Virus record (IMG/VR): IMGVR_UViG_3300042484_000873
Span: 1 to 64,000 of that record
Reading direction: 5' to 3' (one strand)
Origin: a virus
DNA length: 64,000 bases
A model generated the notes under the pieces. That model worked only from the letters and a program-made list of their open reading frames with translations. It did no database searches and was not told the DNA's origin. Positions 1-64,000 of this stretch are shown one piece after another. How positions within the stretch are numbered: position 1 is the first letter of the stretch; every line of letters begins with the position of its first letter. A program made the translations under genes and the position numbers.

Positions 1-210
1 GGCTGTAGTGAAGTCTGTCAATGCTCTTTCAATTGACGCTTCGGTAACGCACATTCTGTATCATCAAGACAAAGTAGATACAGACTTGTTGAAGGTTCGC
101 TTTTGTCGATTGCCTTCTCGGTATTCCCATAGTTATTGCTAACTATGCTTACTCCAGATCCATCAGCTATCTTTCAAGCATCTTCAAGGAGGTCTGACAA
201 ACTCAGACAA
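1..210 (-). ncRNA. Candidate structured non-coding RNA, truncated at the window edge
   Basis: No ORF of 60 aa or more. Stems: 128-135/140-147 (8 bp, GCAA GNRA loop on the minus strand), 192-197/203-208, 55-62/77-84, 17-22/32-37, 91-95/113-117. Family not recognised. Confidence 0.45.
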
Positions 211-227
211 CAAATTTTTACTATATA

Positions 228-788
228 TTAGGTATTGATTGTGAGGATATTATTTGGTTTTGACGTTGTGTCTGTTGATATTGAATATGTTTTCAGTAGT
301 TCCGTGTTCAGAGCAAAGAATGAATCGAATTCAAAGATTGTCCAATCACCGTGTTTTTTAGAGGTATAATACACGAAATTATCACTAACCCATGTTAGTT
401 TGCTTTGTACAGCAACATAACGACCCTTACGATTAAACTTCATAAACAGAAGATTAACATCGTGTGGATCAGCTACGTCCATGAGTTGATCTAGCCAAGC
501 GTCTATTACTTTACAATCCCCTGTAAGTAACAGATGAAACGGAAAATCAGCATAAAATTTGCACTCTATATTCATTCGTTTGAATGATTGACCGGGTACA
601 ACATCGCCCTTAAAAGAACGAATTTGACCCTCATGCAAGACTTCTTTGCGTATTTGATTTTTACCGCCCACATAAGCACCAGAGCCCGGAGCACGGATGA
701 ATGATTCACCGTACTTCTCTGATAGATATTTAGCGACTTCTCGCTCAAAACCGGAGCCTTTAGCTTTTTGTGGACTTGTCATAGACAT
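228..788 (-). CDS. Holliday junction resolvase, PD-(D/E)xK (Hjc-like) family; the second ATG at 782 may be the true start
   Basis: KAKGSGFEREVA, RAPGSGA, GD and IECK motifs; next to gp46/gp47. Confidence 0.8.
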   Translation of the reverse strand: MSMTSPQKAKGSGFEREVAKYLSEKYGESFIRAPGSGAYVGGKNQIRKEVLHEGQIRSFKGDVVPGQSFKRMNIECKFYADFPFHLLLTGDCKVIDAWLDQLMDVADPHDVNLLFMKFNRKGRYVAVQSKLTWVSDNFVYYTSKKHGDWTIFEFDSFFALNTELLKTYSISTDTTSKPNNILTINT

Positions 789-789
789 A

Positions 790-796
790 TACTTAT
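790..796 (-). promoter_or_regulatory. Putative late promoter ATAAGTA
   Basis: Matches the motif recurring upstream of structural genes; 7 nt before the ATG at 782. Confidence 0.45.
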
Positions 797-819
797 CATG
801 TATTATTGCAACCTATAAT

Positions 820-2892
820 TTATTCTACGTCTACCGCAGTATTATAGCTTGTAAAGCCGTTTTCTTTCACAACCTTAAGAACATTTGGTACACGACCTGC
901 TAGTTCTTCACGGTGTGAAACAAGCCAAATAGATTTTTGTCGTCTACGTGACATGTCTTTGAGAATCGCTAAACTGTTCTCAACACCCATAGTGTCAAGA
1001 CCCGAGTCAATCAATTCATCAATGAACAATGTGTTGATTGGACTGTATAATGATTCCCAAACATCACGGAAAGCAAAACTCAAGCCAAGAATCAATCGAT
1101 TGCGTTCACCTCGACTCAAGTTATCAAAGTCAAGTTCACGACCTAATTCTGTAATCTCAACTTGTAAATCATTCTTAAAGATAACTTGATGAGGTAGACC
1201 GATCTTGTCTAAATAATGTGTCAGTCTTGCGTTTAGATAACTCAAGTTCTGGTCAATAATCTTCTTACGAACAAAACTATCTTTGCTAGTTAACAAATCT
1301 AACAAGAACTTTTGATGTTCCATTGTTCGTGTTAACACATTGATAGCTTCAAAATCAATTGCTTGAAGTGCTTGTGTTTCCATCTCAACAACTTGTTCAC
1401 TATATGGATCAGTTTCTTGTGACTTGTTATCAATTTGATTTAGAATGTTAGCAACCTCACTTGAATGTTTAATTGCCTCTGCCTCAGTGTCATAATGCGT
1501 AATAGGTTGAGGAGCTAGAACAATTGCGGACAACTCACTTAATTGTTCACTAAATGGATTAGACTCTTGTTTTTTAGTTTCCCAAACATTCTTTAAGTTA
1601 ATTACATCACCGCTGTGACGAATAGCTTCTGCTTCTGTTTTGTATTTTGGAGTAGGCTTAGTGCCTAATTCAATAACCAATGACTGATTGATTGACAATT
1701 TACTCTCAAGTTCAATCAACTCAGCTTTTGTATTTTCAAGTACAGTAGTCTTTTCTAATGTGACCTCTAAATGTTTATCGTCATGGAAGTCTTGACCACA
1801 GGCATAACACTTATGATCCTCAAGTTCTTTAACTTCCCGAACCAATTTATCAATTAATTTTTTTTCTTTTGTAATACTTTTGGTTAGGGTATCAATTATC
1901 GTTGCTATAGATTTTTGTTCAGCAGAATCGTGTAGCCAATCTTTTAAGTCAGTCCATGCTTTAAGTTCAGCTTCAATGTCATACTCATTTTTAAGCAAAT
2001 AGGCTTTGTGTGCGATTGAAACATCGGTATCGTGTTTTTGTTGCCAAGCAGTAGAACGTGCAACTAATGCATTGTACGTATCCTGTGCTTCTTTTTGTTT
2101 TGTCCAAACATTTAAGTCTTTGTGTGCTTGTAGCTCTACTTCGATATTGATTTTACTTAATTCATCATATTGAAGGGCTAAACTAGTTAAATCATCATCA
2201 TGCTTCTTTAGCCACAATGTTTGTCTGCGCTTCAGTGCATCAATTTGTTCCTTGACACGCTTGTTAGCTTCTTCAATGGCTTTAACACGGAATTCTTCAC
2301 TTTGAATATCATCTTTGCTTTTACGAATCATTTCTTTAATGACTTCAGCCTTTTCAGATAGTAACGTGATACCCATTAACTGTTCAATAATATCTTTTTG
2401 TTCGTTATTCTTTAACGCAAGGAATGGTTCACTGTATGTATTCAATACAACAATGTGACGGAACATGTCGGCTGACATATTAATAACTTTTTCAATTGCA
2501 GCCTGTGTTTCTTTGTTCTCACCTTGCTGATCCTCAGAAGCTTTATCCTGAATATCATTAACATAGAATTTCAGCACATTGGGTTTACGACCACGTTCAA
2601 TCTTATAGTTAGTACCATTGACATTGAAAGTCAATGTAACCATCATGGCTTTACCATTTGTACGATTAACTAAATTATCTTTACGAATGTTATTAATGGG
2701 TGTACCAAACAATGCGTAGGAAAGACCTTGAATCAGTGTTGTCTTACCTGTGCCATTACGAGCACCGTCACCGCCTAAGTCTAAGTTCTCACCTAGAATA
2801 AGTGTTAAGTCTTTTTTGTCAAAGTCTACTGCTTGCGTTACTGCACCGATAGATAAAAAATTTCGTAATGTAATGTCTTGTAATGTAATCAT
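820..2892 (-). CDS. Rad50/SbcC-like recombination ATPase (T4 gp46-like)
   Basis: Walker A NGTGKTT, zinc hook CYACGQ, signature LSRGE, Walker B LFIDE, H-loop VSH, long coiled coils. Confidence 0.95.
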   Translation of the reverse strand: MITLQDITLRNFLSIGAVTQAVDFDKKDLTLILGENLDLGGDGARNGTGKTTLIQGLSYALFGTPINNIRKDNLVNRTNGKAMMVTLTFNVNGTNYKIERGRKPNVLKFYVNDIQDKASEDQQGENKETQAAIEKVINMSADMFRHIVVLNTYSEPFLALKNNEQKDIIEQLMGITLLSEKAEVIKEMIRKSKDDIQSEEFRVKAIEEANKRVKEQIDALKRRQTLWLKKHDDDLTSLALQYDELSKINIEVELQAHKDLNVWTKQKEAQDTYNALVARSTAWQQKHDTDVSIAHKAYLLKNEYDIEAELKAWTDLKDWLHDSAEQKSIATIIDTLTKSITKEKKLIDKLVREVKELEDHKCYACGQDFHDDKHLEVTLEKTTVLENTKAELIELESKLSINQSLVIELGTKPTPKYKTEAEAIRHSGDVINLKNVWETKKQESNPFSEQLSELSAIVLAPQPITHYDTEAEAIKHSSEVANILNQIDNKSQETDPYSEQVVEMETQALQAIDFEAINVLTRTMEHQKFLLDLLTSKDSFVRKKIIDQNLSYLNARLTHYLDKIGLPHQVIFKNDLQVEITELGRELDFDNLSRGERNRLILGLSFAFRDVWESLYSPINTLFIDELIDSGLDTMGVENSLAILKDMSRRRQKSIWLVSHREELAGRVPNVLKVVKENGFTSYNTAVDVE

Positions 2893-3905
2893 AGGTTATT
2901 GTAAATGTCCAAAAGAATCTTCTTATCAAAATTATTTGATTCAATGCTATTAATTTGGTCAATAATAATTTGGTCTACACTTTCAAACTTAAGTCCGTCA
3001 GCAGTTTGACCGTTCTCATTTGTTTCTACTTTCATAGGTATCAATGCCATCTCTCTTAGTTTATGCTCTGGTATCCAAGTTTCACGTAAGAAGTTGGCTT
3101 CTTCATATGAGATTTCAATGTCAAGATGTACTCGTACATGGCTATCAATTAATAGCAAGCCTTCAGGGTTTTCTAAGATATCACTTAGTTTATGTACACG
3201 GAACACGGGTTGTCTAGGCCAAGTATGAAAGACGGGCTCAGTTCCCCATTCCAATATCATCATGCCACGTGCGTCATCGCCTGCGTCAGCATAGTTATGA
3301 GGGAAAGCATTACCGATGTACCAAATGTTCTTACGTGCCTGTCGTTTATGAAAATGACCACTGAATACTTTTTCAAATCCAGTCATATGGTCTTCATTAA
3401 TCTCACCATGATCGGGCATCTCTACCATTGCGTTCATATAGAATCTTGGAAGTTCTAAGTGACCAAACATATATTTGCCACCCATCTTTTGTAATTTCTT
3501 GTAATCATCATGCACAAGCCAAGGTGCAATAACTACATCTCCTTGTTGGAAGAAGTTGTTGATGATTTGTACGTTTGGTAGATGTTTAGCCCACTCAACG
3601 CTATGAATGTCCCTACGGTCACGATAATAAAGATCGTGATTGCCTGGTATAAAATATACAGTATCAAAGTTAGCACTTAGTTTCTCCAATGCTTGTAATC
3701 CAAATTGTAATGTATGAATGTTGATGCTTGCTCTATGATGATTATAATCACCTAAGAAGAAACAAGTCTCACATCCCTCACTCTTTGCTTTCTTAATGAA
3801 CCAATCTACGAAATCAGAACAGTCTTGGTTGTGTTGTAAGCTGTTACTCTTCAATCCAAAATGAATGTCAGTGAACACAGCGGCTTTTTTAAAAAGGTTA
3901 CTCAT
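2889..3905 (-). CDS. Mre11/SbcD-like recombination nuclease (T4 gp47-like)
   Basis: Metallophosphoesterase motifs DIHFG, GD, GNHD, GHL, SGHFH; overlaps the gp46 start. Confidence 0.95.
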   Translation of the reverse strand: MSNLFKKAAVFTDIHFGLKSNSLQHNQDCSDFVDWFIKKAKSEGCETCFFLGDYNHHRASINIHTLQFGLQALEKLSANFDTVYFIPGNHDLYYRDRRDIHSVEWAKHLPNVQIINNFFQQGDVVIAPWLVHDDYKKLQKMGGKYMFGHLELPRFYMNAMVEMPDHGEINEDHMTGFEKVFSGHFHKRQARKNIWYIGNAFPHNYADAGDDARGMMILEWGTEPVFHTWPRQPVFRVHKLSDILENPEGLLLIDSHVRVHLDIEISYEEANFLRETWIPEHKLREMALIPMKVETNENGQTADGLKFESVDQIIIDQINSIESNNFDKKILLDIYNNL

Positions 3906-3921
3906 TTATCTATTATATAAT

Positions 3922-3948
3922 AAAGCCGTTACATATAGCAACGGCTTT
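3922..3948 (-). terminator. Hairpin (possible terminator) overlapping a sigma70-like promoter for gp47
   Basis: Minus strand AAAGCCGTTGC-TATAT-GTAACGGCTTT just after the gp55 stop; TTGCTA (3941-3936)-N18-TATAAT (3917-3912). Confidence 0.55.
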
Positions 3949-3955
3949 GGTTAAA

Positions 3956-4864
3956 TTATTCTTCGTACACCGTTGACACTGTGCCACCGGATCCTTGTCG
4001 TGACCAACTAGGGTTTAGACCATTCATTTCTAAAATGTCATCTCTAATGTTTTGATTACGCTTTTCGGTATTCAACACACGACAGAAACTATTAGTAATA
4101 GCGGCAGTGTAATAAGCGAATGGGTTAGCACTTTTAGCCTCATTGAAACGTAGACCAACATAAGTTAGTTGTAAGATGGCACTGTTACGCATCTCATCGT
4201 TGTATGTGTACCCACGCCAATTATATTTCATTGCGTATTTTTCGCACATCATAATGTACATACGGGCTAATTTGTTAGTAACTTGCCCGTGATCCTTACT
4301 GAATTCACCTGTCTCTAAATCACCTTTCCAATGACTCTTGCCTACGCAATAGAATGTATTGTTACTGTCAATTTTGTAATGTTGGAATGGGGGGAAGTTA
4401 ACTTTGACATGCACCATGTCGTCAACTTCAGCTTTTGTTGTAGTATCTTCTAAGTCAGCAAAAATCGCATCTGGATCGACCTCTTCAAATTCAAAGATAT
4501 CTTTAGCTGTTTTCTTTTTAACTGTCTTACGGGGCTGTTTTGGAGCAACCGGAACGTGATCCCAATTCATTACACGAAACACTAAATCTTTTATTTCAAT
4601 TGAATCGGGACTAACTGCATCTTTGGAACCCTGTTCTAAACTAAGACGTAAAGCACGTGTTTCTTTTGCCTGTTGAATTGTTTCTGGCTTGAAAGCATAC
4701 TCTAAACTATCTTGAATACTTGACTGTGGCATATCTACGATGTAGTCATATATATGATAACTTGGATTTACAAAGTAGCAATATGAATTCTTGCTCTCAT
4801 GTATTTCTTTTAAAATATCTTTATTATTTAGGTAATTGACAGGTTTTCTTGATGGTAGGGACAT
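3956..4864 (-). CDS. Late-transcription sigma factor (T4 gp55-like) with a large internal insertion
   Basis: N-terminal NYLNNKD; C-terminal NWRGYTYNDEM and NPFAYYT motifs; next to gp46/47 as in T4-like phages. Confidence 0.9.
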   Translation of the reverse strand: MSLPSRKPVNYLNNKDILKEIHESKNSYCYFVNPSYHIYDYIVDMPQSSIQDSLEYAFKPETIQQAKETRALRLSLEQGSKDAVSPDSIEIKDLVFRVMNWDHVPVAPKQPRKTVKKKTAKDIFEFEEVDPDAIFADLEDTTTKAEVDDMVHVKVNFPPFQHYKIDSNNTFYCVGKSHWKGDLETGEFSKDHGQVTNKLARMYIMMCEKYAMKYNWRGYTYNDEMRNSAILQLTYVGLRFNEAKSANPFAYYTAAITNSFCRVLNTEKRNQNIRDDILEMNGLNPSWSRQGSGGTVSTVYEE

Positions 4865-4889
4865 AATTCTCCGTTATTGTGTTGATGTA

Positions 4890-4918
4890 AGTATAGCATG
4901 ATTGTTGCAGAATAGCAA
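4890..4918 (-). promoter_or_regulatory. sigma70-like promoter for gp55
   Basis: TTGCTA-N17-TATACT with an extended -10 TG; GGAG RBS downstream before the ATG at 4864. Confidence 0.65.
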
Positions 4919-4955
4919 CTGTTTTGTGAGAGAAAGGGTAAAAATAGCTCTTTTT

Positions 4956-4969
4956 TATTTAGCTAAATA
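4956..4969. promoter_or_regulatory. Palindromic, back-to-back late promoter TATTTAGCTAAATA
   Basis: Perfect 14-bp palindrome giving CTAAATA on both strands in the divergent intergenic region. Confidence 0.55.
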
Positions 4970-4991
4970 TAAGTAAGGATAACAACATATT

Positions 4992-6638
4992 ATGGCAACG
5001 TGGACACCTACCGATCTGACTAACCCCGAGTTTGTAAGAACTAAGCTAACACCATTGGATAGAGCCAATGCGTTGCAAACTATGAGGACTAACCTCACAG
5101 GCATTCAATCGGCTCTGGGAAGAAATCGGACGGCATTGGCAGCGGCTGAAGAATTAACTAACGGTCCACTATCATTCGGAACAGTGAGAGATGCCCGTCG
5201 AGCCGCACAAGATGCTCAGGCGGCGGGCGCCGCAAATGCAGCCGAACTTCAAGTAAAATTTGAAGAATTACAAGCACAACGATCAATTCAATCAGCCAAC
5301 GCAGACAAATATCGTGCCCTTGTTCAACAAGGTGAAGAAGCAATAAGAACAGCGGAAATAGCAATTGCTACTCTTGAGGCTGCAGGGGCAGTGCCGCCCG
5401 GGACAAATCAAATCACCCCTCCGGAAGGTTACACAGAACCCATAAATCCACCGCAAGAAGTTCAACCTGATCAAAATCCAAATGCAGATCCTAATTTAGC
5501 TCCTGAGACAACTCCGGGGACAGAAGTTCAAAATCCATTCCCTCCGATATCAGTTGATCCAAATACTGATCCTAACACAAACGTTGCAGGTGAAATCGGA
5601 CAAGATATAACACCTCCGATAACTCAACCAACTATAGACCCAAATACTGATCCTAACACAAACGTTGCAGGTGAAATCGGACAAGATATAACACCTCCAC
5701 TAACAAAACCAGAAACTACCGCAGGATATCAAACAGACACTGGGGATGGTGGGGATGGTGGCACAGGTTCTGCTTCTTCTGCTGCCGGCGGTACTGACAG
5801 GGGCGGAGCCTCAGGTGCATTAAATGAAACTCGCGGAGATGCTGTAAAAAAAGATGCAGAAAGTTTTGAAAAAGCAAAAGATTGGCGTGTTCGGTTGAGT
5901 CTAGCACCAAGCGCAAAGTATTTGTATAAAAACAAGGGTAATGAAGGCATACTAGGGCCATTGGCAGCAACAAACGGTGTTATATTTCCGTATACTCCTA
6001 CTATAAGTGTAGTGTACGCAGCCAGTTATGATGCATCTGAATTAGTGCATAGCAATTATAAGATTTATAATTATAAGAGTAGTAATGTTGATACGGTAAC
6101 TATTACCGGTGACTTTACTGCACAAGACACAAATGAAGCTAACTACTTATTAGCTGTAATTCATTTCTTCAAATCTGTGACAAAAATGTTTTATGGACAA
6201 GATCAAAATCCAAGAAACGGTACTCCTCCGCCATTAGTTTATATGAGTGGAATGGGAACATTTCAATTTGATAACCATCCATTAGCAGTAACAAACTTTA
6301 CATACAGCTTGCCAAATGAAGTAGATTATATTCGTGCAGGCAGTGCAACAACCGAACCCGGAAGTTCTACTGCTGGTCAAGTACCAGTAAATAACACAGA
6401 TAGTGCATCGGAGGCAAGAATTCAGGCATCTGGATTGGGACCCAAAACTCCTAACTTTCAACGAGCACAAGCAACAATTAACAGTAACGCAACATATGTA
6501 CCTACAAAAATGCAAATAGTAATAACATGTATACCAATTGTCACTCGCAATGACATTAGTAATAACTTCAGTCTCAGAGATTATGCAACTGGTGCATTGT
6601 TGCAAGGTAGTAAACGCAACGGCGGAGGTATTTGGTAA
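4992..6638 (+). CDS. Baseplate/tail-tube initiator-like structural protein with a Pro/Asn/Thr-rich linker
   Basis: C-terminal DWRVRL...GVIFPYTP...HSNY...GDFTAQ...GTPPP domain typical of contractile-tail tube-cap/initiator proteins; first gene of the baseplate block. Confidence 0.6.
   Translation: MATWTPTDLTNPEFVRTKLTPLDRANALQTMRTNLTGIQSALGRNRTALAAAEELTNGPLSFGTVRDARRAAQDAQAAGAANAAELQVKFEELQAQRSIQSANADKYRALVQQGEEAIRTAEIAIATLEAAGAVPPGTNQITPPEGYTEPINPPQEVQPDQNPNADPNLAPETTPGTEVQNPFPPISVDPNTDPNTNVAGEIGQDITPPITQPTIDPNTDPNTNVAGEIGQDITPPLTKPETTAGYQTDTGDGGDGGTGSASSAAGGTDRGGASGALNETRGDAVKKDAESFEKAKDWRVRLSLAPSAKYLYKNKGNEGILGPLAATNGVIFPYTPTISVVYAASYDASELVHSNYKIYNYKSSNVDTVTITGDFTAQDTNEANYLLAVIHFFKSVTKMFYGQDQNPRNGTPPPLVYMSGMGTFQFDNHPLAVTNFTYSLPNEVDYIRAGSATTEPGSSTAGQVPVNNTDSASEARIQASGLGPKTPNFQRAQATINSNATYVPTKMQIVITCIPIVTRNDISNNFSLRDYATGALLQGSKRNGGGIW
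5559..5698 (+). repeat. In-frame tandem duplication (59 nt identical, period 81 nt)
   Basis: 5559-5617 equals 5640-5698; encodes PNTDPNTNVAGEIGQDITP twice. Confidence 0.95.
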
Positions 6639-6949
6639 TGGCACTTAATAGTTTATATCCAGCAACAAGCCCGTACTATACAACGGGTGTAGTTAATAAC
6701 AAATTTCTAGATGTGATGGTAGATAGACCTATCCCTAAATTAGCTAGTGATAGATACTGGACTATCACATCACAATATAATCTGCGCCCCGATTTGTTAG
6801 CGTATGACCAATATGCTAATCCTAAACTATGGTGGGTGTTTGCTAGTAGAAATCCAAACACATTACAAGACCCTTTCTTTGATTTCACTACTGGTACATC
6901 AATATATCTTCCAGAGAATTCTACTTTAATTTCAGTGTTGGGATTATAA
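6638..6949 (+). CDS. Baseplate wedge protein (gp53/LysM-like)
   Basis: RPDLLAYDQY...LWWVFA..N motif; TAATG coupling with the upstream gene. Confidence 0.8.
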   Translation: MALNSLYPATSPYYTTGVVNNKFLDVMVDRPIPKLASDRYWTITSQYNLRPDLLAYDQYANPKLWWVFASRNPNTLQDPFFDFTTGTSIYLPENSTLISVLGL

Positions 6950-6950
6950 A

Positions 6951-9845
6951 ATGGCAGATTTAAAATCAGTTACATCCGGACCTGGTAATAACCCTTGGGT
7001 ATCGACTGGCACATATGGCGTAAACGAACTTGGCGCAAGATATTTTCCTAATAGTAAAACCGACTTTTCTATTCAAAACATCATATACAAAGGTAACCCT
7101 ATAACTATTAGCGGTCCGTATGACAACGTAATAGATAAATTAGGTAAAGCACAGAATACTGCAGGCGAAGATCCAGCATATTGGAATGAAATAATTAATG
7201 AAGTAACAACTCAGAATAGTGAATTAATATCACAATATAATCAGCTAAACCCACCTCCCCCTTCTGAACCTATTCCACCTGCCACCGAGAATACTCCCAA
7301 TCCAAATAATCTAGGTGGAACACCCGCTGATGGTGATTTGAGCTATGATCCTAATGCCGCGGCACAAAATGCTAATAAAGCTAATTTGCCTACTGTTACC
7401 GGCAGTAATGAAATGGAGACAATGAATGACAGTTTTGCAGGAAAAACACAGGCAGGATCGTCAAATACTACAACGACTACTCCAGTACAAAAGAATGTAG
7501 GAAAAGATCCTAAACCAGGCACACGATTAAAAAACCCTTTAGGTAACTTCAGTAGTTACACATATCAACTTAGTTTGTATATGATAACGCCTGACGCACA
7601 TACAGCATTTGTTGCAAATGGCAGAAAAGATATCAATGCTTTTGCTAAATCCGGTGCTAACTCTGGTAGTGGTGGAGCATACTTAATTCTTCAAAGCGGA
7701 GGAGTTAACAACACACTAAATCAGCGTCCACCTGGAATGAATTTAGATTATTACATTGACGATTTAAGAATTACAAATGTAGTATCAACAAAGCAAACAG
7801 CTACATCAAGTAATATTACAAAAATTACTTTTAACATTGTTGAGCCAATTGGGTTTTCATTTACTACTAAATTAAAACGAGCACGTGAGGCATTACTAAA
7901 AACTAGTAAGATACCAAACATTGCAAAAGCTACAAATGCAAGTAAACAATTCTTTGTGTTAGGTATAAGATTTCAGGGATATGATGTAAACGGAGAACTA
8001 GTAAATGCCAGTAAGTATTTTAGTGATGATACATTTAATACTAGTCCTGATGCCAGTGGTGTTTATGAAAGATTCTATGACATATTATTTGAAAAGGTTA
8101 CTTTTAAATTGACAGGAGGCTCAACTGTTTACTCAGTTACAGCTAAAAATATTGCATCTGAAGTGGGATTACATGTTGCTAGGGGTACAGTTGATGCAAA
8201 CATTGAAGTAGTATCAGATACAGTTGGTGGAGCATTAAATGGTTCAGGACAAGGGGTAACTAGTTTATTTCAAACAATGAACAATAATATGAAAAAATCT
8301 GAAGATGCAAAAAAAAGAGAATTTCCAGATCAATACGCAGTTCGATTTGTTGGCTTAGGCTCAGATAATATTAAAGACGCACAATTAAAAAGTGAAGCAG
8401 ACATGGATAAGAAAAGATCATCACCTGGTCCTGCAAATAATGCAAATCAAGTTAATGATGCAACTGGACAAAGTGTTGCATATGATAAACAAAAAATAAA
8501 AATTAGCATTACTCAAGGTATGAGTGTATTACAAGCAATTGAAAAGATAATCAAACAAAGTACATACATGACAAATGCATTGGAGACATTGTTTGTTAGT
8601 GAAGAAACTCCCAATGCTAATACCGGATCACCCAATATAAAAGAACAAAAAGACCCTCCAAGATTACGATGGTACAATGTCAGTCCGGAAATTGAAGTAA
8701 TTGGATTTGACACAAAGATAAATGATTTTGCTTACAAAATAACATATGTAATTCAACCATACGATACTCCTGCCGCAACAAGTCCATATGGTAGAGCCGC
8801 AAAATATTATGGACCTCACAAGCGATATGATTATTGGTACACTGGAAAGAACAGTGAAATATTAAGCTATGAACAACAGCTTGATAATGCATTCTTTAAC
8901 ATAACATTTAATCCTAATGGAGATCCAGCCGCATCTGGTGGAAACGCTAAAGTTGCTCAGTTAGGTAACAAACCTACGACACAAGATAGAACAGGTAGAA
9001 TTACTCCAGGTGCAGAAGCAGAAAATACTTATATGACTAGCTTATTTGACCCTGGTTCATATGCACAAGCAAGAATTCAAATTTTAGGTGATCCTGATTA
9101 TCTAATGCGTGAAACTGCCGCCGGGGTTAATGAAGTATACAAACAATTTTATCAAAGTGATAATTTTACTATTAATCCAAATGGTGGACAAGTTTTTATT
9201 GAAATTGCATTTAATGAAGGTATTGATTATGATAACAACAACGGTACATTATCAATCAATGATAGTATATTCTTTTGGGATTATCCAGAAAGCGTCCGCT
9301 CAGGGCCTAATGCCTTAAAGGGTGTTAGTTACCAAGTGCGTGAATGCGAGAGTGTTTTCAAAGGTGGTAAGTTTACACAGACATTACAATTGCAAATCAA
9401 TGAGATGCCAGATGCAATCGAGGCAGCAGAAAAAGCCGCAACTGGCACAAGAGAGACAGCAGCCGCTGGTACTATTAACTCACCATTACTACCACTTAAC
9501 ACCGAGCGTACAGGATTATCACAAGCCGGCGATACTCCTACTCCGGGAACAAATGTTAATAACTCGTCTTCTGGTACTGGTCTAAAAAGTTACACATTAA
9601 CTAGACCGGGTAATAATTTACAAACAGTACCAGATGCTGACCCCATATCTCCGTTAACTGGAACTACTACAATTGGATCTATTTTTACCAATAATCCTAA
9701 TAACCCAACCGTAGCCAATGACGACACCGTTGCAGACGCCGGCAGCACTACTTCTGGATTTGCAAACTCATCTGACAATGAGGGTAGAGAAATATCTAAT
9801 ACAAATAATATCACTCCAACCGACACCCGTACGGGTGTTGTATAA
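6951..9845 (+). CDS. Putative baseplate hub protein
   Basis: Lies between gp53-like and gp5-like genes; NPLGNFSSYTYQLSL, YDYWYTGKN..ILS, ILGDP, FKGGKFTQTL motifs. Confidence 0.55.
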   Translation: MADLKSVTSGPGNNPWVSTGTYGVNELGARYFPNSKTDFSIQNIIYKGNPITISGPYDNVIDKLGKAQNTAGEDPAYWNEIINEVTTQNSELISQYNQLNPPPPSEPIPPATENTPNPNNLGGTPADGDLSYDPNAAAQNANKANLPTVTGSNEMETMNDSFAGKTQAGSSNTTTTTPVQKNVGKDPKPGTRLKNPLGNFSSYTYQLSLYMITPDAHTAFVANGRKDINAFAKSGANSGSGGAYLILQSGGVNNTLNQRPPGMNLDYYIDDLRITNVVSTKQTATSSNITKITFNIVEPIGFSFTTKLKRAREALLKTSKIPNIAKATNASKQFFVLGIRFQGYDVNGELVNASKYFSDDTFNTSPDASGVYERFYDILFEKVTFKLTGGSTVYSVTAKNIASEVGLHVARGTVDANIEVVSDTVGGALNGSGQGVTSLFQTMNNNMKKSEDAKKREFPDQYAVRFVGLGSDNIKDAQLKSEADMDKKRSSPGPANNANQVNDATGQSVAYDKQKIKISITQGMSVLQAIEKIIKQSTYMTNALETLFVSEETPNANTGSPNIKEQKDPPRLRWYNVSPEIEVIGFDTKINDFAYKITYVIQPYDTPAATSPYGRAAKYYGPHKRYDYWYTGKNSEILSYEQQLDNAFFNITFNPNGDPAASGGNAKVAQLGNKPTTQDRTGRITPGAEAENTYMTSLFDPGSYAQARIQILGDPDYLMRETAAGVNEVYKQFYQSDNFTINPNGGQVFIEIAFNEGIDYDNNNGTLSINDSIFFWDYPESVRSGPNALKGVSYQVRECESVFKGGKFTQTLQLQINEMPDAIEAAEKAATGTRETAAAGTINSPLLPLNTERTGLSQAGDTPTPGTNVNNSSSGTGLKSYTLTRPGNNLQTVPDADPISPLTGTTTIGSIFTNNPNNPTVANDDTVADAGSTTSGFANSSDNEGREISNTNNITPTDTRTGVV

Positions 9846-9859
9846 CAAGAGAATAAAAT

Positions 9860-12800
9860 ATGGCAACTAATGTATTCAAACCCAGAGGAGCAACAAGCGC
9901 ATCTAAACCAGATGCAGGCGGCGCAGTATTACGCTCAGTACCAGTATTTGGTGTAGTTAAAGATAACATCGATCCTATTCGTTCTGGTCGATTGCGTGTC
10001 TATATTGCTGAGATGGGTGGACAAGATCCCAATGATGCAGACTCATGGATAACAGTTAACTACATGACTCCCTTCTATGGATTAACTCAAGGTGATGCAC
10101 CTAAAGAAGGATACGGAACATACTTACAGAATCAAAGTGCTTATGGTATGTGGTTTGCACAGCCTGATATTGATACGACTGTAATTTGTTTATTCATAAA
10201 CGGTGATCCTGAATATGGTTATTGGATTGGGTGTGTACCTGAGCCAGAGGCATTATATACAGTGCCTGCTATGGGTTCTGCTGAGACAGTAGTTGTTAAT
10301 GCAAATGAAGGTAACAGTTACGGTGGTGCAACAAAACTACCGGTAGCTAACATTAATAAAAACAATCAGGCAATTAATGAATCACCTACATTCTTTAATC
10401 AGCCAAAGCCAGTACATAGTTATCTTGCTGGTGTATTAAATCAACAAGGTTTAATCAGAGACACAATTCGAGGTACGATAGGCACATCAGCACAGCGTGA
10501 AACACCAAGTCGTGTTGGTTGGGGTGTAAGTAGTCCTGGTCGCCCTATCTACGAAGGTGGATTTACAGATGAGACTGTAGCAGATGCGGCAAATCAAGGT
10601 AGCCAACAAACAGGGTTAAGAGTAGTAGCACGTAGAGCAGGCCATTCTATTGTAATGGATGATGGTGACTTAATTGGTCGTGACCAATTGATAAGACTGC
10701 GTACTAGTTTAGGACATCAAATATTAATGAGTGATGATGGTCAGTGCTTGCACATCATTCATGCTAACGGACAAAGTTGGGTAGAGTTGGGTAAAGAAGG
10801 TACGATTGATATGTACGCTACTAACTCAGTTAATATCAGAACACAAGGTGATTTGAATCTACATGCTGATAACAATATCAACATGCATGCCAAGAAAGAT
10901 TTAAACATCTATGCTGAAAATATTACAACAAATAGCGACAAGAAAACTAATATCAAAGTTGGAACTGACTACGCTACATCTGTAAATGGCAAAACAACAT
11001 TAAAATCAACTGGTGCAATGAGTTTAAAATCGTCTGGTGAAGCAAGTTTTGCTAGTACAAATAATACATTCATCAATGGTAAGAAAGTAAACTTGAACAC
11101 AGGTGAAGCATCAACAATACCAGAAGATGTTAAACCAATACCAACAAATGCACATACTGATACATTGTATGATTCACAAAAGGGTTGGGCGGCAGCGCCG
11201 GCGGCATTATTAAGTATTACTAGTAGAGCACCCTCTCATGCACCATGGGCTGCTGCAAATCAAGGTGTTGATGTTAAGATTAACAATGATGCAGATGCTA
11301 ACTTCCCAAGTAACCCGTCTCCGGCGGTACAAGCGGCAAACAATACAACAACTACTCCAACCGCCCCAGTCAGTGCTAGTGTAGCATCAACAGTTCCTGT
11401 TACAGGAGCAATAAGTGGAGCACTAGACAAGAATGCAACAACTGCTATGGTAGGACAAGTTGCAACAATTGCACAATCTGTTCCCAATGTTGCAGCCGCA
11501 ATTAAGAATGGTGCAGGGGTAGTAACATCAACAATTAATGGTGCTGTGCAAAATATAGCCGCAATTGGTAAAATGGCTCAATCACCTCAACAACTTGAAG
11601 CGGCTGGTGTACTTAAAGCAGGCGCGGGTGTACTTGTCTCTAACTTAGTTCAAGGTGGTAAGACAGTGCAACAAGCGTTGACTAGTAATATGTTTGCTGG
11701 CAAACCCGGAGCTGAAAACTTAACAAACTATTTGAACAATCCAACTGCTCAAGTAGCCACACAGGTAGCTAACTTTCAACAATCACAAGCACAATTAACT
11801 CAAGCTGGATTAATTACAGGTAAAGAAAGTGCAGGACAACTTGCGGGTATAGTAACAGCCGGCGCACTAGCAGGACCGGCGGCCGCAGTCAATGCAATTA
11901 AGTCAGCAGCCGGCACGTTAGGTCAATCAATTACAGGACCAATTGCTAACTTAGGTGGCGCCGCTAACAAACTATTAGGCGATGCAGCCAGTCAATTAGG
12001 AGCAGGTAACTTTGCAGGCAACTTAGCAAGTACTGTTACTGGAGGATTAAGTTCTATTGCGGGATCATTGAACGGTTTAGCAAAGAGTTTAACAGGTGGT
12101 GCAGAGAGTTTATTGAATTCTGCTAAAGGTATTGCAGGATCTGCATTTGCGGCAATTAAAAATTCATTCCCTACATTGACAGCAGGTGTACCACAGAATC
12201 TTAAACAGATTGCAGACCAAGCTACAGCAGCCGCACAGAATTCTGGAACAGAATTGCAAGCAAGTGTTACACAAGCAGCCAATTCATTCAATGTTTCAGG
12301 TGCAAATGCAGCCTCTATCGCATCGGGAGCGGCATCTTCTGCTATAAATGGTGCAGCCTCTAGTGTTAATAATTTAGTAAATAGCGCAGGAGCAGCCGTT
12401 ACAACAGCCGCAAATGCAATACAAGCAGGATTAACAAATGGTGCAAATTCACTATTACCTGCATCGGTGTCTACTGGTTTAGGTAACTTACCGGGAGCAC
12501 AAAAGGCAGTAGCTTCTGTTATAAATAATGCAAAAGGTGCACTGAATACAATACCAGGTACTGCTGGAATAACAGCGGCTTTAGGACAAGTTACAGCGGC
12601 ATTGGGATCAGGTGCCGCATTAGGTAATTTAGCCTCTGGATTACTAACATCACTTAAGAATCCCGGTGCTTCGTTACAAGCGTTGGCCTCTGCCGGATTG
12701 CCCGCTGGTGCCGCGGCACAATTGAATTCTGCAATAAGTTCATTGAACTCAGGTGGCGCATTACCAATCAAACTACCGGTAATTAGTACCAACACAGTAG

Positions 12801-13186
12801 ACAGAACAAATATCACAGCACAAATTGGTGCGGTGTTTGGTAGTTCAAAGATTCCTGTACCAAACTATAGTGGTAATCCTGCATCAACTGGGGAAACTGC
12901 GGGTACTTCTGCGGCTCAAAAACTTATACAAAAACAAGAAAAAATTAAAGATTTTGATACTAGAATTGCGGCTATTCTTGTTGAAGCAAAAGCAAAGCGG
13001 GCAGAATTTGACACGGCTGTAGAGGCTCACGTGGAGGCAAAAAATAACTTACCTGCAGGAGATCCAGCAATTGAAAGCACTTTAGCAATAGCAAAAGTTT
13101 TAGCAGAAGAACTGAAAACTATCAGAAAAAGAGGTTATGATATAATAGATGAAAAGTACACATTTATTAATTCGGCTACCGCATAA
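9860..13186 (+). CDS. Baseplate central spike (gp5/VgrG-like) with a long Ala/Gly-rich C-terminal extension
   Basis: OB-fold GVVKDNIDPIRSGRLRV, YGMWF..PD, beta-helix repeats GHSIVMDD/GHQILMSD, SHAPW. Confidence 0.8.
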   Translation: MATNVFKPRGATSASKPDAGGAVLRSVPVFGVVKDNIDPIRSGRLRVYIAEMGGQDPNDADSWITVNYMTPFYGLTQGDAPKEGYGTYLQNQSAYGMWFAQPDIDTTVICLFINGDPEYGYWIGCVPEPEALYTVPAMGSAETVVVNANEGNSYGGATKLPVANINKNNQAINESPTFFNQPKPVHSYLAGVLNQQGLIRDTIRGTIGTSAQRETPSRVGWGVSSPGRPIYEGGFTDETVADAANQGSQQTGLRVVARRAGHSIVMDDGDLIGRDQLIRLRTSLGHQILMSDDGQCLHIIHANGQSWVELGKEGTIDMYATNSVNIRTQGDLNLHADNNINMHAKKDLNIYAENITTNSDKKTNIKVGTDYATSVNGKTTLKSTGAMSLKSSGEASFASTNNTFINGKKVNLNTGEASTIPEDVKPIPTNAHTDTLYDSQKGWAAAPAALLSITSRAPSHAPWAAANQGVDVKINNDADANFPSNPSPAVQAANNTTTTPTAPVSASVASTVPVTGAISGALDKNATTAMVGQVATIAQSVPNVAAAIKNGAGVVTSTINGAVQNIAAIGKMAQSPQQLEAAGVLKAGAGVLVSNLVQGGKTVQQALTSNMFAGKPGAENLTNYLNNPTAQVATQVANFQQSQAQLTQAGLITGKESAGQLAGIVTAGALAGPAAAVNAIKSAAGTLGQSITGPIANLGGAANKLLGDAASQLGAGNFAGNLASTVTGGLSSIAGSLNGLAKSLTGGAESLLNSAKGIAGSAFAAIKNSFPTLTAGVPQNLKQIADQATAAAQNSGTELQASVTQAANSFNVSGANAASIASGAASSAINGAASSVNNLVNSAGAAVTTAANAIQAGLTNGANSLLPASVSTGLGNLPGAQKAVASVINNAKGALNTIPGTAGITAALGQVTAALGSGAALGNLASGLLTSLKNPGASLQALASAGLPAGAAAQLNSAISSLNSGGALPIKLPVISTNTVDRTNITAQIGAVFGSSKIPVPNYSGNPASTGETAGTSAAQKLIQKQEKIKDFDTRIAAILVEAKAKRAEFDTAVEAHVEAKNNLPAGDPAIESTLAIAKVLAEELKTIRKRGYDIIDEKYTFINSATA

Positions 13187-13189
13187 ATA
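13183..13189 (+). promoter_or_regulatory. Late promoter ATAAATA
   Basis: T4-late-like motif upstream of gp25 and an AGGA RBS. Confidence 0.6.
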
Positions 13190-13205
13190 TAATATAGGAT
13201 AAAAT

Positions 13206-13658
13206 ATGCCAACATATATAGGTTTTTCAACAATCAATGCTAATAGACCCAGAACTACTAATGCCCCACCTGGTAGTTCAGGCGGTACAGGTAGCATGGT
13301 ATATCCTATTATTCCGGGTAAAAAATTCAGAATGGTCGACGGTCCATTGGTATTAAGAGACTTTATCAACGCACTTAACATAAACAAAGGTGAAAAAGTG
13401 GGTCAACCCGGTTATGGAACTAATATTTGGTCTTATATCTTTGATCCAAATGACGCTGACACTCAGTTTAGAATTCAAACTGAAATACGACGTGTTGCCA
13501 GTTCAGATCCCAGAATATTATTAAATTCTGTCAAATCGTTTGTTCAACAAAACGGAATACTTTTAGAAGTAGAAGTTGCTATCCAGCCCTTCAATGATGC
13601 TTCTATTATTAATGTATTCTTCAACAACCTAACTAATCAAGCGTCTTTATCAACCTAA
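13206..13658 (+). CDS. Baseplate wedge subunit (gp25-like)
   Basis: NINKGEKVGQPGYGTNIWSYIFDP...DPRI gp25/GPW motif. Confidence 0.9.
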   Translation: MPTYIGFSTINANRPRTTNAPPGSSGGTGSMVYPIIPGKKFRMVDGPLVLRDFINALNINKGEKVGQPGYGTNIWSYIFDPNDADTQFRIQTEIRRVASSDPRILLNSVKSFVQQNGILLEVEVAIQPFNDASIINVFFNNLTNQASLST

Positions 13659-13664
13659 AAAACC

Positions 13665-13703
13665 GTTGTTTTCATTTAAGATAAATACTTAAAAGAGAAC
13701 AAC
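13665..13703 (+). promoter_or_regulatory. Late promoter ATAAATA (13681-13687) forming the loop of an inverted repeat that covers the gp6 RBS region
   Basis: GTTGTTTTC-A-TTTAAG [ATAAATA] CTTAAA-A-GAGAACAAC. Confidence 0.65.
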
Positions 13704-13704
13704 T

Positions 13705-16700
13705 ATGGCCACAAGTTCAAGACAATCAGCATTATTCGGCGTTAACGATTGGCAAGCAATCTACCAAACGTTCCGTGAAGCCGACTTCAGAAGTTATGAT
13801 TATGAGACCCTGCGTAAGAGTTTCATCGATTATCTACGTGCATACTACCCTGAAACATTCAATGACTACATTGACAGTTCAGAATTTATTGCCCTTATGG
13901 ACGTTATGGCGTTTATGGGACAGGGTTTAGCATTTCGAAATGACTTAAATACCCGTGAAAACTTCATTGATACTGCTGAACGCCGTGATAGTGTTATCAA
14001 ATTAGCTAACTTAGTAAGCTATAATCCAAAGCGTAATAACGCTGGTCAGGGTTATATTAAAGTAACAAGCATCCGCACTACTGAAAATATAACCGACATG
14101 AATGGTTTCAACTTAAGTAACCAAATTATTCTTTGGAATGATCCTGCAAATGTCAATTGGTTAGAGCAATTCAACACAGTAGTAAACGCTACGTTGGTTA
14201 ATAGCCAAAGAGTAGGTCGTCCTGGAAATAGTGCTACCTTACTAGGAGTTAAGACTGACGAATACAGTATCAACATTCCACCTAACAGCTTGCCCATCGC
14301 TCCTTTTAGTTCAGTAGTTGATACTATCAACATGACCTTTGAATTAGTATCTGTTACTAGTTTGGGTGAAGATTATGTTTACGAGATTCCACCTGCACCA
14401 AGCGGCCGTTTTAACATGATGTATCGCAACGACAAATTAGGTTACGGTAGTCCAAATACAGGATTCTTCTTCTACTTTAAACAAGGTGGATTACAGGCAT
14501 ACGATTTTAACTTAGCACAACAAATTTCAAACCAAGTTGTAGACATTGATATTCAAGGTATCAATAATACAGACACATGGTTATATCAATTAAACACTGA
14601 CAACGGCGGCAGTACACTTTGGAATCAAGTAGAAAGTGTATATGCTAACGCACAACTCCAAACAGAAACAAGCAACAAGAAAATCTTCAGTGTTGTCTCA
14701 CGTTTCAATGACCAAGTCAGTTATACTTTTGGTGATGGAGTATTTTCCGAAGCACCAGTTGGAACATTTAGATCATATGTACGTGCAGGTAATGCATTAA
14801 CATATACTATTGATCCTTCTGAAATGCAAGGTATTCAAGTAACGTTTCAGTATATTAGTCGAGCAGGCCGAACAGAGGCACTTACTATAGGACTAGAACT
14901 TCAATCAACAATATCAACAGCACAGGCTAGAGAAACACTAGCTGACATTAAACTACGTGCTCCTGCAAGATATTACACACAAAACAGAATGGTTAATGGC
15001 GAAGATTACAACAATTTCCCATACACATTATACAACTCAATTATTAAAAGCAAGGCTATTAATCGCAGTTCTGTTGGCGTGTCTAAGAACTTAGACTTAC
15101 TTGACCCTACCGGAAAATACTCCAGCACTAACTCATTTGCCAATGACGGTGGTTTGTATCAAAACAATGCAGACGGTTGGTTATTATTAACTATCACTAA
15201 CACTGGTGATATCATTCAATTTTTAACAGATACGTTAGCATCTGCGTTATCAAGCAATAGAGCAAAACAATATTACTTACAAAATTACACACGATATCCT
15301 ATAAATGTTGCATCAGGTGACGGTACAGTATATTGGAATACTAGCACAGTTAATGCTAATAGCATCACAGGTTATTTCTATAACATATCCGGATCAGCAG
15401 ATGTGCCTATTGCTATTGGTACATACTCAACTCAGAATGTAAAGTATATTACAAAAGGTGCAATGATAAAAGTTACTGCACCTAGTGGTTATTATTTTGA
15501 CAATAACAATAGACTTGTTGCAGGTATTGCTAGCCCAAGTGATACAACATATTTTTGGACTACTGCACTAGCAATTGTAGGTGACGGCTATAACAATGGT
15601 CAAGGTAACTTCAGCAACGGCACCGGACCGGTAACGTTAAATGGTTATGTACCTGATGGTGCAATTATCACTGAAGTAATTCCTGCATTCAGTAACACAT
15701 TACCAAATCTTGTATTACAAGAATGTATTACTAGAATGGAATTAAATCAAGACTTCAGTTTAGTGTTTAACAATTCATTGTTAGTAACACAGAATCGTTG
15801 GTCAGTTGAAAACTTTAATGCTAATAATTGGTTTGTAAATTTTGAAAGCACTGGTGACAATACCTACAGAATTTATTATAGAGCACTACGATATTATTTT
15901 GGTAGTGTAGCTGACACTCGCTTTTGGTACGAAACAGGTAAACTTGTTTATGACCCGGTAACTGGTAAAATTTTAGCAGACAATGTTAAAGTACTAGCAA
16001 CAAATACACAACCAGATAGTAACTACCCATTAGCTAAACCAGTAGATGTTGTAGTTATTAGTCAGACTGTTGAGAGTGACGGATATGTTAACGACTTTGA
16101 AGTAGAAGTTGCTAGTATAGATGTTAACAATACTGAAATTATTCTTGACCCTGACTTCTTCCAAAAAGTTACTGGATACGTTACAGGATCAACTAACATT
16201 GGTATATACTCATTCTTTGAATTGATTCAAGATGCAGTTAACCTATCACGATATCAATTAATCGATTCGTCTAACGTTGCATATCAATATCCAAATCAAT
16301 CTGCAATTGAAGTTGTTAAGTATGAATATCCTTTAGGACAATTGTTTTACGCATACAATGAAACTGATTCAAATGGACTGTATAATGTGTTCTACACAAC
16401 AGTGCAAGATACCACAGTAACAACACCTTTTTATATTGTTACATTACAGCCCCAGTATTCAATGCAACCAGGTCGTCAAGGATTGCAGTTCCAATATAAG
16501 CACAACAGTAACAATACAACACGTATTGATCCTGCAACTACAAACATTATTGATTTGTATTTGGTAACACAGGCTTATTATACTGCATATCAGAATTGGA
16601 TACAAGATACAACAAACACTGTACCTAAACCAGCGGTGCCAACAATCAACGAACTACAACAAGCATATGGTCGTATTGATGATTATAAGATGTTAACTGA

Positions 16701-17097
16701 TAGCGTGATATTAAACAGTGTTCGTTTTCTTCCATTGTTTGGTTCTAAAGCACCTGAACAATTACGCGGCACTGTCAAAGTTATTCCATCACAAAACACT
16801 AGCGCAAGTAATAGTGAAATACGTAGTGCAGTATTATCTGCAATGAATAGTTATTTCAATATTAACAATTGGAGTTTTGGTGATACGTTCTACTTCTCAG
16901 AGTTGAGTGCATACTTGCACACACAATTAGGTGATTTAGTAAGCTCAATTGTTTTAGTACCTAATGACCCTACAATGTCATTTGGAGATTTGTATGAAAT
17001 CAAATCAGCGCCATTTGAAATTTTTGTTAATGGTGCAACAGCAAATGATGTGGTTGTAATTGCGGCTTTAACTCCCGTACAATTACAAATAAGATAA
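13705..17097 (+). CDS. Baseplate wedge subunit (gp6-like)
   Basis: YDYETLRK..IDYL, ENFIDTAERRDSV..LA...SY.P, FGDG, ETLADIK..AP..YYTQNRMV..EDY. Confidence 0.9.
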   Translation: MATSSRQSALFGVNDWQAIYQTFREADFRSYDYETLRKSFIDYLRAYYPETFNDYIDSSEFIALMDVMAFMGQGLAFRNDLNTRENFIDTAERRDSVIKLANLVSYNPKRNNAGQGYIKVTSIRTTENITDMNGFNLSNQIILWNDPANVNWLEQFNTVVNATLVNSQRVGRPGNSATLLGVKTDEYSINIPPNSLPIAPFSSVVDTINMTFELVSVTSLGEDYVYEIPPAPSGRFNMMYRNDKLGYGSPNTGFFFYFKQGGLQAYDFNLAQQISNQVVDIDIQGINNTDTWLYQLNTDNGGSTLWNQVESVYANAQLQTETSNKKIFSVVSRFNDQVSYTFGDGVFSEAPVGTFRSYVRAGNALTYTIDPSEMQGIQVTFQYISRAGRTEALTIGLELQSTISTAQARETLADIKLRAPARYYTQNRMVNGEDYNNFPYTLYNSIIKSKAINRSSVGVSKNLDLLDPTGKYSSTNSFANDGGLYQNNADGWLLLTITNTGDIIQFLTDTLASALSSNRAKQYYLQNYTRYPINVASGDGTVYWNTSTVNANSITGYFYNISGSADVPIAIGTYSTQNVKYITKGAMIKVTAPSGYYFDNNNRLVAGIASPSDTTYFWTTALAIVGDGYNNGQGNFSNGTGPVTLNGYVPDGAIITEVIPAFSNTLPNLVLQECITRMELNQDFSLVFNNSLLVTQNRWSVENFNANNWFVNFESTGDNTYRIYYRALRYYFGSVADTRFWYETGKLVYDPVTGKILADNVKVLATNTQPDSNYPLAKPVDVVVISQTVESDGYVNDFEVEVASIDVNNTEIILDPDFFQKVTGYVTGSTNIGIYSFFELIQDAVNLSRYQLIDSSNVAYQYPNQSAIEVVKYEYPLGQLFYAYNETDSNGLYNVFYTTVQDTTVTTPFYIVTLQPQYSMQPGRQGLQFQYKHNSNNTTRIDPATTNIIDLYLVTQAYYTAYQNWIQDTTNTVPKPAVPTINELQQAYGRIDDYKMLTDSVILNSVRFLPLFGSKAPEQLRGTVKVIPSQNTSASNSEIRSAVLSAMNSYFNINNWSFGDTFYFSELSAYLHTQLGDLVSSIVLVPNDPTMSFGDLYEIKSAPFEIFVNGATANDVVVIAALTPVQLQIR

Positions 17098-17100
17098 GTA
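17094..17100 (+). promoter_or_regulatory. Late promoter variant ATAAGTA
   Basis: Directly upstream of the giant structural gene. Confidence 0.55.
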
Positions 17101-17121
17101 TATAACAACTAGAGAGTTATA

Positions 17122-20100
17122 ATGGCAGCAAGAATTAGAACACTAAACTTTTTACCTGAAGTATTCAGAACCCCTACTAATGCACAATTTTTAGGAGCCA
17201 CGCTAGATCAAATTGTTGACCAGCCGAATACAATGCGTATTCAGGGCTATATTGGTAGTAAATTTGGTTATGGTGTTAACGCTAAAGACAACTATGTAGT
17301 CGAACCTACTAAAACACGCACGGATTATCAATTAGATCCTGGAGTTGTATTCACTAAAACAAACACTGCTACAGCTACTGATTTCGTCACATATCCTGGT
17401 ATCATTGATGCATTAAAATTAAACGGTGGTGTTACTAATAATAACGATAGACTATTCAATAGTCAATTCTATTCATGGGATCCGTTTGTTGACTTAGACA
17501 AACTAATCAACTTTAACCAATACTATTGGTTACCACAAGGTGCACCTGCTGTAACAATCGCAACTGACATTGTTTATAACGCACAAGATTATACAGTAGT
17601 TGATGACCCTAATGCATATATTATTTCTAGTAATATAAACCCTGACGGTTCAGCTAATCCAACACTAACACTTATCCGTGGTGGTACATATTCATTTACT
17701 GTAAGTCAAGATAGTCCATTCTGGATTCAAGGTCAACCGGGAGTTACTGGTTATGATCCAAATCAGCCTAACTTATTAACACGTGATGTATTGGGAGTTA
17801 GTAACAATGGTGCAGAAAATGGTGTTGTAGAATTTACGGTGCCATATAAAAATGCACAAGATGAATATAATTTCCCAGGTGATAATCGTGTTGACGTAGT
17901 TTCTTCTGCTCCTTTTGATAGTATTGAAGGACAATTATTAAGTAATGTTGTTGATATTGATGGAGTTACAGCACTCGAAGGCTTAACAGTCATGTTCTAT
18001 AATACTGGTGTTGTTAATGAAACCGGATTTGTTGGTCAATATTATGATACCACATTGTATGATGAAGATGGTGGTGCGCCTTATGTATTCCCTGGCTCAA
18101 GTACAAATGATTTTAATTTTGAAGGTGGCTATTATACAGAAGTTCCAGCAACTTTCTACACAATAACATACGTAGGTGACCCTACTAACCCAGTTATTAA
18201 ATTAGTCCCGGCATCTGGTATCCCTACTAATGAAAAGATTACTCCAAATTTTGGAACACAATGGAAAGCACGTAACTTCTATCGTAATGTTCAAGGTGTT
18301 ATTAACTTAGTTCCATACTTAAGTAGTTTACTAGATACATTGTATTACCAAGATGGTACTGTGCCAAATAAAGTAGGTCAAATTAGATTAATTAATAGCA
18401 ACATTACTAATCAAATCAACGTACTTGAAATTTTAGGTCAAACAAATTACACTGCGCCAAACGGAGTAGTATTCACTAATGGATTAAAAGTTACATTTGA
18501 TGGTGATATTTTTCCTACTAGTTACAAAACAGGTGAGTATTATGTACAAGGTGTAGGTACTGCAATTGAATTAATTAATACACAAGATTTAATTGTACCT
18601 GAACCATTTACTGAAGGAACATACAACCCATGGGATATATCACCTTGGGATATTGGTAACTATGATGTTACCTTGTATATTCCGGTGCAACAAGATTATA
18701 TTACTATTGCTAGAAATAGCATAGATAGAAATCCATGGAGTCGTAGTAACCGTTGGTTCCACATTGATGTCATCAATGCAACTGCAACTTATAACAATGA
18801 CCCTAGTATTGCTACAACATATGCAACACAATATAACAAGGCAAAGCGCCCGGTTATTGAATTTTATCCTAACTTGAAATTGTTTGACAACTGTATTGTT
18901 GGTAAACAACCTATTGATTTCTTTGATGTAAGAACAACCGATGCATTTACACAAGTTGCCGGTCAAAATATATATTATCCTGACGTAGAAGTTTATACGG
19001 CTGCAAGTGCTACAGTTAATGGAGTTACAGGTACTTCTACCACAATAACAATACCAGCAAGTGATGTTGAGGTTGGGTCATTTCAAGTTGGGCAATTTAT
19101 CACTGATTCAGATGCAGTAATACCTGAAAATGCTCAAATTACTGCAATCACTGGCACGACACTATTAACTATTACAGTTGGATGGTCAACAAGTACAACT
19201 ATACCATCTGCAACTAATGTATCGTTAGTTGCCAATGATATTTCTAATGATAACTATGTGCTATATGATGGTGCTAGAATTATATTCTCAGTTGATAACA
19301 ATCCCGATGTTAGAAATAAAATTTATGTTGTGCGCTTCTCAAACATTTCTGGAGTAACGCCGGTAATAACATTGACAGAAGCAGATGACGGATTAGTTTT
19401 ACAAAACGAAGGTACTGTTGCGTACAAAGGTTATTATAATCAAGGTAAAGATTTTTATTATTATTTTAACAACAACCCTGCAATATTAGAGAACCAGTGG
19501 GAACAAGCACAGCAAAAAACAACAGTAAATCAAGCACCGTTTTTTGATGTGTTTGATGCAGATGGAATAAGTTTTGGTGACGCTGAAATATATACCGGTT
19601 CATCATTCAACGGTAATAAACTATTCAGTTATGGTATTGGATCTGGAATAAATGACATTGTATTAGGATTCCCGTTACGCTATAGTTCTGTTAATAATGT
19701 GGGTGATATAAGTTTTGATGTACCACTAAATTCCGCAACGTTCAATTATGTTCGAGGCTCAGCACCTATTACACAACAAGTTAATACAGGTTATGTGCAT
19801 AATTATAGTGATTTAAATACTCGCACTAGAGCATTGGGTTGGCAAACAGCCGTTGCTGAAAGTCGTCAATATCAAATATTCTCATTTAACTATATTGCTG
19901 GTAGTGGGGTATCAACATATACTTGTGATATTGCCGCGGCAACTGACACAGTATGGCCTAACATTCAGGTTTATTTAAACAATGTATTGCAAGATACAAC
20001 TACTTACACATATACAATTAACCCAACGACCACTGTGGTTAACTTTACCGTACCTAATACAGCGGTTGATACCGTGGTTGAAATTACACTGTTGAGCGAT

Positions 20101-23100
20101 CAAGTAAGTAGTACAGCATACTATCAGATACCTAATAATTTACAGAATAACCCGTTCAACACAGATATCACTACTGCTAACGTAGGTGACATTCGTGGTC
20201 AATATCAAAGTATTTTCTATAATAATCCAAATACTACAGGAACTGTATTTGGTGCAAACAATTATCGTGACTTAGGTAATCTTGTACCATGGGGTAATAG
20301 AATTATTCAAAATAGTGCGTCATTAGTATTGCCTGGTACTTTCTTAAGAAAACCTGGAGTTAACTTATACGACTCATTACAGTACAATAGTAACCAATAT
20401 ATTTTGTTTAAAACTTTATTAGTTGATACTGTTAATAAAACAGAATACAATGTATATCAAAGTCCAGCAACAATGCTAGATGATGCATTAGATCAAATTA
20501 CAATATCTAAAGTAGATAGTGCCCCGTTCTTCTGGTCAGATATGTTACCTAGTAAATCACCTTATGCTAGCAATTCATATACTTTTGCAAACTCGTTAGA
20601 TGTAAGTAGATATCCATTAACTAGAATTTATAATTTTGATACAGCAAACTACTATGGTGTGTTAGTATACCTGACACGCACTGTTAACAATTATACTAGT
20701 ATCACTCAATTAGTTAGTGGCGTTGATTATACTATCAGTGCAACAAGCCCTGCATTGACGGTTGAGACTGATTTATTACCGGGTGATATTATTACAGTAA
20801 ATGAGTATTATCAGACTTATGGTAGTTATGTTCCAAATACTCCTACTAAGTTAGGATTGTACCCTTCATTTATTCCCGAAGTAGTGTTAGATGAAAATTA
20901 TACTAACCCTACATATTTTATTCGTGGTCATGATGGTTCTTATACAAAGTTGTATGGGGATTATATTGACGGTAACTTAATAGACTTTAGAGATAAAGTT
21001 TTACTTGAGTTTGAAACACGTATCTATAATAACTTAAAATTAAGTAACATTATTCCTGTAAGAGATTATGATGTTGTTCCTGGATTCTTTAGAACAACAG
21101 ATTATTCTTACGATGAATTCTTATCAATCTATAGTCAGTTTTTCTTAAACTGGGTTGGACAGAATCGTGTTGAGTATAAACAGCAAGTAGGTTACACCCC
21201 TACAAACGAATTCTCATACAACTATAGTCAATCTGGTAATAAGATAAACAATGCTCAGATCCAACAAGGTTATTGGAGAGGTATATATCAATATTTCTAT
21301 GACACTACACAACCTGATATAGCTCCTTGGGAGATGATAGGCTTTACAAGTCAACCTACATGGTGGACAACACGCTACGGTCCTGCACCATACACAAGTG
21401 ATAACTTAGTATTGTGGGGTGACTTAGCCGCCGGTATTAATTGGAACAACGGTGACCCAATCGTAGTCACACAATGTATTAGACCTCAGTTATTACAAGT
21501 ATTACCAGTCGATAGTGAAGGTAATTTAGTATCACCGTTTGTTGCTGTTGTAGGTAACTATGATGGCAGAAGTTTCCGTAGTGACTGGAAAGTTGGAGAT
21601 GTTGCATCTACTGAATTTGCATACCGCAGAAGCAGTTCATGGCCGTTTGATTTAATGAAGATATTAGCGTTGACTAAACCTGCTAATTTCTATAGTTTGG
21701 GTGTTGATGTTGACAACTACAAATACAATGAAGAATTCAATCAGTTCTTGGTTAATGACAGAAGCCATTTAGTAATTTCAGATGTTGAAATTTATGGTAG
21801 TGGTACAGCAAAGACAAGTTACATTAACTGGATAGTTGACTATGAAAAACAAGTTGGTATCGATTCAACACAAACAACAACAGATTTATTAGACAACCTA
21901 GATGTACGTTTGATATATCGTCTTGCTGGCTTTACAGATAAGGCTCTTGTTAATTTCTATGTTGAGAAGGGTTCACCTAACAGTAACAATGCATCACTAT
22001 TAATTCCTACTGAGAGTTTGGATGTATTATTGTATGACAACATTCCATTCAACAAGATTATATACAGTGGTATCATTGTACAAAATGCAGGTAGTGGCTG
22101 GAAAGTATTTGGTAACTCTCAGAATAAAGCATACTTCACAATAAGTAAACCAAAGATTAATGGTAACTATAACTTAGTGACAGTTGAGGGTGAATCAGTA
22201 CAAGTTGCTAAAGATTATTTTGAGAATACTGAAATACTAGTACCTTACGGCACTGAGTTTGTTTCTAAGCAAGACTTAGCACAATTCATTGGAAGTTACG
22301 GCAACTACTTAACAACACAGGGCGTATTGTTTGACCAAATTGAATCTGGTTTGGATATTAACTGGAATCAAATGGTTGCAGAATATTTGTATTGGACTCA
22401 ATCTGGTTGGGGACTAAGTAGTTTAATTAACTTAAACCCTGCGGCTAACTTGATTACTATTCAGAAAGATAGTTGTGTTGTTCAACCATTAACATTACAA
22501 AGACAAAACTTTGTGCTAAATCAAAACTTGTATCCTATTCAAGCAGTTGATTTAGCAGTTGTACGTGATGATACATTATTCTCTGCTAAACCATTGAATC
22601 AAGGTGATACAGTTGCCTATGGTCAATTTAACATTAGTAACTTTGAACACGGTGTTGTATTTAACAACGTTACATTGTTTAATGATGTCATTTATAATTT
22701 GATTACCGGTCTACGCCAGAATCGTATCACTACCCGTGGTACAAAAACTGCTGACTGGAATGGTACAATTGATACTCAGGGCTTCATACTTAACCAAGAC
22801 AATATACAAGAGTGGAACAATGTCACTAAGTATACCAAAGGTTCTATTGTAACATATAAAAACAAGTACTGGGTGTCATTAAGAGTATTAGAACCAAGTA
22901 TGACATTTGATGGTAGATATTGGAAAGAAACAGACTACGATGAAATTCAAAAGGGATTGTTGCCTAACCCAAGCACACGCAGTTTTGAAAGTACATTGTA
23001 TTACAATACAAACACTCCTAACTTAAGCAAAGATGCAGACTTATTGAGTTGGTCATTGATCGGATATCGCCCTCGTGATTACATGGCTCTTGCTGACCTA

Positions 23101-26100
23101 ACTGATATTACTCAAGTTAATGTTTATAAGAACTTGATTAAAGAAAAAGGTACAAGAATCGCTACTGAAAACTTTAAAGGCATTACTTTACCACAGGGTG
23201 GTATTGACTATGAAGTTTATGAAAACTGGGCAATCAAGACTGGCGAGTTTGGTGGTGTACTAGATAACAACTTTGTTGATTTTAGATTAAATCAAAATCA
23301 ATTGACAGGTAATCCATCAATTGTTGGATTGACAACGGGCACGTATACAGATGGCGTCCAACAAGAAGTACCACTATATTCTGTATTCAATTATGGCAGA
23401 CCTATTACTAACCCTAATATACTACCAACGGTGCCTGCAGGTACTCCTAACAAATTATACCCTGATGCAGGTTATGTTAACTTCAATGATATTACAACAT
23501 TTGGTTATTACTACAATGATTTAAATCTTGCACAGACACCTTTGTCACAATTATATGTAGGTCAATATGTTTGGGTTGCTGATTATAATAGTACATGGCA
23601 AGTGTACACTCCGATTGCTAATGGTAACATAATTCAAGTGTTGAATAATTTGAATGGTACCGTAACATTGGAATTTGCACAACCACATGGATTAACAAAA
23701 TATCAAACTATTGCAATCATTAATTTCAATGATGCAGTTAACGGTTATAGAATTGTACAAGAAGTAGTTGACAATTACAGAGTTACTATAGCATTGTCAT
23801 TAGTTTCTACTATAACAAGATTGACTAGTACCAATAGTATCGTAATGCGATTCCAATTACAGCGAGTAGCACAACCTAGTGATATCATTAACTTACCATT
23901 ACTAAACACCGAGTTTGTTAAGAACAAAGTATGGGTAGACACCGGTACTACGGGTGACTGGGAAGTATACCGTAAGAGCATTAACTATAACCTTGACTTA
24001 GAACTATTAAAAACTAATTCAGAAACATTTGGTAGCGCAGTTGCAACTACAAGTGACTTAGGTTACTTAGTAGGTGATGCTGATTTGGGCGTAGCATATA
24101 GATATACATTTAACCCAGTATTTGAAAGATATGATTTAGTACAGACTTTATTCTCTGACATAATTACTGCCGGATCATTTGTTGTTGGTAAAAACTATCA
24201 AATAACTTCATTAGGATCTACAACATTCACCCAATGGAATACTATTGCAGGAACTAGTGGAGTAGCATATGCAGTTGGTTCAAGATTTACTTGTGCAAAT
24301 GCAGGTACTGGTACTGGGGAAGCAGGCCTACTTGCTAGTTCGTTCGGAGCATCAATTGGATATGCAGGGTCAACGTTTGCTATAAGTCAACCGACTGGTG
24401 CATTGCTTGCTGATAGAAAAGTTAAAATTTATAACCTAGTAACCAATACTACCGTTAATGAACTACAACTATTACAAACAATTCAAGCACCAACTGGTGC
24501 GACAAACTGGGGAACTAAAACAGAATTTTCAGGTGATGAAAATTGGTTGTTTATTAGTGCATATGAACAAAATCAATTCTATGTATTTCGTAAGTCTCAA
24601 GTTACTGGTTTATATGAATACAGCAATATTATTACATTGGGTAATTTGACAACAGGAGATAACTTCTCATTCTCATTAGCAACTAATTATTATGGTAACA
24701 CATTGGTAGTTGGTGCTCCTGGAGTTGATACAGGTACTATTAATAATACTGGCACATCCTACGTATACGAACGTGTAATGCAAAATTTTGAAGCGCAATT
24801 CACTAGTCAAGTATTAGTACCACAAACATTTAGCTTAGTGTTTACTCCCGGCACTAGAACATTCACTGGAACTAATATTACAAGCAACGCTATTACGTTG
24901 AACAGTGTAGCTGGATTAAGCCTTAACATGCCGGTAATATTTACCGGGGTAGTGTTTGGTGGATTAGCGATAGCTCAAGTTTACTATATTAAAACTATTG
25001 TAGGTTCTACGATAACATTGTCATTAACAATTGGCGGATCGACTCTATCACTGGTAAATGGATCTGGTACAATGACAATGGTTGCACAAACTGAACCATT
25101 GTTTGTATCTGTAAATGGAACACTAATTGATACTACTAATTATGCTGTTACTGGCTCTACATTAAATGTGTATCAATCATTAAATGCAGGTGATATACTA
25201 ACTGTCAGTGGTTCTACTTTTGTGTTGTTACAACAATTTTTTGCAACTGATACTGTTACAATTGGTGAACAGTATGGTTATAGTGCAGACTTAGATAATT
25301 ATGGTAACGAATTATTAATTGGTTCACCCTTCCAAATTAATTCACAAAACAAAGAAGGTACTATCTATCGTTACACAGACGGCGGTGGAAGTTATGGTAT
25401 TATTACTGGAACAATTAACTGTCAAGTAACTACCCCAACAACTATTTTATTGAATGGTTATGCTGTTGCTATTCCTGTAGGTAATGCATCAGTGGTAGCG
25501 GCAGCGATAGAAGCGGCAAATATTACTAATATAACTGCAACGGCAATAGATAACAAACTTGTTATATCGTTGATTAATATAGAATTAGCAATGATTAACG
25601 ATAAGTTAGACATTGTTACACTAAGTGGCAATGCATTATATGAGTTAGGTATTTCAAAATATACATTAACACAAGTTATCACAGACCCGCATCCTGCAAG
25701 CAGAACTCAATTTGGCACTGTTATTAAATTCAATGACAATGGTTCATTTGTAGCAAGTGCTCCTGTAGTACCTCGCTATGAAGCGACTACATTTGATTCA
25801 ACCGATGATGACAATTATAACAATGATACATTGTTTGACAACAATACAACTCAATTTGTAGACACATTAGTAAATGCTGGTGCAGTTTATATGTTTGACT
25901 ATGCAGAAAACTACAATGAGAACCTATTAAATGTTGGACAATATATCTATGCTCAAAGTGTAAACGCATTGAACAGCAATTACGGGGCTCAACCATACTA
26001 TGGTACTGCACTAGACTTTAATGACAATACTGTTGTAGTTGGTACACCGGGCTTTAGACCTGGATACGAAAACGGTCAAGTGATTATATATACAAATCCT

Positions 26101-29100
26101 TCTGGTCAAGCAGATTGGTCAGTATTCCGTCAGCCTCAAATGGCAGTAGATGTTAATGGAATTACAAATGCACAATTATATAGTGCATCAACTAATAATA
26201 CACTAATCAATTTAGATTATATTGATCCATTACAAGGTAAGATACTAGGTGTAGTTGCAGAAAACTTAGACATTGTTTCTAATGCAGACCCTGCATCATA
26301 CAATAGTCCTAACACAACCGTATCTGGCTCCGCTGTTTGGGGCACTAAACATTTAGGCAAATTATGGTTTAACACAAGTACAACTAAGTTTGTTAATTAT
26401 CATCAAAATGATGAAGTAGTTTATAATAGCAAATGGTGGGGCCGTGTATTCCCAGGTAGTCAAGTTACAATTTATAGCTGGATTACTAGTAATGTAGTTC
26501 CTGCAGAATATACAGGTCCAGGTACACCGTTAACCTTAACAGACTACTCAGTTGAGTATGTATTAAACTCTACAGGTGCAATTACTCCTGTATACTTCTT
26601 CTGGGCAAGAAACACTAACATCATCTTTAATCAAATAGGTAAAACACTAAGTGATACTATCTGTGAATCATATATTAGTGCTCCGCAAGCATCAGGTATT
26701 GCATACTTTGCACCTATTCAATCTAATGTAATGGGATTGTATAATACAAGTGAGTATGTTAATAGCAACGATACAGTAATGCATATTGGATTTGAAACTG
26801 GAACAAATGAAGATGATTCACATAGCATTTATAGTTTGATTCGTGCAAATTATCCAGATGATTTTTTACCTGGATTACCTGCACTAACAAGTCTACCTCC
26901 TCTATCATTGTATGATAGAATGCTAGACAGCATGAGTGGTGTCGATGAATCAGGTGCGATTGTTCCTGATCCATACTTACCTAAACCGGTACAGAGTGGT
27001 GTATTAGTACGTCCTCGTCAAAGCTTCTTCTATTCACGTTTTGGTGCACTAAAGAATTATTTAACACTTGCTAATCAAGAATTAGCAAAGATTCCATTCA
27101 CAGAAACACAATCTAGTAAGTTCTTGTATACAACTGGACCTATCAATCCAAGCACAGGACTTCCATTCTATGAAACAACAGACTATTGGGATCCTGTAAA
27201 TTGGTGGGCAACTGGCTATAACGATAATACAAAATCTGCTGTTCTAGTAGAGTCATATTATCAACTAGCAACTATCAATGCACAGAATGGTTTGATTGTT
27301 ACTGTTAATAAGAACGGCGCCGGCTTCCAAGAGACATATCGGTATGATAGCGGATTAGATACGTGGGAACGAATTGGATTACAGGCTGGTACCATTCAAT
27401 TTAAAACTGACTTATGGGATTATGCATCAGCACGATTAGGCTTTGGTGATAATTTCTTTGATACAACACCTTTCGATACTTACCCAAGTGAAGAAACTCG
27501 TAGTATCACACGATTCTTAAACGAAGAATTACCAAGTGAGATATTTGCATTTAGAAATCAAGGTTTGATTCTATTGTTCAATTATATTATAAGTGAGACA
27601 ATTGAATCACAAAACTATCTGCCATGGTTAAACAAGACTTCATTCATTGATGTTGCACACACTATACGTGAATTGCTTCCACTAGAAGTATTCCAAAGTG
27701 ATAACCAAGAATTCTTAGCTGGTTATATTAATGAAGTAAAACCATATCACGTTGTTGTTAAAGACTTCTTGTTTGAGTATACTGGTATTGATGTATGGCC
27801 CGGTGATATCACTGACTTTGACTTACCTGCACAGTACAACACCAGTTTACAACAATACATAACACCCGAATTAGTGTATGCTAATCCAAGTGGTGACAAT
27901 CAATTTGTACCTACTGATGATATTTGGCAAGACCCCGCATACAATAATTGGTTCAATAATTATGGCGTAAGCATCACTGGTGTCAATGGATATCCTATAA
28001 CAGTATTGTCATCATATTTGACATTGAACAGTAATTCAATGGCAGTTGATAATATATTTGGTTTCCCAATCAATGGCGTAATTAAAGTTTATGATCCTAC
28101 TGATCCGGAAACAGATTTGAGCAAGAAAGCATTTGAATTAATTGCTTACTCAAGTGTTGACAAAGCATATGGAACATTGAATGGATTGACACGTGGTGTA
28201 AATGAAACACCTATTTCTAATCACTTACCGGGTCAACAAATCTATATTGATTTACCTGCTGTATTAGTATTAGACGGTGGTCGTGGGTACGCAAATCCCC
28301 CTGTAATTACTGCATATATTGATACAACAATTTATCCTGCGCCAAGACGTGAGGCAATATTACAACCGGTAATGAATTTGGATCAATTATTGCGTGTTGA
28401 TGTAATTGATCCAGGCGATGGATATGTCGTATTGCCACAGATTTTGATTGAACCTAGCTCAATTATTACTTTTGCAAGCATTGATGTGGATCTTGTTACT
28501 AATACAATTACTATACAAAATCAATTAGTGCAAACTGGTGATCTAGTTCGCTATTATACAGGAAGTGACACTACTGCAATAAGCGGTGTAAAAGAAGGGC
28601 AGTATTACTACGTTGGAGTATTAGAAAATGTACCTACGTATGTAGTTGCATTGTATACAACTTATGCTGATGCATTACAAGACCATGATAGAGTAGTATT
28701 CTTGGGCACCGGCTCCGGGACAAATAATAATCTAGCTATTAGTGCTAGAGCAAGTTGTGTAACCAGCTCAAGACCAATTCGTGAAAATATCACTACATTA
28801 CGTTATGATAGAACTACCTATGATTCTCAAGTAACAGAATGGGCTCAGGGTAATTTTTATGGTAGTTTCTATGCAGGAGCCTTCCAAAATACTGAACAAG
28901 TTGCAAGTTCATCATTAACATTGTTTAACGAAACTCCTGCAATTGACACTATATTAGCAAGTGCTCAAGGTGCAACTTTTGAAATTCAAAATGTTAGAAA
29001 TAATGAAGTAATTGAATGGTCATCACGCACTAGAATTGTTACAACTACGACTGGTACTACAAATGTGATAACAATTTCACCTAGTGTTGGTGGAACGCCT

Positions 29101-32100
29101 CTATCACTAGATCAACCAATCGGCCCTACTACTGGATTCTATGTTGGCATGCCAATTAAATTTATTGGAGCTGCCTTTGGAAATCTAGCAGTAGACACCG
29201 TTTATTACGTAAGAGAAATAGTAAGTCTAACTCAGTTCACTATTAGTGCTACTTTAGGCGGAGCAGAAGTTACATTAACAACTGGTACTACTACTGCAGG
29301 TCTAGACGCAATAATTGGAGAAGTAACAAATACAGCAGTAATTACTATTCAATATCCAGGTATATTAAATGCAACCGCAACTGAAAAGACAACTAACTTT
29401 GTAACAATCCCATTAAATCCAAGTGGTATATGTGGAACTACTGGTTTCTATACAGGATTACCAATCTTCTTTACGGGTGATGTATTTGGTGGTGTCATTG
29501 AAAATGAAAATTACTATGTAACAACTGTAATTAACGACCAAACATTTACAATGTCAACAACTAATACTCCTACTATAGTAACAGTTGAATCAACTGAAAA
29601 TGCAGGTGATTATGTAGTATTAAGTGACATTGGTGATTTAGAAGTTAACACTCCCGTAATCATTACTGGAACAACGTTTGGTGGAATTGTTGCTGGACAA
29701 TTATATTATATTGCATCCATTGATTACAGCACTAATAAAGTTACATTGTCTATCACAATTAACGGCGGTGCAATTGCACTAACGGACGCATCAGGATCAG
29801 CAACACTAACAAGTCAAGCAGACGTAATTCAATTAACAACTGTTACTGGAACAATGACATGTAACGTTGGTCTACCAATCAGTCCAGGCCAAATTACTGG
29901 GCAAGCATTTACATTTTATAATACATCAGGTGAATTTACTAATGGTGGTGCTGGGTATTCAGGTACACCTAGTAACTTAATTAATAAAAGCACAGTTGCA
30001 ACTGTTGCTACCTCAAATTATTTGTATTTGAACTCCTTGTTAGGTGGCACAACTAATATGTATGTTAATATGCCATTCAGATTATCTGCGGCAATTGGCG
30101 GATTGTCAGCAGCTACGACATATTATGTTAAAACTATAGGAAGTGTCGTAGTAGATGTTATTAGTTCAAATGCAGGAACAGACGCATATACCTGTACATC
30201 TACCACTGGATTTTATTCAGGTATGCCGATATCATTTACCGGAGGTGTCTTTGGTGGAGTTATTGAATTAGTGACATATTATGTCAAGACTGTCCCAAGT
30301 TCAACTACCTTTACTATAAGTGAAACTCCAGGTGGTGCAACATTTGATTTGTCAGGCAACAATGGACTAATGACGTTGACTGCTGACAACCCGTACATAA
30401 CAGTTAGTACATCAATTGGCGGCAGTGTAGTAGCATTGACTGATAATTTTTCAGCGTCATCTACACTAACGCAATACCCAACAGCAGTTCCTACGTTCTT
30501 TGTCAGCTATATTTTAGGTGGCTATTCTGTATTCATTAACACTGCAGGATCAGGATTTGCGTACAATAATGATATTACAATTCTTGGATCTTCAATCTCA
30601 GGCGGAACAAATGGACTAAATGACATTACTATTAATGTAAGTGGTATAAATGAACCTGGATTGAATTATAATCCATCACTACCGTACGGAGCAATAACAT
30701 CTACTATTGTTTCTGGTACCCCACCTGGATTAACAGAACAGTATTACTTAAAAGTTATCAGCCCAACCGAATTAGAAGTATACGCTAATCCTAACTTGAC
30801 AGTACCAGTTGACGGTGATGCATTGGGAGCAATATACACAGGTGTTAAATCAACAACTGTAACAGATGTTACAGCATCTACCGATCAATTGACAGTTACA
30901 AGTTCTGCTGACTTTGAATTGAACGATCCTGTAGTGTTTACCGGTGATGTATACAGTGAGTTGACATTGGGTCAAACTTATTATATTAAATCAAAACCAT
31001 CATCAACTACTGTTACATTGTCAGCCACAATAGCCGGCGGCACATTGAACTTTACTGGAACTACTACCGGTTTATCATTCACTATGGCTAAGTCAGGTGA
31101 TTATGTATTCTTACCAGAACCATTCTACTTCAATCAAAGTATTGTTCGTTATAACAATAGACTATATCAATGTATTGTAAGTAACAATGACACTAGTTTC
31201 ATATTAGGTAAGTGGGAAGTGTTAGACAGTGGCGACAGAAGATTGAATGAGTTGGATCGTATTATTGGATACTATAATCCAACAGTTAATATGCCAGGCA
31301 GAGATTTGACTCAATTAGTTACCGGGATAACTTATCCGGGTTCAGTCTACATGGACAATGCATTTCCTCCTGCTGATGAGTTTATATTAGATACTATATT
31401 ACAGGATCAACCATTCTATCCCACTGACATTGATAATGTTGCAGTCTTATACGATGGGTTAAGGTATATAGGAGTTTCTAATACTCCGGAATATTCAGCA
31501 TCAATAACAAGCACATTAGGAGACGCATGGTCAATTAACAAAATTGCAAATAGTCCCTTAAATACAACTAATATTAGCTTTGCTGATGGTTGGTATGTAA
31601 TAACTACTGTCAACTCAGCTACCCCAATTTTTATAAGTGCCGACGGCGTCAATTGGATTACTTCAGGTGGTACATACACACCTTACGACTCTACGCCTTA
31701 TGACACAACTTCATATGATTTTACATCACTTTTAGTCGAATCTAACTTATTAAATGCTAGTGATTATAACGATAATAAATGGGTAGCAGTAGGTGAAAAT
31801 ATCGTATTAAGTACAGACAGGTTCTTCTGGGAAGAAGTGTTTGTGTTACCTTATGCAGGGCAATTAAAAGATGTAAAATATATTGACATACCAATTTATA
31901 ACAATTGGTTAGCAGTAGGTAATTGGACTGTAAGTGGGGTCGATCGGGCCGTATTGTTACGAAGCAGTGATGGCATAACTTGGATAGAGATTAATGCTGG
32001 AATTACCACAGGTATTACAAATGCAACATTAAATGCAGTCGCCCCCGGGGATAATTTACTGGTATATGTGGCTGATAATGGTAGAATATTTACAACTACA

Positions 32101-35100
32101 AACAATATATCATTTACTGAACAAACGTCAGGAGTTGGTGAAAATCTATTAGACGTACTGTACGTGGATAGCACTTACATTGTAGTAGGTGAAGCTGGTA
32201 CTATATTAACAAGTACAGACGCAGTTACATGGAATATAGATACCTCAGGTACTACAGAAAACTTAAATGGAATTACATCCGATGGTGCAGGAAAGTATTT
32301 AGTTGTTGGCAACAATAATATTATATTAACTAGTATAGATTCAGGTATTGATAAAACTTGGGAACTTTCAAGTATTTTTATACAAGAACCTGCTGTATAT
32401 AATGTTCAGGGTCCTGCATTTAATGAAGGTTATGGCCCAGAAGAATTGGTTCCAGGCGTAGTCACTGACAACCTAACTATGATTGTAACAACTCGTCCGG
32501 GTACTAACTGGTCAGTTGGACAATACGGCCATGCTGGATTCACAATAGTTTCAACTGAAATTACCCCCTCATATCCACAAGTTAATTATTCATTCTTAAA
32601 TATTGTACAAAATCCTGCATTCTTGGCATTATATGATATAACTCCTGTCAGTGGAACAAGTCGTAGAATTTATGAACATTATGATTATACGATTGATTGG
32701 GTATTAAAAACAATCACATTGACTACTACACTAGCTCCAAATCATATTTTAGGTATTGAATTGTATGAAGTGGGTAACGGAGATCAATTACAGCGTTCAA
32801 ATTCACAGACGGTGCCTTTTATTAATAATTTAAATACTGGCTTTACTGAAATTCCATTAAACTGTAATTACTCAGCTAATAAATTTAACGGTAATGGATT
32901 AATAAGACCAGGCACAGAACCTATTGAAACAGAATGTACCCGCACAGAAGCAATTATTGATTCTATTACATGTGATGATGTATCTAACTTTACACTTAAT
33001 GAGCCAATTAAATTCCAAGGTGCTGTATTTGGTGGAATTGATTTGGATCAGATTTACTATATTAAAACTATCAGTTATGTAACCAATAAAATTACTGTTG
33101 CATTAGGTCCATTGATAGATGGTATTGCAGGACCCACGTACCAATTAACTGATGGTACAGGTTCTATGCAAACAATTATTCAACAAGGAACGGGTATTGT
33201 TTGGACTGATCCATTAGTTGCACATAACGGCAATAAGTTGGTGTTAGGTGAAACTAGCACAGTAACTCAGACTAAGAGTTCTACTAATTCAATAGTGGTT
33301 AATACTGCATTAACTATGGATGTGAACGATCCAATCGTGTTTAGTGATTATATGTTTGGTGGACCAATACCCCACACTACCTATTATATTGCTTCAATAG
33401 TAGATGACAATGAGTTCACGATAAAAGCAACACCTACCGGAAGCACAGTTGTATTGACCGATGCTACTGGTCTTGTAAGTTGTATCACCAATGATTTTGC
33501 TATTTCCCGTGCAGATGTAGGCCCTACAGCAAAATTAATGTTTGCTGAAAATTATAATCAAACTGATGATTTTATAACGTTTGCAGTATTTGGAGAAACA
33601 GATCCTATACAGTATTCATATAGTATTCCGATTACCCAGATTTATCAATCAACTGGTGGTGAGACACAATTACTATTGACTAACTATATTGGAGGAACCA
33701 ATCCAGAAAATGCAATAGTAGAAGTTAACGGCTTACGTTTAACACCAACTTCAGATTATACTATTGATTTAACTACACAGCTATTATACTTAACCTTCAG
33801 TCTAACTAATAATGATATTTTAGCAGTTACTACTTATAATAGTACAGATCGTCAATACTTAAATACAACATTGGGTGGAACATATAGCGGTTCAGAAAGT
33901 GTGACATTACACATTGGATCATCAACCCACTTGTCAGGATGGAGTGAAGAAGTTATTGCAGGCGGATTTATTATTGGAGTATCATATCAAATTACAAATT
34001 TAGGGACTACTGATTTTACATTGATTGGTGCCACAAGCAATACAGTAGGTGAAATATTCACTGCTACTGGAGCAGGTACAGGAACAGGCACTGCTGGTAT
34101 AGGTTGGGGCGAGAATGAGTGGTCACCTAGTCCAGACTATTTCACTTTGTCCTCGGGCGATACAACAGGATTAGTTGTAGGAACTGGTATCATATTTACA
34201 TCACCGATCGGCGGTGTTGTTAGCAACACTACTTACTATATTGTAGACATATTAAGCTCAACAACATTCTCTGTGTCAGAAACACCGGGCGGCTTACCGT
34301 TACTGTTAACATCTGCTACAGGCGCAATGCTTGGCTTTATTAATCCTTCTAGAGTTTCTAATATTACTGCAATTAATAATGTAATTACTTCACCAATTGC
34401 AGTTGCCAATGTATCAACATCTACTGCACCTAATACATTGACCGCTAATAGCACCTCCGGATTTATTTCAGCAAGCCCTGGTATATATCAACCTATCATA
34501 TTTAAAAATACAACCGCTACTCCTGGCCCAGGCGGCGTGTTAACGGACGGCACTGTATACTGGGTTGATACGGTTGACATTAATGGCATTGATTTTACTA
34601 TTTCAGAAACACCAGGGGGTCCTGCATTTGTAGTTGACGGCTCATCGGGCGCAATGATTGCTTATGCAGGAGGTAACCCAACTGTAACAATCACTACCGG
34701 GGTTCCACACAATTTAGAAACAAACGACATAGTACGCATTGATGGTGTTAACGGATCAACTCAATTAAACAATAACGCATATTATGTACATGTAATATCT
34801 GAAAATCAAATTGGTTTGTACTTATCAGATTATCTACCTGAAAGTTTTCAGGCTAACGAAATAGTCGCCGGAGTAACAAATTGGACTGGTGGTGGTTATG
34901 TATGGTTAGACAAACAGTTTACAATAATTGATGCAACAGCAACAGAAACATTCCTTGCTGATAATACGATTCAGTTGGATAGTGTTGCTAATATCGTTAT
35001 TGATACTCCTGTATATTTCTCAGGAAATACATTTGGTAACATCGTTGAAGGTACTCGTTACTATGTTAAATCTGTTGATAATCTAAACGTAAAAATTACT

Positions 35101-35979
35101 ATATCTACAACATATCAAGGTGTAGAATTTACATTGATAGATGATACAGGTGAAATGGGTGTTTCAATGTGGGAGCAAACTAATGTTGATAGAGTTTGGG
35201 TAACAGTCAACGGATATACGGTTCCATCAAGTGCATTATACTTAAATCCTAATAATAATTTAAGTATTTTAACTACGATTGTTCCTGGAGATATTGTTAT
35301 TATTACTCATATGATACCTACTTCTACACCAGATGAATTGACATATATTAATAATGTCAATAAATCGCACATACCTACAGTTTATCGTGCAACATCATTA
35401 AGTACAACTTGGTTAACTCAACCACTATCATATACTGATAGTACAATTTATGTTCAAGATGTAACTAAGATTACGACCAATGTAGTTCAAAATGAGGTAA
35501 CTCCTACATCGGTAAATGGTGTTTATACTATCGGGTTAGATGTAGATAAGAGAATTATCAGTCAGGTTGTTGTAGTAAATAATACGACTTCTACTACGCT
35601 ACCAAGCTCTGCTTATAGTGTTCAGATTGTAAATACTGCCCCGATATTAGAAATTACATCAGGGGTGTCAGTAGGTCAAAGCTTAACAGTTACTATAATT
35701 TTAGGTAATTTGATTTATGTTGCAGGAGAGCAAATTAAGTTCACAACTGTAGATTTTGTCAATAATACATTGTCTGGATTACAGCGCGGCACTAACGGTA
35801 CTGGAGAAAGATTCTATATTCCAGCATATGAAAAAGTATACGGAATATTGTCTACAAACCAACTGCCAGCAGTTAACTATAATTTAACATGGAATTCATA
35901 TAATTATAATCCTATTATAGGTGATCCTCTACAGATTAGCGACACAGTGGCTGCAAATTTCTTAAATGCGGAGTTCTGA
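17122..35979 (+). CDS. Giant 6285-aa virion structural protein (gp7-position baseplate/fibre protein) with repeated beta-domains and propeller-like regions
   Basis: Uninterrupted ORF after gp6; INEVKPYH baseplate-type motif; about 12 copies of G.P(I/V).F.G..FGG....YY(V/I)....FT(I/L)S...GG; FG-GAP-like and S.DG..W repeats. Confidence 0.8.
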   Translation: MAARIRTLNFLPEVFRTPTNAQFLGATLDQIVDQPNTMRIQGYIGSKFGYGVNAKDNYVVEPTKTRTDYQLDPGVVFTKTNTATATDFVTYPGIIDALKLNGGVTNNNDRLFNSQFYSWDPFVDLDKLINFNQYYWLPQGAPAVTIATDIVYNAQDYTVVDDPNAYIISSNINPDGSANPTLTLIRGGTYSFTVSQDSPFWIQGQPGVTGYDPNQPNLLTRDVLGVSNNGAENGVVEFTVPYKNAQDEYNFPGDNRVDVVSSAPFDSIEGQLLSNVVDIDGVTALEGLTVMFYNTGVVNETGFVGQYYDTTLYDEDGGAPYVFPGSSTNDFNFEGGYYTEVPATFYTITYVGDPTNPVIKLVPASGIPTNEKITPNFGTQWKARNFYRNVQGVINLVPYLSSLLDTLYYQDGTVPNKVGQIRLINSNITNQINVLEILGQTNYTAPNGVVFTNGLKVTFDGDIFPTSYKTGEYYVQGVGTAIELINTQDLIVPEPFTEGTYNPWDISPWDIGNYDVTLYIPVQQDYITIARNSIDRNPWSRSNRWFHIDVINATATYNNDPSIATTYATQYNKAKRPVIEFYPNLKLFDNCIVGKQPIDFFDVRTTDAFTQVAGQNIYYPDVEVYTAASATVNGVTGTSTTITIPASDVEVGSFQVGQFITDSDAVIPENAQITAITGTTLLTITVGWSTSTTIPSATNVSLVANDISNDNYVLYDGARIIFSVDNNPDVRNKIYVVRFSNISGVTPVITLTEADDGLVLQNEGTVAYKGYYNQGKDFYYYFNNNPAILENQWEQAQQKTTVNQAPFFDVFDADGISFGDAEIYTGSSFNGNKLFSYGIGSGINDIVLGFPLRYSSVNNVGDISFDVPLNSATFNYVRGSAPITQQVNTGYVHNYSDLNTRTRALGWQTAVAESRQYQIFSFNYIAGSGVSTYTCDIAAATDTVWPNIQVYLNNVLQDTTTYTYTINPTTTVVNFTVPNTAVDTVVEITLLSDQVSSTAYYQIPNNLQNNPFNTDITTANVGDIRGQYQSIFYNNPNTTGTVFGANNYRDLGNLVPWGNRIIQNSASLVLPGTFLRKPGVNLYDSLQYNSNQYILFKTLLVDTVNKTEYNVYQSPATMLDDALDQITISKVDSAPFFWSDMLPSKSPYASNSYTFANSLDVSRYPLTRIYNFDTANYYGVLVYLTRTVNNYTSITQLVSGVDYTISATSPALTVETDLLPGDIITVNEYYQTYGSYVPNTPTKLGLYPSFIPEVVLDENYTNPTYFIRGHDGSYTKLYGDYIDGNLIDFRDKVLLEFETRIYNNLKLSNIIPVRDYDVVPGFFRTTDYSYDEFLSIYSQFFLNWVGQNRVEYKQQVGYTPTNEFSYNYSQSGNKINNAQIQQGYWRGIYQYFYDTTQPDIAPWEMIGFTSQPTWWTTRYGPAPYTSDNLVLWGDLAAGINWNNGDPIVVTQCIRPQLLQVLPVDSEGNLVSPFVAVVGNYDGRSFRSDWKVGDVASTEFAYRRSSSWPFDLMKILALTKPANFYSLGVDVDNYKYNEEFNQFLVNDRSHLVISDVEIYGSGTAKTSYINWIVDYEKQVGIDSTQTTTDLLDNLDVRLIYRLAGFTDKALVNFYVEKGSPNSNNASLLIPTESLDVLLYDNIPFNKIIYSGIIVQNAGSGWKVFGNSQNKAYFTISKPKINGNYNLVTVEGESVQVAKDYFENTEILVPYGTEFVSKQDLAQFIGSYGNYLTTQGVLFDQIESGLDINWNQMVAEYLYWTQSGWGLSSLINLNPAANLITIQKDSCVVQPLTLQRQNFVLNQNLYPIQAVDLAVVRDDTLFSAKPLNQGDTVAYGQFNISNFEHGVVFNNVTLFNDVIYNLITGLRQNRITTRGTKTADWNGTIDTQGFILNQDNIQEWNNVTKYTKGSIVTYKNKYWVSLRVLEPSMTFDGRYWKETDYDEIQKGLLPNPSTRSFESTLYYNTNTPNLSKDADLLSWSLIGYRPRDYMALADLTDITQVNVYKNLIKEKGTRIATENFKGITLPQGGIDYEVYENWAIKTGEFGGVLDNNFVDFRLNQNQLTGNPSIVGLTTGTYTDGVQQEVPLYSVFNYGRPITNPNILPTVPAGTPNKLYPDAGYVNFNDITTFGYYYNDLNLAQTPLSQLYVGQYVWVADYNSTWQVYTPIANGNIIQVLNNLNGTVTLEFAQPHGLTKYQTIAIINFNDAVNGYRIVQEVVDNYRVTIALSLVSTITRLTSTNSIVMRFQLQRVAQPSDIINLPLLNTEFVKNKVWVDTGTTGDWEVYRKSINYNLDLELLKTNSETFGSAVATTSDLGYLVGDADLGVAYRYTFNPVFERYDLVQTLFSDIITAGSFVVGKNYQITSLGSTTFTQWNTIAGTSGVAYAVGSRFTCANAGTGTGEAGLLASSFGASIGYAGSTFAISQPTGALLADRKVKIYNLVTNTTVNELQLLQTIQAPTGATNWGTKTEFSGDENWLFISAYEQNQFYVFRKSQVTGLYEYSNIITLGNLTTGDNFSFSLATNYYGNTLVVGAPGVDTGTINNTGTSYVYERVMQNFEAQFTSQVLVPQTFSLVFTPGTRTFTGTNITSNAITLNSVAGLSLNMPVIFTGVVFGGLAIAQVYYIKTIVGSTITLSLTIGGSTLSLVNGSGTMTMVAQTEPLFVSVNGTLIDTTNYAVTGSTLNVYQSLNAGDILTVSGSTFVLLQQFFATDTVTIGEQYGYSADLDNYGNELLIGSPFQINSQNKEGTIYRYTDGGGSYGIITGTINCQVTTPTTILLNGYAVAIPVGNASVVAAAIEAANITNITATAIDNKLVISLINIELAMINDKLDIVTLSGNALYELGISKYTLTQVITDPHPASRTQFGTVIKFNDNGSFVASAPVVPRYEATTFDSTDDDNYNNDTLFDNNTTQFVDTLVNAGAVYMFDYAENYNENLLNVGQYIYAQSVNALNSNYGAQPYYGTALDFNDNTVVVGTPGFRPGYENGQVIIYTNPSGQADWSVFRQPQMAVDVNGITNAQLYSASTNNTLINLDYIDPLQGKILGVVAENLDIVSNADPASYNSPNTTVSGSAVWGTKHLGKLWFNTSTTKFVNYHQNDEVVYNSKWWGRVFPGSQVTIYSWITSNVVPAEYTGPGTPLTLTDYSVEYVLNSTGAITPVYFFWARNTNIIFNQIGKTLSDTICESYISAPQASGIAYFAPIQSNVMGLYNTSEYVNSNDTVMHIGFETGTNEDDSHSIYSLIRANYPDDFLPGLPALTSLPPLSLYDRMLDSMSGVDESGAIVPDPYLPKPVQSGVLVRPRQSFFYSRFGALKNYLTLANQELAKIPFTETQSSKFLYTTGPINPSTGLPFYETTDYWDPVNWWATGYNDNTKSAVLVESYYQLATINAQNGLIVTVNKNGAGFQETYRYDSGLDTWERIGLQAGTIQFKTDLWDYASARLGFGDNFFDTTPFDTYPSEETRSITRFLNEELPSEIFAFRNQGLILLFNYIISETIESQNYLPWLNKTSFIDVAHTIRELLPLEVFQSDNQEFLAGYINEVKPYHVVVKDFLFEYTGIDVWPGDITDFDLPAQYNTSLQQYITPELVYANPSGDNQFVPTDDIWQDPAYNNWFNNYGVSITGVNGYPITVLSSYLTLNSNSMAVDNIFGFPINGVIKVYDPTDPETDLSKKAFELIAYSSVDKAYGTLNGLTRGVNETPISNHLPGQQIYIDLPAVLVLDGGRGYANPPVITAYIDTTIYPAPRREAILQPVMNLDQLLRVDVIDPGDGYVVLPQILIEPSSIITFASIDVDLVTNTITIQNQLVQTGDLVRYYTGSDTTAISGVKEGQYYYVGVLENVPTYVVALYTTYADALQDHDRVVFLGTGSGTNNNLAISARASCVTSSRPIRENITTLRYDRTTYDSQVTEWAQGNFYGSFYAGAFQNTEQVASSSLTLFNETPAIDTILASAQGATFEIQNVRNNEVIEWSSRTRIVTTTTGTTNVITISPSVGGTPLSLDQPIGPTTGFYVGMPIKFIGAAFGNLAVDTVYYVREIVSLTQFTISATLGGAEVTLTTGTTTAGLDAIIGEVTNTAVITIQYPGILNATATEKTTNFVTIPLNPSGICGTTGFYTGLPIFFTGDVFGGVIENENYYVTTVINDQTFTMSTTNTPTIVTVESTENAGDYVVLSDIGDLEVNTPVIITGTTFGGIVAGQLYYIASIDYSTNKVTLSITINGGAIALTDASGSATLTSQADVIQLTTVTGTMTCNVGLPISPGQITGQAFTFYNTSGEFTNGGAGYSGTPSNLINKSTVATVATSNYLYLNSLLGGTTNMYVNMPFRLSAAIGGLSAATTYYVKTIGSVVVDVISSNAGTDAYTCTSTTGFYSGMPISFTGGVFGGVIELVTYYVKTVPSSTTFTISETPGGATFDLSGNNGLMTLTADNPYITVSTSIGGSVVALTDNFSASSTLTQYPTAVPTFFVSYILGGYSVFINTAGSGFAYNNDITILGSSISGGTNGLNDITINVSGINEPGLNYNPSLPYGAITSTIVSGTPPGLTEQYYLKVISPTELEVYANPNLTVPVDGDALGAIYTGVKSTTVTDVTASTDQLTVTSSADFELNDPVVFTGDVYSELTLGQTYYIKSKPSSTTVTLSATIAGGTLNFTGTTTGLSFTMAKSGDYVFLPEPFYFNQSIVRYNNRLYQCIVSNNDTSFILGKWEVLDSGDRRLNELDRIIGYYNPTVNMPGRDLTQLVTGITYPGSVYMDNAFPPADEFILDTILQDQPFYPTDIDNVAVLYDGLRYIGVSNTPEYSASITSTLGDAWSINKIANSPLNTTNISFADGWYVITTVNSATPIFISADGVNWITSGGTYTPYDSTPYDTTSYDFTSLLVESNLLNASDYNDNKWVAVGENIVLSTDRFFWEEVFVLPYAGQLKDVKYIDIPIYNNWLAVGNWTVSGVDRAVLLRSSDGITWIEINAGITTGITNATLNAVAPGDNLLVYVADNGRIFTTTNNISFTEQTSGVGENLLDVLYVDSTYIVVGEAGTILTSTDAVTWNIDTSGTTENLNGITSDGAGKYLVVGNNNIILTSIDSGIDKTWELSSIFIQEPAVYNVQGPAFNEGYGPEELVPGVVTDNLTMIVTTRPGTNWSVGQYGHAGFTIVSTEITPSYPQVNYSFLNIVQNPAFLALYDITPVSGTSRRIYEHYDYTIDWVLKTITLTTTLAPNHILGIELYEVGNGDQLQRSNSQTVPFINNLNTGFTEIPLNCNYSANKFNGNGLIRPGTEPIETECTRTEAIIDSITCDDVSNFTLNEPIKFQGAVFGGIDLDQIYYIKTISYVTNKITVALGPLIDGIAGPTYQLTDGTGSMQTIIQQGTGIVWTDPLVAHNGNKLVLGETSTVTQTKSSTNSIVVNTALTMDVNDPIVFSDYMFGGPIPHTTYYIASIVDDNEFTIKATPTGSTVVLTDATGLVSCITNDFAISRADVGPTAKLMFAENYNQTDDFITFAVFGETDPIQYSYSIPITQIYQSTGGETQLLLTNYIGGTNPENAIVEVNGLRLTPTSDYTIDLTTQLLYLTFSLTNNDILAVTTYNSTDRQYLNTTLGGTYSGSESVTLHIGSSTHLSGWSEEVIAGGFIIGVSYQITNLGTTDFTLIGATSNTVGEIFTATGAGTGTGTAGIGWGENEWSPSPDYFTLSSGDTTGLVVGTGIIFTSPIGGVVSNTTYYIVDILSSTTFSVSETPGGLPLLLTSATGAMLGFINPSRVSNITAINNVITSPIAVANVSTSTAPNTLTANSTSGFISASPGIYQPIIFKNTTATPGPGGVLTDGTVYWVDTVDINGIDFTISETPGGPAFVVDGSSGAMIAYAGGNPTVTITTGVPHNLETNDIVRIDGVNGSTQLNNNAYYVHVISENQIGLYLSDYLPESFQANEIVAGVTNWTGGGYVWLDKQFTIIDATATETFLADNTIQLDSVANIVIDTPVYFSGNTFGNIVEGTRYYVKSVDNLNVKITISTTYQGVEFTLIDDTGEMGVSMWEQTNVDRVWVTVNGYTVPSSALYLNPNNNLSILTTIVPGDIVIITHMIPTSTPDELTYINNVNKSHIPTVYRATSLSTTWLTQPLSYTDSTIYVQDVTKITTNVVQNEVTPTSVNGVYTIGLDVDKRIISQVVVVNNTTSTTLPSSAYSVQIVNTAPILEITSGVSVGQSLTVTIILGNLIYVAGEQIKFTTVDFVNNTLSGLQRGTNGTGERFYIPAYEKVYGILSTNQLPAVNYNLTWNSYNYNPIIGDPLQISDTVAANFLNAEF

Positions 35980-35985
35980 TAAATG

Positions 35986-35992
35986 ATAAATA
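35986..35992 (+). promoter_or_regulatory. Late promoter ATAAATA
   Basis: 5 nt upstream of the ATG at 35998. Confidence 0.6.
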
Positions 35993-35997
35993 ATACT

Positions 35998-36150
35998 ATG
36001 AATAATCAGGAAAATAATATAAAACCACAATTAACAGAAGAATATGGCCCAACGCCGGAAGAGACTGGTGGTTTCTATTTTTCGTCTTTTTTGAAAATAA
36101 CTGATCCAAATACCAAAGAAGTTTTGGTCGAAACACGAGGCGATATCTAA
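35998..36150 (+). CDS. Small 50-aa protein (absent from the ORF track), similar to the N-terminus of the next gene
   Basis: MNNQENNIKPQLTEEYGPTPEETGGFYFSSFLKITDPNTKEVLVETRGDI; late promoter upstream; TAATG coupling. Confidence 0.75.
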   Translation: MNNQENNIKPQLTEEYGPTPEETGGFYFSSFLKITDPNTKEVLVETRGDI

Positions 36151-36770
36151 TGTCAGGAATACAATTAACATACAAAATTGAGGGCTTTTTGAAAGTCTAC
36201 GATCCCAATAATGGGGAAGTTTTCGTAGATAAACATAATGCTATCAACTATGAAAACATGTCAGAAGCTATTGCTGACACATTAAGCAGTCGTGGTTATG
36301 GCGAAATCTTTCAGATGGCGTTTGGGAACGGTGGTGCAAGCGTAGATGAAACAGGTGTTATCACATATCTACCCCCAAACACAACTGGTCAGAATGCGGC
36401 TCTTTATAACCAAACCTACGCTAAAATCGTTGACGATACCAGCGTTTTCAACTTAGATCCTACACGCAACAAGATGACAGTTTCACACACTACTGGTCGT
36501 GTCTATACTGATATCTTAGTTCAATGTTTATTAGACTACGGTGAGCCTTCTGGCCAAGATGCGTTTGATAACAGCACACAAACTGATTCTAGTTATATTT
36601 TTGATGAATTAGGATTATTAGCAAATTACGGAACAGACGAGAACGGAAATGTCATTACTAGACTATTGACACATGTAATTTTCCACCCTGTCCAAAAGTC
36701 TTTAAATAGACAAATACAAATAGATTATACAGTCAGAATCCAAGCTCTGACGAACTTAGTCACAATTTAA
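36150..36770 (+). CDS. Virion structural protein (baseplate/tail associated)
   Basis: MAFGNGG, LDYGEP, FDELGL, LLTHVIFHPVQKSLNR motifs; structural context. Confidence 0.65.
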   Translation: MSGIQLTYKIEGFLKVYDPNNGEVFVDKHNAINYENMSEAIADTLSSRGYGEIFQMAFGNGGASVDETGVITYLPPNTTGQNAALYNQTYAKIVDDTSVFNLDPTRNKMTVSHTTGRVYTDILVQCLLDYGEPSGQDAFDNSTQTDSSYIFDELGLLANYGTDENGNVITRLLTHVIFHPVQKSLNRQIQIDYTVRIQALTNLVTI

Positions 36771-36771
36771 G

Positions 36772-36778
36772 ATAAATA
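36772..36778 (+). promoter_or_regulatory. Late promoter ATAAATA
   Basis: Upstream of the fibre gene and a GGAG RBS. Confidence 0.6.
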
Positions 36779-36801
36779 AAGAATACTCGGAGTGATTTGA
36801 A

Positions 36802-38016
36802 ATGGCATACACAATTATTAAAAGCGATGGTACAGTACTAACAACCATTGCTGATGGAACTATTAATACTACTAGTACAAGTTTAGGCTTGCCTGGTAGA
36901 AACTTTGCAGGATATGGACAAACTGTAGACACAAACTTTGTGCACCAGCTTGAAAATTATGCGTCAAACACACCACCGGCTAACCCACTACGTGGTCAGT
37001 TGTGGTATGATATTAACAATAGTTCGTTAAAAGTATGTCCTACTGATAATCAAACAAACGCAAATGCTTGGGTTACACTTGCAACTAGTTCAGGTACATC
37101 TGTGACAACATTTGGCTCAGTTTCGGTAACTGGTAACTTACAATCAAATAATATCACATCAGTAAATGCTATTGTTGGGGATACAATTACCGTTCGTTTA
37201 GCTACAGTAACTGCAAATGCTACTATTGCTAATGCCGCAGTTACAACAGGTAACATTGGTACATTAAACACTCAAGTTATCACAACTGGTTCAAACAGTA
37301 CGGGTGGCACAATTACTGGTACTTGGACAGCTAACGGCGGATCAGCTGGCAACACTATGATTATTACTAACGGTAACTTAGTTGCTGTTACTGGTATAAA
37401 GACAGATAATTATTACTATGCTAACGGTAGTCCATTCAATCCAACTGGTACGTATAATAATGGTAATGTTTTTGACTATTTAACTGGATCAAATGCAATT
37501 GTTCAATTCAGTGGTAACATTGCACCCGGCAGAGTTACGACACAAGTTATCACTGCTGGTGCAAACACAACAGCAGGCAACATTACTGGTAATTGGACAT
37601 TGACTTCAGGTTCACGATTAAATGCAACATACGCTGACTTGGCAGAACGCTTTGAAGCAGATGCTTATTACGATGCCGGAACAGTTGTTGAAATGGGCGG
37701 AGATAAAGAAATTACTGCGGTTCAATATGAATTGTCAGAAGATGTATTTGGTGTTGTTTCGGAGACAGCCGGTTATTTAATGAATGCTATGGCAGGAGAT
37801 GATTCTACGCACCCTCCAATCGCTGTAGGTGGTCGTGTAAAAGTTAAAGTGGACGGTGTAGTTAAAAAAGGTCAACGTCTTGTTTCTGCTGGTAATGGCA
37901 TTGCACGTGCAGCCAAATCAGGAGAAGCAACTGCTTTCAACATCATAGGTCGTGCTTTAGAAAATAAAACAACAACTGGCGCGGGTGTAGTAGAAGCATT
38001 CGTTAAAATTAATTAA
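36802..38016 (+). CDS. Tail fibre-like protein with a C-terminal intramolecular chaperone/peptidase G2-like domain
   Basis: N-terminal LPGRNFAGYG...ENYA...P..PLRGQLWYD; Thr/Asn/Gly-rich shaft; YADLAERF...GTVV..GG...GRVKVKV...IIGRALE. Confidence 0.7.
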   Translation: MAYTIIKSDGTVLTTIADGTINTTSTSLGLPGRNFAGYGQTVDTNFVHQLENYASNTPPANPLRGQLWYDINNSSLKVCPTDNQTNANAWVTLATSSGTSVTTFGSVSVTGNLQSNNITSVNAIVGDTITVRLATVTANATIANAAVTTGNIGTLNTQVITTGSNSTGGTITGTWTANGGSAGNTMIITNGNLVAVTGIKTDNYYYANGSPFNPTGTYNNGNVFDYLTGSNAIVQFSGNIAPGRVTTQVITAGANTTAGNITGNWTLTSGSRLNATYADLAERFEADAYYDAGTVVEMGGDKEITAVQYELSEDVFGVVSETAGYLMNAMAGDDSTHPPIAVGGRVKVKVDGVVKKGQRLVSAGNGIARAAKSGEATAFNIIGRALENKTTTGAGVVEAFVKIN

Positions 38017-38025
38017 GGATAAAAA

Positions 38026-38976
38026 ATGACTTACGCACAATATGGACTAATACAAGCCGCAGATTATAACACTCTAGTGGGCACTAATCCGAATACAACA
38101 TCCGGCACACTAAACACGGTTTGGTCCACTGGCGGCTCATTAACTGGTTACGGTCAAACCGCTGAGGGTACTGTTGCGGCTGGTGATTTAGTAACCGCCG
38201 CTAAGTGGGCTAACTTAATCACCAAAACAGCAAACTCCGCAACACACCAAGGTACCTCAATTACATCAGTAACGGCGCCCGTCAGTGGCGGAACAGTTAC
38301 TTATTTGTCTGCTGTTCCTACAAATTTAACGACTATTTACACTAGTAGATTAAATGCTGCCACGCAAGGAGCAACTACTGCTAACTCAGTGGCACAGGCC
38401 ACAACATGGTCGACTCTCTTAACATTTACTCACACTGTTACATTTGCTAACGGTGATGCCGCACGATACTTTTTTAATTCCGGTGGTCAATTAAAAATTA
38501 CATGTTCACATGCTAACGTAACTGGCGCAGGAAATCAGTTGTTTAACGGTCTAGCTAGTAACGTAGGTACTATTGTAATGTCAGCACCTACCTCAGGTAC
38601 AATCACAGTTGCATCTACATCATACAATGGTATCACTAAAATTGGCGGTGGAGGTAGTGCTCCTACTGTCAGCACCAATTCTGGTTATTACGCAATGACA
38701 ACAAGTAACGCTAACGTGTTTACTCAATTAGCAGGCGGCGCAACAGCTTATTTGAATTCATTCATTCGTGTTATTGCTAAGAGTAATGGCACAGTTGGTT
38801 CGAACGGCGACGTCGGTAACGTTGTTACATTATTCACACTTTGGGATGAAGTACCCGACGGTTTAACAGTAGGTTCTGGATCGACGGTAACAGTTACTGC
38901 GGTAGCTCCGGAAACAACTAATTTGGCTAATACTTGGGGCACCATCACTATTGCCGGATCAGTATCAGGTTCATAA
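38026..38976 (+). CDS. Thr/Gly/Ser-rich virion structural or fibre-associated protein
   Basis: GYGQ and F...DAARYFFNSGG motifs; composition; position after the fibre gene. Confidence 0.6.
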   Translation: MTYAQYGLIQAADYNTLVGTNPNTTSGTLNTVWSTGGSLTGYGQTAEGTVAAGDLVTAAKWANLITKTANSATHQGTSITSVTAPVSGGTVTYLSAVPTNLTTIYTSRLNAATQGATTANSVAQATTWSTLLTFTHTVTFANGDAARYFFNSGGQLKITCSHANVTGAGNQLFNGLASNVGTIVMSAPTSGTITVASTSYNGITKIGGGGSAPTVSTNSGYYAMTTSNANVFTQLAGGATAYLNSFIRVIAKSNGTVGSNGDVGNVVTLFTLWDEVPDGLTVGSGSTVTVTAVAPETTNLANTWGTITIAGSVSGS

Positions 38977-38988
38977 TTTTTTCTGAGG

Positions 38989-39036
38989 TCTTTGTATCCA
39001 TCTAAATACTCTTAGGAGATTACATGGATACAAAGA
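38989..39036 (+). promoter_or_regulatory. 13-bp perfect inverted repeat enclosing a late promoter (CTAAATA 39002-39008) and RBS, and pairing with the start codon of the 39024 gene
   Basis: TCTTTGTATCCAT (38989-39001) / ATGGATACAAAGA (39024-39036). Confidence 0.75.
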
Positions 39037-39332
39037 TTTTAATTACTGAAGCCAAAGCCCGCTTCAATCACAATTCCGCAAAAGCCTATTTAAAAGACAA
39101 ATATAGTAGCAAGTTAATTGTTGCTGACCAGGGCGGCCTTTGGTGCGCTGACCAAACCACTATTTCTTTTCTAAACACAATGGATGATGACAACTATGTC
39201 ATTATGATTGATACCTTCAATAATCCAGTTCAAGTTAACCGTACACAACTATTAGAAGTATTGAAAACTACATACAATACAGTTATGTTGGCATGGTATA
39301 AAGAATGGAAAGAGTTAGAAAGTAAGAGATGA
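39024..39332 (+). CDS. Hypothetical protein, first gene of the modification operon
   Basis: AGGAG RBS; ATGA overlap with the next gene; no recognised motif. Confidence 0.7.
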   Translation: MDTKILITEAKARFNHNSAKAYLKDKYSSKLIVADQGGLWCADQTTISFLNTMDDDNYVIMIDTFNNPVQVNRTQLLEVLKTTYNTVMLAWYKEWKELESKR

Positions 39333-40129
39333 ATAGGGGCGTAATATTATTTGCGTTTAACTCTCCCAAATTCAATTACTATGATATGGCTGTAGCTACA
39401 GCTAAACGCATCAATCATTTCTTAAACTTACCTGTAACACTTGTTACGGATGAAAATTCTATACCTACTCAGCCTGAGTATACATTTGATAAGACAGTCA
39501 TAGTTACTCCGGACAAAAACAACAAACGTGATTGGGGTATATGGATCAACAAAGGTAGATATCAGGCATTCGAGTTGAGTCCATACGATGACACTATTTT
39601 ATTAGATACCGATTACTTGGTCAATTCAAATAAGCTATTACATACATTTGATTTGCCTACTGATTTTTGTTGCCATGACAACACGCATTTTTTGATGTAT
39701 CCTGATATTCCGCAAGAACTATTAAGTAACTATGGCTTCAAAACACTATGGGCTACTGTAGTAAGATTCAACAAAACTAAACGTGCTGAACAAATATTCC
39801 ATTCAATGGAAATGATTCAAAATAATTTTGAACACTACGCAAATCTACATAGTTTCATTCATTCAACATTCCGTAATGATTATGCGTTAACACTAGCAAC
39901 ACGCATTGTTAATGGACATACTACGCCTGTCAGTGATTACATACCGTGGAATCTAGTCCATATAGGCAAGAATACTTCAATACATAAAAACACGGATGAT
40001 CCTTTTAATACTGAATATACTGTAATGTTTGATAACTGGAACAAAGGTAAAATTCGTAAAGAATACAACATAATTAAAGACATGGATTTCCATGTGTTGA
40101 ACAAAGAAAACTTTTTGGAGTTGATATAA
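39329..40129 (+). CDS. GT-A fold glycosyltransferase (GT8/mannosyltransferase-like)
   Basis: RGVILFA start, SPYDDTILLDTD (DxD), WATVVRF, RNDYAL, HVLNK. Confidence 0.7.
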   Translation: MNRGVILFAFNSPKFNYYDMAVATAKRINHFLNLPVTLVTDENSIPTQPEYTFDKTVIVTPDKNNKRDWGIWINKGRYQAFELSPYDDTILLDTDYLVNSNKLLHTFDLPTDFCCHDNTHFLMYPDIPQELLSNYGFKTLWATVVRFNKTKRAEQIFHSMEMIQNNFEHYANLHSFIHSTFRNDYALTLATRIVNGHTTPVSDYIPWNLVHIGKNTSIHKNTDDPFNTEYTVMFDNWNKGKIRKEYNIIKDMDFHVLNKENFLELI

Positions 40130-40893
40130 TGTCTAAGGGTTTTGTAATTATGGCACAAGACACATCAAGTGTGAAATACACAACTTGTGCGGAAGCGTTA
40201 AAGAAAAGCATATTGCGAGTCATGCCAAATGCTAACATAACTATTATCACAACTGATATGTTACCATACGGTGATTTAGCCCCAACTAACGAGTGGAAAT
40301 TAATAAACGACTGGCAAGTATATGAAGCAAGCCCGTATGATGAGACTATCAAGTTAGAAGCAGATATGTATATTCCACGCAATATTGACCATTGGTGGGA
40401 TGTATTATCGCAACAGGATGTAGTAGTGTCTAGTTCAATCAGAAATTTTAGACAAGAAATATCAGACAATAGATTCTACCGTAGATTTATTGACGATAAC
40501 AACTTACCTGACGCATACAATGCTATCACTTATTTTAAAAAATCTGATACAGCCAAGCAATTTTTTGATATTGTAAAAGATGTTTTTGAAAATTGGAATG
40601 ACTACAAAGCATCATTGAAGTGCAATTCGGAAGAAATTGTAACAACAGATTGGGCATATGCTATTGCTTGCCATATTATGGGTATTGAAAACACAATGAT
40701 GCCTATGTTTAAAGAAATGGCAATGGTTCATATGAAACAATACATTAATGGTTGTCCCACTGAGAACTGGACAGATACGTTTGTTTATGAATGTTTTTCG
40801 GATCATATTAGAGTTCAAACTGTACCACAGCAATACCCGTTCCACTATCATGTAAAAAACTTTAGTGATAAAATATTAGAAAGTATGAAATGA
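40129..40893 (+). CDS. Paralogous GT-A glycosyltransferase-like protein (DxD replaced by EAD)
   Basis: KGFVIMA, SPYDETIKLEAD, YNAITYF, TTDWAYA, HMK, FHYHVK; colinear with the previous gene. Confidence 0.65.
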   Translation: MSKGFVIMAQDTSSVKYTTCAEALKKSILRVMPNANITIITTDMLPYGDLAPTNEWKLINDWQVYEASPYDETIKLEADMYIPRNIDHWWDVLSQQDVVVSSSIRNFRQEISDNRFYRRFIDDNNLPDAYNAITYFKKSDTAKQFFDIVKDVFENWNDYKASLKCNSEEIVTTDWAYAIACHIMGIENTMMPMFKEMAMVHMKQYINGCPTENWTDTFVYECFSDHIRVQTVPQQYPFHYHVKNFSDKILESMK

Positions 40894-41249
40894 GTACGGA
40901 CGACAACCAACAAGATTATATTATCATCTGGGAACAAGCTAAACTAGAACCACCTGAATTTAGATTGTACTACGATGATAAAGGATCGGTAATATGCTAC
41001 ACAGGTGACAAGTCAATGACCGGAAATTATATTGTCATTGATGCGTTAACATTCGCTGCCGCTAGACCAGATTTAAGAGTTATTGATGGTAGGATATCTA
41101 CAGCAAGCCCCAAGTCAGTAGTTTATAAACTAATGCCTGATGCCGCAGAAGGGGTAGAATGTCATCCTGATGATGTAAGCGTGGTAGTCAATAGTACACA
41201 TGTAGGTGAAAGGCAGAAATGGAAATTAAACATATATGAACTCGACTGA
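40890..41249 (+). CDS. Hypothetical protein
   Basis: Overlaps both neighbours in the operon; no recognised motif. Confidence 0.65.
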   Translation: MSTDDNQQDYIIIWEQAKLEPPEFRLYYDDKGSVICYTGDKSMTGNYIVIDALTFAAARPDLRVIDGRISTASPKSVVYKLMPDAAEGVECHPDDVSVVVNSTHVGERQKWKLNIYELD

Positions 41250-42189
41250 TATTATTGATGTAGCTGATTTAGACTGCATTTATCTAAGTTATGACGAGCC
41301 ACAGAAGGAAGAATTTTGGCTCAAGATCAAGAACATGGTGCCATGGGCTAAACGTGTAGACGGAGTTAAAGGTTCAGACGCCGCACACAAAGCCGCAGGT
41401 GAAGCCAGCGATACAGAACGTTTCATTCTTATTGATGGCGACAACATGCCAGAAGAAAGTTTCTTTAATATTCAATTAGATTTCACGGGTAAAGACGAGT
41501 CATTTAAACGAGCACAGTTTCGTTGGAAAGCTATCAATAACATTAACGGGTTGAGATACGGTAATGGCGGCATGAGTTCTTGGACTAAAGAATATGTCGC
41601 CAACATGAAAACACACGAACATCAAAAAGATGGTGATGTATCACGTATTGCTGATTTCTGTATGGGCGGAGATGATAACTTGTATTGGGCTATGTGGGAT
41701 TGCTATTCAACCACATATCCAAATATGACACCATTTCAAGCATGGCGTGCAGGATTCCGCGAAGGTGTTAAGATGAGTTTAGATAGAGGTGCTCGACCCA
41801 CAGTAGATCAATTCAAAGAAACTGTGGCAAGTCGCAACTTAGATAACTTGACTATCTGGCATAACATAGGTGCAGATGTAGAGAATGGTGACTGGGCTAT
41901 ATATGGTGCCCGACTTGGTACATATATGACGTTATTGACTACATGGGATCATGCAAATGTTCAATGGTTTGATAACTACATTCAAATGTGGGAAGAACAA
42001 GAACTCAGAAACCCGGTTGTCGAGGCTGCACAAATTGGTCAACAACTCAACGACAAGTTAGGTTTGCCTATGTGCAGATTAGATGAAGCACAGAGTAAGT
42101 TCTTCAAGCGTCATTATCTTGCTGATAAATATAATCTCGGACCATTAGTAAAAGAGATGGACGTTATTAGAAAAATAGAAGGATGGTAA
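41236..42189 (+). CDS. Glycosyltransferase-like protein (GT-A, DGD motif)
   Basis: YLSYDEP, RVDGVKG...AHKAA, FILIDGDN, YGNGG, AWRAGFREGVK. Confidence 0.6.
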   Translation: MNSTDIIDVADLDCIYLSYDEPQKEEFWLKIKNMVPWAKRVDGVKGSDAAHKAAGEASDTERFILIDGDNMPEESFFNIQLDFTGKDESFKRAQFRWKAINNINGLRYGNGGMSSWTKEYVANMKTHEHQKDGDVSRIADFCMGGDDNLYWAMWDCYSTTYPNMTPFQAWRAGFREGVKMSLDRGARPTVDQFKETVASRNLDNLTIWHNIGADVENGDWAIYGARLGTYMTLLTTWDHANVQWFDNYIQMWEEQELRNPVVEAAQIGQQLNDKLGLPMCRLDEAQSKFFKRHYLADKYNLGPLVKEMDVIRKIEGW

Positions 42190-43133
42190 TGCAACACGAA
42201 TATATTAAATTAGCACACAGTAATCCCGCACATGAGGATTGGTTCGTAGTTAACTGGTGCTTAGGTAACACATGTAATTTCGAATGTAGTTACTGTCCAG
42301 ATGATCTTCATTCAGGTAGCATTAAGTGGCCTGAGATAGAACAAATTAAACAATTTATGACTAGAGTAGCTGAACAAGTTGCTCCTAGAAAAGTATATTA
42401 TGAATTAACTGGTGGTGAAGTTACACTATACAAGCATTTTACTGAAATTTGCCAACACGCCACCGCACTTGGCGCCAAAGTTGGATTGATTAGTAATGGT
42501 AGCAGAACACTGCGTTGGTGGGAAGATAATAAACAATATTTTGACCATGTGTGTTTAAGCTTTCATCCTGAGTTTGCTGACCCTGATCACTTTGTTCAAG
42601 TTGTAAAATTATTAAACAATGATGTAAGAACACATGTAAACATTATGATGAGTCCTGAGAAGTTTGACTTCTGTTATGCTATCGCAAACAAAGTTAAAAC
42701 ATTAGGTAATATCAGTATGGCACTTCAGCCATTGATTCATGACTTCGGTGATACATTGTTTGACTATGATGATTTTCAGAAAAAGATTTTTGATAAACAA
42801 CATGAGTTGATTGTTAAACACATCAAGCATACTAAATCATTTGATTACTATCGAGGTGCTATGAAGATGGTTAAAGAAGATGGAACTGAAATCGTATCTA
42901 GCGCACATAGATTCATTAGTCAAAAGACAAATGATTGGAGTGGTTGGAAATGCTACAGTGGAGCAGAACAAATTGTAGTTGACTTATCTGGAGATGTGTT
43001 TAGAGGATGGTGTAAAGTTGGCGGCAAGATTGGCAATATATTTGAAAATTTTGAAGTAACCAAAACACCTGTTATTTGTAATAAAACAATGTGCCACTGT
43101 AACTTTGATATTATGAGCACGAAAGAACTATGA
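42189..43133 (+). CDS. Radical SAM enzyme with a C-terminal twitch-like domain
   Basis: CNFECSYC, TGGE, SNG; C-terminal C..G...C...C.K..C.C. Start at 42189 (TAATG) or 42183. Confidence 0.9.
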   Translation: MQHEYIKLAHSNPAHEDWFVVNWCLGNTCNFECSYCPDDLHSGSIKWPEIEQIKQFMTRVAEQVAPRKVYYELTGGEVTLYKHFTEICQHATALGAKVGLISNGSRTLRWWEDNKQYFDHVCLSFHPEFADPDHFVQVVKLLNNDVRTHVNIMMSPEKFDFCYAIANKVKTLGNISMALQPLIHDFGDTLFDYDDFQKKIFDKQHELIVKHIKHTKSFDYYRGAMKMVKEDGTEIVSSAHRFISQKTNDWSGWKCYSGAEQIVVDLSGDVFRGWCKVGGKIGNIFENFEVTKTPVICNKTMCHCNFDIMSTKEL

Positions 43134-44491
43134 GTAATCCACTAGACACAATATGCGATTTAAAATGGAACTACCCTATCTTTGGTATGGATAGAGGTGA
43201 ATTCAGAAGTTGCTGTAGGACTCCTACTAATTTAGTAACAGAGAACGAGTTACAAGAATTTGGCGTTGATGCTTTCTTGAATTCACCTAAACAAAGACAA
43301 GAACGCTTGGACTTAATTCAGGGTCGTAGAACTGAATCATGTGTTAGTTGCTGGAAACTAGAAGATTCTGGCATACAGAGTCCTCGTCATCACCCTAAAC
43401 AAATGTGGTGGCAGTTAATAAAATCTAAACAAGTCACACCCAGTGAATACTCTGATGAAAAACTATCATTGGAATTAAGTAAGATTAATGATATCAATCA
43501 TCCGGCATTGTATAGTTATAAGCCATACATGTTAGAAATCAGCATGGGTAATACCTGTGATTTGAAATGCATGTACTGTAGTCATCACTATTCTACTCAG
43601 TGGGCAACGGAACGTATCAAGTACCATGAAATAACACAAGAACAGTATGATAGAGAATTTCCCAAAGCACCACCGAGCTTTGACGGTAAATTTTGGGAAT
43701 GGTTCAATGAGACCGGAAGACATAGTATCACACGACTTGGATTGATTGGTGGCGAACCATTAATCATGCCAGAGTTCTATACTTTCATGGATAAAGTCAT
43801 TGCCAGTGTTGAAGAAATCAACGACCAGCGTAAAGAAAAGATTACATTATGGATAGTAAGTAACTTTAACACACCGTCAAATTATCTACAAAAGGTAATG
43901 CAGTATCTACCCAAGATATCCAAAGTATTCAACTTAGAGATATTGGGCAGTATGGAAAGCGTTGGTGAAAAATCAGAGTACATTCGCAACGGCGTTAGCT
44001 GGGAACGATTCACTAAAAACATTGACACTATCTTAAGTAACAAAGAACTAGAGTTTGATTTTGGCTTCATCATGAGTGTTAACGCATTGAATATAACCAG
44101 TAACAAAGACTTTATTGCTTATACAAAAGCATTGTATGAAAAGCATGGTAGACCAGTGATATTGAAGCAAAACTTAGTTAGTTTTCCTAGCTGGCAAAGT
44201 CCAATGATACTGTCACAAGACTTCATCCCCTACATAGAAGATACTATTCAATATCTAAATGACAATGCTGAATCTATGCCAACGGTAAAAGACTCACTTG
44301 GAACATGGTCAGCATATGCTAAATTCCTACAAACTATTATTGATGGTATCAACAATCAATCAATTGATAGATTAAATGACAGAAAGAAATTCGCTGAGTG
44401 GTTCGATACGTATGATTCACGCAGGGGACTAAAGTTAACTGGCACATTCCCGGAATACACTGATTTCTATAACATGTGTAAGGGTTTATAA
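43130..44491 (+). CDS. Radical SAM enzyme with an N-terminal SPASM-like domain
   Basis: N-terminal C...CC...CVSC; CDLKCMYC; GGEP; YIRNG..W; C-terminal D.RR....TFPE. Confidence 0.9.
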   Translation: MSNPLDTICDLKWNYPIFGMDRGEFRSCCRTPTNLVTENELQEFGVDAFLNSPKQRQERLDLIQGRRTESCVSCWKLEDSGIQSPRHHPKQMWWQLIKSKQVTPSEYSDEKLSLELSKINDINHPALYSYKPYMLEISMGNTCDLKCMYCSHHYSTQWATERIKYHEITQEQYDREFPKAPPSFDGKFWEWFNETGRHSITRLGLIGGEPLIMPEFYTFMDKVIASVEEINDQRKEKITLWIVSNFNTPSNYLQKVMQYLPKISKVFNLEILGSMESVGEKSEYIRNGVSWERFTKNIDTILSNKELEFDFGFIMSVNALNITSNKDFIAYTKALYEKHGRPVILKQNLVSFPSWQSPMILSQDFIPYIEDTIQYLNDNAESMPTVKDSLGTWSAYAKFLQTIIDGINNQSIDRLNDRKKFAEWFDTYDSRRGLKLTGTFPEYTDFYNMCKGL

Positions 44492-45888
44492 TGGATAAGA
44501 AACAATTTATTCCTATCTTTTCCGGCGATGACGGCAAGGGTTCTAAAATTTGGTATACTTCTAAGTTATTAGACGAACAGTATGGATTTGATCTTGTTGA
44601 AATCATCAAGAAAACTTCTCCCACATCAACACATAGAGCAACAGATAGTGAATATACAGAACTTGTGCGAGATCAAGTTCCTGATAACTTTTGTTTATAT
44701 CCATTTACACATTTTCAATTAGATCCAGATGGTAGAGCACGTCCTTGTTGTAAGTATAAGGTAGGTGATCCTACATGGCAGAAAGATGTTCCTAAACTAC
44801 CTGATGTAAACATAGGTGATCTCTGGGAGCAAGAAGAATTTCAAAATATACGTAGTCAGTTTTTAAGAAACGAAAGACCATCTGGGTGTAAAGCATGTTG
44901 GGATGAAGAAGCAGCAGGAGTACCTAGTATGAGATTGACTAGAGAAAAGGGCGGCAAAGAGCACCCACATGCAACTTTCTTCCATCATATTCCTAGACTT
45001 TATCCAAAGAGCCTAGACTTAAAACTAAGCAACTTGTGCAATCTCAAGTGTAGAATATGTACTCCTTTTCTAAGCACACAATGGATGAAAGAAATCATCG
45101 ATTTGGGTGTACATGATATGGGAGATGTTAGAACATTCACTAGCAATGCTAAAGAAAAGTTTTCTGCTGATCCTGCAAACGAAGAAATATTAAAACAGTG
45201 GGCACCTACTATTGACTACTTAGAATTCTATGGTGGTGAACCATTAATGCAACAAGAACATGATAAAATTTTGCGTATCATGAATGAGCACGGTAAGCCA
45301 GAACACACTGGATTATACTATAACACTAATAGCACTATATGTGACGAAGAATTCTTTAAATTGTGGGCTCCTTTCAAGGAAGTAACTATAAATTTCAGCA
45401 TAGACGATGTTGGTACTAGATTCGAATATCAAAGAAAAAATGCTATTTGGGCTGAGACACTAGATAACATGAACAAATATAAAGAATTAGCATTAAAATA
45501 CAACGTCAATATGATAGTGAGACTCTATACTACAGTAGGGATTTTGAATGTATTGTATCTGCCGGAATTTTTTGAGTTTGTTAAACAACATGAAATGAAA
45601 GTGGTATTGAACCTAGTTCATTACCCTCATCATTATTCTATTGTCAATCTACCGGCTGAAGTTAAAGATATCGTAAAAGAAAAATTGCTATCACTTGACA
45701 CTGGAAAGTACTTAACTGAATGGTCTCCTACAATTGATAACATCATAAATTTCATGTATGGATCAGAGTGTAATACGGAGTTACTTAAAACGTTCTTTCA
45801 TAAAACACATATACATGATGAATATAGAAATGAGTCGTTTAACAATACTTTCCCTGAATTATATGAGATGTTAAAGAAGTATGAATAA
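44491..45888 (+). CDS. Radical SAM enzyme with an N-terminal SPASM-like domain
   Basis: CLYPF...PCC...CKACW; CNLKCRIC; GGEP; NTN. Confidence 0.9.
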   Translation: MDKKQFIPIFSGDDGKGSKIWYTSKLLDEQYGFDLVEIIKKTSPTSTHRATDSEYTELVRDQVPDNFCLYPFTHFQLDPDGRARPCCKYKVGDPTWQKDVPKLPDVNIGDLWEQEEFQNIRSQFLRNERPSGCKACWDEEAAGVPSMRLTREKGGKEHPHATFFHHIPRLYPKSLDLKLSNLCNLKCRICTPFLSTQWMKEIIDLGVHDMGDVRTFTSNAKEKFSADPANEEILKQWAPTIDYLEFYGGEPLMQQEHDKILRIMNEHGKPEHTGLYYNTNSTICDEEFFKLWAPFKEVTINFSIDDVGTRFEYQRKNAIWAETLDNMNKYKELALKYNVNMIVRLYTTVGILNVLYLPEFFEFVKQHEMKVVLNLVHYPHHYSIVNLPAEVKDIVKEKLLSLDTGKYLTEWSPTIDNIINFMYGSECNTELLKTFFHKTHIHDEYRNESFNNTFPELYEMLKKYE

Positions 45889-47062
45889 TAATTTACCCAA
45901 ATCATTTTGTTCATTGCCGTGGGTTAATATATCTACCGATGTGAATGGGTCATTGCGCCCTTGTTGTAAGTTTGCACAACCTGATATATCTAATGAGTAT
46001 CAACTACCTAATATGAAAGAAGGTAGATTAGATGTATTATGGAATGACCAGCGTTTTCAAAATCTTAGACAAGCATTTTTGGATGGTAAGAAACCAAAAG
46101 AATGTCAAAGTTGCTGGGATGAAGAAGCTGCCGGAATCAAGAGTTTTAGAGTTCAATGGGAAATTGACAAAAAGGTAGACACCACTGGTATGATTTTCGA
46201 ACCTGTTGCTACTAGCGGTCCACGTGCAATGGACTTAAAACTAAACAACGTATGTAATCTCAAATGTAGAATCTGTGGTCCACAAGCAAGTTCAACTTTC
46301 TTGAAAGAACATCAAGAACGATTGAATATAACATTGGAAGGAAGCGAATATTGGATTAGCAATAAGATTCTTGGTACAGCCAATGAAGAAGTTATTAACA
46401 AATGGGCAGAAGATTTAATTCACCTTGAAGTTACTGGGGGCGAGCCAATGGCAAGTCCGGAGAACATAAAAATTTTAGACTTACTAATTAAGTCAGGTAA
46501 AGCCAAGAACATATCAGTATTGTTGAACACCAATGGCACCTTGTACAATAAGAAATTTTTAGATAACATACTTCAGTTCAAAGAAATAACACTGTGTCTA
46601 TCAATTGATGATTTAGATGCTAGGCTAGAGTACGAACGCTATCCCACAGAATGGAACGTAATACAAGAAAATATAACAAAATTTATTGAATTACGAAAGA
46701 CACATAGTAATCTGTTTCTAACGTTATGTCCTACTGTTAGTTCTTTTAACGTGTACTATCTACCAGATTACTTAGAGTGGGCAAAGACACTGGATATATA
46801 CACCTATTATAACATATTACATTACCCTCCTAGTCATAGTGTGAAGAACTTACCGGATAAGTTAAAAGAAATAGTATCTGCCCGTTTAACACATGAAGAT
46901 TTTGCTATCGTCAAAAACTTCTTGCATTTATCCAGAGATAATGATACACTTATCAATGAATTTATTAATAAGAATGAAGAATTAGACCAATACAGACAGC
47001 AAGATTTTAAAACCACATTCGGTGAATGGGGGAACTTAGTTATGGAATACAACGATGAATAA
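45881..47062 (+). CDS. Radical SAM enzyme with an N-terminal SPASM-like domain
   Basis: CSLPW...PCC...CQSCW; CNLKCRIC; GGEP; NTNGT. Confidence 0.9.
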   Translation: MNNNLPKSFCSLPWVNISTDVNGSLRPCCKFAQPDISNEYQLPNMKEGRLDVLWNDQRFQNLRQAFLDGKKPKECQSCWDEEAAGIKSFRVQWEIDKKVDTTGMIFEPVATSGPRAMDLKLNNVCNLKCRICGPQASSTFLKEHQERLNITLEGSEYWISNKILGTANEEVINKWAEDLIHLEVTGGEPMASPENIKILDLLIKSGKAKNISVLLNTNGTLYNKKFLDNILQFKEITLCLSIDDLDARLEYERYPTEWNVIQENITKFIELRKTHSNLFLTLCPTVSSFNVYYLPDYLEWAKTLDIYTYYNILHYPPSHSVKNLPDKLKEIVSARLTHEDFAIVKNFLHLSRDNDTLINEFINKNEELDQYRQQDFKTTFGEWGNLVMEYNDE

Positions 47063-48203
47063 ATTAACACCAGAGCAAATTGACGCATATAATGTTAAAC
47101 GTAAAGAGTTTGACCAAAGCAGAGAAATAAACACAATAAGTCCGTGTGTTGCCCCGTTAAACAATATGTATTTTACTGTTGAAGGTAATGTAGCTCCTTG
47201 CTGGTTATTAGTTGGACGTGTTGATAAATGGTCAACTACTCGGTCAATCAAAGATATATGGTTTGGTGAGAATTTTACTCAATACAGAAATCAATTAAAA
47301 GAAGGTATATTCAATAGTGAATGTAGAGTATGTAAGCAGAAAATAGAAGCAGACACTTGGCCATTGGCATTAGCTTATGATGGTTTTAGTGTGAAAGAAT
47401 ATCCAACTGTATTAGAATTAGAGTTAAGTAATCAGTGTAATTTAGAATGTGTAATGTGTGATGGTAGATTAAGTTCTGGTATTAGAAAAAACAGAGATAA
47501 ACTACCACCTATGACAATGGTGTATGATGATAGTTTTGTTGAACAATTGAAAGAATTCATACCTCATTTAGAAGAACTTAGATTCAACGGTGGTGAGCCC
47601 TTCGCACAAAAAATTGTTTATGATATTTGTATGGTTGTAGCACAAATTAATCCATCATTGAGAATCAACATTGCCACTAACGGTACTGTATATAACAAGC
47701 AGGTTCGTGAAATATTAGACAAGTGTAATATTCACTTGAACATTAGTATTGATAGCTTAGATAAACAAAACTATGAATCAATTAGAATCAACGGAAACTT
47801 TGATGATCTGATGGAAAACTTCCTAACATTTAAAAAGTACTGTAAAGATAACAATCGCGGACTTAGCGTTATGGTTAATCCCATGAACAACAACTGGTGG
47901 GAAATGCCTGAATTTGTTCGCTTCACAACTGAGAATGAGGTTAACTTATGGTACAACACGATACACCACCCAGAACATCTAAGTATTTGGAAATTACCTA
48001 GTCAAAATTTAGGAGTTATTCTACAAACATTAGAACCACAAGTTGAAGAACTAAAACCAGTTGACTACTCAAATTATGTAGCACACGGTAACTGGGAAAA
48101 ACTAAATCATTTTGTCAATAAGCAGATAGCAAATTGGTACAACAAGCAGGCGGCAAGAGAACAAGAAACAAATAAAAAAGTATTTGAAATTAAAGCAATA
48201 TGA
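47055..48203 (+). CDS. Radical SAM enzyme with an N-terminal SPASM-like domain
   Basis: CVAPL...PCW...CRVC; CNLECVMC; GGEP; TNGT. Confidence 0.9.
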   Translation: MNKLTPEQIDAYNVKRKEFDQSREINTISPCVAPLNNMYFTVEGNVAPCWLLVGRVDKWSTTRSIKDIWFGENFTQYRNQLKEGIFNSECRVCKQKIEADTWPLALAYDGFSVKEYPTVLELELSNQCNLECVMCDGRLSSGIRKNRDKLPPMTMVYDDSFVEQLKEFIPHLEELRFNGGEPFAQKIVYDICMVVAQINPSLRINIATNGTVYNKQVREILDKCNIHLNISIDSLDKQNYESIRINGNFDDLMENFLTFKKYCKDNNRGLSVMVNPMNNNWWEMPEFVRFTTENEVNLWYNTIHHPEHLSIWKLPSQNLGVILQTLEPQVEELKPVDYSNYVAHGNWEKLNHFVNKQIANWYNKQAAREQETNKKVFEIKAI

Positions 48204-49033
48204 AAAAGTTAATATTTAACGGTTGTAGTTTTATGGCAGGTGATGAACTTGTATGGGAGAAATATCAAAAAGAACAAGGTAGAGAATTTCAACCTTGGCA
48301 CTGGAAACAACCAAATTACGATGACTCACTGTTTAGACTTGAGTATAGAAAGTATCGTAAACAATTTAATTTGCCAGCAGTAGTCAGTCGTAAATTGGGA
48401 TGTGAATGGGACGATCTATCAGCCGACGGAACAAGTAATACAAATATTGTAATAAACACGATAGCATATTTAAATGATTATTCAAAAGAGGAAAGACAAA
48501 AGTGTCATGTTATTATAGGATGGACTTGTATTAGTAGAATTCTCAAATACTCACCAACACGAAATATTTTTCTTAATTTGACAGCCCAACATTATTCAGA
48601 GCATACCGAAGACTTGGCTAAAACAGAACTCAAAGAACATATAAAAATACAAATATTGGGGGCAGATGATCAGGATTTCATTTTAGATTATGTGAAAAAT
48701 GTAATGCTTTTAGAAAATTATCTAATATCTAATAATATTACTTATACATTTTATAGGGCTATTGATGACGGATTGTATAAATTTAAAAATATAGGTCCAT
48801 TTGACTATGATTCCACCATTACATTAAACGTAGAAGATTGTACCAATCATAATAATTGGTATCCTTTTTCTGGCGCACCAATAGCCCCGATTTATGAATA
48901 TGGGTGGAATATGGTATTTCTTAATAAGCCAAATCTAGTGATATCACAAACAAATGGCCACCCGGGGTTTTCTGCAATAAATGCCTTTTCTACTAAACTA
49001 TCAGAGTTTGTTCAAAAACAAAATGTCCTTTAA
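48200..49033 (+). CDS. SGNH/GDSL-like protein (possible acyltransferase or esterase)
   Basis: N-terminal LIFNGCSFMAG, G.SN block, IIGWT...R, C-terminal GHP. Confidence 0.55.
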   Translation: MKKLIFNGCSFMAGDELVWEKYQKEQGREFQPWHWKQPNYDDSLFRLEYRKYRKQFNLPAVVSRKLGCEWDDLSADGTSNTNIVINTIAYLNDYSKEERQKCHVIIGWTCISRILKYSPTRNIFLNLTAQHYSEHTEDLAKTELKEHIKIQILGADDQDFILDYVKNVMLLENYLISNNITYTFYRAIDDGLYKFKNIGPFDYDSTITLNVEDCTNHNNWYPFSGAPIAPIYEYGWNMVFLNKPNLVISQTNGHPGFSAINAFSTKLSEFVQKQNVL

Positions 49034-51615
49034 GGCTTTTGTATCAAAATCATTGTATCTTCTTTATTTACCACTTTCCATCCCTGAGAAATTAAGTTAT
49101 TGATTTCTTTATAAACATCTGGTCCCATATTCTCATCATATAAGTGTGCCATAATACAACCGTCATCTTTAAGATGTTGAATCCAAAAGTTTAAATTTTT
49201 AATAAATTCAGGGTTGTGATGAATATTAATTAACACCAGATCTACTGGTGTAGTCCAATCATTGAATCTAGGGGTAGAACGTTCATGTAGAGTTATGTTT
49301 GTGCATTTATTAGTAATTCGTTTCCATGCTAATTTACCACTAGTGTCGGCTTCAAAATCTTGAGATAATCCTTCAAGTAAACTTGGGCCCATTTTTTTAT
49401 CTACGCCGTTGTCGCTACACATATCAAGCAACTGTTCTCGTATCCAAGGCTTTACCGATTCGAATTCAGTTAATAAAGAACGTTCATTAAATGCTTCTAT
49501 ACTATGAATGTTAAGATATTTGTTTCCACGTGCTAAAATTGCGGCTCTACCACCTAATCCGGAATTTACTTCTACCACCACACAATTAGGGTCTAACTGT
49601 TTTGCTGTTCTTAATAACATAAAACGTTCAGCTACCGATATCGATGAAAAACAACTTTCTAATGGTAACACATTAGAATTACCAAATTCTGATTTAATAT
49701 AAAATACTCTATTTGCTCTAGTTTTTGTTGATTCCGACCATTTACCAGATTCTTCAAAAGTGTGTGCAAATCCATCTATATCAACTATATCTTTGTAATT
49801 GTTTTTAAATTTAAAATCACACTTAGTAACATAATTACCATCATCGTCAATTTTAAAATATAGATTGGCTATGTAGGTATGTGAGTCCGGTGCAATAGTA
49901 AATATAAAATCTCTATGGTCTAGTTCAGGATTAAAGTTTAGTGTCATTTCAAATCCACCACGAACTCTCCATAGCATTCTAAAGAAACCAAAAGCCTCAT
50001 TCATTACGCTATTAGCAAAATCACCCTTATCAGATTTAATGATAGACATGAAATCAAAATTTTCGTATTCTACATGCTCATTTATATATTCACTATCAAA
50101 TTTTAGTTCATAATGATCGGTTATATCTCCTTCTGAACTGTGAACATTGGTTATAGTTCCACCGTATTCTTTGCATAGATGCAACCATATATGTATTAAT
50201 TTAATTCTGATATGCCTATGTAATTTTGTATTCATTAAATCTAATGAATACCATCCACCTAACCAAGGTGAATTTCTAGGGTTGATATTGAATTTTTCTC
50301 TGTCATCATACGCCGAACCCATATTGTCGCCTAGACCAGGCCCCGGGCTACTTGCAATAATTCTATTTCTATGATTCCATAACATATTAAATGTATGTGT
50401 CAATGCTTCAATATCCTCACCGGGGGCACCAATCACCAAACAAGCAGATACTTTCATGCCCACTTTATCAGAATCAATGATGTTTTGATTAATCTCTGCT
50501 ACAGTATTTTTCTTATTGATTGCTTTTAATACTTTATCACTACCAGTTTCAATGCCATAGTTAAAGCCTTGACAACCTGCTGCCTTCATTAACTTATAGA
50601 ATTCTAAATCCATTCTACCATCAGCACGTGCATAACCCCACCAATTAAGATTTAGTTTTCTATCTACTAGCTCTTGACAAAAACTTCTAAACTCTTTTAA
50701 ATTACCATTCATCAAACTATCAACAAATGATATAAAACTAATACCGTATTTTTTAACTTGATATTCTAATTCATCAACAACTGTTTGTGCACCTCTGTCA
50801 CGGAATTTCCAATAATATACTTCTGTGCAGTAACTACATTTGGCTATACAGCCTCTACTAATTTCAGCACAGATAGAATTTTTACCCCAATATCTGGTTA
50901 AGTCAAAATCACTATAATCAGGATAAGGTAGACTATCAATGTCAATGCGTGTATCACTATATAACCCACCTATTGCCGGTTGTAAAGGTTTGATACCGTT
51001 TTCCCAATTCTCTAAGAAATCTAATATGTTCTGCTCACTCTCACCGATGAAGTAATAATCAACGTTGGCTGGTTTTTTATAATATTCTTCATGGCATTCA
51101 GGTCCACCCATAACAATAGTGATATCAGGTCTTCTTTTACGGATCTGATTAATCATCCACTTAGTGGGTAACAAGTTAGTATAATAAGAACTGAAGCCTA
51201 TAATATCAGGGTTTTCATCTAATAGTATTTCTAAATATTCTTTTAATATCGGTTCATATGTAGGATGAATACGTTTATAATATTCATCACCTTGCCACCA
51301 CCAATAATTTGCACCATTCCATGCATCATCTAAACTTGGATTAGCTTCTTTTATAAGATAATGTGAATCAACATTGAAATCATGCACAATAGTTGGATAA
51401 CCAGCTTCACGCATCAGTGCTGATAACCTAGCCAAATTATATGGAGGCATGTATATAGCCCAACTACCTAACACACATAATGTCATTTTTGTTTTACGAG
51501 TACCTACATTAACTCCCACTGATTTTACATTCGATCTAGCCTTTCGTGCAGGTTTGAATGTAATATCAGTGTTTTTTGGAAATAAGTTTTGTGCTATCCA
51601 GGTGTCTTTATCCAT
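49030..51615 (-). CDS. Cobalamin-binding (class B-like) radical SAM enzyme fused to a degenerate class I methyltransferase domain
   Basis: PPYNLARL, PDIIGFSS, IVMGGP, GESE (B12-binding); EISRGCIAKCSYC; GIETGS..VL..INK; C-terminal EVNSGLGG domain similar to 57500-58162. Confidence 0.85.
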   Translation of the reverse strand: MDKDTWIAQNLFPKNTDITFKPARKARSNVKSVGVNVGTRKTKMTLCVLGSWAIYMPPYNLARLSALMREAGYPTIVHDFNVDSHYLIKEANPSLDDAWNGANYWWWQGDEYYKRIHPTYEPILKEYLEILLDENPDIIGFSSYYTNLLPTKWMINQIRKRRPDITIVMGGPECHEEYYKKPANVDYYFIGESEQNILDFLENWENGIKPLQPAIGGLYSDTRIDIDSLPYPDYSDFDLTRYWGKNSICAEISRGCIAKCSYCTEVYYWKFRDRGAQTVVDELEYQVKKYGISFISFVDSLMNGNLKEFRSFCQELVDRKLNLNWWGYARADGRMDLEFYKLMKAAGCQGFNYGIETGSDKVLKAINKKNTVAEINQNIIDSDKVGMKVSACLVIGAPGEDIEALTHTFNMLWNHRNRIIASSPGPGLGDNMGSAYDDREKFNINPRNSPWLGGWYSLDLMNTKLHRHIRIKLIHIWLHLCKEYGGTITNVHSSEGDITDHYELKFDSEYINEHVEYENFDFMSIIKSDKGDFANSVMNEAFGFFRMLWRVRGGFEMTLNFNPELDHRDFIFTIAPDSHTYIANLYFKIDDDGNYVTKCDFKFKNNYKDIVDIDGFAHTFEESGKWSESTKTRANRVFYIKSEFGNSNVLPLESCFSSISVAERFMLLRTAKQLDPNCVVVEVNSGLGGRAAILARGNKYLNIHSIEAFNERSLLTEFESVKPWIREQLLDMCSDNGVDKKMGPSLLEGLSQDFEADTSGKLAWKRITNKCTNITLHERSTPRFNDWTTPVDLVLINIHHNPEFIKNLNFWIQHLKDDGCIMAHLYDENMGPDVYKEINNLISQGWKVVNKEDTMILIQKP

Positions 51616-51624
51616 AAAATCTCT

Positions 51625-53199
51625 TTATTCTGTAGGGTATACCCAATTAATTGAATTGCCATCAACTCTGAATGATAGCAATGTATTGTCATCTCTATAT
51701 GTATGCTCAATGGCACTCTCGGGAAAAAAACTAACAACTTCAGAAAAAGGTCTTGAAGTAGTTGATGTAGTTAAACCATTTGAAACTTTTTTAAGTATGA
51801 CTGCCATTTCATTATTGTTAATAAGAATATGTACGTCCCTGCAATCAAACCCAGAACTTACTAAATGGTATAATAATGTGCTAATTACAAATTTATTAAT
51901 ATGACTATCTACAACTGCTTCCGGGTGACCACCGTCATTATACGGAACAGTTAATGCTAGAGTGCCGCCTTCGTTTAAGTCATTAAATATTTTATCTAAA
52001 AACATAGCTGGATTTCTAATATGTTCTAAAACGTGAGAACACCATATAACATCAAATTTTTCTTTAAAATCTAGTGTCAAGTAATCTTCTGTATGATCTA
52101 TTTTAATAGGATCAAATTCAGGGAGTCTAGGTTTACTCTCACCTGGTTCTATTGTTGTAACCTTCTTATCTAAAAATTTAAACACATTGCTTACAAGACC
52201 TTCCCCGCAACCAATATCTAATACTGTTTTAAATTTAGTGCTATGTAATAATCCTAATAGGGTAGCATGTGCAAACCATATGGGAAAATTTTTGGATGTA
52301 TCATTTTTTTGTATATTGAATTGATATGCACTTCCTGTCCAAGGCAATCTATTTAATCTTCTGCATTCTACTGGTAACTCATCTATTGTTTTAAATTTAT
52401 ATTCAATCTCCTCAGAGGGGATAAGTTTTGGCTTTATTGACCAACCCACTAATGCTCGTTTTTCTAAAATATAATTATTGAGATAGTTATCACTGGCATG
52501 AAGTGCATGTCGGCTAGCCACTAATAAATCGCCTTTTTTCCAATTATATATTTTTTCAATAGATAAACGTTTAATAATATCTCTTTCGCAGTGTGTCAAA
52601 TATTTCTCATAAGTATCATCATCAATTTCGTCTAACAATTCAGGTTCATCAAACTTTATCCAATTGTGTCCACCCTTGTGGTTATAGGATTCTTGATCAA
52701 ATATTATAGTGTTAGTGTCATAAGTTTCTAATGGAATTAAAAATGTGTATGCATACTCCCAACCTTCTGGTAAATGAGTTCCTGTATTATTTAAATCTAA
52801 TGCGTCGGAATGAACATCATATGGTTGAAAAGAATTTAAAATATGCCAATCACGGCATACTATTTCTCTAGAAAAATATTGTGATAATTTATCTGAAAGT
52901 ATTTTTGCTATTTTACCTTCACTACTAGGCCCCGGGTACCAATAATGTGCTCTAGCTTCAGGGTTAGTCCTACCCTGCTCGTTTCCTAATTCAACACCCA
53001 TTTTTTCTATGTGTATTATAGTATCTGAGTTTTGTCTAAAAATCTTTTCAATTTGAAATAGTTCACTGTTATTAAAAAAGTTAGGAATTACTTGTGTTTG
53101 TAAATTATCCTTACGTTGTATTTTTTTTACTTTAGTAACAGGTTGAGTTTTAGTAACAGGTTGTGATATTGTATTACTGTTTTTTTGTGTTTTTTTCAA
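51625..53199 (-). CDS. Fusion of a 2OG-Fe(II) oxygenase-like domain and a class I SAM methyltransferase (TTG start)
   Basis: HSD...H...KRAL in the N-terminal domain; VLDIGCGEG, FDVIWCSHVLEH, GGTLALTVP in the C-terminal domain; AAGGA RBS. Confidence 0.75.
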   Translation of the reverse strand: MKKTQKNSNTISQPVTKTQPVTKVKKIQRKDNLQTQVIPNFFNNSELFQIEKIFRQNSDTIIHIEKMGVELGNEQGRTNPEARAHYWYPGPSSEGKIAKILSDKLSQYFSREIVCRDWHILNSFQPYDVHSDALDLNNTGTHLPEGWEYAYTFLIPLETYDTNTIIFDQESYNHKGGHNWIKFDEPELLDEIDDDTYEKYLTHCERDIIKRLSIEKIYNWKKGDLLVASRHALHASDNYLNNYILEKRALVGWSIKPKLIPSEEIEYKFKTIDELPVECRRLNRLPWTGSAYQFNIQKNDTSKNFPIWFAHATLLGLLHSTKFKTVLDIGCGEGLVSNVFKFLDKKVTTIEPGESKPRLPEFDPIKIDHTEDYLTLDFKEKFDVIWCSHVLEHIRNPAMFLDKIFNDLNEGGTLALTVPYNDGGHPEAVVDSHINKFVISTLLYHLVSSGFDCRDVHILINNNEMAVILKKVSNGLTTSTTSRPFSEVVSFFPESAIEHTYRDDNTLLSFRVDGNSINWVYPTE

Positions 53200-53213
53200 T
53201 TTATATCCTTAAA

Positions 53214-54359
53214 TTAATTTAAAGTGGGTGCAAACATTTTAGGATAACGCTTAATCTCAGGTAATGTTAAAATTTCTTTAGCACGATTGTAATTAGGTGA
53301 ACCTGCAAACCATACTGCTTTTTTATCAAATTCGGACTGAGAATAAGTGCCCCAATTTAACATATTTACTATGTATATGTCTGGTAGATTTTTTGGATAA
53401 TTATATGCTAACTTAACTAAATCAACTATTGATTCAAAGTTATCTTCTTGTAATATAACGTTCCATGCCCAAGTCTTTTTATTATCATGCTGTAATGTAT
53501 TTTCATATAGATAATTCATGTTTTGCCACAACAGATCCCAATCACCACCGCATCTGACTTTCTCGTAACTTTCTTTATTTCCAGCATCAATACTTAATCT
53601 AACACCGATTGATCTTTCAAACAATATACTATATTTTTGTTGTATCTTTTCAGTCATCATTGTACCATTGGTACACAATACTGTTTTGAAATTAGGCCAC
53701 TTCTCTGGATGCTTAAATACTTCCTCAGTTTCAAATATTTCTCTATAAACTGGACTAAAGAATATCTCACCTACACCATCAAACGTAAGTGTAATGTGTT
53801 GATCGTGTGGCTCTTTAAATACTGAACTAAATGCAGTTCTTAATATTTTTAAAGCACGTTGATGAGCATCTGCTTCTAATGTTATTATTTTATATGTTCT
53901 ACAGCTAGGGCAAACTAGATTACAAGTGTTATCCACTGAGAATGCTATGTTTTTAGGAAACTTAAGTTTAGGATCAACGAACGTAGATTTTGGAACTATC
54001 CTACCGCCACCACCGGCAATCATAGCCGGGCATGTTTTTGCATTACAATAACGATATGATCCATCTAGTATTGATTCTCTTACTACTCTAGCTTTCTCAC
54101 CATTCCAAATTGAATGCATATCTTCTTCTAAAAGATTTCCAATAGATGCAGGATTCCAACCCGGGCAACACATATATACGCTGCCGTTAGCTTGTATTTC
54201 TACATCGCCAAATGGTAAATCACATACATTTTCATTTTTATCAAAATTGCATGTTTCACCGGAATCATATTCTTCATAATTTAATTCTCCTAAAACGGGA
54301 TCATCAATTATTTTTCTTTTCAGATGCATTGCAAATTCTCTGCGATTGGTAAGTGCCAT
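53214..54359 (-). CDS. Radical SAM enzyme with an N-terminal SPASM-like domain
   Basis: CDLPF...CC...IGNL...C...C; CNLVCPSC; GVGEIF; TNGT; YEKVRCGG. Confidence 0.9.
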   Translation of the reverse strand: MALTNRREFAMHLKRKIIDDPVLGELNYEEYDSGETCNFDKNENVCDLPFGDVEIQANGSVYMCCPGWNPASIGNLLEEDMHSIWNGEKARVVRESILDGSYRYCNAKTCPAMIAGGGGRIVPKSTFVDPKLKFPKNIAFSVDNTCNLVCPSCRTYKIITLEADAHQRALKILRTAFSSVFKEPHDQHITLTFDGVGEIFFSPVYREIFETEEVFKHPEKWPNFKTVLCTNGTMMTEKIQQKYSILFERSIGVRLSIDAGNKESYEKVRCGGDWDLLWQNMNYLYENTLQHDNKKTWAWNVILQEDNFESIVDLVKLAYNYPKNLPDIYIVNMLNWGTYSQSEFDKKAVWFAGSPNYNRAKEILTLPEIKRYPKMFAPTLN

Positions 54360-54361
54360 AT

Positions 54362-55585
54362 TTACTTCTTTTTCAATTCATTTTTTAATTGTGGAACAAT
54401 ACTCACTATACTGTTACCGCGCCCAGTTTCAAGTAGTTCGGTATATTCAACCCAGTGAGTGTGAAGTTCTTCCCCTAGGAAATCATTGGATAATAGATTA
54501 ATCACGTATTGAAATTCATTGTCAATGCTATTCTTGGTATAAAATTCAATTAAATGTTTTCTAGTGTCATCCGATAGTGTCGCTAATGACAAATAACTTG
54601 GACTGACTACACAATTGTTGAATCCTGCTAATCGTTTAACCTTGTTATATTTTTCTGACATTTCTATAGTCCAATCACGGATCTCTAGTAAGTTGAAAGC
54701 ATTGTAATTCATTGAAGCAACACTTATCAATATAGTTACATTGGGTATTTCATTTAATTTTGCTAAGTTGGGTTCAATAGTTTCAAACTTTGCATCACCG
54801 TATCTGATATAATTGAATAGTTCACCTATCCCGTCTATGGACATATTAATGTGAACTGTTTTACATTTTTTTAATAATTCTATTACAGCATCATCAACGT
54901 ATGTTCCGTTAGTAGTTACGCTTACATTTACTTTGTTTAATAAACCTTGCGTATCAGCATATTCTAAAATTGTTTGTGTTTCTGAATTAAGGAAAGGCTC
55001 ACCTCCCCTAAAACTTAAAGTTCTTAGGTTACTTAAATCTAATTGTTTTACATTCTCTAAAACTAAATCTGGGTTAGGTAAATGCATCTTGTCTAACGTA
55101 GTACCATCAGAATCTGAATATGACCCAACTTCTATTGGACGAGAGGAAAAAACCCGCTTCTGTTTAGTTGGCTCGTATGTGTCAATTATTTTGATTAGTT
55201 TCTTACGTTCAATATGCCATTTACTACTATACAATGAATGGCAGTGAACACATGCTAAGTTGCAAATATTACTACCATTAAATTCTAAATAAGTTAACTT
55301 TTCATTGTCAATATCGTCTGCTGTAGAATTTTCAAAATAGTTTTGTCTAAGACTATTACCCATTGTTTCTTCATTTTTTTTACAAAGTAGACAACCAGTG
55401 GGCCACTCATTAGCATACATCTGCTTTTTTAATTGTTGCCACTTTTCATTAGTGATGATTTCAGATATAGTATTGTCATTGACATTACCTAAGAATCCGT
55501 CTTGATAATAACAGCAAGGCCTAATTCCCTTATTAGTATCAACTAATATTGATGTTAATGGTGCGGTGCAGGTTACAGTTGTCAT
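54362..55585 (-). CDS. Radical SAM enzyme with an N-terminal SPASM-like domain (tandem paralog of the next gene)
   Basis: CTAPL...PCC...CLLC; CNLACVHC; GGEP. Confidence 0.9.
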   Translation of the reverse strand: MTTVTCTAPLTSILVDTNKGIRPCCYYQDGFLGNVNDNTISEIITNEKWQQLKKQMYANEWPTGCLLCKKNEETMGNSLRQNYFENSTADDIDNEKLTYLEFNGSNICNLACVHCHSLYSSKWHIERKKLIKIIDTYEPTKQKRVFSSRPIEVGSYSDSDGTTLDKMHLPNPDLVLENVKQLDLSNLRTLSFRGGEPFLNSETQTILEYADTQGLLNKVNVSVTTNGTYVDDAVIELLKKCKTVHINMSIDGIGELFNYIRYGDAKFETIEPNLAKLNEIPNVTILISVASMNYNAFNLLEIRDWTIEMSEKYNKVKRLAGFNNCVVSPSYLSLATLSDDTRKHLIEFYTKNSIDNEFQYVINLLSNDFLGEELHTHWVEYTELLETGRGNSIVSIVPQLKNELKKK

Positions 55586-56827
55586 TTAATAATTTCTGTT
55601 AATATATACCAACTCTTTTTCAAGTTGAGGAACAACATCCAAAATATTGTTTTTTCTACTAGTTTGCATCAACGTTGTATAATCGATCCAAAAATTGTGT
55701 ATCTCATCACCGGAATATTTATTAGACAACGTGGCAATTACATGATTGAAATCACCTTGCTTAGAGTTGTTTGCTGTATAATATACAACTAACTCTTTTC
55801 TAGTTTCATCTGACAATGTTAATAATGAAAGATATGTTGGATGTGTGAGACAATTTGAAAATCCACAACGTTTATTGACTTTATCGTATTTGGTTGACAT
55901 GTCTAATACCCAACTTCTTATTTCAACTAAGTTAAATGCATTATAATTCATCACGGTCACACTAACTTGAATATCAATTGATGGTATTGTATTTAATTTG
56001 ACAATAGTTGGTTCTATATCTTCAAACTTGGCATCACCGTAACGTATATAATTAAACAAATCACCCACACCGTCGACTGATATGTATAGATTGATAAACT
56101 TACATTTTTTTAATAGTTCTACTGTTTCGTCATTAATGTATGTTCCATTTGTAGAAACAGTAATTGAGACTTGGGGTAATATATTTTGCTCATCTAAGTA
56201 TTTTAAAATTGCAGTAGTTTCTGAGTTAAGAAACGGCTCACCGCCTTTGAAGTTAATCGTGCGTAGATTGGATAAATCTAATTCTTTTAAATTTGCAATA
56301 ACTAAGTCTGGATTTGGTAAATGCATCTTGGTTGACCTACCATTTTCATCATCTGTATACTTGATGACTGCATCAAACCAGGACATATTTTCTCTCTTAG
56401 TTTTTTCATATGTGTTGTGTATCTCTATTGCTTTATTAGTTTCAGTTACCCATCTACTACTAAAACCAGCATTACAATGTAAACATGATAAGTTACATAT
56501 ATTACTGCCGTTAAATTCAAGATATGTTAATTTTTCTTCTTCCCAACCAGTAACATCAAACGCACCATCATTAAATAAATGTCGAACACTCCAACCACCG
56601 GATACCTCCTCACGTTCTTTACACGGTAAACATGGCTTTGGCCACTCATTTGCATACATTTGTTCTTTTAATTTTTTCCATTCTTGGCTGCTAATAATCT
56701 GTAATAAACTATTTTCTTTTATATTTCCTATGTATGTGTTATCATACACACAGCATGGTCTAACACCCTTATTGGTGTCTATCAATGCCGCAGTTAACGG
56801 TGCCTTACATAAAACTTTTTTATTCAT
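55586..56827 (-). CDS. Radical SAM enzyme with an N-terminal SPASM-like domain
   Basis: CKAPL...PCC...CLPC; CNLSCLHC; GGEP. Start reassigned to the ATG at 56827, which overlaps the upstream stop and aligns with the paralog's start. Confidence 0.9.
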   Translation of the reverse strand: MNKKVLCKAPLTAALIDTNKGVRPCCVYDNTYIGNIKENSLLQIISSQEWKKLKEQMYANEWPKPCLPCKEREEVSGGWSVRHLFNDGAFDVTGWEEEKLTYLEFNGSNICNLSCLHCNAGFSSRWVTETNKAIEIHNTYEKTKRENMSWFDAVIKYTDDENGRSTKMHLPNPDLVIANLKELDLSNLRTINFKGGEPFLNSETTAILKYLDEQNILPQVSITVSTNGTYINDETVELLKKCKFINLYISVDGVGDLFNYIRYGDAKFEDIEPTIVKLNTIPSIDIQVSVTVMNYNAFNLVEIRSWVLDMSTKYDKVNKRCGFSNCLTHPTYLSLLTLSDETRKELVVYYTANNSKQGDFNHVIATLSNKYSGDEIHNFWIDYTTLMQTSRKNNILDVVPQLEKELVYINRNY

Positions 56828-57491
56828 TATTCGACCCTTCTGGCATGAGTGACCAGCCAATCAATGCTCGTTTTTCAAACATACGCTTTTTTGTAAAGTT
56901 ATCACTACAATGAAATGATCTTCTAGGCATTATTAATAAGGATCCTTTTTTCCACGGGAAAATAGTTTCAATTGAGAAATGATCTACTAGGTCTTTCCCT
57001 TGATGTGTCAAATACTTTTCATGCACTTCATCAGATATTAATCCTTGAGGTGATCTATTTTCACGCTCAATCCAATTAGTTGAAACTTTCATTATATCGC
57101 TGCCTTCATTGAATACAATTGTATGTGTGTTATAGTCACTTAATGGAATCAAGAATGTCCAACCAAATTTATAACCTTCGGGTAAACTATGTGTGTATGA
57201 GCTACCGTATTCATCAAGTGAATCGGTGTGTATACCATATGGTTTATATGCATTCAATATATGCCAATTATCACATATGTTATCTTTAACGTATGTTTGC
57301 ATTTTGTTATTTACAAATGAACAAAGCTTTTCTTGGTAACTTGGTCCTGGATACCAATAAAGAGCATGAGCTATTGTTTCATGCTCAGTGGGTTCTTTCC
57401 ATATCATGGTATCATAATTAAGACGCATTGTTTGTTCAATGTCAAAAATCTCATCTTCACTTAAAAAGTTTTCAATAACGGTTGTTTTCAT
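56820..57491 (-). CDS. 2OG-Fe(II) oxygenase-like protein
   Basis: VIENFLS start, HTD...TFLIPL...WKKG.LL....FH.S...KRAL; paralog of the N-terminal domain of 51625-53199. Confidence 0.6.
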   Translation of the reverse strand: MKTTVIENFLSEDEIFDIEQTMRLNYDTMIWKEPTEHETIAHALYWYPGPSYQEKLCSFVNNKMQTYVKDNICDNWHILNAYKPYGIHTDSLDEYGSSYTHSLPEGYKFGWTFLIPLSDYNTHTIVFNEGSDIMKVSTNWIERENRSPQGLISDEVHEKYLTHQGKDLVDHFSIETIFPWKKGSLLIMPRRSFHCSDNFTKKRMFEKRALIGWSLMPEGSNNE

Positions 57492-57499
57492 AATATTAT

Positions 57500-58162
57500 T
57501 TAATTTAAAGGTTTTTGTAAAATAATTAAAGTTTCGGTTAACGACATTTTTGTCCAGCCTTGCTGTATAAGATTGTTAAATTCATTTACAACATCAGGAA
57601 ACAACTCTAAATTATAATCGTGTCCTACTATATATCCGCCTGGCTTAATATGTCCACCCCAAAAATTAATATTTGTAAGTAGAAAAGGATTGGTATGTAG
57701 TGCATCTTCAAAAAACACATCAATGGATTGATTCCAATTTAAAAAATCAACAGGTGATGTTCCTGAATGTACACTAATATTAGAATATTTACTAGTCACG
57801 TATCTTAATGCCGCCTCGCTAGAAGGGTCACTTATAAAACAATTATTAATATCTGTTGCTAAATCTAATCGATCCTCATTTGGTATATCATGTATATTAT
57901 ACCAGTTATTTGTCATTTGACTTATGTAGGATCTTTGTAATTCCCATTGAATAATATTATCAGGGTGATGCATATCTATACAATGTACCGCAATAGTGGG
58001 ATTCACTGACGCCATCAAACAAGCTGACCCTCCAATATGTGACCCCACTTCAACTATAATACTATTATTATCTAATGTAGATATTAAATTATATAATACA
58101 GTTCTTTCATCGGAAGACATTAACGCTAGGTTACTTTCAATTGGCATCAATGATTCAATCAT
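57500..58162 (-). CDS. Class I SAM-dependent methyltransferase (Methyltransf_24-like)
   Basis: IVEVGSHIGGS, CID, IDVFFEDALH, KPGGYIVGHDY. Confidence 0.85.
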   Translation of the reverse strand: MIESLMPIESNLALMSSDERTVLYNLISTLDNNSIIVEVGSHIGGSACLMASVNPTIAVHCIDMHHPDNIIQWELQRSYISQMTNNWYNIHDIPNEDRLDLATDINNCFISDPSSEAALRYVTSKYSNISVHSGTSPVDFLNWNQSIDVFFEDALHTNPFLLTNINFWGGHIKPGGYIVGHDYNLELFPDVVNEFNNLIQQGWTKMSLTETLIILQKPLN

Positions 58163-59205
58163 TATTTTCTATCTCCAAATAAGATGTAATCTTCTTTAGT
58201 ATAGCCTTCCATTACTTCACTACCTGAACCCATGTCAGGAGTACTAGTTTTGTTATTCAAATCACCGCGAATAGGAACGACAGCCCAAGTACAATAATCT
58301 GCAAAATGAGGTAATGCTTTTAGTTCTTCTTCCAAACTTAATGTCTCATCACGGTTGTGCGGCGCCATCATAAACTTAACTTCTAAATGACCACAATCAC
58401 CGTGCTCTGCTTTTTCTTTTGCAATAGCTTCAACTACTTTAACAAACTTCTTACGGTCATAGAACTCATAATGAACACTTAAATTCAAGTCACCATAATG
58501 AATAACTTCTTTGTAATAGTCAGGTAAACGACTACCATTACTGTGCAGACTAACATGATGCCCACATGCGTTTAAATAACGTAACCAATCTAAGAAATCT
58601 TTGTTAACAGTTGGCTCACCGCCGCTGATAATAAAATTAACACTCTCACCTTTGGTGAACTTAGTTTCAATCAAATGAGTAGCTCTCATTAAATCTTCTA
58701 AGGGCTTATGGGGGTCAGTATTATTATGAATCCAGGGCCAGCAATAACTACAATCGTAGTTACATCTACGACCTATTTCCCAGTATATTTGTTTTTGTGT
58801 GCTAGCATGAGTGCGCTCCATACCAACAAATTCTGTCAATTCATCATTTCGTAATTCGTGCTGGGCAGGTAAATCTTGACCTTTACGTAGTAATGGCTTA
58901 TATTCTAATTTACTGGTTTTGGGAATGAACAAATCAGCACCGCAACTACATACATTTTTAGTACAATTAATCCAATCTTCAGGTACACTAAAGTCATCCC
59001 AAACACTGCCCAACTTACCGCCCACTCTACAGCTAGCGGTCCAAACACCACCGTCCATATCGATGAATAAGCTATCGACTCCGGCGCCACATTTCCAATC
59101 AGTTAAGTAGTTTAATTTTGCTCCAACTAGTTCGTCAGTTGACCAGTCTCTCCATGATCCGTTTATGCCATATGTTCTTATGGGCTTTCCAGGGGTTATA
59201 TCCAT
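58162..59205 (-). CDS. Radical SAM enzyme, domain-permuted paralog of 42189-43133
   Basis: N-terminal twitch-like WKCGAG...C.VGGKLG...C.K.VCSC; CNYDCSYC; SGGEP; SNGSR. Start ATG 59205 or GTG 59208. Confidence 0.9.
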   Translation of the reverse strand: MDITPGKPIRTYGINGSWRDWSTDELVGAKLNYLTDWKCGAGVDSLFIDMDGGVWTASCRVGGKLGSVWDDFSVPEDWINCTKNVCSCGADLFIPKTSKLEYKPLLRKGQDLPAQHELRNDELTEFVGMERTHASTQKQIYWEIGRRCNYDCSYCWPWIHNNTDPHKPLEDLMRATHLIETKFTKGESVNFIISGGEPTVNKDFLDWLRYLNACGHHVSLHSNGSRLPDYYKEVIHYGDLNLSVHYEFYDRKKFVKVVEAIAKEKAEHGDCGHLEVKFMMAPHNRDETLSLEEELKALPHFADYCTWAVVPIRGDLNNKTSTPDMGSGSEVMEGYTKEDYILFGDRK

Positions 59206-59210
59206 CACAA

Positions 59211-59293
59211 ATCCTTTATATGATATTTATCAGGATCTATTTTCAGGCATAAATTAATAATTTTTACAAAGGATAGGATTACTAAATATAAGC
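59211..59293. promoter_or_regulatory. Divergent late promoters: ATAAATA (minus, 59230-59224) and CTAAATA (plus, 59282-59288), with inverted repeat 59211-59220/59265-59274
   Basis: Motifs face both divergent operons; the repeat covers the AAAGGA RBS of the minus-strand gene. Confidence 0.6.
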
Positions 59294-60637
59294 ATGATAA
59301 ACAACGAAGATACCGTATGCCACTTGCGTTGGGGATATCCCAACTTTAGTCTCTCCCGCAATGAAATTCGCACCTGCTGCAAGACACCATTTCAAACCAT
59401 CAATGATGGTATGATGGACAAGTACGGTACAGATATTTTTCTGAACACTGATTATCAGAAAAAAAGAAGAATGGAAATGCTTCAGGGAGTTAAACATAGT
59501 GACTGCAAAAGTTGCTGGAGTTTAGAAGAAGCCGGAGCAAAAAGTTTGCGTGGTAACAACCCATACGGGTTTATAGATTATGCCAACAGACATCAGATGT
59601 TTCAGGAATTTACGCTTCCTACGCTAGTAGAGATAGCTAATCAAGTTACAATAGACAGTAAAATACTAGAAAGCAATAATCCATTCATGCTTGAGGTAAG
59701 TCTAGGTAATACATGTGATATGAAGTGTATGTACTGTAATCATGTATATAGTAGCCAGTGGGCATCAGAAAGTTTAAAGAACAATACCATCAACATAGAA
59801 ATCTATAAACAAGTACAAACAAATCCCAATGAAAGATTCATTAATTTGTTTTGGAATTGGGTAGATACAAAAGCAAAACATTCATTAGACAGAATTGGTA
59901 TCATCGGCGGTGAACCATTGATTACTCCTGAGTTCTATGATTTCTTAGATAAGCTAATAGAAGTCTATGCTGATAAAGAAGGTTCTAAAACTAGAATCTG
60001 GGTAGTTACTAATTTAAATGCCACAGACAATTACTATAACAAGTTTTTAGAATACATTCCTAAACTATCAGATAAATTCATATTAGAAGTTCACATCAGT
60101 ATGGAAGCATTGAGTGACCAAGCTGAATATATTCGCAATGGACTTGAGTGGAGTCGATTTGAAAGTAATGTAAATAAAATATTTGCTAGTGATGCTGACA
60201 TTGAATTAGCATTTTTACCAAGTGTCACTGCGTTGGCTATACCAAGATTTCCTAAGTTTCTCAAATGGGTCTATGATTTATCTAAGACACATGACAAGGC
60301 AGTCATGCTTAAACAAAACATAGTGACACATCCCGATGTTCAATCACCGTTTATATTGCCTCCAGAATTTGCTGACTACTTAGATCCTGCGATTGATTGG
60401 ATGCAAAGTATATCAGTAGATATGCCAGATGTTAGTGACAAATTTGGCACATGGCCCGGCTATACTGATTTTTTAATTAAACTACGTGATGGTATTAGAT
60501 TCAACAAGAATGACAACACTATGCTTAAACAAAGATTTGCTACATGGTTTGATGACTTTGATAAAAAAAGAAATTTGAATTTTGTTAACACGTTCCCTGA
60601 ACTAGCAAAATTCTACGATGAATGTAAAACACAATAA
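59294..60637 (+). CDS. Radical SAM enzyme with an N-terminal SPASM-like domain (paralog of 43130-44491)
   Basis: CHLRWGYP...TCCKTP...CKSCW; CDMKCMYC; IGGEP; D.KR...TFPEL. Confidence 0.9.
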   Translation: MINNEDTVCHLRWGYPNFSLSRNEIRTCCKTPFQTINDGMMDKYGTDIFLNTDYQKKRRMEMLQGVKHSDCKSCWSLEEAGAKSLRGNNPYGFIDYANRHQMFQEFTLPTLVEIANQVTIDSKILESNNPFMLEVSLGNTCDMKCMYCNHVYSSQWASESLKNNTINIEIYKQVQTNPNERFINLFWNWVDTKAKHSLDRIGIIGGEPLITPEFYDFLDKLIEVYADKEGSKTRIWVVTNLNATDNYYNKFLEYIPKLSDKFILEVHISMEALSDQAEYIRNGLEWSRFESNVNKIFASDADIELAFLPSVTALAIPRFPKFLKWVYDLSKTHDKAVMLKQNIVTHPDVQSPFILPPEFADYLDPAIDWMQSISVDMPDVSDKFGTWPGYTDFLIKLRDGIRFNKNDNTMLKQRFATWFDDFDKKRNLNFVNTFPELAKFYDECKTQ

Positions 60638-60646
60638 GGAGTTAGT

Positions 60647-60748
60647 ATGAAATGGATTAAAAATTTAATAGATAAAATTCGAATGGAAATTTACTATCGA
60701 AAACGTCTTAAAGAACTTAAAAAACGAGACCCATTCATCTACAAATAA
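60647..60748 (+). CDS. 33-aa basic peptide ending RDPFIYK (absent from the ORF track)
   Basis: AAGGAG RBS; MKWIKNLIDKIRMEIYYRKRLKELKKRDPFIYK; fills the gap up to the carbamoyltransferase ATG. Confidence 0.8.
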   Translation: MKWIKNLIDKIRMEIYYRKRLKELKKRDPFIYK

Positions 60749-60750
60749 GC

Positions 60751-62250
60751 ATGAACTATATTGGAATATCATGCGGCTTCCATGATGCCGCAGTAAGTGT
60801 TATAGATGACAACGGTAACATTTTGTTTGCGGGTCACAGTGAACGATACAGTAAAAACAAACATGATTCACACCTATGTCTCCCTTTAATCACTGATGCC
60901 AAATCATACATGGATAGTGATGAATATCAAGTTCACTACTATGAAAGACCTTGGGTTAAGTATTTAAGACAACTGCGTTCCGGAGAACCACGCTCATTGC
61001 GTAACTTATCAGCTAAGAATGTGATAGGGTCATCTATAGTTAAGCATCAGCTAGATAACAAAACTATACACACTCACAATCATCATTTAAGTCATGCTGC
61101 CGCAGGCTTTCAGACAAGTCCCTACGATGATGCTACTGTAGTTGTTATTGACGCTATTGGCGAGTTTGATACTATAAGCATTTACAACGCATGGTATGAT
61201 AAGAATGGCAAAGCACAGTATAAGAAGTTATGGGGGCAACATTATCCGCATAGTATAGGATTATTCTATAGTGCTATGACACAACGTGTAGGACTACGCC
61301 CATTAGACGAAGAATATATTCTCATGGGTATGGCAGCTTATGGTAAACCAAACTTAAAAAAAGAATTAAAAGAAATGTCTGACACATTAGTAAAATCATA
61401 CAAAGACATTACTTTCAAACATAACTTGCACATGGGTGTAACTGATACTTTCTTAGAAGGTGCAGATGACATGGATATCGCATGTAGCGCACAACTAATT
61501 GCTGAACAGTTAATTACTAATGTTATCAGTAAAGCAAAAATGTTGGGTGGTAGTAAGAATCTTGTATATAGTGGCGGCGTAGCATTAAATTGTTTAGCAA
61601 ATAGATTATTAGGAAATTTTTATGAAAACATTTGGATTATGCCTAATCCTGGCGATGCTGGTTCTAGTCTTGGAGCGGCCTGTCTTGGCTATAGTAAACG
61701 TGTTAATTGGACTAACGCTTTTCTCGGCTATGACATTAGTGGGCCTTATCCTACTAATCGTATACTTGATAGCCTACTCACTGATAAAATTGTGGGAGTC
61801 GCTAACGGACGAGCAGAGTTTGGCCCAAGGGCCTTGGGAAATAGAAGCTTACTTGCAGACCCTAGAGGAACAGAAATCAAGGACGCAGTAAATGAAATCA
61901 AACGAAGACAAAAATTTAGACCTTTTGCGCCAGTCATTTTGGAGGAATATGCTGATACTTATTTTGATATGCCTCGTGGTTTCAATAATAGTAGGTATAT
62001 GCAGTCAATCGCCCGTTGTAGGGTTCCTGACTTATTTCCTGCTATCGTTCACCACGACGGCACTAGTCGTGTCCAGACTGTCCCAAAAGATGGAAGTGGA
62101 ATACGAGAACTCCTTGAAAAATGGTACGTCTTGACTGGTTGTCCAATGTTATTGAACACATCATTGAACATCAGGGGCGAGCCAATGGTAAATGACCAAA
62201 AAGATGCGGATCGTTTTGAATTAATGTATAATGTTAAAGTTATATCATAA
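60751..62250 (+). CDS. O-carbamoyltransferase, NodU/CmcH/TobZ family
   Basis: HDAA, ERYS..KHD, HHLSHAA, DAIGE, GGVALNC, PGDAG, GRAEFGPRALGNRS, RPFAP, SRVQTV, LLNTSLN..GEP. Confidence 0.95.
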   Translation: MNYIGISCGFHDAAVSVIDDNGNILFAGHSERYSKNKHDSHLCLPLITDAKSYMDSDEYQVHYYERPWVKYLRQLRSGEPRSLRNLSAKNVIGSSIVKHQLDNKTIHTHNHHLSHAAAGFQTSPYDDATVVVIDAIGEFDTISIYNAWYDKNGKAQYKKLWGQHYPHSIGLFYSAMTQRVGLRPLDEEYILMGMAAYGKPNLKKELKEMSDTLVKSYKDITFKHNLHMGVTDTFLEGADDMDIACSAQLIAEQLITNVISKAKMLGGSKNLVYSGGVALNCLANRLLGNFYENIWIMPNPGDAGSSLGAACLGYSKRVNWTNAFLGYDISGPYPTNRILDSLLTDKIVGVANGRAEFGPRALGNRSLLADPRGTEIKDAVNEIKRRQKFRPFAPVILEEYADTYFDMPRGFNNSRYMQSIARCRVPDLFPAIVHHDGTSRVQTVPKDGSGIRELLEKWYVLTGCPMLLNTSLNIRGEPMVNDQKDADRFELMYNVKVIS

Positions 62251-62253
62251 GTA
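62247..62253 (+). promoter_or_regulatory. Late promoter variant ATAAGTA
   Basis: 7 nt upstream of the ATG at 62261; no SD sequence in between. Confidence 0.5.
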
Positions 62254-62260
62254 AGTATCT

Positions 62261-64000
62261 ATGTTAAGAGATGTATTTTATTACGGTAAAAAACCGAATG
62301 CCCACCCAAGAGAACAACACGCAATTGATTTAGCTGATGCTAGACAACAATCTACCACAGAACATTTTTGGATAATTAACGAACTATGTGATTATCGAAA
62401 TTTTGACTGGGACTTTGATTTTGATTTCTTGCCTGACGAAGATGTGTGGGCACAAGAGCATAACAATGTATGGCCTAGTCAGCATCAAAAAGATAGCGGC
62501 ACCTGGTTATGTAACACGGATAATACACACGCATTAACAATCTACCGCAATGATGTAGAACCGGTGATTCGCCGTAGAGAAAAATCAGACGCTTGGATAT
62601 TAGTTGACTTGATTGATGAAACTAAGTTTGATTTATCATGGCATCCAGACCCAACGGATCCCCCATTCATTTACAAATGGGGTAGTAAGTTTATACCAGC
62701 ACAAGTTCAAGCCTGCTTAGAATATCATACTCCTAAGGCTACTCAAGTTAAGTACATGGATCAGAATATTGAACTATTACCTAACATTGAATGCTGGAAA
62801 GAATATTATTCAATTGATAAAACTACATTTGACATGAGTTGGAGACCAGATCCAACAAGCCCTCCCTACATATATGTATGGGGTAACAAGTATATTCCCG
62901 GTGAATTAGAAGCAACTATTGAGTATCATTGTCCCGGTGCAACAGAACGCAAGTATGTGGATACTCTTGTTGACGTATTACCGCAGCAAGAACGATGGAA
63001 TATAGTACAACAACCAAAATACTTTGATTACAGTTGGAGACCTGATCCACGTGAACCGGCATACATCTATGTATGGGGTAATAAACACATTGCCGGAGAA
63101 CTAAAGTCCACGATTGAATATCACTGCCCCGGTGCAACAGAACGCAAATACATGGGTGACATTGAAGTAGAACCTGAAATGGATCGATGGAAAGTAATAC
63201 AGGACATTGACAAAACTAAGTTTGACATGAGTTGGAGACCGGATCCGCGTGAACCGGCATACATCTATGTATGGGGTAACAAATATGACCCTGCTGAAGT
63301 TAAGCCTACTTTAGAATATACAGTACCGGGTGCTACTGATAAAAAGTACATGGGTATTGTAGATTTAGAACCAGAGTGGGATAGATGGAAAGAACATATA
63401 CTTGTAGATAGAAACTCATTTGATTTTAGTTGGAGACCAGACCCCAACTTACATGAACTACCTTATATCTATGTATGGGGTAATAAATTTCACCCAGCTG
63501 AAGAAAAACCCACTGTTGAATATCACGTGCCGGGTGCTACTGAGTACAAGTACATGGGTATTGTTGATTTAGAACCTGAATGGGATAGATGGAATATAGT
63601 TATTCCTATTGATATGAATAGTTTTGATTTTAGATGGAGACCTGATCCTAATCTATATGAACCACCGATGATATATGTTTTTGGTAACAAGTGGAATGAT
63701 AGTGCGACTGAACCAACAATAGAGTATATTGTTCCCGGCGCCACTGTTAAAAAATATATGGACTATCCTCTTGCTATACCTAAGATTGATATGTCACTAT
63801 GGACAGTAAGCAACAACGATGACTTAGAAACATTTGACTTTAGTTGGAGACCTAATCCACATAGTCCACCTCAAATATATCAGTGGGCTGATAATGGTCC
63901 TCGCTATACTGTACCTGATGCGACAGAAGTAGTATTGATGGAACGTATTGAAAATACACAGAAATCAGAAGTTAATCGTTATAAAATTAAAACAACATTA
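62261..64000 (+). CDS. Repeat-containing protein, at least 580 aa, truncated at the window end (absent from the ORF track); possibly glycosyltransferase-derived
   Basis: Open from ATG 62261 (MLRDVFYYGKKPNAHPRE...) to the end of the window; seven FD.SW(R/H)P(D/N)P repeats. Confidence 0.85.
   Translation, partial: MLRDVFYYGKKPNAHPREQHAIDLADARQQSTTEHFWIINELCDYRNFDWDFDFDFLPDEDVWAQEHNNVWPSQHQKDSGTWLCNTDNTHALTIYRNDVEPVIRRREKSDAWILVDLIDETKFDLSWHPDPTDPPFIYKWGSKFIPAQVQACLEYHTPKATQVKYMDQNIELLPNIECWKEYYSIDKTTFDMSWRPDPTSPPYIYVWGNKYIPGELEATIEYHCPGATERKYVDTLVDVLPQQERWNIVQQPKYFDYSWRPDPREPAYIYVWGNKHIAGELKSTIEYHCPGATERKYMGDIEVEPEMDRWKVIQDIDKTKFDMSWRPDPREPAYIYVWGNKYDPAEVKPTLEYTVPGATDKKYMGIVDLEPEWDRWKEHILVDRNSFDFSWRPDPNLHELPYIYVWGNKFHPAEEKPTVEYHVPGATEYKYMGIVDLEPEWDRWNIVIPIDMNSFDFRWRPDPNLYEPPMIYVFGNKWNDSATEPTIEYIVPGATVKKYMDYPLAIPKIDMSLWTVSNNDDLETFDFSWRPNPHSPPQIYQWADNGPRYTVPDATEVVLMERIENTQKSEVNRYKIKTTL
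62590..63930 (+). repeat. Seven in-frame repeats of 65-70 aa (195-210 nt)
   Basis: Trp codons of W(R/H)P(D/N)P at 62639, 62840, 63035, 63233, 63431, 63635, 63845; consensus FD.SWRPDP.EP.YIYVWGNK...E...T.EY..PGATE.KYM. Confidence 0.9.

Follow-up and report, generated by a model that had tools for sequence, protein, structure and literature searches.

A fibre-linked cluster of radical SAM enzymes in an uncultured giant lake phage, a candidate sugar-tailoring system

An uncultured giant lake phage carries about 23 kb of enzyme genes directly 3' of its tail-fibre genes. In the window (the whole analysed stretch, 64,000 nucleotides), positions 39024-64000 code for 11 radical SAM enzymes, three methyltransferase domains, a carbamoyltransferase, a 33-aa ORF, and a repeat protein. 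The conserved gene order supports treating the enzymes as one module joined to the fibre genes. Carbohydrate is the best-supported reading of the substrate class, because of the bacterial context of the enzymes, their fusions to glycosyltransferase or GT-like domains, and a dehydratase/aminotransferase locus on the same contig. We give about an even chance to the product being an unusual sugar structure, assembled and chemically edited by the phage, with the fibre proteins as its likeliest acceptor. Fibre-linked islands of this kind have already been described in pelagimyophages, where hypervariable "host recognition clusters" hold GT8 glycosyltransferases and radical SAM cassettes (PMC7029224).

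ORF families were assigned with Pfam and NCBIfam, and CxxxCxxC motifs were counted by regular expression. The genes, called below by their lower coordinate, were as follows:

36802..38016, + strand: tail fibre protein with a C-terminal intramolecular-chaperone (Peptidase_G2) domain (PF11962, 28.5 bits)
38026..38976, + strand: Thr-rich fibre-like protein, final gene ahead of the cluster (19% Thr, 36% S+T+N)
39024..39332, + strand: 102-aa protein (orthologs 65-79% identical in the related contigs L010 and L011)
39329..40129, + strand: GT-A (GT8 / nucleotide-diphospho-sugar transferase)-like protein (Atlas feature-search leads)
40129..40893, + strand: GT-A-like paralog of 39329 (cross-matches to 39329 through relatives)
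40890..41249, + strand: 119-aa protein (orthologs in L010 and L011)
41236..42189, + strand: GT2-like domain protein, motif level only (GT2 "NxG..A.N.g..A.g.yi.flD.D" pattern by eye)
42183..43133, + strand: radical SAM, C-terminal Cys-rich twitch-like domain (PF04055, 40.4 bits)
43130..44491, + strand: N-twitch radical SAM (NF033640, 247 bits)
44491..45888, + strand: N-twitch radical SAM (NF033640, 335.6 bits)
45881..47062, + strand: N-twitch radical SAM (NF033640, 307 bits)
47055..48203, + strand: N-twitch radical SAM, slightly below the family cut-off (NF033640, 155 bits vs 170)
48200..49033, + strand: DUF6071 protein (PF19547, 32.8 bits; sole family match)
49030..51615, - strand: B12-binding radical SAM fused to a Methyltransf_24-like C-terminal domain (PF02310 and PF04055)
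51625..53199, - strand: accessory cassette, 2OG-oxygenase-like N-terminal half and class I methyltransferase (PF13489, 59 bits, residues 322-426)
53214..54359, - strand: accessory cassette, divergent N-twitch radical SAM (SPASM 42 bits, residues 46-110)
54362..55585, - strand: accessory cassette, N-twitch radical SAM (NF033640, 235.5 bits)
55586..56860, - strand: accessory cassette, N-twitch radical SAM (NF033640, 231 bits)
56820..57491, - strand: accessory cassette, 2OG-Fe(II)-oxygenase-like, motif level only (HxD and distal H invariant in A4)
57500..58162, - strand: accessory cassette, Methyltransf_24 methyltransferase (PF13578, 42.7 bits)
58162..59208, - strand: radical SAM, N-terminal twitch-like domain (PF04055, 57.8 bits)
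59294..60637, + strand: N-twitch radical SAM, 43130 subtype (NF033640, 249.7 bits)
60647..60748, + strand: 33-aa ORF ending ..KKRDPFIYK (AAGGAG 7 nt upstream)
60751..62250, + strand: NodU/CmcH-family carbamoyltransferase (PF02543, 136.5 bits; PF16861, 162.4 bits)
62261..64000, + strand: N-terminal part of a 1234-aa repeat protein (repeats ..FDxSWRPDP..PYIYVWGN..)

The 11 CxxxCxxC enzymes counted in the earlier note were all recovered, each of the proposed ORFs (42183, 43130, 44491, 45881, 47055, and 59294 on the + strand; 49030, 53214, 54362, 55586, and 58162 on the - strand) holding exactly one such motif. In a six-frame search, 9 of the 11 exceeded the PF04055 cut-off, the two below it being 43130 (22 bits) and 53214 (23-24 bits there, 22.7 in a separate Pfam search); 59294 scored 30.7 bits in the six-frame search and 28.8 in the other. 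The twitch domain is N-terminal in eight enzymes (in 44491, SPASM at residues 68-137 and the core at 179-343), six of which passed the NF033640 cut-off of 170 bits. With 56 bits, 53214 fell under it, yet can be aligned with the N-twitch family. The single B12-dependent enzyme, 49030, had the PhpK family as its best NCBIfam match (119 vs a cut-off of 600), and 42183 and 58162 are related by circular permutation (BLASTP: core E 4e-17, Cys domain E 9e-15). When solved structures were compared with the cluster twitch profile, a match was obtained to the twitch domain of the aminocyclitol dehydrogenase BtrN (E 2.7e-10).

The methyltransferase count also held, with PF13489 in 51625, PF13578 in 57500, and a C-terminus of 49030 that shares 31% identity with 57500 across 215 aa (E 2e-34), as did the carbamoyltransferase, in which both Pfam domains were found; against the NodU equivalog, 60751 scored 137, below the cut-off of 1000. 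The analogies drawn earlier to BtrN, GenK, and NodU stand as resemblances, but equivalog cut-offs were reached by none. The repeat protein is likewise present and extends beyond the window to a stop at contig position 65965; its C-terminus is a 41236-type domain lacking DxD. The SGNH-like call was narrowed: the likeness of 48200 consists of an N-terminal G-C-S-F..G-D-E motif read by eye, whereas Pfam gives DUF6071 alone, and the DUF6071 profile had zero matches in the PDB. Searches of Pfam, NCBIfam, and PHROG gave nothing for the 102-aa and 119-aa proteins.

For three glycosyltransferase-like genes and two oxygenase-like domains, the motifs and language-model leads remain, but HMM support was not obtained. 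The Atlas feature search placed 39329 with a "Nucleotide-diphospho-sugar transferase" cluster (0.97) and GT8/PF03407 (0.95), and Pfam, NCBIfam, and the PDB returned zero matches; 40129 matched phrog_1903 (unknown function). For 41236, the closest named Atlas cluster was GT2 (0.87), PF00535 was present in 1 of 120 homologs among the matches listed, and hhalign against three GT2 domains aligned the GT2-pattern motif with a probability of 0.14%. No glycosyltransferase in the window was confirmed by HMM or profile comparison. In its N-terminal half, 51625 shares 45% identity with 56820, H..D and H being invariant, and Pfam and PDB searches with 56820 were empty.

Wedge, giant fibre, fibre genes, and cluster follow one another in this order in both relatives whose contigs span both parts, L010 and L011 having an ortholog of the 36802 fibre 5' of the cluster. 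The linkage to tail genes proposed earlier holds to that extent; among relatives whose upstream sequence reaches 4 kb or more it was found in 2 of 4, and upstream ORFs of L013 and L015 had zero BLAST matches to the window fibre proteins. A minimal version of the fibre-linked module occurs in the cultured Ralstonia phage RsoM2USA, where a giant structural protein is followed in turn by genes for a fibre, 39329-like (ORF353, 30% identical), 40129-like (ORF352, 32%), 41236-like (ORF350, 39%), N-twitch radical SAM, and a further 41236-like protein. In L013, a 41236-type domain and a 42183-type radical SAM form one fused protein. In a second phage group, nine loci were examined, and large structural genes were absent within 10 kb of them.

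The motif (A/C)TAA(A/G)TA is rarer in the window than expected (39 copies vs 90.7 ± 8.0 from 100 shuffles, all of which gave at least 39), and is enriched upstream of structural genes. It stands at most 60 nt upstream of 17 of 30 gene starts (33 listed, three artefact rows removed), the chance being about 0.02 per start. As claimed earlier, it is present at all four cluster entry points, and is conserved there in relatives:

39002..39008, + strand: CTAAATA, 22 nt 5' of the 39024 start (upstream of 3/3 orthologs)
59224..59230, - strand: ATAAATA, head of the minus-strand operon (kept in 4 of 8 orthologs, those heading an operon)
59282..59288, + strand: CTAAATA, 5' of 59294 (motif upstream of 3/4 orthologs)
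62247..62253, + strand: ATAAGTA, 5' of 62261 (identical in L008)

The same phage codes for a gp55-like late sigma factor, and T4-type late promoters are predicted to drive the cluster as well as the baseplate and fibre genes.

In bacteria, all five N-twitch loci examined were rich in glycosyltransferase genes. On an Azospirillum brasilense plasmid, an N-twitch radical SAM adjoins a carbamoyltransferase 30% identical to 60751, in a locus with FkbM and class I methyltransferases, a nucleotide-sugar dehydrogenase, three epimerase/dehydratases, and a glycosyltransferase. On a planctomycete chromosome, a radical SAM half 37.5% identical to 47055 is fused to GT4/GT1 domains, and its neighbours are GT2s, GT4s, a polysaccharide deacetylase, and a Wzt O-antigen exporter ATPase. 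All four planctomycete loci (three genomes) had a GT1 or GT2 match within 8 kb of the N-twitch genes, for which the chance rate was estimated at no more than 17-27% per locus; DegT or carbamoyltransferase genes were near none of the four. The phage itself has a second locus 12 kb downstream, with an SDR dehydratase/epimerase (PF01370, dTDP-glucose 4,6-dehydratase-like, 115 bits), a DegT aminotransferase (PF01041, PseC-like), and two small radical SAM enzymes.

This context, the fusions, and the second locus support the sugar class in the earlier reading of a glycan assembly and tailoring system; they do not place the glycan on virion proteins. The pathway outlined next is inferred throughout, in its individual reactions, its timing, and its target. 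The second locus would supply a 4-keto-6-deoxy or 4-amino sugar nucleotide, and the GT-A-like proteins 39329, 40129, and 41236 would transfer sugar onto the acceptor. The paralogous N-twitch enzymes would each take hydrogen off one sugar carbon, permitting oxidation, epimerisation, dehydration, or C-C/C-methyl chemistry. Methyl groups would come from the B12-radical SAM/methyltransferase fusion and the two further methyltransferases, the carbamoyltransferase would cap a hydroxyl or amine, and the DUF6071 and 2OG-like proteins may trim further. Transcription would start from the T4-type late promoters, as for the baseplate and the fibres. The likeliest acceptors would be the phage's own Thr-rich fibre proteins: 38026, which had zero Pfam and PHROG matches, is a candidate, and S+T+N make up 31% of the 36802 fibre vs an average of 22%.

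The main alternative acceptor is the host cell envelope, where the same chemistry on O-chain or capsule during infection would keep competing phages from superinfecting the cell or aid release. This was the reading given for the pelagimyophage islands, as modification of the host O-chain (PMC7029224), and the bacterial homologs lie in O-antigen/polysaccharide loci, one with a Wzt exporter. We consider it unlikely: Pfam scans of the 89.6-kb contig revealed no flippase, Wzx/Wzy, polyprenyl-phosphate transferase, or exporter, zero cluster proteins were flagged as membrane-bound, an onset late in the lytic phase would leave little time for surface turnover, and the fibre gene order is kept as far as RsoM2USA.

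SPASM/twitch radical SAM enzymes act mostly on peptides, typically as maturases, and the cluster enzymes could instead act in a RiPP-like manner, cross-linking, epimerising, or methylating either the 33-aa peptide or the fibre/repeat proteins. Many of their weak NCBIfam matches are RiPP maturases (PapB, WgkB, SkfB, and others), SkfB and another peptide maturase were among the best PDB matches to the radical SAM core, and tandem N-twitch fusions make up a large share of top matches. The peptide proposed in the earlier note was borne out as an ORF with AAGGAG, conserved in other phages (97% identical in L010, 66% in L011, and 72% over 25 aa in L005). The RsoM2USA carbamoyltransferase module (ORF199, 44.5% identical to 60751) also has an ORF with ..RKQDPFIYK and, nearby, a radical SAM of the 43130/59294 subtype, so that the ..DPFIY(K) C-terminus is conserved between phages whose neighbouring enzyme shares only about 44% identity. 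However, there are 11 enzymes to one peptide, which travels with the 59294-type enzyme and the carbamoyltransferase only; in RsoM2USA, that module lies about 90 kb from the fibre/GT/radical SAM module. In Pfam scans of the cluster, RRE-type leader-binding domains, proteases, and exporters were all absent, and the fusion partners are glycosyltransferase or GT-like domains, not peptide-handling ones. Peptide or protein modification is judged improbable.

Hypermodification of phage DNA, with sugars or other groups placed on bases against restriction, is more doubtful still. Pathways described for thymidine hypermodification include radical SAM and PLP enzymes, and phage glycosyltransferases often act on DNA (PMC12619734). 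The sugar-donor locus stands directly downstream of thyA, and its + strand lacked the late motif between 69223 and a point slightly short of the locus end at 80014; both points also count against the favoured glycan reading. The statement that no thymidylate-synthase-like gene was present is correct for the window, but a ThyA-like gene lies 10.9 kb past it. Its product scores above the cut-off of the thymidylate synthase equivalog NF002497 (346.6 vs 327) and the gene is single-copy in 4 of 5 related fragments, which speaks against a base-modifying role. Tet/JBP was found in 0 of 5 fragments in a search without a positive control, an absence that weighs little because only 17-32% of each genome was covered. 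The main cluster lies in the structural module with late-type motifs, and its bacterial homologs sit in polysaccharide loci.

Least probable is a diffusible aminoglycoside-, nucleoside-, or phosphonate-like small molecule made during infection: the BtrN-like twitch enzymes, the B12-radical SAM nearest PhpK, the carbamoyltransferase, the aminotransferase, and the methyltransferases form a set that we take, by pathway analogy, to resemble antibiotic tailoring sets, but Pfam scans of the contig found no enzyme for a core scaffold (cyclitol synthase, PEP mutase, NRPS/PKS), resistance gene, or exporter, and synteny with the fibre and GT-like genes is conserved. In the second phage group, DUF6071 again accompanies the N-twitch cluster.

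The genes from about position 39024 to 64000, which directly follow the tail-fibre genes, are read here from sequence as a probable pathway for the assembly and editing of a glycan, and the phage's own Thr-rich fibres would be its most likely acceptor. This reading is favoured on two lines of evidence. Protein fusions, bacterial neighbourhoods, a donor-sugar locus and a set of carbamoyl and methyl tailoring enzymes indicate carbohydrate chemistry, and the position of the cluster, late-type promoter motifs and synteny reaching the cultured Ralstonia phage RsoM2USA tie it to the fibre module. Genes are named by their start positions, and the main features are as follows.

42183–43133, radical SAM enzyme at or near the head of a run of radical SAM genes
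51625–58162, accessory cassette
58162–59208, radical SAM enzyme, also at or near the head of such a run
60647–60748, 33-aa ORF
62261 to contig position 65965, past the end of the window, repeat protein of 1234 aa

The eleven radical SAM enzymes proposed in the earlier note were confirmed between 42183 and 60637 by Pfam, NCBIfam and a motif count. CxxxCxxC was present exactly once in each of the 11 ORFs, and the PF04055 core exceeded the 29.5-bit cut-off in nine, while 43130 and 53214 fell under it yet could be aligned with the family. Eight of the eleven had a Cys-rich SPASM/twitch domain ahead of the CxxxCxxC core (N-twitch enzymes); their alignment contained 16 invariant columns, and the N-terminal Cys columns were invariant in the alignment of N-twitch proteins (A1). 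To count as a member of the NCBIfam subfamily model NF033640, which bears the generic name N_Twi_rSAM, a protein needed a twitch domain ahead of its core and 170 bits or more over its full length. Six window proteins (43130, 44491, 45881, 54362, 55586, and 59294) passed it full-length at 231–336 bits; 47055 was just short of the cut-off (152–155 bits) and the divergent 53214 scored 56 bits. The enzymes at 42183 and 58162 were paralogs and natural circular permutants (core, E 4e-17; Cys domain, E 9e-15), the Cys-rich domain being at the C-terminus of 42183 and at the N-terminus of 58162. The protein at 49030 combined a B12-binding domain (PF02310, 49.6 bits) and a radical SAM core (PF04055, 56.3 bits) with a methyltransferase-like domain matching 57500, and its scores were under the NCBIfam equivalog cut-offs for the PhpK family (119 vs 600) and the RiPP C-methyltransferases (100 vs 282).

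The carbamoyltransferase, the 33-aa ORF and the repeat protein named earlier are all real. The carbamoyltransferase (60751) carried Carbam_trans_N and Carbam_trans_C (136.5 and 162.4 bits), which places it in the NodU/CmcH family; its score was under the cut-off of the NodU equivalog (137 vs 1000), so no substrate is assigned to it. Two of three proposed methyltransferase domains had Pfam support, and the third, the C-terminal domain of 49030, was recognized by its match to 57500. The three glycosyltransferase-like, one SGNH-like and two oxygenase-like assignments received no HMM support; what stands for them are motifs read by eye and, for the glycosyltransferase-like genes, language-model leads. 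Neither sequence nor profile searches of Pfam, NCBIfam and PDB gave a match for 39329, 40129 (both GT8-like) or 41236 (GT2-like). Atlas language-model leads connected 39329 with nucleotide-diphospho-sugar transferase/GT8 clusters (0.95–0.97) and 41236 with a GT2 cluster (0.87), and DxD-like DTD and DGD were read by eye in the glycosyltransferase-like proteins. PF00535 was recorded on one of the 120 listed homologs of 41236. When the 41236 family was compared with three GT2 domains by hhalign, the expected motif was aligned at a probability of 0.14%, and the database protein P0332 gave no support against the same three domains. The sole Pfam match of 48200 was DUF6071, with an N-terminal G-C-S-F..G-D-E read by eye; the DUF6071 profile had no relative in PDB, and no paper on DUF6071 was found in literature searches. 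A candidate HxD...H iron triad of the 2OG type (H88, D90, and H194) was invariant in three sequences of the 2OG-like proteins. The protein 56820 and the N-terminal half of 51625 had no match in Pfam or PDB.

In lake-metagenome contigs of the sets X3, X5, and X10, the summed depth over the carbamoyltransferase (window 60601–62400) exceeded that of the remaining cluster genes by a factor of 4–13, and many short variant contigs covered the gene. Numerous other phages or organisms in these lake samples seem to share it.

The substrate class was approached through the N-twitch family, in which no tested member was found. The family is very large, with 8438 clusters at 50% identity matching at E 1e-30 or better, and 50 of the 148 top representatives (P0123–P0270) were at least 520 aa long, mostly with two or three N-twitch modules in tandem. 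Such fusions suggest consecutive steps on one substrate. The 50 long representatives had no BLAST match in a small glycosyltransferase reference set. The bacterial context was taken from five loci. One of them, on a plasmid of Azospirillum brasilense, had an N-twitch enzyme next to a carbamoyltransferase, together with FkbM and class I methyltransferases, a nucleotide-sugar dehydrogenase, epimerase/dehydratases, and a glycosyltransferase. In a Planctomycetota sample, 4 of 151 genomes contained N-twitch matches at E 1e-30 or better; in one planctomycete, a 47055-like enzyme was fused to GT4/GT1 in an operon with GT2s, GT4s, a polysaccharide deacetylase, and a Wzt exporter ATPase. All four planctomycete chromosomal N-twitch loci had a GT1 or GT2 match within 8 kb, and a single-protein scan of genome contigs with an N-twitch query returned one locus, in a Pirellulales MAG. 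DegT and carbamoyltransferase were also considered as N-twitch neighbours and were absent from all four planctomycete loci (three genomes).

The enzyme BtrN (2-deoxy-scyllo-inosamine dehydrogenase, PDB 4m7s/4m7t) acts on a carbohydrate-type substrate. Positions 13–81 of the N-terminal domain profile matched residues 166–237 of its twitch auxiliary-cluster domain in PDB at E 2.7e-10. The twitch domain is C-terminal in BtrN and N-terminal here, however, and the radical SAM cores are closer to other enzymes: the N-twitch core profile matched an unnamed radical SAM protein, SkfB, and viperin-type enzymes in PDB. No paper on N-terminal twitch or N-terminal SPASM enzymes was found in the literature. 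Judged from sequence, the fusions and neighbours of the N-twitch enzymes point to carbohydrate chemistry, and this context gives biochemists a definite class of substrate to try.

The parent contig is 89,584 bases long (CheckV completeness 17%). Upstream of the cluster it encodes a RusA-like resolvase, gp46/47-like nuclease subunits, and a gp55-like late sigma factor (phrog_12791, E 7.4e-75), and between these genes and the cluster lie virion proteins, a gp5-like hub, baseplate wedge proteins, and an ORF of 6285 aa. The large baseplate wedge protein was 32–34% identical to its versions in 121Q/Rak2-like, Sinorhizobium and other jumbo phages, orthologs of cluster genes were present on metagenome contigs reaching 349–525 kb, and the stretch was contained in at least 24 lake-water runs from 22 studies (two of these runs being possible sources of this DNA), which together indicate an uncultured freshwater jumbo myophage. 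The phage group is common in lake metagenomes. No RNA runs were among the listed sequencing runs containing the stretch, and near-identity searches of the phage collection gave no match. The 6285-aa ORF occupies window 17122–35979, between the baseplate wedge and fibre genes, as a single reading frame. Its ortholog in RsoM2USA is 2541 aa long and, according to the available part of the RsoM2USA paper (PMC8504454), was found in virions.

A T4-type late unit calls for late timing together with a sigma factor of the gp55 type and, ahead of the late genes, an element like TATAAATA. The motif (A/C)TAA(A/G)TA occurred 39 times in the window, vs 90.7 ± 8.0 in dinucleotide shuffles, all 100 of which had at least 39. 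Of the 33 listed gene starts, however, 17 had it no more than 60 nt upstream, or 17 of 30 when three rows that are gap-rule artefacts are set aside, at a chance rate of about 0.02 per gene start. Among the motif-bearing starts were those of genes for virion, baseplate, giant-fibre, fibre, gp9/10-like, and terminase proteins; the motif was also present, as had been claimed, at all four entry points of the cluster (39002, 59282, 62247 and, on the minus strand, 59230). In place of the late motif, the genes for gp55, MoxR/VWA, and ThyA had sigma-70-like -10 elements (read by eye). Upstream conservation was seen in 3/3 orthologs of 39024, 3/4 orthologs of 59294, and 4/8 orthologs of 58162, the latter four being those that head an operon. 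There is thus good support, of a predictive kind, for late-type promoters at the cluster entries.

Seven loci were compared from the nine related contigs found, L003 and L006/L009 being left out. The core consisted of 42183, four N-twitch genes, the DUF6071 gene, the gene for the B12-binding radical SAM enzyme, and 58162, usually joined by 59294, the peptide ORF, and the carbamoyltransferase. The radical SAM genes of the accessory cassette were present in two of the seven loci (L007 and L015); other inserts included additional ORFs in L010, L012, and L013, with L012 also having one more N-twitch gene. Linkage of the cluster to tail genes, which the earlier note had asked to be checked in relatives, was found in part: on both wedge-bearing contigs the wedge was followed in turn by the giant fibre, the fibre genes, and the cluster, and in L013 and L015 the ORFs upstream of the cluster had no BLAST match to the window fibre proteins. 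In L013, a 41236-type domain and a 42183-type radical SAM enzyme were fused in one protein of 938 aa. Contigs of four lake runs had the same gene arrangement, and one X3 contig of 10,737 bases was identical across the core/cassette border; contig joints with a side of 30 or less, or on a single contig, were treated as low support and left uninterpreted.

A cultured counterpart was RsoM2USA (MG752970, 343.8 kb). In this phage, ORF348–ORF355 adjoin the hub, the wedge, and the 2541-aa structural protein, and run from the fibre gene through a pair of 39329/40129-like genes and one of the 41236-like type (39% identical) to an N-twitch radical SAM gene, which is followed by another 41236-like gene. 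The fibre/GT8-like/GT2-like/N-twitch order beside the baseplate is the same in both phages. A separate module about 90 kb away (ORF199–ORF202) contains a carbamoyltransferase (44.5% identical), a small ORF ending in ..RKQDPFIYK, and another N-twitch gene. Unlike the phage studied here, RsoM2USA has two N-twitch enzymes only, split over these two loci. All of its cluster-type genes are annotated as hypothetical, and radical SAM and carbamoyl are never mentioned in the portion of PMC8504454 at hand. As RsoM2USA is cultured and carries a minimal version of the cluster, the question is open to bench testing.

A second phage group was represented by 9 of its 17 loci (L016–L032). These had 3–5 N-twitch genes and a B12-binding radical SAM gene whose product was 34–38% identical to 49030, and four of the nine also had a 42183-like gene. 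L017, the one locus scanned with Pfam, contained two DUF6071 genes, DUF6267, a weak cytidylyltransferase-like match, and a 2OG oxygenase. No large structural gene was located within 10 kb in the nine loci. The group was considered as cultured pelagiphages or cyanophages, and no such tie could be made. Among cultured KVP40-like Vibrio phages, four consecutive N-twitch-like radical SAM genes were observed in Vibrio phage K566 (OZ196521, 161548–168284; L035). The KVP40-like phage enzymes were 21–28% identical to those of the window, and some were annotated just as radical SAM domain protein or hypothetical.

Modification of the host envelope is a serious rival to the fibres as the target. It is already in print for similar islands: in the accessible text of Zaragoza-Solas et al. 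2020 (PMC7029224), the host recognition cluster (HRC) of pelagimyophages and cyanomyophages, T4-like phages of 140–200 kb, is described as a variable structural-module island with tail fibres, glycosyltransferases (GT8 commonest), and swappable radical SAM cassettes, and host O-chain modification is proposed. Fibre-linked islands of this kind in T4-like marine phages, like the N-twitch NCBIfam model, were thus already known. In that text, the radical SAM family is not analysed and its enzymes are not counted. The present cluster resembles the HRC in its fibre linkage and in cassette content varying between close relatives, the two traits that were compared; the HRC itself is defined as lying between VrlC and gp14. 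It differs in its jumbo-phage setting (wedge about 34% identical to 121Q/Rak2-like) and in having 11 radical SAM enzymes with carbamoyl- and methyltransferases; no cultured pelagiphage or cyanophage matched the window radical SAM enzymes, and the phage is no close relative of the pelagimyophages.

The conserved 33-aa ORF, and the peptides on which SPASM/twitch enzymes usually act, keep a role in peptide modification in play. A RiPP cluster would combine a precursor peptide, recognition of its leader by an RRE-bearing maturase, and a protease or exporter; searches of the cluster with Pfam and NCBIfam found no RRE, protease or exporter families, the conserved ORF being present. The 33-aa ORF ends in ..RDPFIYK, and this conserved C-terminus is similar to the motif repeated in the adjoining 1234-aa protein, the first repeat of which is ..PDPTDPPFIYKWG... 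This motif is a segment of the 41236-type glycosyltransferase-like domain just after the DxD position, and the C-terminal copy of that domain in the 1234-aa protein itself is without the DxD.

DNA modification is less likely. Beyond the window, thyA is followed by an SDR gene (dTDP-glucose 4,6-dehydratase-like), a radical SAM gene, a DegT aminotransferase gene (PseC-like), and a second radical SAM gene. The ThyA-like protein passed the thymidylate synthase equivalog (346.6 vs 327 bits), and four of five related fragments each had a single copy of its gene. Thymidine or cytidine hypermodification was sought as a dUMP/dCMP hydroxymethylase or Tet/JBP together with base-directed transferases, and this combination was absent from the 17–32% of each genome covered; the Tet/JBP search of the related fragments, run over the same 17–32% and without a positive control, gave no match. 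A diffusible metabolite is also a less likely product of this fibre-linked cluster.

The thyA gene is preceded by a terminator-like hairpin and a TGATACAAT extended -10 element (contig 74830–80021, L001:12831–18022), and thyA and the SDR/radical SAM/DegT/radical SAM locus appear to be co-transcribed. The late-type motif was absent from the plus strand between contig 69223 and 80014, so the sugar-donor genes may be expressed early while the main cluster would be late.

For glycan editing on the fibres, a specific scheme can be drawn, in which radical chemistry would edit fibre-attached sugars at one position per N-twitch paralog and cassettes would be swapped between close relatives; we consider this scheme rather improbable. 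If fibre-glycan editing were true, the receptor-binding surface would diversify chemically and not by protein sequence, and a very large radical SAM family, which reaches eight N-twitch paralogs in one phage operon, would gain its first function, with polymer-level sugar editing in bacterial O-antigens too. Virion glycosylation has been described in mycobacteriophages, where, as reported in the available part of PMC12619734 (citing Freeman et al. 2023), glycosyltransferase genes are tied to structural genes and the glycans are on virion proteins. That case concerns a different phage and host type, with glycans on virions there and genes alone here. If the product is on the virion, phage virion glycosylation would be extended to Gram-negative jumbo phages, with radical tailoring added, which could bear on host range and defence evasion. 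We know of no radical SAM, carbamoyl or methyl tailoring in the mycobacteriophage systems. Literature searches found no paper joining radical SAM, jumbo phage and glycosyltransferase, or radical SAM and carbamoyltransferase with O-antigen or with cyanophage. What is new is the scale, with 11 radical SAM enzymes, and the setting in a jumbo phage; further new elements are the radical SAM–glycosyltransferase fusions, which suggest a substrate class, the conservation of the ..DPFIYK ORF, and the minimal version carried by a cultured phage, through which the question can be tested.

Two further observations were made. At contig 68289–72459 (L001:6290–10460), the phage has genes for a Gram-negative porin (PF13609, 78 bits), together with a MoxR-type AAA ATPase and its DUF2201 metallopeptidase/VWA partner. 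A 70%-identical ortholog of 45881 (P0090) was deposited on a 13.6-kb contig in a MAG labelled Candidatus Fonsibacter, which means either that phage DNA was binned wrongly or that the host may be of this kind.
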